Part shown: piece by piece, positions 1 to 64,000 of the stretch | Numbering within the stretch: the stretch's first letter is position 1 | Layout: every line of letters starts with the position of its first letter | Notes under the pieces: generated by a model | What the model was told of the DNA's origin: nothing | The model's database searches: none | Seen by the model: the letters and a program-made list of their open reading frames with translations, nothing else | Assembly (NCBI GenBank): GCA_021432655.1 | Contig: MU271302.1 | Location: 7,303 to 71,302, forward strand | Source: Atractiella rhizophila | Lineage: Eukaryota | DNA: 64,000 bases | Direction of reading: 5' to 3' | Position numbers and translations under genes: made by a program

Positions 1-800
1 GGGTAGGAAAGACAAGTGCGAAAGATTTCCAAACCGCATCCCTGTTCTACTCTGAGGTATAGGGGAAAAAAAGAATAAGAGGTTTACTGGGTAGGTACGC
101 TTATACAGTGGTACGGAGGTTGCTTCGCAACCGTTATGTAGGGTAGAAGTACCTGATACACTCCTCCGCTTGGAAGTGGTTGTACTGTACCAGTAAAGGA
201 TGCATGCGAAACCGAAAGGTCTAATTTTAAGCGCTTGACCCCCACTACTAACTTTCTCTTCTCTTCCCTAAGTTCCTCGGCTTATCCACCGCTACCCTCC
301 ATCTTCAGTCTTGGCCTAGCTCTTCTACTTCCTCCCCAGCTTCGAAATAGCCCCCGAACCATGCAGGACACAAAGACTTTAGTCTTCAAAGTGCTCTCGA
401 CTGCGAGCGAGACACGCATTTCGACCTTAGTGGTAAGGGGAGGAACTAGACAACGTTCTAGGGTCCGCGTTGGAGTGGTCCAACGTTTAGCTGTTCCACC
501 TCTGTCAAAACGGTGGCTCGTTTAACGACCTCCTTAACGTGAAGTCCGGAAAACCAGGTTTCCTCCTCGACCTCTAAAACTCATGGACTAATGAGCAGGG
601 AGAGAAATTGAATAAGCACATGAGACGAGTCAACAAAGAGTCAGGGGAGAGTAACGAACATACGTTTAGTTATTGACTAGAGAGTAGAGTTGGTTACGGT
701 CGATAGTGGTCGTCACCACTTAGATAGTCCGAAATCTGCCGTTAGCTTGTCACAATTGTTAGTGTTTATTTAAACGAAGGCTACCTCGTTATTGTTGTCA
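1..800. other. Apparently mirror-reversed (reversed but not complemented) segment containing the 3' exons of the Zn2Cys6 gene; probable artefact
   Basis: Hand count gives ~54 TpA vs ~27 ApT in nt 1-780, inverted relative to the adjacent DNA. The plain complement read left to right gives an acceptor at nt 40, a ~95-codon open frame (DKMRLHIPFF...), a GTACGT..GCTGAC..AAG intron and a further ~55-codon exon. Confidence 0.7.
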
Positions 801-808
801 CCACTAAC

Positions 809-3130
809 GCCTGTAGGATGGAATGAGCAGCAACCAACCAGTCCCTCTCCTCCACCTCTTCGTCCGTCAACTGACCAAATGACACGCAAAGCTCCGCGAA
901 CCGCCGACGTGGGAATGCTTCAAGCAACGCATGGGCAGTCTTATCGAGATGTATGAACGTGCGGCTTCATCACATGGAAAGATTAGAGTTTCCCAGCGAG
1001 ACGCAGAGCGAGTGGAAAAGCGAACCTCTGCCTTGCCCTTTGGAGCTGAACTGTCGACAACATGACCCACGGTCGTTCCCACCCTAAGGTCACCCACTGT
1101 GAACACGGACCCTTGTTTGCTTCAAACCGGCCAACGTACTACGCAAGAACTCGTCCACCCGACTGGAGAAGATCGACGTCTTGTAGAAGATTTGTATAGC
1201 ACCCAATCCTACAAAGGCATCTTTCGTTTCCCAAAACTCTTTGTTCTCCGGATTCAGGATTATGTTCTTTTCTAGCTCCAGGAAAGCGGAGGGAGAGGCA
1301 GAAGACGGCGGAAGAGGGGTGTGGATGTCGTCTATCGGTGCCAAGGCAACTACTTAACGTTCCGCATATATTTCCAGGATGAGAGACGAACCTGCTGATA
1401 TACAGCTCGGCCAATGTGGCACACCAGATATATGTCTCTCCATTGTGATCGTGAGCCAAAACATGTGCGATCTACCTCAACCCAACCAACCAAAAAGGGT
1501 GAGAAGAGGGGATGTATGCAATGAGCAGAAGAGGAAGGAAGTTGACGCCTACCGTTGAATGTATGCCTCCCTTTCTTCTTCTGGAGCGGTGGGAGGGGGA
1601 GGTCGGGCTCGATCCAGTCCAAGTAGTTGACTGTCTTCGTTAGCAGGCAATGGCGGTATGGTGGGAGAAACGCACCATAAGCGTACACAAAAGGCGACAA
1701 GTACTGCGACCACGTTCCAATTCTCATTAATCTACAGCCAGATATTGGGTGCGATAGCTTCAGCCTCAACTGCTTGTTCTGGATCACGCAGAAAAAAGAG
1801 AATTGAACGACAGACCTGATAATAAAATACTGTGATCAGGCAGGCCCTCAACACTTCCACGATTTCCTCTTCCCCCATCGCTGCTCTTTCCTCGATTCGA
1901 GGGAGGAACTCGGTCTTCAACTCCTTCGTGATGCTATCGATCAACTCTTGTCTCCTCCCCCTCCTGTCCATCCGCCTCTTCTGCTCGTCTTTCTCCTCTT
2001 TCCCATAAAAGTACGTCTCAAAGAACTTCTTATACATCTTTTTGCTGCATGCGTACGACAGAACACACGTTCCCTCCTCCGTTTCTGGTGTGAGCCGGAC
2101 GGAGCCGTAGTATGGGGAGAGGGAGTCGAAGGGGACGGACATGAGCCCGTGTAAGATGATGGCGCGGAGGAGTAGAGGGTGTCGGAACATGTGAGGGGAT
2201 ATAGAGCCGGAAGCGGTGAAGAACAGAAGTTTGAGAGGAGGGGATGCGAGGAAGGCATTGTAAATCAGGTAGGATAGGAGGTAAGGGGGACCAAGTGGGC
2301 TGTAGGCGGTGAGGGGAAGCAGGGGACTATGTGATCGTGAGTAAGTATTGACGATTGGGAGGGTAATGTGAGTGTCGGATACAGGAGGGTGGCAGCAAGA
2401 CGGTTGGGATGCACAGGGCGAAGCGGAGGATGAAGATGGGACGCTGCGAAGCGCTTGAAGGGCGGATTCGAGGCTTTCTGTTGACCAATGAAAATCGTTA
2501 GCAACGGTGGCAAAGAGCCTGGAGGCGAAAAAAAATGTCTTTGGACTCATGATTCTCCTTCCATGTGTTTTCTGGCTCAAAATAATCAAAGAGCAGCGTA
2601 ACAAGCAAGCCGACTTTTTCTCGGCAGCAGGCAGAAGGTATACTTCGTTCCTTTGTTTGAAGAAGGATAGAAGCATTGTGAGTGCAGAAAACATAGAGCA
2701 TGGCCCCATCTTGCTAATGGAGAGCAAAGAAAGACTTCTGATCGCTCTTGCGCAGAACATTTGTAAATTTTTTCTCTCTTTAGCCTTCTACAGGGAAGAG
2801 ATCATTTTGAGTTTGGGAGTGAAGAGAAGGACAACGGATGATGCAAAAGGACTCACTAACTCTCTCCTCCAGCACCTCCAACGTCTCCTCCTCCTCCTCC
2901 TCCTCACCCCTCTCCGAGTCCATCACCCTCACCACCCTCTTCGCCTTCGTGGTACCAAAGTAGCCTGGCCGCCTCCCCCTCCCTTCCTCATACACACACT
3001 CCACCCCATACTTCACACACGCATCGCATGGCGCCGTCCCACTACATCGGACCTTCTTCTGCCTGCACGGCGCACACGAATGGTTGGGCGACAGGTGCTT
3101 GCGTTTCGAAGTAGCTGTCTCGGATGCCAT
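809..3130 (-). CDS. Zn(II)2Cys6 fungal transcription factor, multi-exon; 3' end continues into the mirrored segment
   Basis: ATG at 3130 gives MASETATSKRKHLSPNHSCAPCRQKKVRCSGTAPCDACVKYGVECVY (C-x2-C-x6-C-x5-C-x2-C-x6-C). Protein-like minus-strand exons follow (ORFs 1732-2760 and 1090-1344, and an exon at ~809-965). Exact internal exon structure is unresolved. Confidence 0.85.
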
Positions 3131-3627
3131 CCTCAGACTGTGTGCCGCCACTCCGTCTCGTCGTCAACGTTTCAAGAGGAGACTTTCAAAGTTCAAGCTG
3201 ACTTAGTGAATCTTCAACGTCAACCGCGGAAGGGAAGACTCCACAGGGATGAATAAGAGGTGGTTTATGTGGAACCACGGAGAGCGGCCGCCAAAGGCCT
3301 TTGACATCTGGCGCCGGCCTTCGTTCAACCAGTCGTGGCAGACTACAACTCACACACTGTCTGGTTGCGGAACACTTGCACCAGGTCCGGCGTCAGCGGG
3401 ATCAGGATAGAAAGTGGTTCACCACGGCTAATTAGCTAAGCAGAGTCCTGAAGAGTTCAATCGGTGAGGTCACTGCACTCTGGGACCCTGATGGTGGGAA
3501 GGGGATTGAGACGATATCTATATATGCTACATAGGCAGGAGCGTGCTTGAGTCTGAGTGGTGTCTACTGTGCTACTTTCTATCCGCCTTCCCCTTCTCCT
3601 TCTCTACCTCCGGTCAAGTGCTCTGCC

Positions 3628-6600
3628 TCACAATCCATAAACAAACCTTGCATTCTCCTCCCCAACACGCAAGACCTCCGCCGTGGTCCATCTCTTTCTC
3701 TCACTTCCTCCTTTCTCCGCAATGGTCTCGTTGAACTTGTTCGCGACGAATTCAGCCGTCCAAGGTATCATGCTGCTCAAGCTGAACCACAACCGGGGTA
3801 TCGTGTGTTTCTTCCCGTTCTCATCCGTCACAACGTCCTTGGCTCCCACTTGGAGCGAGTTGGGGAGCATGTAGGGTCTGTTTCCAAACCGTCGTTAGCT
3901 CTCATTCCTCAGACCCTTAACGGGTTGGCGAAACGCCTAAGTGGATGAGGGAAAAGGACTACATACGAGTCTGTCTCGAGCAAGAACCGTGGATGGTCCG
4001 GATCCCTCCGGACAAGATGGGCGAGAACGGCAGGTGTGTTCACGTTCGAAGGGTAGGTAGTTACTCCAGTGATGCCTATCGAAGCGAAGATGTCATCATG
4101 TGAAATAGAAAGGTGAAAGAGGACGAACCAATGTATAGGTTAGGGAAGAAGTCTAGGAGGTTCTTGGCTAGTTCAACGGTGTCGGAGAAACAGTGGATGT
4201 GTATCTACCTCGTCATCCCCAAACGATCAGCCATCTGGTCAACATCGTCTGGAACGAAATTAGGCTGCCACGCCTTGAACGAGCATGTCGTCCTTCCCTT
4301 CTGGAAGAATGACCAAGTTTCTTTCCTTGCCACGTCTTTCTTATGGCACATGCACGCACTCATGATTTAACGAGAATAAGGAGGTGTCAAAGTCAATGAG
4401 TCAAGCGGAGATCACAGCTGCGTCGCTGCCCACGACTGGAAATGATCCCCCGGTTCCTCCCTGATCCGAAATTGCTTGTATCCTGCGACACTCATGCTCT
4501 TTAACCGCAAAAATAGCGTCGGATCAAATAACCAAGAGCATTCTTTGAGTCTGACTAAAAAAGCACAGCAGTTATCGAGTACTGAGTATGATCAGCTTCC
4601 AGATCCCTGTCAGAAGGAACACAAACCACGAGCAAGGGGTTATTAATCTACAAACGGGATACATCGTAAGGGGTGCCTGAAAAGCTATCCCTTAAAAGGA
4701 GGATATACCGTGAGCATAATAAGGTGAGTCCCTTCTTGCCGGCGACAGGCTTACAGCATGTCCATCACTGCCAAACCAGAAGTAAAATGAAAGTCTTTCG
4801 CAAAACCAAGATATCTTGCCAGGGGTTGAGAGGGACTCGCTTGCTCATAGCTCCGTTGAGAGCTCGCCTTGCTCTCAAGAATCCGAAGCAATGACCTCTC
4901 CAGACACAAAACGCATAACATTCTAACGAGCTTCACCACCCCAACAAACATCCCTCCCACATTCGCCATCGATTGAAAGGAGGTGCATGCGACGGTCTCC
5001 AGGACAGAGCAGAACAGGTCCACAGAGGAAGAACCATAGTCAAAGTCTCACGCTCGTTCTTATAGTCCTTCCTCGACCAATCCAGCAAGCCGTGCTTCCA
5101 TTCTGGAGGTACGCTATCAACAAGACCGCGACAGAACACAATTATGTAACCAATGAAAGTCAGATGCGCGTGGTAAATGGGGGGAGAGAACGCCCAGATA
5201 ATATTGTGCGTCAGGCTTCTCCCTCCATCTGCACATGCACATGTGGGAAGTGCGCGAAAAACGCCACGATCAGTCCATCAGAGGACCTCTCTCTCCGGTC
5301 ACCCCGACTTGGTCGAGACGAGACCGTCCGCATTACACTGGCATCATCACCGACGCATCTTTAATAGGTGTCCGTGTAGGAAGCAGGGTGTTGCAGGGAG
5401 ACTAAGCAAAGGGGTAACAAGCCTCTCCCTCGTCTTTTGCGAGGATAGTACATTTCCCCCTTCTATAGAACGATAGGCCAAGCGTTTGGCGAGATAGAGG
5501 TTAGGCATGCCCTTATGCTTGCGCTCCTGCGTAATAGCACAACATCTTCATTGGGACTGTATGGCTGGTAACGATGAAGAGAAGATGCGAGGAGGAGAAC
5601 TCAGCATCCTCTCTTCACAGTCCAACCTCCTCAAAGGCGAGAGAAGACATTCAAAACAAGTTCCACCACAAACCCCACCACATAAAGCAAAAGACGCAAC
5701 TCACCCGCCTCTCCCTATCCTCCCCCAACTCCTCCCTCAAAATCCTCCAAACATCCACATCCGCCTCCCTCGTATGCACCGTCAGTGCCTTCCCCCTCAC
5801 CCCCCCCCCTCCCCCTCCGCCTCCCTCAAAACGCGGAGCTGCCTCCTCAACACCTCCCTCTGCACCTCTCTCGGCGAATTATCATAATGATAATCCAAAC
5901 CTATCTCGCCCAACGACACGCACTGGGGGTGCGCGAGGTGCTTCACTATCTCGTTGTGGATATTGTCGGTGTAGAGCGACGCCTCGTGCGGGTGCACACC
6001 GATCGTGTACCGGTATGCGACGCCGCCGAGGGTCCCGGAGGGAAGGAGAAGCGAGGGGAGGTATTGGTATTCGGCGGGCTCGCACCAGACGTCGATGATG
6101 TGGGAGACGCCGGAGGGGCGTAGTAGGTCGCGAGGAGGGAGGAAGGGGTGTGGTCGTATTCTTTCTTTTTCTCCTCTTTCTCGTTAGTGGGAGAGAGGTG
6201 GTTGGTGGAGGTGGTGGTGGTGGTGAGAGAGGAGGCGGAGGAGGAGAGGGTAGAGAGGAGGTGCATGTGCGTATCTATTATTCGGGGTCGCCAGGGCTCC
6301 ACTTCCTCACCCATAAAGTCTGGCGCAGGGGTCGAATACACATCTCCCTCCGCATTCCCATTCGCATCTCCATTAGAGCTCCGAAGAAGAGAAAACGAGC
6401 TGATAGTATTCCCGCCACTCTTCGAAACCACAGAGACCGGAGGAGCCTCCGGATGAAAAGAAGGCAAAAGAGGATCCGAAGACTGATACGGATACCGGAG
6501 CAAAAAAGACTCCGGACTCCGCCTCAGCACCGTCTTCCTCTTCTTCCCCTGGCTCTGACCATTCTGATTCCGATTCCGATCCTGATTCTGGTTCTGATTC

Positions 6601-6827
6601 TGATGATGTTTCGGCTTGTGGTCCTTCCTCCCCGCCGGAGTAGACCGCCCAGAGGTGTGCCGGGATGCAGGCTGGGAGGAGGCGGCGGAGGCGGAGGTGG
6701 AGGTGGACGGAGTGAAGGAGGGTGCGGAGGGGTTGAGCATGTTGCGAAGGTGGTCGAGTGCGAGTGCGGTGGAGGCGTGGCGTTTGGCGACTGTGGAGCG
6801 GATGGAGGAGAGGGTGACTCGTTGCAT
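3628..6827 (-). CDS. TatD-family metal-dependent nuclease with a long low-complexity N-terminal extension; two homopolymer frameshifts as given
   Basis: TatD motifs in order: IIDTHMH, HIIDVWCE, GVHPHEA, GEIGLDYHY, VHTREAD, IHIHCFS, FLLETDSPY, ending ENARFVYGL* at 3628. Introns at 5704-4205 (GTGAGT..TAG), ~4131-4078 and ~3965-3878. Confidence 0.9.
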
Positions 6828-9062
6828 TGAATTGAGAAATGAAAGGCGGGAAGTGTCTCCGTGGTTTAGTTTCACTATGCGAGAACTATTTGTTGGACGA
6901 CGGAGTCGGAGTGTCATGAAAGAATTTAAATGCTTTCTTTCCAGAGTGCTTGCCTGGACGTAGGTGTATCACAGGAGGGAACACGTCTACATCGTGTGCT
7001 CTTCACTCCGAATATCTCTCCACTTCTGAAGTTCTGCGTTTGAGTCTGGTCTGTACCTCTAATATGCGCTTTACTCCTTGTTTCCGCTTCTCTTTAAGGA
7101 TAGCACTATTCATCTATACTTTTCGGAGCTTTTCCTTGCTCTCTCTGGGATGGAAGTAATTCATCACTCACTACACGATGCCCCAGTACCTCGTGTGGTT
7201 TCTTTGCCTCAGCCATTCCGTACCGCTGTTTACAGATATCAGCACGTCGCGCAAGTAACATCATCAACAACTCAAGAGATCTGTCTCTGTACGACTCACA
7301 GAGAAACAGAAGTCTAGAGCAGGTCTTGTTATGTAGGAGATGCCTTGTCGTTCAGATGAGAAAAGAACCAGGGATGATGACCTTCTGAGCCTTTCTATAG
7401 TTTATACATACTGTAATGTCGGGTTATAAGGCTCAGCAGGTTGGGTGATACTGTGACCAACGAATTGAAGAGGCTTTTTACTTGCCGCCGATAAATAAGA
7501 CGACGGAGTGGGGAGAGCATGGATTGAGCATGCACGCCATAACGTATGATATCGCTGTTAACCACAGCAATCGATATCGCTCTTTCATAACCCTTCGATA
7601 CCTTTGTTTGGATCCTTCACTTCTCAACAAACTCGCCATGCGTTAATTACGAAAAAAACAAGAGCTCGGTACACGATATGCCAAACTCCACTGATTTGTT
7701 AATGAATTAGTGAATGCGATGGAGAAGAAAGGTTTCATCAACGGAAATTCTCAGGCTCCTCAGAAGATCATTTATGGTCTACATCGCCAATAATGAGGGC
7801 CTTCATAGGTTTACCAGGCAGTGTGGTTCATACCTGTCTTGCACTGGCATTCGAGTCGCATCATCACATCTAACCCAATCAGCAGGAATTACATCTCAAA
7901 CTTGAAGTGTTCAGTTCCTTTACCACAGTCCATGAAGTGAAGCATGTGTGGTGTTTCACTTACATTGCAGTGGGACCGCATGATATCAAAGAACGCCTGC
8001 CGCCTCTTTCCTTATCCAAACATGCTTCTCTTACTCTCCCTCATCCTTGTAGTTACGAGTTCGTGTACAACACAGAAGCGGGACTTCCGTCCCACCGATT
8101 CCCTCCCCTACAGTCATGGTGAATTTTGCCAAGATGACGAGGAGAAGCATTGTATTCTTCAAAACCCGAATCTCCTCAACCCTTCCTCCCGTTCGTTTCA
8201 CGGTGTGTTTCATTCTATAGCTTGACGTTGATTTTGGACTCTCAATAAAGTCGGAAGTATATTCATAACCTGAGTCTTGACTGACTTGACTCTTGATGCC
8301 TGTTCTCCGCTAAAAGCGGCTGGGAGCCCATTACTTTCTTTTGAATAGCATTCCATGATTCATGCCGAGCATGCAGTTTGTGGTTCGTACTAGAACAGCA
8401 GGCAGAGTGCATTTCCTCCTCTCCTCAACTTTGAATTCGATGTCCAACGAAAAGCAGATTAGCACACAGCGCCGTTCCCTAGGCTGAGAAGATCAGGCAG
8501 TCCTTGAACATTTGAACGAACATCCCTTTGACACTTCTTACCGTTCTCGTGGCCATGGGGCTGATCAATGAGTAATGTTATTGCTCTCTTGTGAATGCTC
8601 ACTCCTAGTCGCTGTTGTTAGGATATTGGGTCACCATAGACCCCTACATACCGAAGGACTTTTTGCGGTCATACACACGTTTCACCATACCTAACGCACG
8701 CCAGATGCCACGCCAGACCTACAGCTCCTGGGTATTACTCGAGCTTCCGTCATCGTCTTCGGTCTCTAGCTTATTCATTCACCCGTGTCCATGACGATGA
8801 TAGTCCTGCAACATTCGCCGCTGCTCATTGCTCGCAACCCTGGATTCTCGGATCCTGCACCTTGCTTACTATTCAACCTCCTTGTGCCTATTCACTCTCG
8901 AGAAGGATGGAGATTTGGGAAAACTAGGTTTTATGGAGCGGAGAATACAACGTCATAAAAGGACTCAGAGACACATCATGTCAAGATTCATATCGCCAGT
9001 AAATCAGTCACTAAATCAATCTTCAGCCACGGCAGCTTCCCTTGTTCCGTAATATTCTAGAG

Positions 9063-10206
9063 ATGAAATTTTCTGTTCTTGCACTCTCTTTTATCCTCCC
9101 GCTCACTCTCTCAGCATCTGTTATCGGAGTTCCAGAAGCCCACAGAGGCCACAGAGGACATTGTGAGCATCCTCATTCGTCCCGTCCTTCCTTCTAATCC
9201 ATGGACTAGCTCATACCACGACCGTCGCCAGCGGCGCTGTCACCATTAAAACAGGCACCAAACCTGCCTCTGGATCGGTAATCTCGACGGCTACCGCGTC
9301 TGTTTGTACGCCCTCTCTTTTAATCTTAATTGTCCTTCTTTCTGATGAGTTCGTAAGCTGGGCCGGTACATGTCACGACCGCTACCGCCAGTGGTGCTGT
9401 GACAAGTCAGACAGGTACCAAGCAAGCCTCTGCATCCGTAATCTCGACCCGAACGGCATCTGTTTGTAAGCCCCCACCATGCTCTCATCTCCTTGTTTTC
9501 TAATCCATCCGTAAGCCGGACCCGTTCATGTCACGACGGTCACCGCCAGCGGTGCTGTGACAAGTCAGACAGGGACCAAACGAGCCTCAGGATCCGTGGT
9601 CTCGACTAGAATTGCGTCTGGTAGTGAGCACTCCCTATTATTCACTCTCGCTCTTTCTAACGCATCGACAAGCTGGACCCGTTCATGTCACGACCGCTAC
9701 CGCTAGTGGTGGTGTGACAAGTCAGACAGGGACCAAACGAGCCTCTGGATCTATAATATCGACCCGTACGGCGTCTATTTGTGCGCCTCTCATTGTTCTT
9801 AATCTCGTTATATTCTAATGCGTCGATAAGCTGGACCAGTTCATGTTACGACTGTCACTGCCAGCGGTGCTGTCACTACCAAAACAGGAACCAAACCGGT
9901 TTCTGGAACGGTGATTTCAAGTGGAAGCATCGTCTGTATGCTCTTCCCTCTTCCCTATCCTATCTCTGACCTTTGATCAAAGCTGGACCTGTTCGAGCTA
10001 CCACCTCTACACTTAAGAAGCTAACGACGACAAATACCGTGAGCCGATCTCATGCTATTCTGCCTAGTGCGGGCATAGTCAGTACGTCTTCTTCCATCTT
10101 ACGGTACTCCAGTACCGAAATTTCTGACGCTCTCTCAGCTCGTTCTGGATTCAAGTCCATCTTCGTTTCCGGTCCTGCTAGTGCAGCCCCAACTGCTCAA
10201 GTTTGA
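9063..10206 (+). CDS. Secreted Ser/Thr-rich protein with exon-encoded ~36-aa tandem repeats
   Basis: Signal peptide MKFSVLALSFILPLTLSASVIG. Five repeat exons (e.g. SGPVHVTTATASGAVTSQTGTKQASASVISTRTASV) are separated by ~50-nt phase-1 GT..AG introns. The last exon ends APTAQV* at 10206. Confidence 0.85.
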
Positions 10207-10618
10207 ATAAGAGGTGTTTATATGGATACTTAACTGCGCTACAGCTGATAAAGATTGACTTGTTTCGACATTCCTCGATTTCGGAATCTATATGCTCAAT
10301 GGACATACTACACTTTATTATCGTGAAACTCAGGCAATGCCTTCCCTTAGACGCGCTTTCAATATCAAATTCTAAAACTTTCCCAATACTCAAATCTTGC
10401 GCCAACCTTGCACGTGTTGGAGAAATGCGGTGTCACTACTGTAACTTAAATCACGGAGTGGTCTGCCTTCGGACAATTATTATTTTAGAGTTTGGCGCGG
10501 TTATCATTTTGCCTCCAACGAAGAACGAAGAAGAACAACTCCTCTACCATTAACGCCTCACCAGTTCCACTGCCAAAGCTACGCATTGTAGCGACAGTTT
10601 TCAGCGGATCATAATAAC

Positions 10619-11677
10619 ATGCCCCCGTCAACCTCTGAACTTGAAGTTCCTGCTCCTTCCATGATCAACCGAAGTTCTCTCCCCACCTCTATAGTATCTC
10701 AACTTGAAGATGAGTTGCTTCCGTGGCCTGCGCTGGTAGCATTCGATCTGGAGTAAGTCCAGCCTTTGGTCTTATTCCATGTTCAATAAAGCCGAGGTTG
10801 CAGTTATACGATCTGGCCTTTGTGGTCTGTCTCCTGCCCTCCATGTGTCCTCACGATTGCTCACACATTGAACCCTCACAACATCGGTAAACTAAAGGGT
10901 CGACACGCACGTGTATCCGCCAATCAAACGTCCATCCCCTACAACTCTCAATAAGGTGGTTGACAAAAGGGGCTACGACTTCTCGCTCTACCCAGACGTT
11001 CCTGCTATTCTCTCGTTCCTCCGGTCGCGGAAAATAACGGTTGCCGCGTGCAGTCGGACCTCAGCGCCTCCAGCGTGAGCCATCTGCTTCTTTGCTTGTG
11101 TCAAAATCTTAAGCGGGGTGTTTTCTCTGCCAATCCAGAGCAAGACAAGCATTGAGAGAGCTCCTCATCCCCGTTTCCTCTTTCGAAGAGGGAAAATCAG
11201 GTGAAGGAATGACGGAGAGCGCCATCAGCATGTTCGATCAGTTAGAGATATACCCAGGTGAGTAACTCTCCTCTTTCTATTCCTGAACTGTCTCATTGAT
11301 GTGACCGCGGGGACAAGGAAGCAAAAAGGCTCATTTCCGGGCATTGCATGAGAAGCGTGGCGTAAGCTATGACGATATGGTACATTGCATCCTTTGATAT
11401 TCTCCCTAAAAAACTGAATTTTCGTGATGTCGAATGCCCTAGCTGTTCTTCGACGATGAATACCGCAATTCAGAAGTGAGCAAGCTCGGCGTCACATTCT
11501 GCTTGGTTGATGAAGACATCGGTGAGTGCCCGCATCTCATCTTGCACGAAGATACATGCTAATTTCATTTTACTCTGTTCCGCTACGGCCTGCGTCACAG
11601 GCGTGGATTGGGCGACATTCGAGAAGGGTTTGGATCTTTGGAGGAAAAGTAGAGCAATGTATGGCGATGGACACTAA
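10619..11677 (+). CDS. MDP1: Magnesium-dependent phosphatase 1 (HAD superfamily IIIC)
   Basis: The spliced reading gives LVAFDLDYTIWPLWVDTH, LYPDVPAIL, AACSRTSAP, FDQLEIYPGSKKAHF, MLFFDDEYRN and LGVTFCLV, which are the MDP-1 motifs. Stop TAA at 11675-11677. Confidence 0.92.
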
Positions 11678-12043
11678 CTGGGAGTAAGGGAAGCGGCTGT
11701 CTGGTGTTAACGCCTCCGAATGTGCTGTGAACCGAAGGGACAGTAAACACCAGCCCATCATTTCCAAGAGTAAAGGTGGATAAAGTATCCAGAGTGGAAG
11801 TTCCGTAGCATTCAGTGTGCAGAGTGAATGAGGAAAAGTCATCATATTTCCAATGCAGGCAGGGGAAGCGTGATTGCCAAAGGTATTTATGACTGAGTTA
11901 ACAGAATTATTGTCCGCGGATGACGAGTGTAAATTGTCCATTTGGGTAGTGATTAGAAGCCATCGTCTCGTTGTGAGTTTCTACATCCAGCCGATCAGTG
12001 GCCAATTATCATGTATCCACGGCAACTCACCTTTCAATCCATG

Positions 12044-12891
12044 TTAAGCATCACTCGGAGCGGCAGGTGTCCATTCGCTGGCAGTTTCCGTCACATTATA
12101 ACTGAAACCAGCGGTAGGAAGAGCAGTTTCCGTCACGTCGTAGTAGCTTGTGCTAGTAATATTGGGCAGCGGAACCTCCGTGAAGGTGACACTGGGATAG
12201 AAGGTGAAGGAAGATGCATTCTCGACAGGGAGAACGGTCACGCAGGACGGAAAGGCAGTTGCGACACCACTCGCAATTGTGCTTGTAACAGTGGGGTAGT
12301 AAGTCGTCGCATTCACGACGTAGGAAGTGTAAGTGACGTCGTAGAATGACGAAGCGGTGTAGGTCTCCGAGACATTGTAGAGGGACGAGGAAGCGTATGT
12401 CTCAGTGACGTTGTAGAAAGATGAAGGAGTGTAAGACTCGGTAATGTTGTAGTCTTTCCCCAGTATGCTCATTAAATTTTTGCAATGAGAGGAGAATGAA
12501 AGGAATTTACCTGTGTGGTTCGCGAATGGCTCGTTCGTGGGAACAGGGAAAGGAAGCCAAGTGGCTGTTGGAACATAGCAGACAACGCCGCTGGCAGTAG
12601 CGGTCGCCTGGTAATAGCTTGTCACAGTAATATTTCCTTGGGCGGTCGCAGTGGGAATTGCGCCACTGAGGAAGATGGAGGTGAAGTTGGCAGACGGTTC
12701 GGCTGTCCTCTGGATTAATACGATGTTGCATCAGGGAGAAGAGAGTGCTTACGAACCGGTCCTGCACTCAGGCTCTCGAAAACCGCAGTCACGTTCTCTA
12801 AGACAGGACCAGGAGCTGTATTGACGAAGGCCTGAGGGAGCGCGTGGACAACCGAGAGGAAGAATGAAAGAGCAGGGACGTTCGACTTCAT
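12044..12891 (-). CDS. Secreted Ser/Thr/Tyr-rich glycoprotein with YNVTET-type repeats
   Basis: Signal peptide MKSNVPALSFFLSVVHALP, two short introns, 12-aa repeats YNITESYTPSSF/YNVTETYASSSL/YNVSETYTASSF and ~11 N-x-S/T sequons. Stop at 12044, followed by a probable 3'UTR intron donor. Confidence 0.8.
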
Positions 12892-14592
12892 TTTGTATAT
12901 GTATCAATATCGATCGTGAATACCTGGGGTGTTATGAAAGAAAACCGGTTAGAAACTAGAAATGAAGAATGATGGACGAGGAGGGCATTCAACAGCCCTC
13001 TTTATACCATCAACCATTTGCTCCAGAAAACCTTTTTGCGACCTGCGTAGAGATCAAACTGCACGAAGAAACATTATGCTTGGGCTTGGCGATGTGAACA
13101 TCCGAAAATCCCGTGACAACAGCGAGAATCCGGAAGACCATGCTAACCAAAGTTCACAACAAACAATGAAAATGAAAATGAATGTCATTGAATACTCTGA
13201 TCAGGACCTTGAGATGATTCACGGAGAGCGGGAATGCTGGTGGTCAACGGCGCAGCAGAGGTGGCGACTTAGATGGCGACAACTTTGCTTAGACTGCACT
13301 TTCTACTGAACGGAGATCGGTCCCGGGATCTTCCTTAGATGTTCTGTTGTGATGGGAGATAGATATCTTGCTTTAATGCTTTACGCGAAGACGCGAAGAG
13401 CTCGCAAGAGTGAGCACGACTTGGAACCTGCACGAAAAACGCCACGGCTACGCAACTTTCGCTACCTAGAAAGGCCCAGCTCAAGCCTTTGCAACTGAGG
13501 GCAGTCAGTAAAAACAACCCAAAAAGCAGTAGTTGGGTGAGTGAACTTTTTTCCAGGAACCGCCTGAAATCACCTGGCGAGGCGAAAAAAGGCACTTCGG
13601 GTTTCTTCCATAATAAGCGGACGAGTATCTCGGAAGCACAACAGGCCATGTTCTTTATGGACTTTTGACGGTCATCGGCAGCCATGATTGCAAAACGACT
13701 AACTCTTTCGCTACATGCTTGCAGCATTAACCCAGGATCTTACACTTCAAGGACCCCTTCAGTCAATTCTAGAGTTCATCAGGGAGACATCACCAACATT
13801 TGAAGGACACGTTGACTGCTGATATCGAACCCTTTTCAGGGTTGGAAAAATATGACTCCATAGTTTAAAGTCGACTTGAAGCCTAACGAGTGAATCGGTC
13901 CTCTAACTCAGCAATTGACGTTCTGGCCGAGCGGAAAGGAAGCCCTAGAAAGGACATGTGCGAACAGTACCTCCAGTAGTTGTTTGTGGCTTCTGTAATA
14001 GTTCGTGCGCCATAGTAGTGGTTTGAATTGTGGAGACTTCATGACAGTGTTTGTAAGATCATGCTCCTCCACAAGAAACAGGACAGGAAAGTCGCGCATC
14101 TAACGCAAAGCAAGTCTTTCCCCTCTCATGATCTGCGCAATCCTCAGCTATTCATTGAAAGAAGGGAATAGGCACATCGGATTACGAACCAAGATACAAA
14201 ATACTATCTAATACAGTACTTCAATGGATTTGAATCCTAAGTACTGTGTTAGATAAGGCAGAAATTCTTCGTTGACCCCTCAATCTGGCTGAAGAGAATA
14301 CGGACTGACGAAACCATCTCCACCCCCATGGCCAAATTCTAGCACATTGCACTTAACACCTTCGACACCACCACTTTGTGAGCGTGCCATAGACCCGAGG
14401 CTCTTGAGCTCCTACATCCCAGCTCCCTGTTGTCTGATGTTGCGGAATGTTCATTGAATGAACAGAAGGTTCATCGAACTTTGACCTAACCTTAAGGTTC
14501 AGCTCGTGGCTTATTGTTTTTGTTCTTCGGATCTTGTAGCAGCGTCAAGGTAGGATAAATCAAGGAGGAGTAATCAGGAGGAGCAAGACACT

Positions 14593-15168
14593 ATGGTGCG
14601 TACCCCTTATGAAGTTTGTGCGAGTGCTGACTTCAAGTTAGCCTCGTAAGTCTTCCCCCTTCCCGTAGATATGGCTGTGACATTAGACTGGTCATGAAGG
14701 GGAAATTAAAGACATCAAACAGTTCGTATTTGTCATTTGGGAGGTAGTGGAAGCCTGAAAATTGTGGTACAGATTCCTCGAAATTGCTCGGCGAAAGGAT
14801 GCCAAAGGTCCTTCCCTCTCCCTCTCTACCCTCATGTCACACAAGCGCTAACATCCCAATGTAGCGGCTCGCATAAAGCGCACATATCCCCGCGCAAACG
14901 CAAAACCCTCAGTCGCCGCCGCCACCAAGAAGTCTAAAGCCCTCGATTCCGCACAACCCGTCACCAAGTTCAAGATCCGATGCTCAAAATACCTTTACAC
15001 TCTCGTGCTTGCTGATGCCGAGAAGGCAGAGAAGCTCAAGCAGAGTCTCCCTCCAGGTAAGTCTTCTCTTCGAGTTTATGAAGCTAGCAAGAGTGGGGTT
15101 AAATGGAGTTGTTTGGTGAAGGTCTGACGGTGGAGGTCATTGATAAGACCACCAAGAAGAAGAAGTGA
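14593..15168 (+). CDS. RPL38: 60S ribosomal protein L38 (intact copy)
   Basis: Spliced product [27 protein letters not shown]...[47 protein letters not shown]. Five introns, including one directly after the ATG and one after a 4-nt CCTC micro-exon. Confidence 0.95.
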
Positions 15169-15772
15169 GTTGTGAGGCTCGTGGAGGGTTATGTCTGTAT
15201 GCAATTATGCACATCGATTCCATTATATGTTTTGCACGGAAAGGCTGTCATAGAAGACGTCGTGCTCCGTTTTCATCGAGCACAATCCGCACGTGCATAT
15301 CCAGGTAATATCTAAGCGGAAAGCATGGAAGCTTTGTCTCAAGTCAACGTACGGCTCAATCCGCAAGAGAAGTGATATCTCCAACTGAACTGCTCTTCCG
15401 TTTCGTCAGGGAAGCTTTGACGAAGCTTGCATGAGAGCGATTCTTACGTGGCAGGCAAGACAGAATCAGCTTGGTTCATGCTGTAAGCAGTTTTCTGTTC
15501 TCGATCGCTCTTCATTGTTCAACTCACATGCAAGGCAACAGTAAGGAAGCACACAAGATCAATAGGCGAAGCGGATGCTATCCTCTTTCTCTTGTGGTAC
15601 CGTTGTTCACACTTCACAACGGTCGAACTACGAGTCCATCCACGAGTCCCCCTTCATGAGCGCTTCCCTGTTCGCTAACACCTCCTTTAATCTTGGGCAA
15701 CTGAGAGGGATGTGAGACTCTGGAGTCTGACCCAGCCGCCTAATATTTGGAGCCAGAATGGAACGATGCCTT

Positions 15773-16140
15773 CTACCACTACCAATTCTTCTCTTGCTCC
15801 CCGGACTCGCAAATGCCTGACCTCTCGCTATTTGCGTACTCCCCCCATCATCATCCTCGCAAAGGAGATGTCCTCCTCGCACCGCCCGCTCTCCAAAGAA
15901 TAACTGAACACCAAGATGCGCCTTCATCGCCACTTCCCTCACAAGCCAATCCCCAAGGAACCAGTGGATGAAGTCTCGGAAGTCAAACGAGTCCACTACA
16001 CAGTACTTGAGTGTTAGCTCATATATGGCTGTTGCATTTTTGAAGGTGCTCAAGAACTCGTGGGAAACGAGGTTTGATGTTCTTCGCCCCCGTCGACTTC
16101 CAGGAGGGTGAGGGTGTGTGGGTGTGATAGGTCGAAGGGA
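15773..16140 (-). pseudogene. F-box/LRR family copy A, 3' fragment only
   Basis: TSNLVSHEFLSTFKNATAIYELTLKYCVVDSFDFRDFIHWFLGDW...HLGVQLFFGE matches the family C-terminus; frameshifted and 5'-truncated. Confidence 0.85.
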
Positions 16141-16721
16141 GAGGGAGCGCGCGGATGAACTCGGTGTTCTCTTCATCCGATGGAGTTTGCGTTTTGGGTG
16201 TTATTCCCTTCACCATGTTTCTTGCATCTCAGTCACTGTCAACCCCAGCCAAAGAGATGAAATCCACTAATCTCCAACAATGCGAAGAAGTGAAGCACCA
16301 AACAAAGGCTTTCATATTTGTTTGTATGGGAGCGACCTCTTCTTTTCTTTTCAGATAGGATCAACAGATTTCTACTCAAAAGGGTTGAAGAAATCGGCTC
16401 ATACACAAATTCAAAATGGATTAGAGGCTTGTAGCTCTGTTCTCCCGGTCCCCTTCGAGTCTGTGAATTTGCAACAGGTAGCAGCACAATGACAGGGAAA
16501 AGTAACATATTTAATTTGAACCTCACGGGGACAGACTTGATGAGCCAGTGGTATCGTCCAAGCTCTTAGTCTAAGTGTTCGGCCCGCCAAGGGAAAAAAA
16601 AGTCAACGAGTCCTCCAAGTTTTTTCATATTCGCAGGCACCTCCTTCAGTCGTGGGCTGCTGAGAGGAGTCGAGAGTCTGATACAGTCGCTTCGCATTTC
16701 GCATTAGGTGTGTGGATAGGA

Positions 16722-18191
16722 TTATGCTTTCTCCTTCTCCTCCCCAGGCTCCCAAATGCCTGACGCGTCCGTCCTTGCATACTTTGCCATCGTTCTCCTC
16801 GCAATGGCAATCTCCTCCTCGCTCCACTCTCCAAAGAATAAACGAACCCCAAGGTGACGGTCCATCTTTCCCCCATCTTCCTGATCCCCTCTATCAGCTC
16901 CCCTTGCTTGCCAATCCCCAAAGAACCAGCGGATGAAGTCCGGGAAATCAAGCGAGGACACCACACAGTACCGGAGTATTATCCGGTATATCGCCGTTGC
17001 ATTTTTAAGGGTGCTGAAGAACTCGCGGGAAATGAGGTTTGACGTTTCCTCGCCCCCGTCAAGGAACAGCTCGGTGAGCTGTGTGAGGTGTGACAAGTCG
17101 AACGGAGTGCATAGGATGGAGGTCTTTCCATCAGCAGAGAAGGGGGCGAGCACGAGTGTGAGATGTTCCAGAAGAAGTGGCAGAGGATGATCTGAGATGG
17201 AGGAAGGGAGAGGACATAGATCGGAGAGATACAGGTAGCGGAGGGTTTGTGGGAGAGAGTGTGACGGAAGAAGCAGGTACTTGTAGAGATCTAGGTATTC
17301 GAGGCGAGATGAGAAGTGAAGGCCTGCTGAGGTTGAAACGGGACAGTCCTCCACGTTGTCAACTTTGAGCCAATTGATCCTGTCACCCATCCTCCGCGTA
17401 AAGTTCTCGATTTCCTCCCTCTTCCACTTTCTCGAACCACTTCCAAACATAACGTCATCAACCCGTTTCAGGCCTTCAATTGCATTCAACACAATCTTCG
17501 CCTCCTGTTCACTCCAAAATGCATCCATCCGCACCATCGTTACACCTGGCGAGCCTGCAATTACCTCTTTTGCCATCCCAACATCCATCCTTCTGTCCAA
17601 CATCAGTCTGTCCCACAGTCGTCCGGCACCAGGATAGCATTTCAACCGGGAATACTTTCCTGCCACAGAATCAGGTTCACCCCAGTAAGGAGCTGAAACT
17701 TCCCTCCAGAGCTTGCAAATGTTAGAAACAGTGGAAGCATCTTCGGAGAAACTAAATATGAGAGAGAGGAGTTCCACAGGCAAGCACGAGATGGAGCATA
17801 GAATAACGTCTGGAGGTGGGACAGAGAGTTGGATGATGCTAACTGTTCGTAGGGATGGGGGCAATGACGATTCATCCTCACCGATGGGAAGGAAACGGTC
17901 TTCATGTTCGGAGTATGAGGCAATGGGGGCGAATATGGCATTCTCGCAAAAGAAAGGAAATGTGCGAGTATATGGATCGCGATATGAAGCAAGCGGGTTG
18001 ACCTCTGATTTGACATCTCTGTCCACAGTCGACACATGCCCTTCAATATCCAGAAGGGTTACTGAAACATTTTCGGTGCTCATAGTAATGTGAAGATTGA
18101 TCACGCCATCCTTGTCGAGAACATTTTTGACCTGTTCAAGTGATAAATAAGACAATTTTGATGACATCTCTACAAGTTCCCACCTCCCCAA
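16722..18191 (-). CDS. F-box/LRR-like protein, copy B (family start at 18376 is out of frame)
   Basis: 489-aa ORF; F-box ISCLPVELLSLIFSF...VSNICKLWREVS; LRR-like strands LEYLDL, LRYLYLSDL, LEHLTL, LTELFLDG; family C-terminus FFGDW..FFGEW..SGIWEPG. Confidence 0.8.
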   Translation of the reverse strand: MGRWELVEMSSKLSYLSLEQVKNVLDKDGVINLHITMSTENVSVTLLDIEGHVSTVDRDVKSEVNPLASYRDPYTRTFPFFCENAIFAPIASYSEHEDRFLPIGEDESSLPPSLRTVSIIQLSVPPPDVILCSISCLPVELLSLIFSFSEDASTVSNICKLWREVSAPYWGEPDSVAGKYSRLKCYPGAGRLWDRLMLDRRMDVGMAKEVIAGSPGVTMVRMDAFWSEQEAKIVLNAIEGLKRVDDVMFGSGSRKWKREEIENFTRRMGDRINWLKVDNVEDCPVSTSAGLHFSSRLEYLDLYKYLLLPSHSLPQTLRYLYLSDLCPLPSSISDHPLPLLLEHLTLVLAPFSADGKTSILCTPFDLSHLTQLTELFLDGGEETSNLISREFFSTLKNATAIYRIILRYCVVSSLDFPDFIRWFFGDWQARGADRGDQEDGGKMDRHLGVRLFFGEWSEEEIAIARRTMAKYARTDASGIWEPGEEKEKA

Positions 18192-21100
18192 TGCTGGCGA
18201 TAAGGCAAACGAAATCTGGAGCGTGTGAATTGATGCAGGTAGGTAACGTAGAAAAGATGGAAGAATGGAGAGGTGGACCGAATTGCTGGAGTCGTGCGGG
18301 GTGATAACATGGACTGATGCCGTCGAGTTTGGTATCTGGTAAAGGCCAGACGATTGCAGCTCTGGAGAAGAGTCATCAGACTAGACCCAAAACCCACGTT
18401 AGATGATAATAGGAAATCGCAGGTGGAGATGAAATCATGCCTGAGTCACATCATCAGGTGCCAACCACCTCCTCACCCTTCGCATCTTGACGTGATGGAA
18501 ACGCGATGAAGATTGACAAAAAGTTGAACTGAGTCCCAAACTGTGCGCTGTGCTACCACCTTGATGAACAATTCGTGGGAGAATCTAGCAGAATGAAAAT
18601 ACCGATGGATCACTTCGTTGTTGAGGGATGGACATCGGATGTGCTTTGTACGACTTTTTACTCTATTTGATGTGGAGACGTCAGACGTCAAGGAACGTCA
18701 AGGAGGAAGTCATGTTGGGCAAAAGAATGCTCTGTGAATGAATGAAGGGATTCAAACGGAGTATGTGGGGATCGTACCAAGGACATTGCTGCTAATCAAG
18801 ATGGAATCAATATAATGCTTGTTCGGTTTGAAGGGCGGGCGTTCATAGTACCCGCCTTAAATCGCGGTTTAATACTCCCCCTTTCTCTTCCCATGCCGCA
18901 AAGACGAGGCGAGTTAGTTCACAAATCGTTCGGGGGAGCAGGCAAGAAGAAGATGAAAACCGCGGTCATTCCCTGGCGGATAGATCGCTTGTGGAGGACA
19001 AAAGGTGAGGTGACATCGAGACACTCGGAGTCGGTCAGCTGAGTGGGTAATGGTTCGAATGGAGGAGAAAACTTCGTTGGGTTTTAGGTTTGAGAGAAGT
19101 GTGTACGCAAGATAATAAGAGCTTGAATAACTCACCAATGACATTGAGGGAATTGGTCCTCCTTCGTTGTGCGCTTTCTGCCCTTCTGCTTCCGCGCTAG
19201 CCACTCATCACTCGCCACTTCCCTGTTACAATCCTCCATCACTCCGATCCCTCAGTTTTCTTCATTCGCCTCCGGGCTTCGGTGTCCTACCCACCCAGAC
19301 GGAGATGAACACTCATCTTTCCCGTTTCCCCACTTCCCTCTTTCCTCTCTTAAGCGAGTAAGCGAGAAAACGGGCCAGGATATTTAGGCATCCATGTTGC
19401 CATAGTCTCAGAGGGCGGTCGTTCATCCAAGGAGAGGAGGAAGGACGCGTCCAATTGAGGTAACTCTAAAACGATATTCACCCTCATCAATGCGGGAAAC
19501 GATGCTGTCGCTCGAAGGGAAATAAGCATATCATTCGCGCCTACTAGGGGTAAGGAACAATCAGCTACATCCAGAGGCTCTTGTGAAGGACGAGAGAGAA
19601 CGAACTATTTGAGCCTGTTCGCAAACAGTGTGAGGCCATCGATGACGCTTTGATAGATGACGAAGAGTTAATGGTGACGAGGAAGACGATGGCGATGATC
19701 CATTCTAACAACATGCAACGCGTCAACCTCGGCTGCCGTTTGGTAGTGCAACCCTTAGACTCCTTCCCGAAGGCGGTACCATCGCATGGTCTTCGCACGT
19801 TCCCGCTCTGATCCCCCCTCTATTCTCCTTTCAACCTCTTGTTGTTGCCCGGCCCTCTTCTTGGTTCTTTATTTTCTAAATAGATCAGTCTCTTAGTTGT
19901 TGTCTCTTGTTTAGATTTTTATAAAAGGCTTCCGCATGTATTGCAGAGAGTAGTTTCTAGCCAATCCAAAGTAATCCACATAGAGTTTTGCCGAAAAGCA
20001 ACGAGAAGAAGACCCCTACGTGTTCCAGTAGGACATAGGATGGAAGCGAGGACTGAGGTTGACAAACTAAGGCTTTCCAAGTGATAAGGCATTTTCGATC
20101 CTCCTTCCAAAGTCCTTCCACGCAAAATTTTTCTCTTCCATCTAACTCTCCAAAAAGAAGCCTCCAATGACCATCCACCAATTTTTCGTCCTTATCGATA
20201 TCCTTGGTTCAAAACCCACTATACACCTCGAGCTGCTCCTTCGTTACGTTGCTGGGATAAAGCTTGCTTTATGAGTCCGTGGAGGGACGAGGAGTGATGC
20301 TGCCGCCAGAATCGAGGTCTCCTTCCGAAGAGCATTGAATCATACAATGAGGTGAGAATGACGATACCCCGTTCCGAATTTCCCTCCATTACCTCGTCAC
20401 TGAGGGGTTCTGATCCACTCTCGTCTTGACACTTGAGTACTCACGGATCCTCGCACTCTTTCGACTCTGCTCCAGTACTCCACCTCCAGACGGTCCGGAA
20501 GGAAAGATGAACAGGTGTGAGAATATCGGTGAGGCTGAGTGGCGATAAGCTACCCAAATCTCCTCCACTCCTAAGTGGAAGGGATAGTAGTAGCAGTTCC
20601 GATCGCCTTCGGATAGTCAGCTCGTCGAGCGTCTGAGTACAGCTGCCGTCGTCAGCCTCCACTCGTCTTAGGAAACGAAGGCATACAAGGGATGGTTTCG
20701 TCTTTGATACTCTCGTCGTACGACAGATGTGAAAATTCTGTAGGCAGCCAGCACTGCTGACAGAAAGTGCGAGTTGTCTCCATTTGGATATGGCAGCAGA
20801 GCGTCGACAATGCCACATATCCTGCTCCATCGCATCGTATGGAATCAGCGCCGTAGACGGGAAAGAAGTCAAAGTGAAGAGGACCTACAACACAGTAGAT
20901 CTGCGTAACCTTTCCGGTTCCATCTCCACATCATTACTCTGCAACCAGAGGGCGATTCAATGCCTGTCACATCTCATCACCCTCGCTAAGTAGTCCTCAT
21001 TCCGAAAGAAGCAGCACCGAAGCAACATGGGCTCTCTCCCATACCTCTCATCTCCACACCCCTTGTTCCTCCACTCATTCTCCTCTCATTGCAATTATCC

Positions 21101-21465
21101 CACACTCCAGCCTTCCCTCTAACCTTGCCTTCGTCAATTCACACTCTCTGTCACAATCAGTACTAGTGCTACTATAGGATACAGCTTCGTTGCAGTTGCG
21201 ATTCGCGGCAGTTTTTGTATTAGACACATGCTGGACTGGCTAGTTGTCTAACATTAATAACCATCGATGGCAGCACTTAGATGGACCAGTTAGTGGGTGT
21301 GGCAGCATCGTCCGAGCGCTTAATCGAGGTGGCCGACCATGGGAATTTAGTCGTGTAGAAGGCATTTCCTTCGATTCTGAGCTCTCGAGATTGACAGGAG
21401 AGTCTACCCGCCGAGTTGCGTCCTTCTTGGGTACTTGGGATCACATTCGGAGCGTTCCTTCGCAC

Positions 21466-23022
21466 CTAGTCCGCAGGCTCCCAAACGCCGGACTCCTTGC
21501 TTTTCCTGTACTCCGCCATCATCTTCCTCGCATTCACGATCTCCTCCTCGCTCCACTCTCCGAAGAAGAAATGAGCCTCAAGATGTAACCCAATCTCCCG
21601 TCCATCAAACCGATCCCCCTTCTCCATCCTCCTCACCCACCCATCTCCAAAGAACCAGCGGATGAAGTCTGGGAAATCGAATGGATCCACCACGCAGTAT
21701 AGGAGTGTTATCTCGTTTATCGCGGTTGCATTTTTGAGGGTACTGAAGAACTGTCGGGAGACGAGGTTCGACGTTTCTTCCCCCCCATCGAGGCTCAGGG
21801 AGGTGAGCTGTGAGAGGTGTGACAAGTCGAGCGGAGTGGATAGGATGGTGGTTGTTCCATCCATGGAGAATGGGGCGAGCACAATCTCGAGATACTCCAG
21901 AAGAGGCGGCAGAGGGTAGTCTGAGATGGAGGTAGGGAGAGGACATAGGTTAGAGAGACGCAGGTAGAGGAGGCTACGTGGGAGAGAGAGGGATGGAAGA
22001 GGTGGGTACCTTCGAAGGTGTAGGTGTTCTAGGTGGGAAGATAAGTGAAGACCTTTTGATGCCGAAGGGACAGAGTCTTCCACGTCGTAAGCTCTGAACT
22101 CTCTAATCCTGTTACCCATCCTTCGCATAAAGTTCTCGATCTTCTCCTTCCTCCACTTTCTCGAACCCCTCTTTCTGAAAGTCACGTCATTCACCCGTTC
22201 CAAACCTTCGATTGCATTCAACACAATACTCGCTTCCTCTTCATTCCAAAATGCATCCATCACCACTTCCGTAACATTCGGCGAGCCTGCGATGACCTCT
22301 TTCACCATCCCAACGCTGAAACTGCCATACAGCCACAGTCCGTCCCACAGTCGTCCGGTACCAGGATAGCGTTTCAACCGCTCATACTTTTCTGCCAGAG
22401 ACTCAGACTCGCGCTCATGCGGAGCTGAAACGTCCCTCCAGATCTCGCACACCTTAGAGAGAATGGAAGCTTCGGCGCCATCGAGGAAACTGAACATTAG
22501 AGAGAGGAGCTCAACAGGCAAGCGCGAGATTGAGTGTGGAGTATCGTCTGGAGGTGGGACAGAGAGTTGGATGATGCTCGCTCTGTGGAGGGATTGGAGT
22601 GATGACGATTCGTTGTCACCGATGGGGATGAACTGTCTCTTGCGTTGGGAGTATGAGGCTAGAGGAGTGAAGACGGCATTTTCGTGAAAGAAAGGAGATG
22701 TGCGGGTATATGATTCGCCATATGAAGCAAGTGAGTCGACAGCATGCCCTTCAACATCCAAAAAGGTTACTGAGATATTTTCTCTGTTGATGATAAGCCA
22801 AGATTGATTACACCATTCTCGTTGACCGCATTCGCGACCCGTTCCAGTGATAAATAAGACAATTTTGAGGACATCTGTCCAGGCTCCCAATTCCGTTTGA
22901 ATGGACGTGGTAAGATAAACGAAATCCGGAGCGTGTGAATTGACAGAGGTAGGCGGGATAGAAAGAGGGAAGAATGGACACGTGGATCGACGACCTGTAT
23001 CCTGGGGTGATGACATGGACAA
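21466..23022 (-). CDS. F-box/LRR-like protein, copy C (N-terminal domain scrambled by frameshifts)
   Basis: 518-aa ORF with ISRLPVELLSLMFSFL...LSKVCEIWRDVS and the LRR region. The family start MTEQE at 23083 lies in another frame. Confidence 0.78.
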   Translation of the reverse strand: MSMSSPQDTGRRSTCPFFPLSIPPTSVNSHAPDFVYLTTSIQTELGAWTDVLKIVLFITGTGRECGQREWCNQSWLIINRENISVTFLDVEGHAVDSLASYGESYTRTSPFFHENAVFTPLASYSQRKRQFIPIGDNESSSLQSLHRASIIQLSVPPPDDTPHSISRLPVELLSLMFSFLDGAEASILSKVCEIWRDVSAPHERESESLAEKYERLKRYPGTGRLWDGLWLYGSFSVGMVKEVIAGSPNVTEVVMDAFWNEEEASIVLNAIEGLERVNDVTFRKRGSRKWRKEKIENFMRRMGNRIREFRAYDVEDSVPSASKGLHLSSHLEHLHLRRYPPLPSLSLPRSLLYLRLSNLCPLPTSISDYPLPPLLEYLEIVLAPFSMDGTTTILSTPLDLSHLSQLTSLSLDGGEETSNLVSRQFFSTLKNATAINEITLLYCVVDPFDFPDFIRWFFGDGWVRRMEKGDRFDGREIGLHLEAHFFFGEWSEEEIVNARKMMAEYRKSKESGVWEPAD

Positions 23023-25888
23023 GTGCCGTCGAGCTTGAGGCTTTAGAGCGGTGGCGTGCGCTAGATGTTTCCTGCTCCGTCATCGTTTGAGAAGAGATAG
23101 CAGACTAGAACCCAAAACCCATGTTAGTGAGACAAAGAATATCAAAGGTGGAGATAAAATCATGCCTGATTTGCCTCAGCAGCAGCGGGCGCGAACGTCC
23201 TAACCCTTCGCATCTTGACGTGATTGAAATGTGATGAAGATTGAATTAAAAGTTGAACTGAGGTCCCAACCTGTGAAGTGAGAGACTATTTGGATGAACA
23301 GTGTGGAAGAAGGGTAAGACTGATGGATCCTTTCGTTGTTGGGACACAGTAGTTGGTCGCATGCCTTTATTTCATGTGGAGAACTCGAACTTCAAGCAGG
23401 AGGATGTTTTGGTTGTGTGTCGGGCGAAAAGAATTAACCCTGTGTGGATGAATGGAGCGATTCAAGTGGCAGATGTGGGGAATGGATGTTCCACCTGGCA
23501 GTTGGAATCAAGAGTGTGCGTTTGCAAGGAAGCCCTCCATACCTGCAGTCATGAATATTATCTGGTTTGATGCTCCCCGCTCCCCCTTTCCCAGGCTGCA
23601 AAGACGAATCGAATTAGCTCACAGATTGTTGGGGAGGCAGGGAAGACCTGCTTATGGAGGACAAAAGGAGGCCTAACTGAGTCGAGAAATCGCGCTCGGC
23701 AAAATTTCAGCAGACCTTGGATAGGGGAGAGAATCTCAGTTTGGCTATGGTGTAAGAGAACGACGTGGGCGAAATATTAGAGCGTGTACAACTCACCAGC
23801 CTGAGTGACGTGCAGCAAATTGCTCCTCCTTCCCTGCGCGCCTCTCTTACGCGAGTGAGTAAGAAGACAGGATATTCTAAGGTATTCCTGTCGCCAGCGT
23901 CTCTGAAGGAAGTCGGTTGGTAGGGCAGGGGGGGACGGATGTGGTTCGATCCAGGTGGCTTCACACTCAGCTTCCTCCTCACATGAAGCCAGAAAGCAAT
24001 GCTGTCGTTGTAAGAGAAATAGGTACCCGTTTGTCCATATATACAGTATGCAAAGGTAGTACACCTAGGATGACAGGCAAGTCCTGCATTCTAATAGGAT
24101 CGTTGACGCATAGGTACGTTTTGTGCGTTGATATACGTTGATATGCGAGTAACTCTTGAAGCTTGAAGGGCAGGAGAAAGCAAAAGGTGTCCCACCTTTC
24201 GAATCGCCTTTGCATGGTTAGTTTCTGGAGCGACAAAGACCAACCTTCATCGTCAATCTTCCCTTACCTCATATCGCAAGAAAGCAAGGAGAACAAATAA
24301 AAGTTTCGTCCTTTGGTACTATCATATTACGACAGATATGAGGATTCTGTAGGAAGACAGCCTTGCTTGCATGGAGGGCCATCGTCCCCTTTGGATAACG
24401 GCGCAGAGCTTCGGCGATGTCCCACTCCTGCATCCTGCTCCATCGCGTCGCATAAAATCAGCATTGTGAGAGGAAAAAGTCAACATTAAGGAAGGTAAAC
24501 AACGTGGTCGAGGAGAGTAACATTCCCGGTTCCATCTCCTAATCCCTCATTCGCAGCCAGCTAGTCACTCAACCCTTGCTTCATCGTCTTCGCTAGCAGC
24601 CCTGTCTCCCACTCCTCATCTCATCTCGACGCCCTTTCCTCGAAATCCTTCTTCAATCGCCCTCATCTCTTCCTCCCATTTCCTCGACATCAGCTCTCCA
24701 CGTCCCCGTCTACGCCCGCTTCCCGTCCAATGTCCTCCACCTCCGTTCCGGAACCTTGCCCGCTACCACTCCTACAAAGGACCTTTGAGGAAGCATCCTA
24801 GTTCGCTGAATATCCCGACATAGTTCCAGCGAGCGGGTGAAGGAAGTTGGAGGCGAATGGCGAATGGCGAAGACGAAAGATGGACGCTTGGCGTGTTCCT
24901 GCCAAGTTGTAAAAGCGGAAGGAGGGGGCAGAGGTACAGGACGGTTAAGCGGAGGGAGGTCGTTCGTGCCAATCCAGCGGAGAACTCGTTGAGTGGTTAT
25001 GTGATGTCGCGCTAGCCGAAGAGCAGAGAGGTGGTAGGTAGGTGGTGCATGTGCTTTCGACCCTTCTCCACCGCTCCACCCTACTGTCCTCACCCTCCTC
25101 CTCTGCAGGATATGCGTTCTGCTTAAACCAAATCATCCCCTTCCGTCTCGCCCACGAACCCACCTCGATCAACCGAGATCAACCTATCTTCTCTGTCTTC
25201 CCTCTGCCGCGTTCTCTACACCAACTTGTATGTGGGGCTGCTCCGGCTGCTCTATCTGGATAAACGGAAGGAGAAAGGAGACGGAAGACGCGGAGCAACA
25301 ACGTGGTGTTAGCTGTTGTGCCACGCGAGTAGATCCACTGTAAACGCGCTTTGGGAGGTTCTACAGTATGTCGGGTGGTGGCACGTCAGGTGAGTGAAGG
25401 TAACGGTGAAGACAGAGTTGCGGAGATGGAATGCAAGCGATTGTACATTTTGTCCTGTTTGTCAACAAGTTGGTTCACATTTAATTGGACGTCATGCCCG
25501 AGTCCTCCTAGGTCGTAATATAAAACATCTTCCCAGCTAGCAAAAGGAGTGCTCAAGTCACCTTCGAAGTACTGATGGGGGTGGCTGCTAACTCAAAGAA
25601 CTTGCGTTGTAGTTGCAATGCCAGTAACAGTCTTGTATTGTACAAATTTTTGATGAGCTATAACTAAACTTTCGGTCAATAACTTTGATGGATCCCTGCA
25701 CCAAGTTGGGTAAGCTTAGTGGCACCCTTTCAGGCCATAATCAAAGTGCTAGGCATGATGAGTGAAATCATGGCACAAGCCTTCAGCGACGTCGGGCGTG
25801 TCCGAAGGCTGGCTGAGCACTCACAATCGATATGAGAGTCAGCCCAGTCGCGTTGTACATGTACGAGAATCGCAAAGAGCCTTCTTCG

Positions 25889-27529
25889 CTAGTCCCCAGG
25901 CTCCCAAATGCCTGACCCGTCCGTCCTTGCGTACTTTGCCATCGTACTCCTCGCAATCGCAATCTCCTCCTCGCTCCACTCTCCAAAGAATAAATGAACC
26001 TGAAGATGCTCCCCTATCTTGCTCCCATCTTCCCGATCACCCTTCTCAGCTCCCCTCAACCGCCAATCCCCAAAGAACCAGCGGATAAAGTCTGGGAAGT
26101 CGGACGAGTCCACCACACAGTACGAGAGCCATATCTTCTGTATCACCGTTGCATTTTTGAGGGTGCTGAAGAACTTGCGGGAAACGAGGTTTGACGTTTC
26201 TTCGCCCCCATAGAGGAACAGATCGGTGAGGTGTGTGAGGTGTGATAAGTCGAGCGGGGTGGGTAGGATGGAGGTCTTTCCGGTAACAGAGAAGGGGGAC
26301 AGCTTGATATTGAGATATTCCAGAAGAGGCGGCAGAGTGTAGTCTGAGATGGAAGAAGGGAGTGGACACATATTGGAGAGTTGGAGGTGCTTGAGAGTGC
26401 GTGAGAGGGAGAGCGACGGGAGAGGTGGGTACTTGTCGAGGCCTAGGTATTCGAGGCGAGAGGATAAGCGAAGACCTGCTGAAGCTGAAGCGGGAGAGTC
26501 CTCCACACCACTCCAAACTCTGAACTTTCTGATCCTGTCACCCATCCTCTGCATAAAGTTCTCGATCTTCTCCTTCCTCCACTTTCTCGAACCCGTCTTT
26601 CTGAAAGTCACGTCATTCATCCGTTCCAAACCTTCGATTGCATTCAACACAATACTCGCTTCCTCTTCATTCCAAAATGCATCCATCACCACTTCCGTAA
26701 CATTCGGCGAGCCTGCGATGACCTCCTTCACCATCCTAACATCCATGCTTTTGTCAAACGTCAGTTTATTCCACAGTCGTCCAGCACTTGGATAGCGTTT
26801 CAACCACTCATACTTACGCACCAAAGAATGAGGTTCATCCCAATAAGGAACTGAAACTTCCTTCCACAGCTCGCAGACGTTAGAGAGATTAGAAGTCTGG
26901 TCAAGGAAACTGAATGCGAGGGATAGGAGCTCGACGGGCAAGCGCGAGATTGAGCATGGAGTAAGAGGTGGGACAGAGAGTTGGATGATGGTAGCTGTCG
27001 TGAGGGATGGGAGCGATGATGATTCGTTCTCACCGATGGGGATGAAGTGGCGTTTATGTGTGGAGTATGACGCAATGGGGGCGAATATGGCATTCTGGCG
27101 AAAAAAAGGAAATGTGCGAGTAAATGGATCGAAATATGAAGCAAGCGGGTAGGACTCCGATTTGAAGTCTCTTTCGATAGACGAAGTATGCCCTCCAACG
27201 GCCAAAAAGGCTACTGAGACATTTTCGGTGTTGATAGTAATGTGAAGATTGATTGCACCATCGTTGCGGAGGACATTTTTGGCCCTTTTAAGTGATAAAT
27301 AAGACAATTTTGATGACATCTCCGCAAGTTTCCGCTTTCTCAATGATTGCGATAAGGCAAAAGAAATCCGGAGTGTGTGAATTGACGCAGGGAGGCAAGC
27401 TAGGAAAGATGGAAGAATGGAGAGGTGGATGGAATGGCTGGAGTCGTGCGGGGTGATAACATGGGCTAATGTCGTCCAGTTTGGTTCTTGAGAGCCGTAG
27501 AAAATGCCAGCTATTTGCTCCTCCGTCAT
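25889..27529 (-). CDS. F-box/LRR-like protein, copy D (full length)
   Basis: Uninterrupted 546-aa ORF from the family start MTEEQ through the N-domain, F-box (ISRLPVELLSLAFSFL..LSNVCELWKEVS) and LRRs to SGIWEPGD*. Confidence 0.88.
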   Translation of the reverse strand: MTEEQIAGIFYGSQEPNWTTLAHVITPHDSSHSIHLSILPSFLACLPASIHTLRISFALSQSLRKRKLAEMSSKLSYLSLKRAKNVLRNDGAINLHITINTENVSVAFLAVGGHTSSIERDFKSESYPLASYFDPFTRTFPFFRQNAIFAPIASYSTHKRHFIPIGENESSSLPSLTTATIIQLSVPPLTPCSISRLPVELLSLAFSFLDQTSNLSNVCELWKEVSVPYWDEPHSLVRKYEWLKRYPSAGRLWNKLTFDKSMDVRMVKEVIAGSPNVTEVVMDAFWNEEEASIVLNAIEGLERMNDVTFRKTGSRKWRKEKIENFMQRMGDRIRKFRVWSGVEDSPASASAGLRLSSRLEYLGLDKYPPLPSLSLSRTLKHLQLSNMCPLPSSISDYTLPPLLEYLNIKLSPFSVTGKTSILPTPLDLSHLTHLTDLFLYGGEETSNLVSRKFFSTLKNATVIQKIWLSYCVVDSSDFPDFIRWFFGDWRLRGAEKGDREDGSKIGEHLQVHLFFGEWSEEEIAIARSTMAKYARTDGSGIWEPGD

Positions 27530-28430
27530 TGTTTGAGAAGAGGGAGCAAACTAGAACCATAACCCACGTTAAGAGGTAGAAAGCCGAAGTTGGAGATGAA
27601 ACCATGCCTGGGTGGTGTCATCAGCAGGGGTTAACATCCTCTTTACCCTCCTCATCCTGACGAAATGATTGAAAGGGTGACGAAGAGCGTCAAAGAAGGT
27701 GAACCGAGTTCGAAACTGTGAGCTGTTAGACGACCTGGATGAACAGTTCGTGGAGAATCAAGGAGAATGGCGAAATCTATGGTCGTTTATGGGGATAGAA
27801 GTGTGTTGGGTGCCTTCAAGTTTAATTGATGCCGAAGTCAGAGTGGAGGACGTCTCGTTCGTTTGGACGTCGACAATTGAACTTCTGTGAATGAATGGGG
27901 CGATTCGACGGAGAAAATGGGCAACGGACGTTGGATCTGGCCGATGGACAAGTTGGAATCAGAAGCAGTTCGAAGGAAAGGCGTGCGTACCTGTGGTGCT
28001 GTTACTGTTTGGGGGGGCAGGGCCTCGAGTTGAGAGACTCAGAGTCGTTTGGGAGAATAGAAGTAGACCATAAAATGGAGCAAAGAATGTATATGACTTT
28101 CAGCTGTCGTTCTAGGGAAGTCTGCAGGCAAGATATCAGAACCAGAATAGATCACGAATGACATCCAGCGAATTACGGCTCATTCGCTGTGCCATCTCTG
28201 ACTCCCCTTATCCATATACTTGTTATAGAACCTATTGTAGAGCTCGAGCTGCTTCTTCGTTACGTTACTGGATCTGGTTTCTGAGTACATGGAGGAACGA
28301 GGAGTGATGCTGCCTGGAGAATCGAGGGATCTCTCTCCGAGCGGCCCATCACATCCTTATCCTTATATAAAAAGCACGACGGGTTTTGACCATGACTCAC
28401 ACATGTACTTTTGAGCCCTTATATCATCGC

Positions 28431-28696
28431 CCACAACAGTCCTTTCAAAATTCTGAGCATACAGCAAGAATACGCGTGTCGGCGCCCTTCGAACCGTATA
28501 CAGCAAAGCCCATTTGAAAGACGAAAAAAAAATTGTTTTCCCCAACTGACTCATGTGACTTCTTGGTCCACAACAACCCCCTCAAAATTCTGAGCATACC
28601 ACCAGAATACGCGTGTCAGCGCCTTTCCAACCGTATACAATAAAGCTTATTTAAAGGACAAAAAATAGTTGTCTTCCATGACTGAGTCAAGTGACC
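28431..28696 (+). repeat. Two-copy ~135-bp tandem repeat in the Helitron 5' subterminal region
   Basis: CCACAAC..TCAAAATTCTGAGCATAC..AGAATACGCGTGTC..AACCGTATACA occurs at ~28431 and ~28568. Confidence 0.85.
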
Positions 28697-30866
28697 GACT
28701 TCGGCACTTTGACAAAAAATTTCCTTACCTACTCAAATAAGGCAGCAAGGTACAGAGTTTGCGCGATGGTGTAGTTGGTGTATGGTTGGGTAGTTGAGTC
28801 TTGACTGATTGGTGTTGGTGTGGGTTCGATTCTCTGTCATGTCACATTTTGTCACCGCCAAATCCTATTGTGTGCAAACTGCGTGCCCACAATCTTCTCA
28901 TGTCATGCACCAAAAACTGTTGTTTGCCAACTATGGGGGAAAGTGAGCAAGCATTCATGCAAGTGAAACAGTTTCTTTCACCACAAATATGCTTCCTAAC
29001 TTTCTACCATAGTATCCCTCAGCCTGTTAGGATCAAATCAAATCAAGCAAAAAAAGCATAGGTGTGTGGACTCTGGCTTATATATTCTTCACTCATAACA
29101 TTTTGTTATGTGCAGCAAGCTACACTCTTATGCCACGTGCAATTCAGAGAAATCAAACAAGAAATCGAGAGCATCGATCCAAACGCCATCAATGTCTGCA
29201 GCAGGAGGCACCACTATACCAAGGTCGACCTGTAAGAGAGAGGCAATGCCCTGCACGTTTTAATCCTACTCCACCTACTCCATCTCAACATGAGACAAGA
29301 TCAACTAGGGCTCCACATCAGTGTCAGCGTCACCGTCGAAGCTCTTCCACTATCTATATCATCACAACCAGCTCAACCACATTGGAGACAGCATTCAACC
29401 TCCCCTGAGGAGTACAGTGAAGAAGAAACCTCTCCTGATCCTGATGGTATGGACAGTGATGAGGATAGGGCATTAATCCCGTTGTTGTGAGGTGAAATAA
29501 GGCAACATCACTATCCTGCATTCAACTACTCACCTGATATGGATCTTGAGGCACACCACCTCTCTACTTGCGGATTACTTTGTACACATTGCAAAGCCTT
29601 TCATTGGATGGAAGAGAAGATCATTAACAGCCCACAATGAAATCCAAAGTTTGCATTGTGCTTTGTCTCCACAGCAAGGTGCTGCTACCTGTTCCTCCGC
29701 CTCCGCCTAAAGAGCGCTACAAAAGCTTTTTACACATCACAGTACAACAGGTAAGTATTTCTATTCAATTTTTTGCATATACATATCTGAGAGGAAAAAT
29801 CATTATAGAGTCAAAGGCATTTTGAGAGCATATCAGGGTATTCAATAATGCTTTTGCCTTTACATCCTTAGGCGTCCGCCAGGTATCAATTCCTGGACAT
29901 GGTCCCTACTCCTTCAAAATTCAGGGAGAGCTGTGCCACCTTATTGGCACTCTTTTACCACAACAAGAAGGGTGTGAAACATTTGCACAGGTCTACATTA
30001 CAGATTCAGCTGTACAGACTGAACGAAGAGTTGGCAACACTTCAATATCACTGAATCGTAGGACGCTTGAAGACCTTCAGGCTATGCTCTTCCATGTCAA
30101 CCCATATCCCAGGATCTACAACTTTGCAAAAGAAAGAATGGAACAGGATCCCACTACAACACTACATCTTCGCACAGTCGCCCCACGAGATAGGGACCCA
30201 AGATGCTACAACATTCCTGTAGCCAGTGAAGTTGCTGTAGGGATGGTAGGAGACGGTAACAGAGAAGAATATGGAGTGGGCCGGAGATATTGTCATCCAG
30301 CTCAGGGCAACCAGGACCGGTAGCAACTTACAGCGTGTGTTTCCATATGGGGACCAAGGATGGCATCTGCAGATTCCGTATCGAGACCTGCCTGCAGATC
30401 TTCCTCCTCACTAGTGAGAGCACTTCAATGATGACGGCATGCAAGTTGGTAATTCTTGGGTTTGACAACGTGTCAGCCAAATGGAGTTCTATTCTTACAC
30501 GTTGCATCAACGAAATGATATATTCTCACTCCCTCTCTACGGTGGTCAGCTACTGCAAGAATTGGTAGTCGATGCTTATGCTCAAATTGAGGCGAATCGA
30601 CTCCGCTATCTGCGGTTCAATCAGTCTATTCTTTGAGCCGAGGTGTATCAAGGTCTTACGGATGCCCTTGCAGAAGGCTATTCTTTAGAAGATATCGGGA
30701 GGCGGACTATATTACCATCAAGTTTCACTTGCGGTCCATGTTCAATGAATCAGCTGTTCCAGGATGCAATGCGTATAGTTGGTGCCAAAGAACCCCCAAT
30801 ATCTTTACAACCTTCACTTGCAACCCACACTGGGCAGAGATCACAGAAGCCCTCCTACCAGGACAA

Positions 30867-31278
30867 TGTTAGGGCTGACACTATGTGCGGTCGCCGATGG
30901 GCGATGCGTCTGTAGTGGAGATAAACCTAAGTGCATGATATGACATGAAGACTAACCTGTAGTGGAGATAAACCTAAGAGAATACTCTAAGGTCACCTCC
31001 ACTACTCTCTGATCTATATATACAAGCGGAATACACTGCCACAGAGCATAGAGGAGAGCAGATGAAACATGTAAGAGAACTAAAAGGGGAAGTGACGGTG
31101 GGATTATGTGGAGTTAATAAGAGGAGGATAGGCACAATTGGGCTAAGTGGTAATGTAGGTGCAAATGGGCGACGGGAGACGCAGTGGCGACGGACGCCGA
31201 TTCGCAGGGAACACAAATGGGCGATAGGAGAGAAATTCCGCGAAAGGGCGCCGATTCGCGTAAGATGCAAACCTGACA
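30867..31278. mobile_element. Solo LTR inserted in the Helitron Rep gene
   Basis: Termini TGTTAGG...CCTGACA with a 5-bp TSD GACAA at 30862-30866 and 31279-31283. Excision restores LLPGQ-KPEDRPD. Confidence 0.9.
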
Positions 31279-32499
31279 GACAAAAACCAGAGGATCGACC
31301 AGATTTGGTTTCAAGGGTTTTTCGACTGAAGGCTCTGGAGTACATCAAGGATTTAGTGGTAGACAGATTTTTGGAAGGGTTATCAGATATGTCTGGGTCA
31401 TTGAATGTCAGAAGAGAGGTCTACCACGTGCCCACATCATGTGGATGGCATCAACGATCACTTGATTCAGTGGCTCGAATCCATAGGAGATTGGGTATAT
31501 TATAGGGCAGATCAAATTATAGATGACAAGGGAGATCTCAGAAATCGCTTCTCTGTCAAGTACCTGAATACCCTGGAGATCTCTGGATTCCCTTCGCATC
31601 GTTTACACCTCAAGACTGGTGCGCCCATCATTCTTCTGTGAAATCTCAATCCATCTGCTGGCCTGTGCAATGGCACGTGGCTCATTGTCACTCAGCTTCT
31701 CCGACGAGTCATCGAAGCAACCATCATTACAGGTGCACACAGTGGCGAATCAGTTCTCATTGCTCGAATTGGCATGGACAATCTGTTGGACATGTGGGTT
31801 TGTACTTAGAGTCTTCTCCTTTCTCTCATGGGCAGCTTTATGTTGGTCTTTCACGGGTTTCAAACGCAAACAATTTACAAGTATTGGTCAAAACAAAGCA
31901 AGGAGAAGAAAACAAGCAAACAGATAATGTAGTTTACAAGGAAGTATTACAAGTACTCAATCACTGATCATCTCAGCATGTTCCTAACAGTATAGTCAAA
32001 AGCTGAAGTGGTTCTCCGAGGTACGAGGAGACCACTCAGCTTTCATTGTTTTTTGAAGACAGTAGAGTACATATGGTGAGTCTGTGCTCGCCGAAGGCGA
32101 GGCCCCATGCAGTGGCTGCCAGAGGCAAGAGCTCCACGCAGTGGCCGCCAGAGGCTGGGGTCCAAGGGGCGCAAACTATGATAAAGATTGAGGAAAAAGT
32201 TGAACCGAGGTCCCAAACTGTGAGGGGCGAGATAAACAGTTCGTGGGAGAATCAAGGACAATGGAGAGTTCGATGGATCGTTTCAATGTCTGGATTATGA
32301 AGTGCTTTATTGACATGGAGAACTTGGACTACAAAGACCTGTGTAAATGAGTGAGGTGAATGAAGCAGAGAATGTGGGGAACGGCCTTTGGAACGTCCGT
32401 ACCTGCAATCGTGAACATCACGGTTTGATAATCCTCCATCCCCTTTCCTACATTGCAAAGACCTTTGAGTTGGTTCACAATTTGTTCGAGGTCACACAG

Positions 32500-33900
32500 A
32501 CTATAACGATGACAGCTACCATGGTTCCCTAGAGCTCGGGATAGATGGTCCGCTCGTGGAAGGCAACAGGAGAGACTCGGAGTTGTTCGATGGAGCTGAG
32601 GTAGGCCTTAATGGAGGGCAGACTGTCAGTTCGGGTTTTGATTGTGAGAGAAGTGTGTGCAAGATATTGAAGCGTGAATGACTCACAAATGACAACCAGC
32701 AAAGTGCACCTGTTCCTTCCCTTTCTACTCCTTCAGCTCCCCTATCAACCACTCTACACCGCTACTAACTGTACTATTCCTCCATCACTTACATCTTCCT
32801 CTCCTCCATCATTCTCCCTCATTCAGCTCTGAACTCGTTTGCCTTACATGCAGAGACCGAGATTCTCCTCATTCCCTTTCCTGCTTCCCACCCGGAAGCC
32901 CGTGAGCAAGAAGACTGTAAAGGAGGAATTCCTGTTGCTGCCATCTTACAGTGCGATCGTTCGTTGAAGGGGAGGAAGGACATCGTTCAATCGTGGTGGC
33001 TTAAAACTCGTCGTCTTCCTCGCATCAACTCAATGTAGTCGTTCGAATGGAAATATGTTTCTCACTCTGAGGACTGGGAGTAAGGAACGGTCAGCTGATA
33101 CCCTGGGATTCTTGTGAGAGACGAAGGAGAACGAACTCTTTGACTTTGTGCTGAACCTTGTGATGCCATGGACGATGTCGGAGGGGGATTGCGATTGGCA
33201 TGGCATTGTTTTATGGTAGATGTGTGGATTGATGGCGGTGAATAGAGAAGTCGTAGGAGGGAGGAACATAGTGGAGAGACGGCCATCAAAAGCTGTTCCA
33301 TGCAAAGTCAGTCTCCGAATCCAGCTAGTAAGTACCAGAACAGGAGCAATGCGGACCTGAACAGGAATGCTACAATCCCACGCAAGAAGAATGACAGTCC
33401 TACAAAAAAGTTTTGGCGCGATGGGTACTGTAACGTTCCACAGCGATAGTGACGTTGGTCCTTGCAAGGTGCTAACCCTAGCAGGGCAGCGAATCCCATC
33501 TGTATTGTTGGCGCACGGAGCTCTTGTGAGTCGATACACCTTGATCTGCGAGTGGACCTGGAAGCTTTAAGAGCAGCGGAAAGCGGAAGGTGTTCCGTCT
33601 TCGAATTGTCTGTGGATGGTCAGCTTGTGGAGTACCTGAGTCTAGCCGTCGTCAATCTCCGCTTGCCTTAGCAAAGAAATGTGTTACAAACCACTTTGAT
33701 GCCATGTGTGTGTTCGCAGGAAGCCAGCCTTGCTAGGATGACAGTGCCTGTCGTCCCCCTTTGGATAACCCGGCAGAGCTTTGACAAAGTGAACAACGCG
33801 TCCTGCTTCATCGCATCACATGGATTCAGCGTTGTGACGGCGAAAGAGGGTACAGTATGGAAGGCTGACAGCAAAGCAGATTAGTGTTACCTTCCAAGTT
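32500..33900 (-). pseudogene. Degenerate gene Y of unknown function (other copies at ~19000-20950, 23700-24550, 40650-41450, 54700-56320, 60500-61950)
   Basis: Recurrent peptide remnants (PSFAVTTLIPCDAMEQDA, ETGALWWLSFVS, QGQSQRVRSPS) appear in the ORF track in each unit, always broken by stops or frameshifts. Confidence 0.6.
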
Positions 33901-34019
33901 TGATCCCCCCATCCCTCATTCGTCAACCAGAGATTGCCACTCAATCGTCATCTCATCACATCAGGTTCGCTAGCACTCTTCATTCCGAAAGAAGCAGCAC
34001 CAATGCTGCACCGGTTCTC

Positions 34020-35270
34020 TACCATGCCACCTCCATCTCGACTCCCATTTCTCCTCGATGCTTTCTTCAATCCATTCTCATCCTCTCATCGTCCATTTCC
34101 TCGACATCACCTCTCCATCCAACATATGCTCCCGCTTTCCACGTAATTCCCCTCCCCTCCTCAACTCCGGAATCTCGCCTGTCCACTCTCCTAACAAAGA
34201 CATTAGAGAACGAGGGAGCCGTTTCCCCGAATGGTTCCAGCGAGCTGACTGGGAGAAGTCGGAGGGATGGATGATGAAAGGAAAGGTGGGTCGCTCGACG
34301 TGTCCCTCGCTGAGTTGCCAAAGTGGAAGGAGGGAGGATAGGGAAGGGGCTGGATTTTCGGTGTACAGTACCGTTGAGGAGAGAGGTCGTCCATGCCAAT
34401 GTCCTACAGAGAACTGCGGGTCAGTTATGTGATGCCCTGCTGGCGAAAGAGCAGACAGAGTGTACGGAGTGCGATGTTGTCCCCTCCTCTGCAGCACGCG
34501 CGGCCCCTATGCTGCTCAACCCTCAGCACGCATCCTGCAAACAAAAGCCTGCCCCCTGTCCTCCTACGCTTCCTCCGTCACCAAGTCCACGTCGATCAAT
34601 CCATCTCATCTCGCTGTACCTGCACCTCCGTCTGCCACCTTTTAAACCGTCTTGTCCGCAAGACTGCTCCTGCGGCTCTATTGGGACAAAAGGAAAGAGG
34701 AAGGATGGAGAAAGGAGACCGTTCCTGTGGTATTCGCTTGCGTGGCGCGAGTAGACCCGCTTCGTGTGCGCGTTGGAGCATCTACGTTACATTAGGTGCG
34801 GCACGTCAAGAGCAAAAGTAAAGGCAAAGGAGACGGCACTGAAGATGTTGGAGTGGAGATAGGATCGAGCGTGGAAAGAGACAGTGGTTGGTGAGGAGTC
34901 GAAGAGCATTTCGTATTTGTGTGGTGGAGAGTGGTTTTGGGATCGAGAGATGGGAGGGATGAAGAGGTTTCGTGTTGTCGAAGGAGAGGAGCCAGAATGG
35001 CTGCAGTCGAACAAGTTGCCGTGTGGACGGAGGCGCGTTGCGGGAACGGATGGTAGACCTAGCCGGACAACGTTGGAATTGAGAGAAGAGCTGGGCGCTG
35101 TGCGCTGAGGAAGTCGGAAGGAGCAACGCATACTCGACTTTTGAGCTGGAATGACATCATCAATCCCACTTTCTGCGGTGCGACGTTAGCCGCTCCACTC
35201 AACCCTTACCGGCCTCACCGATCATCGACTTCCAAAGCCGCACAAAGTGTCACCGACATCATGCGGACGA
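34020..35270 (+). pseudogene. Degenerate gene Z (other copies at ~24620-25430, 41545-43050, 56440-56780, 61990-63190)
   Basis: Recurrent remnants LQSILILS, FPEWFQRA and GRLRREVVI. Divergent from gene Y; broken frames in every copy. Confidence 0.55.
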
Positions 35271-35320
35271 TGAGCTGATTAGTGAAGGAGGAGTAATCAG
35301 GAGGAGTAAATACTGGTCGT

Positions 35321-35855
35321 ATGGTGCGAACCCTTTCTACGATTGAGCAAGTGCGAACTGCAAGTTAGCCTGGAATCTTCCGCCCTCTTGTTGGCTTGGT
35401 TTAGCGGCGACATTAGACTGGTGACGCAGGGGAATTAAGCACATGAGGCTGTTCGTGTTTGCCATTTGTGGGTACCGGAATCTGAAACTTGCCAGTACAC
35501 CCTCCTTGATATTGCTCGATGAAAGTATGCCAAGCGCCTCTTCTCTCCTTCCCCCTCACTCCCATAACGGATAACTCCACAATGCAGCCGCTCGCATAAA
35601 GCGTACGTATCCCCCGCAAGCGCCAGACCCTCAGTTCCCCCCCTCCATCAAGAAATCCAGAGCCTTCGATTCCGTCGATCACCAAGTCCAAGATCCGATA
35701 CTCAAAATACCATTGCACACTCGCGCTTGCTGATGGCGAGAAGGCAGAGAAGCTCAAGCAGAGTCTCCACCCGGGTAAGACCTCTCTTCGCGTTTATAGT
35801 GTTGACCAAAGTTGGAGTGATGGGAGTGATTGGGGAAGAATGGTAAGAAGGAGTG
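35321..35855 (+). pseudogene. RPL38: RPL38 pseudogene (intron-containing duplicate)
   Basis: Colinear with 14593-15168 including introns (GCTGATGGCGAGAAGGCAGAGAAGCTCAAGCAGAGTCTCC). Splice-site loss, indels and a last-exon deletion. Confidence 0.88.
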
Positions 35856-36571
35856 TGTTGTGAGGCTTGTTGGACGGGATTATGTACGTATGCAACTATG
35901 TACATCGATTCATCATATGTTTCGCACCGAGGTGCTGTTACCGAAGAATCTGTGGTCGTTTGGTCGTTTTATCGAGCACACCAGGCGCAAGTCTGGAAGC
36001 TTTACTTTGGTTGATCTCACTCAAACAATGACTCAATCCGGGAAGTGCTTTGCTATCTCCCCAACTTAACGGCAGGGCAGATTTGAGGAACCTTGCATGG
36101 AAGTATTATATACTAGGCAAAGAGCTTGCCTGCTAGGAAGACAAGGGTCGCCAGCTCAGTCCCGAGTTCAATGCACCACTCTTCTTCATTCTTCAACTTA
36201 CATGTAAGGCAACATTAAGAACCTCCAGGCATCCTGTCCTTCCGTCCCATCACGGTTGTTCTTTGAACGACATACATTTAAATTCTCTTACATGCGCGCT
36301 ACCTTTAATCCTTTGGACTCGATCCTAAGAAGAACAAGGGTCCTCATCCCTTTCACCCTCGATTCCAGCGGTGAATGATGCCTCATTTCGAATTCGCGGC
36401 AAGGTGCCACTCTCTGTTGCTCTATGCAGCAGTTGATGGCTGGTATATGGTACAGCCCCAAATCGTCACGATCTAATGGTAGCATGGCGGGAGAAGGCTT
36501 CTGTCGTGTCCACAGAAAGGCGTTAGGTACTGAGAGAGAGAGAGTAACGAGTCCGGAGCCCCATTGTGCTT

Positions 36572-38217
36572 TCACAGCCACTCGTACCCTTCCCCAGGCT
36601 CCCAAATGCCTGACGTCCTGCTGCTTGTGCACTTTGCCACCGCACTCCTCGCAATTGCGATCTCCTCATCGCTCCACTCTCCAAAGAATAAACGAACCTC
36701 AAGATGCCGCTGTATCTCCTCTCCATCAACCCGATCCCCCTTCTCAGCTCCCCTCACCCGCCAATCTCCAAAGAACCAGTGGATGAAGTCTGGGCAGTCG
36801 AACGAGTCCACTACACAGTGCGCCAGCGATATCACCCGTATCACCGTTGCATTTTTGAGGGTGCTGAAGAATTGGCGAGAAACGAGATTTGACGTTTCTT
36901 CGCCCCCATCAAGGATCAGCTTGGTGAGGTGTGTGAGGTGTGAGAAGTTGAGCGGAGTGGGTAGGATGGTCGTCTTTCCATTGGCGGAGAAGGGGGCCAG
37001 CTCGATGTCGACATACTCAAGAAGAGGCGGCAGAGGGTAGTCTGAGATTGAGGAAGGGAGTGGACACATATTGGAGAGTTGGAGGCGCTTGAAGGTGTGT
37101 GGGAGGGAGAGCGATGAGACAGGCGGGCACTTGTCAAGCTTGAGGTATTCGAGGCGAGAGGATAAGTGAAGATCTGCTGAGGCTGAAACGGGAGAGTCTT
37201 CCACATCGTAAACTTTGAGCCGTCTGATCCTGTCACCCATCCTCCGCACAAAGTTCTCGATCTCCTCCTTCCTCCACTTTGTCGAACCCCTCCAAAACAT
37301 GACGTCATCCACCTGTTTCAAGCCTTCGATTGCATTCAACACCATCTTCGCCTCCTCTTCATTCCAAAATGCATGCATCACCACTTCCGTGACATTCGGC
37401 GAGCCTGTGATTACCTCCTTCACCATCTCAACATCCATGCTTTTGTCCAACCACAGCCTGTCCCACAGTCGTCCAGCACCAGGATAGCGTTTCAACCGCT
37501 CATACTTTTCCACCACAGAATCAGGCACACCCCAGTAAGGAGCTGAAACGGTTCTCCAGAGCTGGCACACATTAGAGAGGATGGAAGCGTCGCCGTGGTA
37601 GAAACTGAATATGAGAGAGAGGAGCTCCATAGCTAAGCGCGAGATGGTGCACGGAATAACATCTGCAGGTGGGACAGAGAGTTGGAAGATGATAGCTGTC
37701 TGGAGGGATGGCCGGGATGACGATTCGTCTTCACTGATGGGGTGAAGCCTTCTTGTTCGGAGTATGAGGCTATGTGGGCGAATATGGCATTCTCGCGAAC
37801 GAAAGGAAATGTGCGGGAATATGAATTGCCATATGGAGCAAGCTGGTCGAACTCTGATTTGACATCTCTTTCGACGGTTGAAGCATACTCTTCCACATCC
37901 AAAAAGGTTACTGAGACATGGTCCCAGTTGATGGTAATGTGAAGATTGATTGTACCATCCTTGTTGACCACTTTTTTTACTTGCTCAAGTGATATGGACC
38001 AGAATGTTGAGGGCATATCGTAATACCGCAATTGGGGAGACAAGTCACACGAAATCCGGAGCGTGTGGATTGACGGAGGTAGGTGAGATAAGAAAGAGGG
38101 AAGAATGGAGAGGTGAATCGAATCGGGCTCATCGCTAAGGGTGATGACATGGACAAATGCCCTCGAGTTTGGTTCTTGAGAGCCATTGCAAAGGCCAGCT
38201 GTTTGCTCCTCTGTCAT
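36572..38217 (-). pseudogene. F-box/LRR family copy E, split by one frameshift near 37740
   Basis: ORF 37633-38217 carries MTEEQ and the N-domain; ORF 36572-37630 carries the end of the F-box and the complete LRR region. Confidence 0.78.
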
Positions 38218-39052
38218 TGTTTGAGAAGAGGAAGCAAACTACAACCCATAACCGATGTTAAATCAGACGAAGAAAGCCGAAGTTGCAGACGAAATCCTGC
38301 CTGGGTAATGTCATCCGCAGGGGTTACCCTCCTCCTTACCCTCCTCATCTTGACGGGATCGAAACTGTGACGAAGCTTGACGAGAATGAGCCGAACGTCC
38401 AAACTGTGAGCTGTGAGACCGCCTTGACGAATAGTTCGTGGGAGAATCAAGGTGAAAGGCAAGATCGATGTATCGTTTTGGAGGTTGTGGGATTGAAGGA
38501 CGTTGCCTGCTTTATGTGTGATGTGGAGAACTCGGACCTCAGCAGGACGACCGTCTGGTTCGTGTTGGGCATGGATCAACGACCTTCTTTGATTAATGAA
38601 CAAAGCAATTCAAGCAGAGCAGGCGGAGTGACCTAGATTGGTCAAGTTGGTTAGTGGGCACATCCGTACCTAGTTCCGTGGTTCAATACTCCTGGCTTCC
38701 TACACGCGACCATAGCGAGTTGAGCTACTTCACAACTTGTTCTGAGGAGGAAGAGAAGTATCGATTGAAGCCGCTTTCGTTGAGAGCAGGTGCTGTAGGC
38801 AAGTGGGCTGGCGGAGGACAAAGGAAGGTAGAGGGAGTTGATCCATCGACGTACGAGTGCTCGGAAGAATGTTCAGATGAAATGTTCGCCTTGATCAGGC
38901 TTGAATGGAGGGAGCTCCAGGGGCTACTACACAGGTAAATTGCATGTTGATTGATGTGTTGCTGTCAATGATCTTAAGAGCCAAACAAAACAGTCGGGAG
39001 TCTGATCCAGTAGTTTCAGACGTGTAGCCTGGGTCTGATTGTGCCTTCTACA

Positions 39053-40610
39053 CTACTGCTTCCCCTCCCCAGGCTCCCAAATACCTGGCGTCTTGCCCCA
39101 AATGCCTGACTCGTAGCCCGGGTACTTCCTCATCATGCCCCGCCCAACTTCAATCTCCTCCTGGCTCCACTCTCCAAAGAATAAACGAACCTCAAGATGT
39201 TTCCCTAACTTCTCTCCATCCCCCAGATGACCCTTCTCGATCCCCCTCGCCCGCCAATCCCCAAAGAACCAGCGGATGAAGTCTGGGAAGTCGAACGAAT
39301 CCACCACACAGTACTTGAGTGCTATCCAACATATCGCCTTTGCATTTTTGAGGGTGCTGAATAACGCTGGGGAAACGAGGTTTGACGTTTCTTCGCCCCC
39401 GTCGAGGATCAGCTGAGTGAGGTGTGTGAGGTGTGATAAGTCGAGCGGAGTGGGTAGGATGGAGGTCTTTCCATCAGTGGAGAAGGGATTTGGAGATAGA
39501 ACAGAAGAGGCGGCAAAAGGGTACTCTGAGATGGAAGAAGGGAGTGGACACATAGTGGAGAGTGTGAGGTCCTTGACGGTGCGTGGGAGGGAGAGTGATG
39601 GGACAGGCGGGTACTGATAGAGGTCTAGGTATTCGAGATGAGAAGATAAGTGAAGACCTGCGGAGGCGGAAGCGGGAGAGTCCTCCACGTCATAAGCATT
39701 GAGCCGTCTGATCCTCTCACCCATCCTCCGCACAAAGTTCTCGATCTCCTCCTTCCTCCACTTTCTCGAACCACTCCAAAACATGACGTCATCCACCCGT
39801 TTCAAGCCTTCGATTGCATTTAACACAATCTTCGCCTCCTCTTCATTCCAAAATGCGTGCATTCTCACTGTCGTGACATTCTGCGAGCCTACAATGACCT
39901 TCTTCACCATCCCAACATCCATGCTTTTGTCCCAACCACAGCCTGTCCCACAGACGTCCCGCACTAGGATAGCTTTTCAACAAACTCATACTTTTCCTCC
40001 ACAGAACCAGGTTCACGCCAGTAGGGAACTGCAACGGCCTTCCAGAGCTTGCATACATCAAAAAGGGTGGGAAACATTGTCGAAGAAACTGAATATGAGA
40101 GAGAGGAGCTCCACAGGCAAGGATGAGATTGAGCATGAAGTAATACGTGGAGGTGGAAAAAGAGAGCTGGATGATACTGGCTGTGTTGAGGCGTGGGAAG
40201 GATGGCGAATCGTCGCCACTGACGGGGACGAAGCACTGTTTGTCTTTGGAATATGAGGCTATGGGGGCGAATATAGCATTCTCGCGAACACGAGGAAACA
40301 TGCAAGAATAACAATACTGGTCGCCATGTGAATCACGCAAAAGCTCTTATACCTCTTTTGTCAGCCGACAGCTGCCCTTCAACGTCCAAAAAGGTTGCTG
40401 TGACATTTTCGCCGTTGACAGTAAAGCGAAGATTGATTGCACCATCCTTGTCAACCGCATTCTCGACCCGTTCAAGTGATAAATTGGATAATGTTGAGGG
40501 CATTCGCAGAGTCCAGTCGATTGAACGAGAAAGGACAAACGAAATCCGGAGCGTGTGAGCCGACGGAGGCAGGCGAGATAGAAAAGACGGAAGAATGGAG
40601 AGGGGGGGGA
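39053..40610 (-). pseudogene. F-box/LRR family copy F, multiple frameshifts, 5' end deleted
   Basis: The 303-aa ORF holds the LRR and C-terminus; the F-box and N-domain lie in shifting frames at 39960-40600. Confidence 0.82.
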
Positions 40611-43219
40611 TGAAGGAGTTGCGATGTTTGCACCATTTGGTAGAGTAGAAGGCCTTGACGAGGAACTATCAGTCTCAGTTTGGGTTTGAGAGAAGTGTGT
40701 TCGCAAGATATTGGAGTCTGAACTACTCACAAACGACATCTAGCAAATTGCTCCCTGTTCCCTCTTCGTTTTCTCTGTCTTCCCCTTCGCCTTCATCAAT
40801 GTGTCCCTAACCACCACTCAGTAGACTTCGTCAGTTTCTAAATCCATCTAGTAGCAGCGCAACAGCAATGCAGACCTGGATAAGAAGATGACAATCCCAC
40901 GAAAGATGACACTCCAACCCAATGGATGACAAAAGGGAGTTCGCGCTGGAATATGAATGTTTTATAACCTCCGATCGGAATCGTGATAAGGGCTATTGCC
41001 TGAGTTCAGATGGCATTGTTGGAGGATGGAGCTGTTTCGTGCTTTGACATACGTCGATATGCGAGTAGCATCAATCGAACCTTGAATGGCAGCGGGAAGC
41101 GTTAGATGGGCCATCTTTCGAATCGCCTTCGGATGAGCCGTTTGCCAGCGCCGAAGTGCAGCCACTGTCATCAATCTCCACTTGTCCTACGAAAGGAACC
41201 CGTACAAACCTCGTCTTTTGATGCTCCCATCTTATCGCATATGCGAATATCATGGTGGAAGCCAGCACTGCTGACGAGAAGGTGAGGGTCGTCCTCTTTT
41301 GGAAAACGCGCCAGAGATTCGAAAATATCAGCTCCTGCGTCCTGCTCCATCGCATCGCATGGGATCAGCGTTGTGAACGCGAAAGAGTGTAAAGGAAGGG
41401 AGACTGACAACAAAGTAGATTAGTGTTACCTTCCGGTTCCATCTCTTCGTCAACCAGGGTGCCACTCAATCGTTATGTCATCAATCACGCTCGCTAGTAC
41501 TGTTCATTCCGAAAGAAGCAGCCGCCAATGCTGCATTGGTTCTCTTCCATGCCACCTCCCATCTCGACTTCCTTTCCTTCTTGATACCCTTCTTCAATCC
41601 ATCCTCCTCTTCCCATCGTCCCATTTCCTCGACATAACCTCTCCATCCCAACACCTCCTCCCACTTTCCACGAATTCACCCTCCTCCTCCTCAATTCCGG
41701 AATCCCGCCCGTCACTCTCCTAATAAAGACATTAGAGAATGAGGAAGCCGTTTCCCGAATGGTTCCAGCGAGCCAGCTGGGAGAAGTCGGGGAGATGAAT
41801 GGCGAAAGCGAAAGTGGATGGCTCGACGTGTCCCTCGCCAAGTTGTCAAAGTCGAAGGAGGGGAGGATAGGGGAGGGGCAGGATTTCTGGTGGACGGGGA
41901 CGGGTTGAGGAGAGAGGTCGTCATACAAATGTCCTACAGAGAAACTGGGGATTAGTTACGCGATATCCTGCAGGCGAAAGAGCAGACAGACGGTATGTGG
42001 TGCGGTGTTGTCCACTCCAATCCACCATTCGCCGTTCCTACGGTCCTCACCTCCTCCTCCTCAGCACAGCTCCTTCAAACAAAAACCTGCCCGCCCCCTC
42101 TTATGCGTTCTCCCTCACCAAGCCCACCTCGACCAGTCCCTCCATCTCTGCCATCTTCAAACCGACTTGTTGGCAAGACTGCACCACTACCTGGACAAAA
42201 GCGAAGGAGGAACGAGAGGGAAGAGGGGGAGAGATCCTGTGGCATTCGCTCGCTCGGTGCGAGTAGATCCGCTTCGTGCACGCGCTGGGAGCATCTGCGG
42301 TACGTCGCGTGTTGCACGACAGGAGCGAAAGCGAATGCGAAGGGGACGGCATAGAAGGTGCAGGATTGAGGATAAGATTTGGGTGTGGAGAGAGCGGTGA
42401 TTGATGAGGAGCCGAAGAGTGCTTCGTATTTGCCTGGGGGAGAGTGGATTGAGATCTAGAGGTGGGAGGAACGAGAGGAGCTGTGCGGTTTGGGAGCAGA
42501 TGAGAGAATGACTGCAGTGGAACAAGATGCAGTTTGGACGGTCGGGCGGCGCGGTTGTGTGGAGCGGATGGTGGGCTAGCGGGAGGCTGGCATGAGAAAT
42601 ATGAGGAGGGAGCGCCTCCGGTTCAAGCCATGTCCGGTTGCAGTGACGTAATCGATGTTTGATGTTTTGCTTTGCATCTCATCATTCGAGTTAGCCGCTC
42701 CATTCATCTCCGTCCCGCCTCGATGTTCACTCCGGCTTCCATCCTACCCATGCAACTTCTCGTTCTCCTTCCAACTCCTTCCCCGTAATCCTGACTCTAA
42801 CGCCGCACTCGTCCCGCAGACTCCGAGAGGTTCTTCTGTCAGGCGCGAGGAAGGAAGAATGGCCGGAGGTGTTCGATGTGATGAAGGTAGGTGTAGGGGG
42901 TTGAGAAGGACATGTTCAGAAGTCGCTAGAGAAGTTGAAGTTGAACTCCGAACAGAATGTGACCAAGTTCACGTCCAACGCGTCGAGGGCCTGTCTTCAG
43001 AAAGGAGTCGTGATTAGGAGGGTCAGTCATATATTAGGCCGAAGAACGTGAAAGCCTGTCGCATTGTTGAAGCTGGAGTAGGCGGGAGAGCCAGTTTGGA
43101 GAGTTACCAATCTCTGGCTCTTTGTCGTACTTCTTTTCCTCCACCTTTTTATCAGTGGTATTCCATGTTGCGGCTTTGTATCATTCAAGTTGTTGGGACC
43201 TCGAAAATCAAGTTGTAAG

Positions 43220-46200
43220 TGTTGTTATTGTAGAATGGGAATGAAATTCTTCACTGTTTTACAGGTTTTATATACTTTGTAAGACATTATTGAAAGTTAA
43301 GATAAAGAAAAACGCGAGAACTGGTGGCAAAAAGGAACATTCTAGAATTACCACTCAAGTGAGATGGCAGGATGAATCATGAACGACCCCCTCAGACTGC
43401 CATCAATCCCATCTCTTCGCAAAACTTCTCCACCTTCTGTCTTGGTAACGCTTTCGTAAAGATGTCCGCAAGGTTTTCTTGTGTGGGGATGTACGCGACT
43501 GATATAGCTCGTGTCTCGACTTGATTGCGGATGAAATGATGGATGATATCGACATATTTCGTGCTTCGGTGGAATTCTGGGTTGTGAGCGAGAGCAATGG
43601 CTCCTTGATTGTCGCAGAAAAGTGTCGTAGGCTTGTTGTTTTGGATTCCTAGGTCCGTAAATAGCTTTCGAAGCCAAATAGCTTCACAGGCGGCATGCGA
43701 GAGGGCGACATACTCAGCTTCCGTTGTTGAAAGTGCTGTCGTAGTCTGTTTCTTTGCAGACCAGGATATTGCACCCCCTGAAAGTAAATAAGCATATCCT
43801 GAGATAGCCTTCCTCCCATTTGCTTCACTTGAATTTCCATCTGCATCTGTAAATCCTACAGCTTTGTCAATTTCGCCTCCATCTCCTCCATAAACGAGAG
43901 AATAGTCCTTTGTGGACTTAAGGTACTGAAAAATGCGTTTGACCGCCGTCCTGTGAGTTGAGCTTGGGTTTGAGGAGAACTGTGATAGGGTTTGGACAGC
44001 AAATGCGATGTCGGGGCATGTAGCAATTGCATCGTACATTAGAGAGCCGATAGCTGCTTGATACAGCCTCTGGGCTTCGGGATTGACTTCCCTTTCATTG
44101 GGGAGTAGCTTGGTGTTTGTGTCGAGAGGGGTGGACACTGGCTTGGCATCCTGCAATCAGTATTTCGTGATGATTTGATTGATGTAGTTGGCTTGGGAAA
44201 GTGTAATGGTTCTGTCCTGGTGATTACATGTGATTTGAATCCCAAGGAGTTGAACTCCTTCTCCTTGATCTGTTGCATCGAAGGTTTGTTGGATGGCCAT
44301 CTTAACTTCTGCTATCTCATCGTCATCGTTTCCAACAATCATAAGGACATCCACCCAAACAACAATGATAACAATCTCTCCTCCTCACATAAACACAGTA
44401 GTCCGCATTTGATCTCCTGAATCCGAGCTCCATTAGAGCTTTATTAAGACGGACATTCCAGATTCGCCCTGACTGTTTCAGTCCATAAAGTCCTTTGACG
44501 AGTTTGAAGACCTTTCCTGAGCCATCATCGAAACCAGGAGGTTGCTTCATGTAGAGGTTAAGCTCCTCCTCTAAATCTCCATTCAAGTAAGCTCCTACTA
44601 CATCCATAAGGTGTATCTTCCAGCCATTGGCTGCTGCAAGTGTGATGATTGCTCGCAAAGACTCCATTCGAGCAACTGGGGCAAATGTTTGATTGAAATC
44701 TTGCCCAGGGATTTGGCTAAATCCCTGTGCTACAAGTCTTGCTTTGTAGCGCTTTACCCGTCCTTCTTCATCTCTCTTTCGACGGAAGACCCACTTAGCC
44801 CCTATGGCTTTTCGATCTTTCGGCAACTCCACCAATTCTTTCTCCCAGGTTCCATAATTTTCTAACTCGTTAATCTCATCTTCCATTGCCTCCTCCCATT
44901 GTTTAGATTCATTAGATTCCTTTGCTTCTTCATGACTGGTAGGGTCGTCGCTTGAGGTGATCGAAGTTGCGAAGGCAAATGCGAAGTTGACGGCCGTATC
45001 CGTTGGAGGTAAATTTAGTTCTGGTGCAGTCGTCGACGAAGTCGTTGATTTTGTTTGTGATTTTGGTCTTGCCTTTCCATAGTTCAAGGTATAGTAGTCC
45101 ACTGCAGGCCTGCTCGCTTTCCTAACCCTGATTCATAGGTCTCGATTCTTGGTCTCACACCTTCATTTGGTTGAGGTTCAGGCTTCGGGAGTGGTTCTGG
45201 AGCTGAGGGTGTTACTCGAGCATTTTCTGCTGCTGGTGCATCTTTTCCTTGATCTTCTTCACTTGGGTGAGAGGTGTCTGTAGTGATTTCAACTTCTTTT
45301 GGTTCTTCTTTGGCAAAGATGTTGTTTCGTGATACGAGTATCTTTCCATTCTTTGGATTGAAATAGTGGATTGCCTTTGGTCCGTCCTCATACCCTACAA
45401 AGATGACTTTGATTGACTTGGGGTCTAGTTTGGATCGTTCATTTTCTCATCAAGGACCCATACATCCATTCCAAACTCCTGGAGATGCTCGACTGTTGGT
45501 CTCTGGGTGGTCCATGCTTCGTGTGGGGTTTCATCCTTTAGGGCTCATGTGATGGAGCGATTTCTAAGGTAAGCAGCATATCTTACTGCTTCAGCCCACA
45601 GTTTAAGACTGAGATTTTTCACAATCAGCATTGCCCGTGCGAGTTCAATTAGAGTGCGGTTCATGCATTCCTCCACTCCGAGTTGTTGATGCGAGTGCGG
45701 TGCGGTGAGTTCTAGCTTTCTTCCTTTCTCTCTTTCTAGCCAGTCTTTGACTTTTTCGTTTAGATATTCTGTTCCCCTATCGACTCGAATGCGCTTTGGG
45801 GTCCGCTCGTACTTTCGTTCGACGAGGTTGATATATGAGTGGATGCGCTGGAGCACTTGTTCTTTCATTGACATGAAGAGGACCGTTGTGCGGCACATAC
45901 AGTCATCCGTAAATGAGACCCGCGACGGTCCCCAAACATCAGAGTATGTAAGTTGGCTGGGTGTTTCTGATCTCGTTGACGCTTCGTGTGGATAGGCTCC
46001 ATGTACCTGCTTTGCTTGGATACAGGCTTCGCACTGCGAAGGTGAGCTCTTTTCATCTACGGTCATTCCATCAACTAATCCCTTCTTGTGCAGCTCTTCC
46101 AGTGTCTTTGTGTTGATGTGGCCAAATGCACGGTGCCATTCGTCCCACGTTCGTGCTGGTTTCTCTGCTGCTGCAATCGCCTTTTCACCCCCTCGTTCTA

Positions 46201-47791
46201 TACTTTGAAGTAGGTACAGGTTTCCCTTCTTTATTCCTTCTCCTAGCAACTGATCACTCTTGCTTACCAGTTGTACTTTTCCTCCTCTGAAGACAGCCTT
46301 GCCGCCTGCGTTGTCGAGTCTACTGGAGAGAACGTTGTTTGGTGCTGAAGGTATATAGAGGGTGTCCTTTAGTGTGTTGACGATGATCTGACCACCGACT
46401 TTGATAGCCAGTTTGTATGTTCCGCGCACAGTTGCCTTGATAGGTGTTTCGGAGAAACCATGTATCTTGAAGTTTGATAAAGGTACGCATGTTTCCTCTA
46501 TGAAACCGTTGCGATCATTAGTGATGTGTGAGGTAGTTCCAGAGTCGGCTAGCCATGTGGTCTTAGGGAGCAAGCCATCAAAGTGGTCTTGCGCGTGGTA
46601 TGCTGAGTCAGCGAGGCGTCGTTGAGGTTTGAGGTTCCTGAGGCTTGGTAAGCCTTTTACCTCTTCCCTCTTCCCTCTTCCCTCTTCCGAAATTCCTTGG
46701 TTTCTGACCTCCCTTTCCTCCTCCCTTAGCCCAGCACTCTGCTTTCATGTGCCCTTTCTTATGGCAGTTGAAGCATTCGACGTCGGATCTGTCTCCGCCG
46801 CTTCCTGCTTTCGGTTTCACCATCCTCTTTCCTTTCGCAAATAACGCTGTCTCTAGCGCTCCCAACTTCTCCTTCCTACACCTCTCCTCTTCAATCAGTA
46901 GTGCCGATAGTTCATAGGAAGAGAGAGTTGGTTTGTTGGAGTTGGCGCCGAAATAAGCGGACGTGAAAGTGTCCCAAGATTCAGGAAGGGACGTGATCAG
47001 GAGGAATGCGAAATCCTCATCTTTGAGGGTATCCCCCTTCAAGGCAAGTTCTTCTTGAACTCCTCTGAATGCGGAGATGTGTTCCACCATGCTGAATCCT
47101 TCCTCAGCATACGAGCGATATAACTGCCCGCCTTGCAGCTAGGATCCCCATGATCCCTTTCGCCTCTTTCACCGCGCACAGCTGTTTCCACATATCCGCC
47201 ACCGCCTTCGCTCCCGCCAAATGGATCAACTCGCTGTCCGAAATTGTCAGCTCGATTCTTGTTTGGGCCTTCAAGTCCTCGGCGTCCCATGCGTCTAGCG
47301 CGTCTTGATTCGCAATGGTGTCGTCTTGGGCATCTTCACCTTTCACCACTTCAGGTGTAGGTCTTTTCTTCTTTCCAATGACATAGTCTAACAAGTCAAG
47401 TTCTCGTAGGACCGCCATGATGTGTCGTTTGTACGCCACCCAGTTATTCGACTTGAGCAGCTCGATCTTGAATGCATTGAAGGACTCGGACATGGTTGCG
47501 TGGGGCTGCTAGCGGGGATTGGTGCGTGGGTGCGCTGTTTCTTTCATGGTTAGTTGGTAGGGTGCCATTTCGTGTTATTGGCTTGTTGGGCTCATAACCT
47601 GTTGTTATTGTAGAATAGGAAATGGGAATGAAATTCTTCAGTGTTTTACAAGTTTTATATACTTTGTAAGACATTATTCTAGAATCTACAAGAAAGTTAA
47701 GATAAAGAAAAACGCCAGAACTGGTGGCAAAAAGGAATGTTCTAGAATTGCCACTCAAGTGAGATGGCAGGATGAATCATGAACGACAACA
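43220..47791 (-). mobile_element. Ty1/copia LTR retrotransposon, full-length but inactivated
   Basis: LTRs at 43220-43387 and 47600-47791, TSD GTAAG on both sides, PBS GGTTATGAGCCC. Domain order gag (CFNCHKKGHMKAEC), protease (WLADSGTTSH), GAG-pre-integrase (WHRAFGH), integrase, RT (YKARLVAQGFSQ, LYGLKQSGRIW), RNase H (ALSTTEAEY, NLADIFTKAL). Several frameshifts. Confidence 0.96.
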
Positions 47792-47869
47792 GTAAGCAAT
47801 ATTTGGACTTTGAAAACGGACAATTGATGGAACAGAATGATCACGCGGCTCGCAGATCGTCATCGGCAT

Positions 47870-49260
47870 TAGGGATGCACAACGTGGTGTGGCGTGGTGT
47901 GTGTAGGGGGCAGCGTGAGCTTTGTCACGTCAAGTGAATGCGGGGGGTACGGGAGAAGTGTTCCATTCGCTGAGTCGCACGTCAAAGGTGGCCGTAACAG
48001 GTTTGTAGCCGGCAAACGCCTCATGTCTTGTAATAACATGCAATGTTGACATTACTGGGCTAGATAATGTAAAATAAAGCACGTTGAGTGAAGCTGAGAA
48101 GTCAAGATGTGAATGTACGTATAAAGAACTTTTCAACCTGCTCAACTTGAAGTTCCTTTCGCAATGGCAGCCAGGTCTGCCTTTAGTTTCTTTGCCTTTC
48201 GATCTCTCTCCAATCATAGCTGAGCCTTAAGAACCATGAGAGATTGAATAGTGTTGGGCTTGAGGCGTGTGCGGCAGATCCCTATCGTATCTCATGCTCC
48301 GCTGAAGATGCATTCCACAGCTACCGAACAGCCTAAAAATGAATAATCAGCCTCAGAATTGAAGAAGAAGATGAATGAAGGAAACCCAAACCAGGAATGG
48401 ACAGAATATCCCTTGCCATTTGAGACCACTCCTTCAAATCTGTTTTCGACCTCGTGCGATAGATTTCCAGAGGATCCTCCATCCAGACCAGCGGAGGGAG
48501 ACTAAACCAGATATTTGGTTAATGAGATTTTGGCTTGGGTCTAAAGTGTCCCCAATCACACAAGAGTGAGCATGATCAAGTAGATTGTAATGTGATTGGG
48601 GAGAGAAGAAGAAATTCATCGTGACCCTCTTTTAAGACCGGACTTGCAGTGAAGTGTCACATCAGAACACCCAGCAAATACGGCACCCGCATGTCGGTTC
48701 CTCCATCCTTTCTCCTTCCAACATGGTTGCAAGTCCTCATCCTCTTGAAACGCCTTCATACGCTGATTAGCCTTCTGCGTAAGTTTGCTGAATACCAGAG
48801 TGTTGCTACCGTTTTGTACTGTCAAGCTGTGATGGTGCGGAAGAACAAGAGTTGTCGGAGGAAGATGGTTTGCTGCCTTCTGTCGACACTTTGGGATCAA
48901 CACTTAAATGGAGCACTGGAGCAACTGAGGCGAGACTAGTCAGAAGAAGGTTCTGGTCTTACATTGGACAGGCACCAGGTGTACAAAGGAACCTCTAACT
49001 TCTCGTTCTTGATGAGCTAGCCAACCTGGCCTGGTTGACTAAAAGATCTTACATAAATTGCACAACTATAGAAATCTGGAGCCACCTTAGGAGACGTGTT
49101 GGCGTACGAAGATGGGAACACTCCTTCATGTCTGCTGCATGTCTTCCCGTCCCGTCAAAAATGTGTGCGGTTCGAGACATGTTTAGTGAGCTCCACGCAT
49201 GCCAAAAAAGACGGGAACAAAGCATGGGTTCCGGACCCGTCACGCCCCGTTGTGCATCCA
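47870..49260. mobile_element. Probable non-autonomous hAT-type element
   Basis: Left end TAGGGATGCACAACG; inverted counterpart CGTTGTGCATCC at ~49248-49259; subterminal CCCGTC/GACGGG motifs. No clean TSD. Confidence 0.6.
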
Positions 49261-49457
49261 TTCTCATATCGTATGAGAGACAATACGAAGAGATGGTCAA
49301 GAGCATGCTACACAGGATGGGGAGAGCAACCTCCTTCCGGTGTATCGAAGCGAGTTCGATCGTAGATGTGAAGCTGAAAGAGGTACAGACAATGGAGGTT
49401 TTGAATGGAAGGGACGCGACAGTTGCAGCAAACGCAATGTCCATTTGCACACTTCAA

Positions 49458-52050
49458 TAGGGATGGCTATCGAAGCATATCGGACCTGGAAAGGGTACTT
49501 TCGTCCGTCGGTGTTCTTTGTATCGTACTCGAATCGTATCGTCTATCGTAAACCAATATCCAGTCCGTTCTGTATAACCACCAATACGACTTCCAGCAGG
49601 GTCGTTCGACAGGTACAGGACAGTTTGACTTGTATTCCACTGAAATATCAAGACTAATCCATTATTTTGCCGCCTTCCCAGTTTTGCTTCCCTGCAACTC
49701 CCACAACTTTCTCAATAATCTCTTCCTTTCCCTGTTCCGATCCAGCTTGAGCTTCGCTTTCGTAAGGATGAGGACACAGATTGATGAAGGCTTCAAACGG
49801 TGTCGTCTGATCCCAATGGTGTCGCGAGCACCAGAAAAGATGCGTTCAACTCCAACAGCATATCCTGATAGCAAATTGAAAAGTCGTTACAATTGCCACA
49901 AAGAGTAGTAAAAGTATATACCTGGAATAGAGAGGATATCTTGTGCCATGTGGGACCAAGCAGGGAGCTGCGTCTTTGCTTGATCTTTGTACCACTCAAA
50001 GATATCTGTGCTATTAGGAAGCTGATAATGGGTCATGTTGTAATTGACCTCACACATTGCCTCAAGTTCGGTCATCGTGTCGTCAGCTAGTTGCACATCG
50101 TCATCGTCGCTGTCACTGTCAACATCATTGAAGGCTTTATCGAGGTAAGAGTCATTGCCAGTGGAGGTGGGCATCAGTTCAGTTGTGGATCCATTGCCAT
50201 AATTTGGAAAGTATCTATCCTTGAATAGTTGAATCAGATTGTCTTTATGCTTCTCTATCGCAGCTTTCTCCGGTTGACTGAAAATTGAGCGTTCGAAGAA
50301 GTTGGGTCCAAGCCGAGGATCAAGAACTAAGTAGGTTTCAGCCTTGACGATACATGTAAAGTGCAATGGGATGACATACGAGCAGCATAGACATAATATG
50401 GAGAGTCACCAGAACGGTAGTGGTACTCTGCAAGCTTTGTGTAGGCGTCGACAAGTCCGCTCCGATAACCCTTTGACATGTTGGGCGGAAACTCCTTGAT
50501 TGCCTTCTTCGGGTGCTTGAGCAAGCCATGGTACTGACGGAGGGTTGAGGAGAGACAGGGGATCGATGTTGTTGACATTTGAAGGGTCACATCTCGGAAA
50601 GCTTTCAGCCAATTACAGACAGTCCTTATCCCCTCCCAATCCTCCTCAGATAACCTTTCGTCCTCACCGATCTCGTAGTGATCCGAATAGCGTTCAATAG
50701 CATGTCGGCAGGAGTCAGCAAGATTGAGCATCTCATGGGTGGAACTCCATCGAGTCCGAACATCAAGAATAAGCCAAGGACATGTCAGACATACTCTGAA
50801 TCTCTGCTAATGCTTTCTCTAGCTCCTCTAACCAGTTGCCACGCCGATTGGAAGAGCTACGGATACCTCGGATGAATGTGCGCAGCTGCAGTAGGAACAT
50901 CATTGGCTCAGCAGGTATGTTGCACTAGAAGTGACGGAGTGACCTACTTTATGGATTGCACCTTTCAAGCTGTCCAGCTCCTCATCATGGTAATCCAACT
51001 CTGCCCTTCCGTCTTCATAAACACCACCAAGCTTCTCCGTAACACAGTCTTGATGGTTTGTCCTCCTTTTCTTCTTTTTATCATCTTGTTCTGACTTGGT
51101 CCAGATGCCGAGGGAATCAAGGAGGGTGAGGGCAGAAAGATAGATGATATGGGGGAAGCAGCGAATCCGGCGTTCCTTAGCATCGAAGGGGATTCCTTTT
51201 GAAGTGAACTTGCTAGTGAGAGAGGTCATCATTATGTCGTTATTAGACGCATTGTCGGAGGTAATGCAGCCGATCTACATCCACAATGTATGAGAAGGAA
51301 ACATGAAGACAAATCAAAAGAAATCTAGTCACCTTGCTTGCAATTCCAAAGAACTCAATGCATCTCCACACAGCTTCAGCCATATTCTCCCCAGTGTGAG
51401 ATCCCGGAAGCTCTGCAAAATCAAGAACAACCTCATTCACTTCCCAATTACAATCAATGTAGGTTCCAGTAGTGCAAAAGAAGGAGAAGCCATTTTCGGA
51501 GGTCCACGCATCAAGTGCAAGATGAATCGTGGTATCTACTCCCTATTCATAGAAGAATTGTTAGCAATTGATGTTTAACTGTCAATCAAATAGCAAACCT
51601 GCAGTTCCTTCTTGAGTTCTTCCAACAGAGTATCCCCTTTCTTCATCACCTTGCCCCTCAACGCCTTCCTCTTCAGTATCTTGATCTTCTTTAGGTCGAC
51701 CTCGGCTTCAGCCTCCTCTCCTTTGCTTGCACCACCTCATCATCTGTATTCCAAGCAGCTTCTTCCTCAAGGTTGAGGCCAGAGTCTTGTCCAGGTTTTA
51801 AAGTAGGATAGGTATACTGAAGATATTCAAGATGGTTACGGAACTGAGGGTTCTCAGTGAGCAGGAAGGGCTGATCGGTTGCAACAAAGAACTCTGTCAA
51901 AAGATTTTCGAACTTCATTTGATCGAAACTCTGCAGACACAAAAGCGTCAGAGCAGAGTTGCATAGGCAGAGTACAGTGAAGACATACCTGTTCGTCAAA
52001 GCGTGCACGCATGGTGTTTACATGATCCACCATATCTTTTTGTTTCTTCG
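49458..52050 (-). mobile_element. Degenerate hAT transposon with intron-containing transposase; other end not found
   Basis: TIR-like TAGGGATGGC at 49458 with TATCG subterminal repeats. Transposase motifs LDAWTS, GSHTGENMA, TSDNASNN, RIRCFPHII, LDVRTRWSST, LDPR, MAQDILSIP, VERIFS, RRHRLKP. Stops and frameshifts present. Confidence 0.9.
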
Positions 52051-52525
52051 CCCCTTCAGCTATACCATCAGATATCTATAGAATTATTAGGGCTATGTAG
52101 AACACAAGCTTATTTTCTCATGGATGCATGTGTGGATGTAAAGAGTGGACACCATTAGGAGGACCAACCATCTCATACCAGGCACCAAAATTAGTGTAGA
52201 ACCCAGAATGGAGATCCTGAAGTTTGAGTCAGCCACAGTACCTTTCACAAAACTAGCTCAAAGCTGAAGGCTCTTGCCAAGAGTACTTACATGCACCTTA
52301 CCTTTAATCCCTTGAACCTGTCCCAAGAACAAGTGGACACCCTTTTGCCTACAATGTTAATAACAGTGTCTCATTTCAGATTCACGGAATTGTCCCACTT
52401 ACATATTCTCAGGGTAAGCACAGCGAGAAAAGAGGGTTCCTTTGTGTCCAAGCCAATTGGCAGGTACAGTGAGTGAGAGTGGTATGAGAGTCCAGAGCCC
52501 AACCTCAAGGGCCATTGTATGCTTC

Positions 52526-54178
52526 TCAAGCCTCCCAAACACCAGACCACCTGCTCGCACTTGTTGCCCACTCTCCCATCGTCCTCCATGCAACCACAAT
52601 CTCCTCCTCTCTCCATGCTCCAAAGAATAAATGAACCTCAAGGTGGTACCCCATCTCCTTTCCATCAACCTGATCCCACTTCTCAGCTCCCCTCATCTGA
52701 GAATCCCCAAAGAACCAGCTGATGAAGTCTGGGAAGTCGACCGAGTACACCACACAGTAGTGGAGTGTTATCCAGTATATCCCTTTTGCATTTGTGAGGG
52801 TGCTGAAGATCTTGGGGCAAATGAGGTTTGATGTTTCTTCTCCCCCATCGAGGATCAGGTGTGTGAGGTGTGTGAGGTGTGATAGGTCGCATGGAGTTGA
52901 CAGGATGGAGGTTTTTCCACTAACAGAGAAGGGGGCGAGCACGATGTTGAGATGTTGCAGATGAGGTGGCAGAGGGTACTTTAAGATGGAGGGAGGGAGT
53001 GGACAAAGATTGGAGACATACAGATGCTGGAGGGTATGTGGAAGGGATAGTGATGGTAGAGGTGGGTACATGTAGAGGTGTAGGTATTCGAGGCGAGAAG
53101 ATAGATAAAGCCCTGCTGGGGCTGAAGTGGGAGAGTCCTCCACATCATTAATACTGAGCCGTCTGATCCTGTCACCCATCATCCACATGAAGTTCTCGAT
53201 CTCCTCCTTTCTCCACTTCCTTGAACCTGTTCTTCCAAAAGTTAAGTCATCCACCCATTGCAAGCCTTCAATAGCATTCAATACAAGCTTCGACTCCTCT
53301 TCATTCCAAAATGCATCCATCCAAACTTCTGTGCCATTTGGCATGCCTGTGATGACTTCTTTCACCATCCCAACATCCATGCTTTTGTCAAATGTCAGTC
53401 TGTCCCACAGTCGTCCAGCACCCGGATAGCGTTTCAACCACTCATACTTTTCCACCACAGAATTAGGTTCGGGATAATAAGGAACTGAAAGCTTGCCCCA
53501 GAGCTGGCAAACGTCAGAGAGGTCGGCAGCATTGTCGGAGAAACTAAATATGAGAGAGAGGATCTCAACAGGCAAGCACGAGATGGTGCATGGGAAAACA
53601 TATGAAGGTGGGACGGAGAGTTGGATGATGCTCGCTGTCGCTGCTGGAGGGAGGGTGAAGAAGGATTTTGGGTGGCCGGCGATGCGGTGGAAGCGTGAAG
53701 ACTGATGATTGTATTTGGCCAGGGGGGTGAAGATGGCATTCTCGCGAAAGAAAGGAAATGTGAGAGTGTACGGATCGCCAGATGAAGGAAGCAGGTCACC
53801 CTCTGATTTGACATCTCTTCCGACTGTTGACACATGCCCTTCAATGTCCAAAAAGGTTACTGAGACATCTTCACTTTTGATGGTAATGTGAAGATTGATT
53901 ATACCTTCTTTGTTGATCGCATTTTTGACCCATTCAAGATTCAAATACGAAACTCTTGATGACATAGCCCTATGCCATTGCCATCCACCACGTTGGGGAG
54001 ACAAGTCACACGAAATCTGGACCGTGTGAATTGACGAAGGTAGGTGAGATAGGAAAGAGGGAAGAATGGAGAGGTGAATCGAACCGGGCGCATTGCTTGG
54101 GGTGATAAGATTGACAAGTGCCATCAAATCTGGTTCGGCAGAACTATGGCAAAAGCTGGATGTTCGCTGCTCCGTCAT
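52526..54178 (-). CDS. F-box/LRR-like protein, copy G (full length)
   Basis: Uninterrupted ORF from MTEQRTSS (ATG 54178) with F-box ISCLPVEILSLIFSF..LSDVCQLWGKLS and LRRs, ending SGVWEA*. Confidence 0.86.
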   Translation of the reverse strand: MTEQRTSSFCHSSAEPDLMALVNLITPSNAPGSIHLSILPSFLSHLPSSIHTVQISCDLSPQRGGWQWHRAMSSRVSYLNLEWVKNAINKEGIINLHITIKSEDVSVTFLDIEGHVSTVGRDVKSEGDLLPSSGDPYTLTFPFFRENAIFTPLAKYNHQSSRFHRIAGHPKSFFTLPPAATASIIQLSVPPSYVFPCTISCLPVEILSLIFSFSDNAADLSDVCQLWGKLSVPYYPEPNSVVEKYEWLKRYPGAGRLWDRLTFDKSMDVGMVKEVITGMPNGTEVWMDAFWNEEESKLVLNAIEGLQWVDDLTFGRTGSRKWRKEEIENFMWMMGDRIRRLSINDVEDSPTSAPAGLYLSSRLEYLHLYMYPPLPSLSLPHTLQHLYVSNLCPLPPSILKYPLPPHLQHLNIVLAPFSVSGKTSILSTPCDLSHLTHLTHLILDGGEETSNLICPKIFSTLTNAKGIYWITLHYCVVYSVDFPDFISWFFGDSQMRGAEKWDQVDGKEMGYHLEVHLFFGAWREEEIVVAWRTMGEWATSASRWSGVWEA

Positions 54179-57079
54179 CTTTTGAGCAAATAGAGCAGAA
54201 TAGTTCCCATAAAGCACGTCAGATGACAAACTCAACGCCAAAGGTGGAGATGGAATCGTGCCTGGGTGGTGTCATTTGCATGGGTTAGCCTCCTCCTTGC
54301 CGTCCTCATCTTGACTGGATGGAAACTGTGACGAAGATTGGCAAAGACAGTGAACCGATTCCCAAACTGTGAGCTGGAGACGACCTAGATAAACAGTTCG
54401 TGGAGACTGGCGAAACTGATGGATTCGTCTCGTTGATGGGGATAGAAGTGTGTGGCATGCCTTTATTTGACGCAGAGAACTCCGACGTTAGAGTGGTCCG
54501 TTTGGAAGGGAATTGACCTTCTGTGAATGAATGGGGCGATTTGCCGGAGGGAATGGGGAACGTATGAGCTGGCCGATAGACAAGTTGGAATCAAGAAGCA
54601 GTTCGAAAAAGGCGTCCGTACCTGTGGTGCTGACTGTTACTGTATGGGAGGTAGGGATGATGGACAGTTCCCTAGCGGATAGATGACTTACCCTTGCAGT
54701 ACAAAAGGGATGACTGATTGAGAGACTAGAGTCGTTCGGAAGAGTGGAAGTAGACCTTGAATGGAGTTTCAGCTTTGGTTTCAGGAAGTCTGCAGGTAAG
54801 ATATTACAGCCGGAATAACTGACGAATGACATCCAGCGGATTGCGCCGTCTTCACTGTCCGATTTCTCCCTTTCGACCTAGATGTCAACCATTAATGCCT
54901 CCATACTTCCCTCCTCCAGCACTCCACCCATCATCCTCTTTCATTCCAATTGACCTCATAAGGGAAGACGGATACTCTCATTCGTCGTTCTTCAACTCGC
55001 GCTTCGATCTTCCTTCGTGAGCCAGAAGATGGTGCAGGATTCTGAGGCATTCCTGTTGTCACCGTCCCAAGAGCGGGTCATTCGTTGAAGGAGAGGAAGA
55101 AAATGTTGCTCGATCAAGATTGCTTGGAGCTCATCTTCTTCCACACGTCGATCCTGGAAGCAATGCGGCTGTTCGAAGGAAACAAGCCTATATTTCTCAC
55201 CTCGAAGGCTGTGAGTAAGAAGCAATCAGCCAATACACAGGGATTCCTGTGAAAAACGAAGGTGATCGAACTCTTTGGCTCTGTCCCTGAACGGTGCGAG
55301 GTCTCGGACGATGTTTTCTTCGTAAATACTCAGCAGTCTGATAGCGATGAGGAAGAAAACGATGGCGACGATCTATTGCGATAACATGCAACGCATCAGG
55401 CTCAGCTGCTTTGGTGCAACATAAGTTATAGGGGTGAGGGATGAGGATGATATTCGAAGGTATTTCCAAGTGCTAAGGCATGTTCGAACCAAGGAATCCT
55501 CCTTCATCCATCTTTCCAAAAGATGGTTCTAATCGGCGTTCACTCATTCTTCGGTCTCCCTCAAGACGTCGATCTGCTTCTTCGTCAGTCTACTGGGATA
55601 AATTTGGTCGTCAGCGTGTACACGATCCTGTTACCTGTTTGAGTCCACTGAGGGATGAGGGGTGATGCTGCCAGCAGATTTGAATGACGCTCTGCCTCTG
55701 ACTGGCCCGTTGAATGCTCAAAGAAGCCGAGAACCATGATAACCTGTTTCTGTGTTCAGTCCCCTTTCCTCCTCAATGAGGGGTTCCACTTCACGCTCTG
55801 AGCTATCATCCGGCCCCTCCAACTCTGCTCCAGCACTCATCTCCAGACGATTCGTATGGAGGGACAGGTGTGAGAACGATGACTGTGTTGAGTGGCGCCG
55901 CGCTACCAAATCTCCTTCCCCAGACGAGGGGAGTCTTGATCGATCTCTTGCAGCTTCAACGGCAGCGGGAAGCGTTAGGTGTGTTATCTTTCGAATCACC
56001 TTCGGATGTGACGTTGTCCGGCATCTGAGTGCAGCCACTATCCTCAATCTCCGCTTGTCTTAGGAACAGAAGGCGTACGAATCATGATTTTGTCTTTCAA
56101 TATTTTCGCCATACCACAGATGCGAACATGCTGTAGGCACCCAGGACTGCTGCAAGAAGGTGAGAGTCGTCCCCCTTGCAAAACCCGCCAGAGACTCGAC
56201 AAGGTCAACTCCTGCGTCCCTGCTCTATCGCATCGCATGCGATCAGCGTTTGTGACGGCGAAAGATGGTTAAGTATGGAAGACCCACAACACAGTAGATT
56301 AGTATTACCTTCCCGGTTCCATCTCCCCATCCTCATCCGTCAACCAAAGAGCCACTCAATCGTTGTCTCTTTACATCACACCCGTTCGTACTCTTCATTC
56401 TGAAAGAAGCAGCACCAACGGTGCACCGGTTCTCTCGCATGCCACCTCCCTTCTCGACTCTCTTCTTCAATCCATCCTCATCCTCTCACCCCCCCCCTTT
56501 CCGCGACAACACCTCTCCATCTCAACATCTAGTCTCGCTTTCCATGAATTTCCCCCTCTCCTCCTAAATTCCGGAATCCCACCCTCACCTCTCGTAACAA
56601 AGCCATAGAGAACGAGGGAGCCTTTCTCCGAATGGTTCCAGTGAGCCGCCTGGGGAAGTCGGAGAGATGAATGGTCGAGCGGTGTGTGGAGCTGATGGTA
56701 GACCTAGCCGGACAGTGTTGGAATGAAGGGAAGAGCTCGCTGGTGACGCTGAGGAATTCGGAAGGAGTTGTTATTGTTGTTGATGGTGTCATATTTCAGA
56801 GCTTTTTACGGGGCCTATTGGTCATGAAGCTCTTCTCCTAGTTTGTGTAACGACATCCAAACCGGAAATCTCCTCCTCCCTTTGTTGATTGTAGTATCCT
56901 ACGCTTCCTCAAACTCCCCCTTTCACTCCTGTTTAATCTTCTTCTCCTCTTCCGGTCTAGCTTTGTCCGCCATGGAGACCTGCTTGCTTCGCTAGCATCT
57001 GAGATGACTGGATCAGAGTCAAAGCTCCGTAGCATGAGAGGGTTGACATGATACACCGTATTGACTGCCAACAGGACTG

Positions 57080-57530
57080 TTAGAACGTGCTGTATGTTAA
57101 AATAAAATAGAGAGAAGGAAGAAATAGAGTCCAAATGTGTAGAATTGCAAGATTAAAGTAGGGTCGAATTCCGAGAATAAGTGGAGGGAAAAAAGGATTC
57201 AGAGAGGCTTATCTTCGTATCTTAGGTGGTTTAGAGATTTAGCCCACCCCGTTCGGGCAGTGAGTGGTTGAGCTTCCTCGTGTTTCTTCTTCTTGTAACG
57301 GAGAATCCTTTCGGTTGCTCGCGTGTGGTGAGTGAACCTTCTAGTGGCTCTGATGAATTTCCAGAGAGGGGGTAACGCGTCGGTGTTAGAGAGAACAGAT
57401 GCATTGCTCGTGAGACGGATTCCGACTTTCGCTAACTTCTTAAGCGCTTCACGGTGGAGCCTGTGCCTCCTGCATGATAGCAGAAGGAGTGACGCATCGT
57501 CGACTTTTAAATGCTTGAATGACGTTGTCC
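57080..57530 (-). mobile_element. Probable 3' remnant of a non-LTR (Tad1/I-like) retrotransposon
   Basis: LLLSCRRHRLHREAL...VLSNTDALPPLWKFIRATRRF resembles the ORF2 C-terminal pattern (HxLLxCxxY..R..L..FI..TxRF), followed by a pyrimidine-rich tail. Confidence 0.55.
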
Positions 57531-57559
57531 ATCCCACTTTCTGAGCAGAGTTTCCCTCC

Positions 57560-57667
57560 CTGACATCCTCCTTCAGGTTTATGGAGCTGCTAAGCGTGAA
57601 GGTAATTGGTGTGATTGGGGGAGGTCTGATGGTAGAGGTCATTGACACGGTCACTAAGAAGAAGCGA
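57560..57667 (+). pseudogene. RPL38: RPL38 fragment (last intron and last exon only)
   Basis: GTCTGATGGTAGAGGTCATTGACACGGTCACTAAGAAGAAGCGA matches 15122-15168, and the downstream flank matches 15170-15600. Confidence 0.8.
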
Positions 57668-58375
57668 GTTGTGAGGCTCATTGGATGGGTTATGTCTGTA
57701 TGTATGCAACTATGCGCGTGAATTTCATTTATGTAGGTTTACTTTGGCAATCTCACATCAAACTATGACGCAATGCGGGAAGAGTTCTGCTATCTCTCCA
57801 ACTTAGTGACAGAGCAGATTTGATGAAGCTGAAATAAAAGTATTATATAATAGGCAAAGAGCCTGCCTGCAAGTGAAGGGAGCGGCATCAGCTTAGTCCA
57901 AAGTTCTATGCACCATTCTTCACTCTTCACCCCGGGTGTAAGGCAACAGTAAGGAACTCCAGCTATCCCAAGCATCAACAGACGAAGCAAACGTCCTTCT
58001 CTCCGATCACAGGTAGTCTTCAAACTAAATACGTTCAAAATGTCTTCCACACACACTACCTTTCATCCATTGGACCCAATCCAAATGAAAACAAGTGGTG
58101 CGACTGCCTCCTCATTCCCTTCACCTATGATGCCAGAGGTGTGAATGACAATGTCTCATTTCGGATTCGCCGAAAGGTGCCGCTCTCCGTTACAATCTAT
58201 AGCAGTTGATGGGTTGATATCGGTATCATCCTGGCTCGTCGCAATCGAAATGGTAGCATGGCGGGAGAAGAGGTTCTGTCGTGTCCAAGACAAACGTCGG
58301 GTACTGCGAGTGACAGTGATATGAGAGTCCAGAGTCCGACCTCAAGCGCCATTGTGTTTTCACCAATACTCGTCC

Positions 58376-60004
58376 TCATTCCCCTGCCTCCCAAACACCT
58401 GACCACCTGCTCCTTTCCCTGTTAGCGTACTCTCCCATCGTCCTCCGAGCAATCACGATCTCCTCCTCGCTCCACTCTCCAAAGAATAAACGAACTTCAA
58501 GATCGTCCCCCATCCTCTGCCCATCTTTCCGATCCCCCTTCTCAGCGCCTCTCTCCTGCCAATCCCCAAAGAAACAGCGGATGAAGTCTGGGAAGTCGAA
58601 CGAGGACACCACACAGTACCGGAGAGTTATCCAGAATATCCCCGTTGCATTTTTGAGGGTGCTGAAGAACTCGCGGGGAACGAGGTTTGACTTTTCGTCG
58701 CCCCCGTCGAGGAACAGCTGGGTGAGGCATGTCAGGTGTGATAAGTCGAGCGGGGTCAGTAGGATAGAGGTCTTTACGTCGGCAGAGAAGGGGGCCAGAT
58801 CGATCCAGAGAATATTCAGAATAGGCGGCAGAGGGTACTCTGAGATTGAGGAAGGGAGCGGACACATATTGGAGAGTTCGAGGCACTTGAGGGTGTGTGG
58901 GAGGGGGAGCGATGGCAGAGGTGGGTACTTGTGGAGGCGTAGATATTCGAGGCGAGAGGGTAAGTGAAGGCCTTCTGAGGGTGAGGCTGAAGCGGGACAG
59001 TCCTCCACATCCCGAACGGTGAGCCGTCTGATCCTGTCATCCATCCTCTGCATAAAGTTCTCGATCTCCTCCTTCCTCCACTTTCTCGAACTCCTCCAAA
59101 ACCTGGCTTCGTTCACGCGTTTCAAGCCTTCGATTGCATTCAACACCATCTTCGCCTCCTCTTCATTCCAAAATGCAAACATCACCACTTCCGTGACATT
59201 CGGCGAGCCTGTGATGACCTCTTTCACCATCCCTACATCCATGCTTTTGTTAAACACCAGTTCGTTCCACAGTCGTCCGGCACCAAGATAGCGTTTCAAC
59301 CGCTCGTACTTTTGCACCAAAGAAACATGTTCGCCCCAATAAGGAACTGAAACTTCCTTCCAGAGCTTGCAAACTTCAGAGAAGGTGAAAGGATCATAGG
59401 ATAAACTAAATATGAGAGAGAGTAGTTCCACTGGCAAGCCTGAGATGGAGGATCGAATAACATCCGGAGGTGGGGCAAAGATTTGGATGATGCTCGCTGC
59501 CCTGAGGGATGGGAGGGTTGACGATTCGTCGTCACTGATGGGGGTGAAGCCTTCTTGTTCGGAGTATGAGGCTATGGGGGCGAATATGGCATTCTCGCGA
59601 AAGAAAGGAAATGTGCGAGTAAATGGATCGAAATATGAAGCAAGCGGGTAGAACCTCGATTTGATGTTTCTTTCGATAGACGAACTATGCTCTTCAACGG
59701 CCAAAAGGGTTACTGAGACATGTACGGCGTTGATGGTAATGCAAACGTTGATTGCACCATCCTTGTCGACCACATTCTCGACCCGTTCAAGTGATAAAGA
59801 AGACAATCTTGATGACGGCTCTGCAAATTTCCGCGTCCTCAATGATCGAGTTAAGGCAAACGAAATCCGGAGCATGTTAATTGACGGAGGTAGGCGAGAC
59901 AGGAGAGAGGGAAGAATGGAGAGGTGGATCGAATCGGGATAATGCTCTGTGTTGATAACATGAACAAGTGCCATCGAGTCTGGTTCTGGAGAACTATGGC
60001 GCAA
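58376..60004 (-). CDS. F-box/LRR-like protein, copy H (first in-frame ATG at 59974)
   Basis: 542-codon ORF with N-domain, F-box ISGLPVELLSLIFSL..FSEVCKLWKEVS and LRRs. The family start codon is changed to GTG and is out of frame. Confidence 0.82.
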   Translation of the reverse strand: MRHSSPEPDSMALVHVINTEHYPDSIHLSILPSLLSRLPPSINMLRISFALTRSLRTRKFAEPSSRLSSLSLERVENVVDKDGAINVCITINAVHVSVTLLAVEEHSSSIERNIKSRFYPLASYFDPFTRTFPFFRENAIFAPIASYSEQEGFTPISDDESSTLPSLRAASIIQIFAPPPDVIRSSISGLPVELLSLIFSLSYDPFTFSEVCKLWKEVSVPYWGEHVSLVQKYERLKRYLGAGRLWNELVFNKSMDVGMVKEVITGSPNVTEVVMFAFWNEEEAKMVLNAIEGLKRVNEARFWRSSRKWRKEEIENFMQRMDDRIRRLTVRDVEDCPASASPSEGLHLPSRLEYLRLHKYPPLPSLPLPHTLKCLELSNMCPLPSSISEYPLPPILNILWIDLAPFSADVKTSILLTPLDLSHLTCLTQLFLDGGDEKSNLVPREFFSTLKNATGIFWITLRYCVVSSFDFPDFIRCFFGDWQERGAEKGDRKDGQRMGDDLEVRLFFGEWSEEEIVIARRTMGEYANRERSRWSGVWEAGE

Positions 60005-63000
60005 AAGCTGGATGTTTGCTGTTCGGTCACCTTTTGAGCAAATAGAGCAGCCTGGTTTCCATGTACGTCAGATCGGAAACTGAAAGCCAAAGGTGGAGAT
60101 GGAATAGTGCCTGAATCGCAGCATCAGTAGACACCGTCCTCCTCTCTCTTCTCTCTTGACGCGGTTGAAACTGGAGGACTGACGAAAAGTTGAACTGAGG
60201 TCCCAAACTGTGAGCGGCGAAACTGCCTGGATGAGCGGTTCGTAGGAGGATGAGTGAAGATAGGGAGATCTATGGATTGTTTCGTTGGTTAGAATGGCTT
60301 TATTGATGTTGCGATCTCGGATCACAAGGAGGCTGTTTGATGTTTGGGTCACCTTGGGCAAAGAATTAACTCTCTGTAAATCAATGAAGCGGATGAAGCA
60401 GTGGATGTGGGGAACGGAGCTTGAAACTACCACGCTGAAAGAGTCTGCCGTTGTGAATATCAAGGTTTGGTAATCCTCCGTCCCCTTTCCCACGTTCCAA
60501 AGACCATTGCGTAGTTGACAATTTGTTCGAGGTGGTACGGATTATAACTATGAAAGCTACCACTGTTTCCTCGCGGATAGATGATCCACTTGTGGAGGAC
60601 AACCGGAGAGACTCGAAGACGTCCGTAAATGAAGGAGAGAATGTCAGTTTGAGAGAAGTGTGCGCGGAAATATTGGCGTGTGAAAAACTCACAAATGACA
60701 ACCACCAAAGTGCACCTGTTTCACTCTTCCCTTTCTCCTCCTTCAGCTTCCCTGTCAACCACTCTGCACCCGTTGCTACTGAACTATATTCCTCCATCAC
60801 TTACGTCTTCCTCCCCTCTGTCATCCTCCCTCATTCAGGTCCGAACTCGTTTGCCTTATATGTGGAGACTGAGATTCCCGTTCCCTTTCCTGCTTCCCAC
60901 CCTGAAACCCGTTGAGCAAGGATTCTGAGGAATTGCACTTGCTGCCATCTCAGAGGGGTGATCGTTCGTTGAAGGAGGAAGGAAGTGGTTCAATCGAGGG
61001 GCTTCAAACTCATCTTCTTCCTCGCATCGATCCAATGTAGTCGTTCAAATGGAAACATGCTTCTCGCTTCGAGGACTGGGAGTATAGAACTATCAGCGAA
61101 TATCCTGGGATTCTTGTGAAAAGCGAAGGAGAACGGACTCTTTGACTCTGTCCCTGAACGGTTTCAGGCCATGGACGATGTCGGAAGGGTTGCAGGCTGA
61201 TGGGAAGGGGTCGGCATGATTTGTTTATGGGCGGTCTTGGGATCGATGACAGTGAATGGAGAAGTAGTCGGAGTGAGGAGCTAGCAGAGTCGTCAAAAGC
61301 TGTCCCAGTACAAGCAACGTCAGTCTCCGAATCATCTAGTAACAGAACATCAAGAATGCAAGAATGCAGACCTGAACAGGAATACCACAATCCCACGAAA
61401 GATGCCGTTCCGACAAACGGCTAACAAAGCCAGTTGGCGTTGAAGAAGGCGAAGTTCCATCGCGCAGTGATAGTGAGGGGGGGGCATTACAAGGTACTAA
61501 ACTTCGCGTGGTAGGCAAGTCCTTCATTCAAATGAGATTGTCGGAGAATCGAGCTGTTTCGTGTGTTGATATTCGTCGATATGCAAGAATTTTTGGAGCT
61601 TGATGGGCAGGGGGAAGCATAAGGTGTGCTAATGACTAGTTTCTCGAGCCTCTGAGTCTAGCCATCATCGTCCATCCCCCTTCGTGTTAGGAGAGGAAGG
61701 CATACCAACTATGGTTGGGTCGTTTGATACCCTCGCTTTACCACAGATGTGAATATTCTGTGGGCTGCCAGCACTGCTGACAAGAACGCGCGAGTTATCC
61801 CAGTCCCAAGTTGGACAGCGTGGCGGAGCCTCGACGATGTCCCACTCTTTGCTTGCTGCTCCATCACATCACAAGGAATTAGCGCAGTGGACAGTGAATA
61901 ATGCGAAAGTAGGGAAGACGGACAACATGGTCACCCTCGCCAGTCCTTCCATTCCACAAGAAGCCCTCACTCATATGCTGACTCCCAAGTCGCAGTCTTT
62001 CCTCCTCGACACCCTTCTTCAATCCTTGCGCATACTCTTCAGCACTCCAGCTCCGCGTCTGCTCCCGTTTTCCATCCATCCTCCTCCTCTCCCAACAAGA
62101 GGTTAGAGAATGAAGAAATGTGCCCTTTCCTGAATATTCCAAGTGGTTCCAGCGAGTCGGCGGGGGAAATGGGTGATGAATGGCGCAGGCGAATGATTGG
62201 TCACTCGACGCATTCCCGCAACGTTGGCGAAGCGAAACGAGGGGGGAGCAGAGGGAGGGACAGGATTTGCGACGTACAGGACGGTTGAGAGAAGGTAAGT
62301 CGTTCATCCGAATATCCTCCAGAGAGCCCGTAGAATGGTTACTTGATGTCATGCAGGAGGAAAGCAGACAAACAGTAGGTAGGTGGTGGACGCGTTCTCA
62401 ACCCTTTTCCACCGCTTTGTCCTCGCCTCTTCCTCCTCAGGATATGTATACGCCGTGAAACAAAACCTCCTCGAACGCTTCCTACGCTTTCTCCAGCACC
62501 AAACCGACCTCGACCCACTCAACACCTTCTCCTTCCTCCTTGTCCTCCTCTGCTGCCTTCTTAATCAATCCGTCTGGAGACTATTCCGGTCATTTTATCG
62601 GTCCGGCCACAACGGGAGGAGGAAAGAGAGAGATGGGGATGACGCGTATTCACTGTGGGCGCCATGAGTGCGTCTACTTCGAACGCGTGTTGGGAGGCTC
62701 TGCGGTAAGTTGGGTAGTGGTCCGTCAAACCGAAAGCGAAGGCAGGAGCAGAGACGAGGAGCGGACGTGGAGAAAAACGTGTGTGTGGACGGTTGTGGCT
62801 TGGGGAGGTGTCGAAGAGTGCTTGTGCGGGATGGGGGCTTTGGGATCGGGAGGGAGGGGATGCCAGTGAGGAGCTTTGGGTTGGGGAAGGAGAGGGATGG
62901 CTGTCGTGGAACAGGCAGCAATTGGGCCAGTCAAGGTGGCGCGTCACGGCGTTCAGTGGATGGTGGGCTGCGACTAGCAGCAGCCGGGCAAGGTTAGAAT

Positions 63001-63222
63001 CAAGGAACGGGCTGGGTGCTGAGGTTGAGGAAGAGTAATGCGTCGCATAGCTGACTGGCACAATTGCGCTCCAACGTGAACGACGTCATCGATCGCTGCT
63101 CCGCACTCCGCAAAGTTAGCCGCTGCATTCCTCCTCCCCCGATCATCGACTTCCAAGCTTCGTGGACATTGTGTGGATGACAAGCTGACTAATGCAGGAG
63201 AAGTAATCAGGAGTGGACAAGT

Positions 63223-63755
63223 ATGGCTACCTTTTGAAGATTGTGCGCGTGCTGCTCCAAGTTACCCTGTAAGTCTTCTGCTCTCTTATCGGTTTTGACA
63301 GCAGATTGGTGATGAAGGGGAAAGTAAAGAGCTCAAGCAGCCCGTGTTGACATTTTATAGGGATGGGAATCCGTGTACATGCTCCTATTGCTCGACGAAA
63401 GGATGCCGAAGGTCACCGTCCTTTCCTCCCCACTTTACTCATACAAAGGCTGACACCACAATGCAGCCGCTCGCATGAAGCGTACACATCCCGACACACA
63501 CGCAAAACCCTCAGTCGCGTCTCCCACTAAGAAATCCAAAGCATTCGATTCCGCATAACCCGGCACCAAGATAACGATCCGAAGCTGAATACCTTTACTC
63601 TCTCCCTGCTTGCTGATGCCGAGAAGGTAGAGAAGCTCAAGCAGAGTCTCGCTCCTAGTACGTCGTCTCTTTGGGTTTATGGTGCTGGTATGAGTGTTAT
63701 TGGCCAAGGTCTGATGGCGGAGGTTATTGATAAGACCACCAAGAAGAAGAAGTGA
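63223..63755 (+). pseudogene. RPL38: RPL38 pseudogene (intron-containing duplicate)
   Basis: Colinear with the intact gene and ending GATAAGACCACCAAGAAGAAGAAGTGA. First donor lost, with indels and in-frame stops. Confidence 0.88.
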
Positions 63756-64000
63756 TGAGCTCGTTAGCCGGGATTTCGTCTGTATGCAATTATGTGCGTC
63801 GATTCCATAATAGTCTTTATGCCGAAGTCCTACCACAGAAGACGTGGGTATGGTCCGTTTTAATCTGCATATCCAGGCAGAAGTCATGAAACTTTAGTAT
63901 CTCAAGTCAGCAATAAAAACCGCCAGTCATTGAACCGACTTACAGAGGATGGACCTGACCATTGTAACGATGTTGATTTGTGCGGTTCAAATGGGTGCAT

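Follow-up and report, generated by a model that had tools for sequence, protein, structure and literature searches.

The first 802 nt of the window, by which we mean the whole 64,000-nt stretch of DNA that was analysed (C123:7303-71302 of a 51-Mb assembly of 1998 contigs), are written in reversed order without being complemented, whereas the DNA and RNA of the organism carry the normal letter order. The piece lies at the edge of an assembly gap, it is absent from DNA and RNA contigs, and pieces of the same kind recur at gap edges, on either side, elsewhere in the assembly. We propose that the mirrored piece almost certainly stems from faulty software during gap extension in the assembly, and is thus a data error rather than biology. 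On the evidence of its sequence, the DNA so hidden is the 3′ end of a fungal Zn2Cys6 transcription-factor gene of ordinary type and comprises its last one and a half exons.

Base order at the start of the window

The original prediction drew attention to a TpA/ApT ratio of about 2 at the start of the window. Counting by bins of 800 nt bore this out, with 56 TpA against 28 ApT in the first bin (a ratio of 2.0), while the ratios of the other 79 bins ranged from 0.34 to 0.98; the counts in window 801-1000 were 5 and 11. The sequence as given was then scored against its complement-only reading with strand-symmetric Markov models trained on window 2001-64000. At order 3 the first bin scored −27.3, favoring the complement-only reading, and 78 other bins had a mean of +20.0 with an SD of 8.7 and a minimum of −3.5; the first bin was the only one where the Markov models favored the complement-only reading. 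The turning point was near 812-815. Over 810 nt, each of the six as-given frames contained 13-16 stop codons, compared with 4 in one complement-only frame.

Sister contigs match the plain reverse

Two further copies of window 803-2400 are present in the assembly, on contigs C92 and C1277, both at 96% identity. On both of these sister contigs, the 805 nt to the left of the same junction correspond to the plain reverse of window 1-802, with identities of 98.6% and 98.8%, respectively, over 806 columns. The local alignment score to the sister was 1549 for the reverse, 27 for the sequence as given, 24 for the reverse complement and 23 for the complement, which confirmed the prediction that the first 800 nt or so are mirror-reversed. 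The extent of about 800-810 nt proposed for the piece is corrected to 1-802: alignment to the sisters places the breakpoint exactly at 802|803, and the true neighbor of window base 803 is window base 1. As given, 1-802 matched only itself and no other place in the genome; the forward form of the piece was found on C92 and C1277 only and is absent from the readable part of C123. The two sisters differ from each other at 38 of 4490 columns and each is about 96% identical to the window.

The adjoining gap

A run of 1683 N stands directly before window base 1 on C123. The opposite flank of this N run, 505 nt at C123:5115-5619, is likewise reversed where it stands (97%), and the next N run upstream has a reversed piece of 28 nt at its border. 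The two flanking pieces and the N run add up to 505 + 1683 + 802 = 2990 nt, which is the junction-to-junction distance in both sisters, although the exactness of this agreement may be partly luck because the sizes of two unfilled gaps are wrong by 107 and 24-25 nt. From the length arithmetic and the mis-sized gaps we infer that the N run is a scaffold gap. Reversal of a single block across the whole gap was considered and rejected, since it predicts that the two pieces are swapped and each is reversed in its own place. A separate feature is an 870-nt repeat (L004 3240-4109, C123), of which six or more further copies, nearly full-length and at 93-99%, exist; it is absent at the matching place of C92 and is a polymorphic insertion resembling a mobile element.

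Relative to C1277, the right-hand piece (window 1-802) has 7 substitutions and 3 single-base deletions, and the next 993 nt of normal flank have 36 substitutions. All three deletions sit in homopolymer runs, which fits a consensus built from reads. Indels of one base also occur outside the fills, as the normal left flank contains 1-3 of them in 511 nt. Transitions make up 1 of the 7 substitutions in the piece but 25 of the 36 in the flank (p 0.011), and this low share had suggested that the substitutions of the piece are errors. This reading was dropped, as the left-hand piece is not skewed in this way (7 of its 11 are transitions) and the three coding substitutions of the right-hand piece against the sisters are all silent; the substitutions are now read as real alleles. 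Because of these silent substitutions, the piece looks like genuine sequence of this haplotype in which a few consensus errors remain. The tract diverges less than its surroundings, which may explain the break of the first assembly at this place.

Read contigs at the junction

Fifteen sequencing runs shared words with window 1-2400, and the two best of them contained 0.52 of its words. Depth around the junction was taken from the Logan contigs, not raw reads, of four runs (X1-X4, representing at most three samples) over window 1-2400. It was zero over 1-800 in all 10 bins and in all 4 runs; the zero depth of X4 is weak, as this run covers only 7 of the 30 bins. X1 and X2 are DNA runs of one sample; both show a loose end at 803, and the 30 letters listed there are those of the sisters. 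X3 looks like spliced RNA, since its contig skips five GT..AG introns. Its loose end is at 808, where the exon is joined directly to the un-mirrored exon with a 46-nt GT..AG intron removed. Consistent with the original prediction, none of the Logan contigs examined across nt 800 matches 1-800 as given, and those reaching 803 continue in the un-mirrored sequence. In 803-2400, X1 and X2 contain both the window allele and the sister allele at about 1:2. The presence of three copies of the locus, together with this allele depth, suggests a hybrid, triploid or heterokaryotic strain with its haplotypes assembled apart.

The hidden transcription-factor gene

The features of the mirrored piece and of the gene that it completes are as follows. 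Hidden parts of this minus-strand gene read from left to right on the plain complement.

1-802, no strand: mirrored piece, order reversed without complementing (sister alignment, depth, N-run context)
1-40, mirrored: hidden 3′ part of a 46-nt GT..AG intron (skipped in the spliced X3 contig)
41-359, mirrored: hidden coding exon with a 1-nt deletion near 316-317 (sister alignment, profile)
360-422, mirrored: hidden putative 63-nt GT..AG intron (motifs and annotated protein P0001; no joint found in RNA)
423-589, mirrored: hidden last coding exon, stop codon at 587-589 (P0001 alignment)
590-802, mirrored: hidden sequence 3′ of the stop codon (sister contigs)
803-808, minus strand: splice donor end of the 46-nt intron, the first normally written bases (X3 loose end)
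809-2787 (end approximate), minus strand: normally written middle exons of the same gene, spanning 809-964, 1026-1083, 1140-1331, 1392-1471, 1553-1630, 1676-1731 and 1816 to about 2787 (contig joints and loose ends)
2861-3130, minus strand: probable first exon, with a Zn(2)-Cys(6) cluster (PF00172, E 4.9e-11)

The PF00172 match on the first exon scored 43 bits against a cut-off of 21. This exon is probably linked to the middle exons, as a donor at 2860 and three in-frame acceptors fit. The intron at 1472-1552 (81 nt) was read from loose ends. With the introns removed, the minus-strand frame is open from 2500, across the junction, to the 1-nt deletion near 316-317, which lies in a homopolymer run. 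Both sisters lack this deletion, and it accounts for the frame change noticed earlier near nt 310, which is thus real. The junction intron had likewise been recognized, with its length put at about 48 nt instead of the 46 nt given by the spliced contig, and the second intron (63 nt) and last exon fall where they had been placed. Two of the introns, 1732-1815 (84 nt) and 1472-1552, have lengths divisible by three, and the former contains no in-frame stop, so naive ORF calling reads through it.

Continuation of the gene into the sequence as given was tried with four acceptor options, each of which hits a stop within 1-8 codons. In contrast, the un-mirrored piece completes the neighboring gene, as had been proposed: the spliced contig crosses the junction, and the closest protein, P0001, described by its source as a 321-aa 'hypothetical protein' of Atractiella rhizophila, aligns along all its residues (1-321) to the un-mirrored window and only along 1-160 to the window as given. 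Since P0001 was probably annotated on C1277 itself, its contig having the same length (4490), it does not constitute independent support. A profile was built from seven distant fungal relatives with 27-32% identity, leaving out P0002 (100% identical). It matched the un-mirrored piece with an E value of 8e-14 and none of the six as-given frames of the piece, so that distant homologues align to the un-mirrored reading as anticipated. In particular, the last normal exon ends at profile position 436 and the match continues at position 439 in the piece. The same profile matches the Zn-cluster exon and the hidden exons in order, at positions 4-77 and 439-558. Among the seven relatives, PF00172 was detected in four and PF04082 in four; PF04082, which covers the middle region, was not detected on the pieces of this gene.

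Two neighboring genes were also observed. Downstream of the transcription-factor gene, on the minus strand of C92 (L005, about 4100-5450), is a CBM_1 gene with several fungal cellulose-binding modules and two ORFs above the Pfam cut-off. A TatD-related DNase gene with a long low-complexity N-terminal region lies on the minus strand at window 5797-6968 (PF01026, E 2.3e-15).

Recurrence elsewhere in the assembly

We examined 60 further stretches (599,616 nt) whose content was unseen when they were chosen, although the choice was not random and three came from C123. They contain 11 N runs, the shortest of 25 and the longest of 3980 letters. Three segments in these stretches score −15 or lower, each of them no more than 60 nt from an N run; a further eleven, more weakly mirror-like (−10 to −13.1), lie in stretches without N. 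Mirror-like flanks were found at 2 of 20 N-run flanks and in 5 of 1316 background windows (p 0.004). Eight of the 11 N runs, including one of 25 N, have no strong mirror flank. The three strong segments, on C40, C750 and C2, were all confirmed by reversed BLAST, that on C2 through paralogues only, at 70-84%.

On C40, 1908 nt are reversed, with 98.8% identity over 1910 nt to its sister C754, where the true gap is 640 nt. The reversed piece overshoots 1271 nt into the right flank, duplicating it, and is followed by exactly 25 N. At L020 1732-4933 (C40), the overshoot and the forward copy next to it look like a mirror repeat of 1271 nt, at 99%, which could be mistaken for a natural one. On C750, 813 nt are reversed, with 98.2% identity over 817 nt to C478 and a true gap of 804 nt, again followed by exactly 25 N. 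In an all-against-all comparison of 58 loci, every reversed match involves a piece adjoining an N run. The flanks of three gaps, on C520, C130 and the distal part of C123, are normally written; two of these gaps are the mis-sized ones mentioned above, and such mis-sizing is as scaffold estimates are.

Cause of the reversal

The original prediction read the reversal as an artefact of assembly, gap filling or data handling. The results support an artefact and favor gap filling among the three, because the piece adjoins an N run whose far flank is reversed too and because the lengths sum to the true gap. We propose that about 2990 nt were missing from the scaffold at this place and that a gap filler extended both contig ends, by 505 nt from the left and 802 nt from the right, lowering the N count by the number of letters added. 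An extension due for turning to the scaffold strand may have been complemented but left unreversed, or reversed one time too many; it would then have entered the sequence at its correct place but reading backward. The gap-extension step and the missing operation are what we infer as the cause. Among the literature listings searched, no published description of un-complemented reversal at gap edges was found, and the accessible part of PMC5689209 contains nothing relevant to such a fault.

Introduction of the reversal after assembly, through file handling or in-silico manipulation such as a re-orientation script, is improbable. Such handling would not select gap edges only, overshoot the far flank or leave 25 N. 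A case-sensitive reverse-complement bug in particular would leave the complement in place, and the piece is reversed (local scores of 23 and 1549, respectively). It is far less probable still that the piece arose in vivo, as a rearrangement in one haplotype whose order was reversed without complementing by parallel-strand copying or 3′-3′ joining. That the piece has alleles of its own, with only silent substitutions in its coding part, does indicate derivation from a real haplotype. However, X1 and X2 hold the window allele in 803-2400 and yet have zero depth over 1-800, the as-given form occurs in none of the four runs, and every confirmed piece adjoins N. Inversions and template switches yield reverse complements, and we know of no polymerase or ligase chemistry that yields an un-complemented reversal. 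Repeats were also rejected as a biological cause, as 1-1700 contains no direct repeats and only two short inverted pairs. The chance that a naturally odd composition, either TpA enrichment of the RIP type or a foreign insert, merely looks mirrored is negligible: a TpA/ApT of 2 is the classic RIP index signal too, but chance cannot give the 98.8% identity that the string, once reversed, shows to a sister contig over 806 columns.

Consequences of a probable fault in gap extension

A gap-extension fault is a data-quality matter for users of the assembly and brings no new biology. Genes at gap edges appear truncated or lost, and ORFs called in reversed pieces are spurious. About 3.6 kb of the 590 kb sampled (0.6%) are reversed. 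Extrapolated to the whole assembly, this would amount to roughly 0.3 Mb in a few hundred pieces, a rough figure based on three events in stretches picked blind but not at random, with short pieces missed. We consider it possible, though rather doubtful, that the fault lies in a gap filler in wide use, as a strand bug not reported so far, and that many public eukaryote assemblies are affected at gap edges. In that event, reversed pieces would hide genes from six-frame searches and resist read polishing, and a scan of gap flanks for dinucleotide asymmetry would find them and allow their repair in place. Any common program as the cause would mean the same hidden loss in other assemblies.

Comparison with known systems

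The hidden gene shares with fungal Zn(2)-Cys(6) transcription factors the N-terminal Zn cluster, here above the Pfam cut-off. It differs from those that carry Fungal_trans (PF04082) in that this domain was not detected on its pieces. A biological inversion or template-switch insertion resembles the piece in having the order of a segment turned between sharp breakpoints. It gives the reverse complement, however, as which 1-802 scores 24 compared with 1549 as the plain reverse, and the piece further differs in being absent from read contigs. A natural mirror repeat of the H-DNA type has a forward and a mirrored copy side by side, an arrangement not found on the readable part of C123.

Between a PBJelly-type program and another filler or an in-house script as the source of the fault, we would judge the odds to be about even. 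PBJelly presumably writes overfilled gaps as exactly 25 N. Its mean fill identity in a benchmark was 88-96%, according to the accessible part of PMC8848313; the pieces here are 97-99% identical to the sisters and exceed that range, so PBJelly run on raw reads is not a clean fit. The accessible part of its description (PMC3504050), which covers flank extension, gap reduction and overfilled gaps, mentions no un-complemented reversal. In other respects that description agrees with what we observed: letters are added from both contig ends and N is reduced accordingly, as here; over-long extensions are left unjoined, as on C40 and C750 with 25 N each; and 25 N, the smallest gap unit of PBJelly, is shared with both of these contigs.

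What the first reader, a model, noticed from the sequence alone, without database searches (positions are those of the whole stretch)
15773..60030. Tandem F-box/LRR array with hypervariable exposed beta-strand residues: candidate diversifying recognition (immune-like) system
Seen: about 8 co-oriented paralogs with near-invariant scaffold segments (AFWNEEEA, KWRKEEIENF, CPLPSSIS, GGEETSNL, FPDFIRWFFGDW, LFFGEWSEEEI). The x positions of each xxLxLxx strand differ in almost every copy: RLMLDR/GLWLYG/KLTFDK/ELVFNK; NWLKVDN/REFRAYD/RKFRVWS/RRLSIND; EYLDLYK/EHLHLRR/EYLGLDK/EYLHLYM/EYLRLHK; EHLTLV/EYLEIV/EYLNIK/EYVDIE/NILWID; YRIILRY/NEITLLY/QKIWLSY/RVISLAH/CWIALKY/YWITLHY. Established: F-box proteins are SCF substrate receptors, and this surface-focused diversification is typical of plant NLR LRRs and of rapidly evolving nematode and plant F-box families. 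Inference: a fungal repertoire that targets foreign proteins (virus, TE, endosymbiont, effector or non-self) for ubiquitination. There is no signal peptide, so it should act intracellularly.
Basis: partly seen in the sequence, partly recalled or inferred. Interest (0 to 1): 0.85.

Follow-up and report, generated by a model that had tools for sequence, protein, structure and literature searches.

The report
Fungal F-box/LRR gene array, hypervariable surface
A root-endophyte fungus carries a fast-duplicating, species-restricted family of likely ubiquitin-ligase adaptor genes whose predicted binding surface differs in nearly every copy, a pattern known from nematode and plant F-box genes but, in my searches, not described for fungi.

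Summary
Observation confirmed. Window 15.6-60.1 kb holds eight co-oriented minus-strand paralogs. Three are clean (c4, c7, c8), two have 5' lesions (c2, c3), one has a single frameshift (c5), one is dead (c6) and one is a 3' fragment (c1). Transposon remnants lie between them.

Each protein has an N-terminal beta domain with no fold match, an F-box, and a ten-repeat LRR solenoid (Z 17.5-17.9 to RanGAP, FBXL17, FBXL2). Every named relative matching beyond the F-box is from Atractiella rhizophila.

In 55 paralogs from outside the window, strand positions 2/4/6 of every repeat average 2.9 bits of entropy. The flanking hydrophobic positions average 0.7 bits and the rest of the LRR 1.2.

dN/dS at these positions is 1.5-2.2. 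Standard site models find omega about 3.5 for 12% of sites, and 10 of the 14 best sites fall in the predicted positions. My simulations show this test is fooled by site-rate variation; allowing for that leaves p=0.02.

Contigs with intron-like gaps point to transcription.

Verdict: a diversified F-box/LRR receptor repertoire is well supported. Positive selection is probable but not proven. Skp1 binding and an immune role are untested.

The parts
15628..16200 (-). c1: degenerate 3' fragment of a paralog (last ~120 codons)
   Evidence: 15786-16145 matches the 3' ends of c2, c3, c4, c5 at 70-73% nt identity
16722..18380 (-). c2: uninterrupted 552-codon frame; 4-nt deletion at the position of the c4 start codon; a 52-nt GT..AG segment (18130-18181) is removed in one sequencing contig
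21466..23079 (-). c3: F-box and LRR in frame; two 1-nt deletions (near 22962 and 22797) shift the first part of the N-terminal domain; a 99% identical twin (339 of 343 aa) lies on another contig
25889..27655 (-). c4: clean copy used as reference (569 aa with 5' exon). Start codon at 27655, intron 27551-27607 (GC..AG), main exon 25889-27550. In 546-aa numbering from 27529: N-domain 26975-27475, F-box helices 26774-26950, ten LRR strands 25991-26770
27937..27990 (-). 54-nt GT..AG segment in the 5' untranslated region of c4, removed in an exact-match contig of run X4
36572..38348 (-). c5: one 4-nt deletion near 37750 splits the frame (ORFs 37633-38238 and 36572-37984); probable young pseudogene or sequencing error
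39053..40670 (-). c6: dead pseudogene, 10 frame-breaking indels relative to c4
52526..54271 (-). c7: clean copy (550 aa from 54178)
58376..60067 (-). c8: clean copy (532 aa from 59974)
29826..31967 (+). Helitron-like remnant between c4 and c5 (weak match)
   Evidence: Helitron_like_N E 2.9e-4, below cut-off
43392..47508 (-). frameshifted copia-type LTR retrotransposon between c6 and c7
   Evidence: RVT_2 E 6e-56, gag_pre-integrs, Pol_BBD, Retrotran_gag_2
49887..52017 (-). possible hAT-like remnant (weak)
   Evidence: Dimer_Tnp_hAT E 0.0013, below cut-off; other ORFs no hit

Best explanation
The window holds one array of a large birth-and-death gene family restricted to this species.

Each protein has a family-specific N-terminal beta domain, an F-box, and a ten-repeat leucine-rich-repeat solenoid of the FBXL type. 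The scaffold (the hydrophobic strand positions, the helices and loops, and the core F-box residues) is kept by purifying selection. The alternating outward-facing residues of all ten beta strands, which in LRR proteins form the concave binding face, differ in almost every paralog. They are rich in Tyr, His, Asp and Arg.

The most likely working: each paralog is an SCF ubiquitin-ligase substrate receptor. The F-box docks on Skp1 and the individualised concave face binds a different, or fast-changing, protein, which is then ubiquitinated. New specificities arise by duplication plus selection for change at those positions, and unused copies decay.

Shown: architecture, fold class, distribution, pattern of variation, decay of copies.
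Probable: omega above 1 at the variable positions; transcription.
Inferred only: Skp1 binding, ubiquitination, nature of the targets.
For: Architecture:
- F-box-like Pfam hits in 42 of 61 members.
- F-box core residues L197, P198, E200, L202, V218, C219, W222 are kept in at least 90% of 61 sequences.
- A profile against PDB sequences matches only the F-box segments of FBH1, FBXL5, FBXW7 and FBXO3.
- Model pLDDT 79, pTM 0.71.
- VIA Z 17.7 over residues 217-546 to FBXL17 and Z 17.5 over 191-545 to FBXL2 in its SKP1 complex. All 50 Foldseek rows shown are LRR proteins.

Variation:
- In 55 paralogs from outside the window, heptad positions 2/4/6 average 2.93 bits, positions 3/5 average 0.70 bits, and the rest of the LRR 1.17 bits (Mann-Whitney p 9e-15).
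- 20 of the 30 most variable positions in residues 191-546 are heptad positions 2/4/6.
- Composition at those positions: Tyr 8x, His 3.2x, Asp 2.4x, Arg 2.2x enriched; Pro and Leu nearly excluded. These positions are therefore filtered by selection, not free.

Codon data:
- LRR scaffold omega is 0.42-0.48 (p about 1e-10 against 1). Positions 2/4/6 give omega 1.5-2.0 with their own rate and 2.2 with the gene's dS.
- Four-fold-site divergence is the same in variable codons (21 of 76, 0.276) as gene-wide (436 of 1659, 0.263).
- M2a gives omega 3.5 for 12% of sites. 10 of the 14 sites with P>=0.9 lie in the 50 x positions (Fisher p 1.3e-8).
- The result holds per segment with each segment's own tree.
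- M2a+gamma still gives p=0.022, and 5 of its 8 top sites are heptad 2/4/6.

Birth and death: decayed copies sit beside clean ones. 33 of the 73 strong representatives are under 300 aa. c3 has a 99% identical twin elsewhere.

Transcription: exact-match contigs of run X4 lack 52-57-nt GT/GC..AG segments on the gene's strand. One is the same exon junction as in the public model of paralog P0003.
Against: - No window copy reaches Pfam's F-box cut-off (17-22 bits against 24.3).
- No Pfam LRR family matched any of the 61 members at E<=0.01.
- The strong site-model tests are not decisive. Three of three simulations under M1a with gamma (alpha 1) site rates gave 2dlnL of 65-82, against 69.6 observed.
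- With a gamma term the five uninterrupted genes alone give p=0.14.
- With the class's own dS free, omega at positions 2/4/6 is not significantly above 1 (p 0.09-0.13).
- Nei-Gojobori counting gives a ratio of 0.85 there.
- Whole-gene omega is 0.70, and the N-terminal domain runs at 0.8-1.0. This fits some relaxed constraint.
- Tree topology differs between segments, so recombination among copies may add noise.
- The kind of run X4 is not on record.
- Exposure on the concave face is inferred from the strand pattern. I had no access to model coordinates.
Confidence: 0.6

Rival explanations
1. Relaxed constraint only. The family is redundant and partly decaying. The variable strand positions are simply the least constrained surface residues, drift at about the neutral rate, and carry no selected diversity of specificities.
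For: Omega at positions 2/4/6 is not significantly above 1 when the class's own dS is free (p 0.09-0.13). The NG86 ratio there is 0.85. The rate-variation null reproduces the M2a statistic. Whole-gene omega is 0.70 and N-domain omega 0.8-1.0. Five of the eight copies in the window are damaged.
Against: Other parts of the LRR, including helices and loops that should also be exposed, run at omega 0.42-0.48. The composition of the variable positions is far from unconstrained: Pro 0.1%, Leu 2.3%, Tyr 8.9%. An overall rate at or above neutral despite such filtering therefore implies faster-than-neutral turnover among the allowed residues. M2a+gamma keeps a class with omega 2.3-3.0 (p 0.015-0.022). 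Frames of 530-570 codons stay open at dS 0.3-0.7.
Confidence: 0.2
2. Same molecules, different purpose. The repertoire serves conflict within the species or genome (allorecognition, hybrid incompatibility, toxin-antidote or transposon control) rather than defence against foreign organisms.
For: The array is transposon-rich. The family is found in one species only. Young F-box genes play such roles in Caenorhabditis according to the listings and abstracts of PMC11573670, PMC12680543 and PMC12951971.
Against: No direct evidence here. No isolate comparison was possible. No partner gene travels with the copies: the repeated segment 3' of them shows no preferred reading frame.
Confidence: 0.1
3. 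Host-directed effectors. The proteins are delivered into plant root cells, where the F-box hijacks the host SCF. I recall this being described for the bacterial F-box/LRR GALA effectors; it comes from no call here.
For: The source names the organism as Atractiella rhizophila. Papers listed mention Atractiella among root-associated fungi (listing only). The F-box plus LRR architecture matches.
Against: There is no hydrophobic N-terminal segment in c4 with its 5' exon (maximum 10-residue hydropathy 0.39 in the first 45 residues). That is a crude test, and no dedicated signal-peptide predictor was available. The proteins are large (530-570 aa) and the family has over 70 members with many pseudogenes.
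Confidence: 0.05
4. Targeted hypermutation. A mutational process raises the substitution rate of the strand codons, both synonymous and non-synonymous.
For: The fitted dS multiplier is 1.3-1.5 in the x codons, nominally significant once (p 0.021, 7 copies, all 50 x positions). M1a+gamma fits better than M2a without gamma (-7410.9 against -7425.5).
Against: Four-fold-site divergence is equal in variable codons and gene-wide (0.276 against 0.263). The alternation of variable and conserved codons within a single strand is at single-codon scale. The fitted multiplier can be an artefact of multi-hit codons in a one-step codon model.
Confidence: 0.03

Closest known systems
FBXL-type F-box/LRR substrate receptors of SCF ligases (FBXL2, FBXL17, Skp2; plant COI1, TIR1, D3)
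   Same: An F-box followed directly by a curved LRR solenoid. Best structural matches: VIA Z 17.7 (FBXL17), 17.5 (FBXL2-SKP1), 13.7 (Skp2), 13.9 (COI1).
   Different: About 11% sequence identity. No Pfam LRR match (0 of 61). The repeats are irregular, with spacing of 20-43 residues. A 190-residue N-terminal beta domain precedes the F-box and has no fold match (VIA best Z 2.9, Foldseek best E 1.5). More than 70 paralogs occur in one species.
Expanded, fast-evolving F-box families of nematodes and plants (Thomas 2006, as cited in PMC8120010; passages read)
   Same: Tandem expansion. [quoted passage not shown] Many pseudogenes.
   Different: Those families mostly use FTH, FBA or other domains. 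Here the variable module is an LRR, the variation sits at defined strand positions, and the host is a fungus.
F-box expansions in mushroom-forming fungi (Krizsan 2019, as cited in PMC10282164; two passages read)
   Same: Large, fast-evolving fungal F-box families without stable orthology. ESM Atlas places residues 190-546 at score 0.96 beside fungal 'F-box domain-containing' clusters of four phyla.
   Different: Those are discussed as developmental regulators. The two passages I read do not report position-specific hypervariability. HMMER finds no relative of the LRR or N-terminal part outside this species among the proteins looked up.
LRR domains of plant NLR resistance proteins (xxLxLxx solvent-exposed hypervariability; recalled, with background from PMC4986451)
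   Same: Conserved hydrophobic ladder with hypervariable x positions. Clustered, birth-and-death gene arrays. An NLR LRR domain is the top Foldseek hit (NRC2, E 8e-5).
   Different: No NB-ARC or NACHT domain (no Pfam hit). The output module is an F-box, not a nucleotide-binding switch.
Fungal NLR-like proteins with hypervariable WD40/ANK/TPR repeats (PMC4986451, passages read; PMC1805685, listing only)
   Same: Fungal intracellular repeat proteins with positive selection on repeat surfaces, proposed as non-self receptors.
   Different: Those lack LRRs altogether ('no LRR motifs were found') and have near-identical internal repeats. Here the repeats are LRRs, dissimilar to one another, and joined to an F-box.

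Membership tests
F-box proteins (Pfam PF12937 / PF00646) | Sequence match to the ~45-residue F-box motif with its conserved Leu-Pro, hydrophobic core and Trp | tested here: met
   42 of 61 members hit PF12937 at E<=0.01 (best 5.8e-9) and 11 of 61 hit PF00646. Core residues are kept in at least 90% of 61 sequences. Caveat: the five window copies that match score 17-22 bits, below the 24.3 cut-off, and 2 of the 7 tested had no hit.
F-box proteins (Pfam PF12937 / PF00646) | Binding to Skp1 and assembly into an SCF ligase | not testable with these tools
   No Skp1 sequence of this organism could be obtained from the window or any search, so no co-fold was run.
Leucine-rich repeat proteins (FBXL / RI-like class) | Sequence match to an LRR family model | tested here: not met
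   0 of 61 members match any Pfam LRR family at E<=0.01. The PDB sequence profile matches F-box segments only.
Leucine-rich repeat proteins (FBXL / RI-like class) | Curved solenoid of repeated beta-strand/helix units with a hydrophobic ladder every 20-30 residues | tested here: met
   The model has ten strands at spacings of 24, 27, 29, 26, 20, 24, 31, 29 and 43 residues. VIA Z 17.9 (269 residues aligned, rmsd 3.4) to Rna1p and Z 17.7 (283 aligned) to FBXL17. Ladder positions 3/5 average 0.70 bits of entropy. This rests on a predicted model, not a solved structure.
NLR / STAND immune receptors | Central NB-ARC or NACHT nucleotide-binding domain | tested here: not met
   No such Pfam hit in 7 window proteins or 61 members. 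Only the LRR part resembles NLRs.
Receptor families under diversifying selection (operational class) | dN/dS significantly above 1 at ligand-facing positions, robust to synonymous-rate variation | tested here: inconclusive
   Omega is 1.5-2.2 at positions 2/4/6. M1a/M2a 2dlnL is 69.6 (7 copies) and 43.0 (5 copies). The rate-variation null gives 65-82. With gamma rates the tests give p 0.022, 0.015 and 0.14. Only 7 copies had DNA available.

The most novel reading that the evidence does not exclude
Fungi, whose NLR-like receptors lack LRRs, may have an LRR-based intracellular recognition arm after all. It would be a germline repertoire of more than 70 F-box/LRR receptors whose individualised concave faces each recognise a foreign or selfish protein (mycovirus, transposon, bacterial or host factor) and send it straight to the proteasome. 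That would be immunity by targeted degradation rather than by cell death. The fold-orphan N-terminal domain could be a second variable or regulatory module.
Probability: 0.2. Interest if true: 0.85.

Novelty: new variant of a known kind. Interest (0 to 1): 0.6.

Why it matters
Rapidly diversifying F-box receptor families have been taken as signs of ubiquitin-based defence or conflict in nematodes and plants. In fungi, F-box expansions are noted, but I found no report of position-specific diversification. Searches listed none, and no paper pairs Atractiella rhizophila with F-box.

Here the pattern is unusually clean. Ten repeats each carry two or three near-maximally variable, Tyr/His/Asp/Arg-rich positions between conserved hydrophobic ones, across more than 50 paralogs. 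That gives a directly testable set of candidate specificity residues. It also gives a natural library for asking what a fungal SCF repertoire recognises. The family further supplies an N-terminal domain with no match among solved structures.

Tried and rejected
- Whole genome: not held. Codon work was therefore limited to the 7 alignable window copies.
- Expression index: no RNA holder listed. Runs X1-X3 carry only a few short contigs of guessed kind and were not used.
- Metagenome scan with the family alignment: 120 pattern matches, none a relative.
- Earlier scan findings: none by place, words or sequence.
- N-terminal domain: no Pfam hit. VIA wide search best Z 2.9 among 48,161 chains. Foldseek best E 1.5. 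ESM Atlas best 0.79, below its lead threshold.
- M2a and M8 likelihood-ratio tests as proof of positive selection: rejected as sole evidence after the null simulations. Three plain M1a nulls gave 2dlnL of 0-0.6. Five nulls with gamma site rates gave 65-221.
- A second gene in the duplication unit: the repeated segments 3' of the copies (20.6-21.1, 24.1-24.9, 33.5-35.1, 41.0-42.6, 56.0-56.7 kb) show similar weak similarity in all frames, so no conserved coding frame. Two of their ORFs had no Pfam hit.
- Long alternative-frame ORFs inside the genes: mostly explained by composition, as synonymous-codon shuffles give similar lengths. The exception is the +2 frame of c3, c4 and c8.
- Transposon capture or retrogene origin: the homology between copies ends near the gene borders, and the 5' end has introns.
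- Skp1 co-fold: not run, as no admissible Skp1 sequence was available.
- Supplements of the cited papers were not opened.
Full report
ANATOMY

All eight copies lie on the minus strand between 15.6 and 60.1 kb. Self-BLAST shows gene-sized matches (1.5-2.6 kb, 72-80% nt identity) among c2-c8, plus a 3' fragment, c1. Protein identity to c2 is 55-68% for c3-c8 and 41% for the c1 fragment. Pairwise dS is 0.30-0.74 and whole-gene dN/dS 0.41-0.72.

Relative to c4:
- c7 is clean apart from a 5-nt deletion at its last codons, and c8 is clean downstream of its Met.
- c2 has lost 4 nt at the start codon.
- c3 has two 1-nt deletions that shift the first part of the N-terminal domain.
- c5 has one 4-nt deletion.
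- c6 has 10 frame-breaking indels.

Between the copies lie a frameshifted copia element (RVT_2 E 6e-56), a weak Helitron-like match and a weak hAT-like match.

FAMILY AND RANGE

A word-seeded search with c4 returned 59 proteins. The 55 that carry a source name are hypothetical proteins of Atractiella rhizophila; the other 4 are encoded by the window itself.

A profile of 61 members was run against 1.84 billion representatives. It gave 116 hits at E<=1e-3 and 73 at E<=1e-10; 33 of those 73 are under 300 aa.

Of 30 hits looked up, 26 are from A. rhizophila. Two are Agaricomycete F-box proteins that match little beyond the F-box stretch, and two are unnamed. Thirty-five of the 73 strong hits were not looked up.

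A family tree interleaves the window copies with paralogs from five other contigs. c3 has a 99% identical twin elsewhere (339 of 343 aa). The arrays therefore exchange or seed copies and are still active.

DOMAINS AND FOLD

Pfam finds only the F-box: 42 of 61 members match PF12937 and 11 of 61 match PF00646, while no member matches an LRR family. The window copies are below the cut-off.

The AlphaFold2 model of c4 (pLDDT 79, pTM 0.71) shows three parts:
- a beta-rich N-terminal domain, residues 19-185;
- helices at 199-252;
- ten strands alternating with helices or loops, residues 255-513.

All 50 Foldseek rows shown are LRR proteins (best E 8e-5). VIA-align gives Z 17.9 to Rna1p, 17.7 to FBXL17 (residues 217-546) and 17.5 to FBXL2 in its SKP1 complex (191-545).

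The N-terminal domain folded alone (pLDDT 82, pTM 0.75) has no match: VIA best Z 2.9 and Foldseek best E 1.5.

ESM Atlas puts residues 190-546 at 0.96 next to fungal F-box clusters of four phyla, and the N-domain only at 0.79.

PATTERN OF VARIATION

I set ten xxLxLxx heptads from the model's strands (c4 residues 254, 278, 305, 334, 360, 380, 404, 435, 464, 507). I then measured entropy in the 55 aligned paralogs that are not window copies:

| Region | Mean entropy (bits) |
|---|---|
| Heptad positions 2/4/6 | 2.93 |
| Heptad positions 1/7 | 1.69 |
| Heptad positions 3/5 | 0.70 |
| Rest of the LRR | 1.17 |
| F-box | 1.43 |
| N-terminal domain | 1.74 |

Twenty of the 30 most variable positions in residues 191-546 are heptad 2/4/6. 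Positions 2 and 4 reach 2.5-3.8 bits in all ten repeats. The variable positions hold 8-16 different residues each, except one with only 3. They are enriched in Tyr (8x), His, Gln, Asp and Arg, and almost free of Pro and Leu. That these positions face the concave surface follows from general LRR structure. I could not read the model coordinates.

CODON ANALYSIS

I wrote the GY94 code myself.

Standard site models:
- With 7 copies: M0 omega 0.70; M1a/M2a 2dlnL 69.6 (omega 3.5, 12% of sites); M7/M8 84.6; M8a/M8 69.9.
- With the 5 uninterrupted genes: 2dlnL 43.0.
- Per segment, each with its own tree: 17.5, 34.3 and 23.8, and 1.06 for the F-box. With a star tree: 90.4.
- Ten of the 14 sites with P>=0.9 fall in the 50 x positions (Fisher p 1.3e-8), and none of the 14 falls in the 20 ladder positions.

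Omega by site class:

| Class | Omega |
|---|---|
| Positions 2/4/6, class rate free | 1.5-2.0 |
| Positions 2/4/6, dS tied to the gene | 2.2 |
| Positions 3/5 | 0.3-0.46 |
| LRR rest | 0.42-0.48 |
| N-terminal domain | 0.8-1.0 |

The tie of dS to the gene is not rejected (p 0.11 and 0.37). Four-fold sites diverge equally in variable codons and gene-wide (0.276 against 0.263).

The control matters. Plain M1a nulls gave 2dlnL of 0-0.6. M1a nulls with gamma site rates gave 65-221. The standard test therefore cannot separate selection from rate variation. With a gamma term the tests give p=0.022 (7 copies), 0.015 (LRR only) and 0.14 (5 genes). Five of the 8 best sites under that model are still heptad 2/4/6.

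My reading: the positions evolve at or above the neutral rate while being filtered for residue type. This points to diversifying selection but does not prove it with seven sequences.

TRANSCRIPTION AND GENE MODEL

No run on record as RNA holds the locus.

Contigs of run X4 (kind not on record) match c2 and c4 exactly and lack short segments bounded by GT or GC..AG on the minus strand: 27937-27990, 27551-27607, 27511-27567 and 18130-18181.

The 27551-27607 junction joins a 16-codon 5' exon (start 27655) to the main exon. The public model of paralog P0003 does the same. This is most simply spliced mRNA.

The c2 segment is 52 nt long. It joins an alternative upstream frame to the main frame, so 5' isoforms may differ.

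INTERPRETATION

The family has the parts of an FBXL-type SCF substrate receptor, and the variation sits where such receptors bind substrates. The best explanation is a repertoire of receptors with individual specificities, renewed by duplication, diversification and loss.

What the targets are is open. Foreign proteins, selfish elements, conspecific non-self and fast-evolving endogenous proteins all fit. Pure relaxation, host-directed effectors and hypermutation are less well supported; see the rival explanations.

COMPARISON AND NOVELTY

The kind is known from nematodes and plants, where the F-box is conserved and the substrate-recognition domain is positively selected among paralogs (Thomas 2006, as cited in PMC8120010; passages read).

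Fungal F-box expansions are known as fast-evolving families (PMC10282164; two passages read). Fungal NLR-like receptors lack LRRs (PMC4986451; passages read).

My six literature searches on these themes listed no report of strand-specific hypervariability in a fungal F-box/LRR family. The library lacks most subscription journals, and I opened no supplements.

I file this as a new variant of a known kind. It is a new lineage and a new family, has an extra fold-orphan N-terminal domain, and shows an unusually regular variable surface.

Noticed in passing
window 27511-27607 and 18130-18181 (minus strand): Contigs of run X4 show two alternative 57-nt gaps at the 5' end of c4: 27511-27567 (GT..AG) and 27551-27607 (GC..AG). 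They also show a 52-nt gap inside the c2 N-terminal domain that joins an alternative upstream frame to the main frame. That same alternative frame is the open one in c3. Alternative N-termini may therefore exist.
   Followed up: partly
window 26046-26537 (c4), 58542-59036 (c8), 21605-21949 (c3), minus strand, +2 frame: ORFs of 163, 164 and 114 codons overlap the LRR region in the +2 frame. They have fewer stops than 500 synonymous-codon shuffles (P 0.006, 0.0, 0.008). This is not seen in c2 or c7. The other alternative frames behave as the shuffles do.
   Followed up: partly
window 26975-27475 (c4 residues 19-185) and the same part of the other copies: The N-terminal beta domain is modelled confidently (pLDDT 82) but matches no solved structure. 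It evolves at omega 0.8-1.0. Its four-fold-site divergence is lower (0.20) than that of the LRR part (0.28).
   Followed up: partly
window 20602-21088, 24118-24927, 33504-35067, 41015-42584, 55954-56674: A second repeated segment (65-79% nt identity) lies 0.4-1.7 kb 3' of c3, c4, c5 and c8, and once more at 41.0-42.6 kb just upstream of c6. No reading frame is preferentially conserved. X4 contigs there show GT..AG gaps on the plus strand (23564-23639, 25036-25106), so a non-coding or very fast-evolving transcript is possible.
   Followed up: partly
window 14554-15284, 35218-35980, 63139-63865: Another dispersed repeat (69-74% nt identity) flanks the array on both sides and occurs once inside it.
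   Followed up: no
window 9203-9907: Internal tandem similarity at offsets of about 157 and 315 bases (75% identity) upstream of the array.
   Followed up: no
c3, window 21466-22497, and protein P0020: The F-box/LRR part of c3 is 99% identical (339 of 343 aa) to a protein recorded on a contig of different length. This is either a very recent duplication or a second haplotype in the assembly.
   Followed up: partly
proteins P0060 (973 aa), P0063 (1169 aa, named TPR-like), P0071 (562 aa, named RhoGAP-domain-containing): Some public gene models of the same species join family segments to other domains or to a second family copy. These may be fusions or merged gene models.
   Followed up: no
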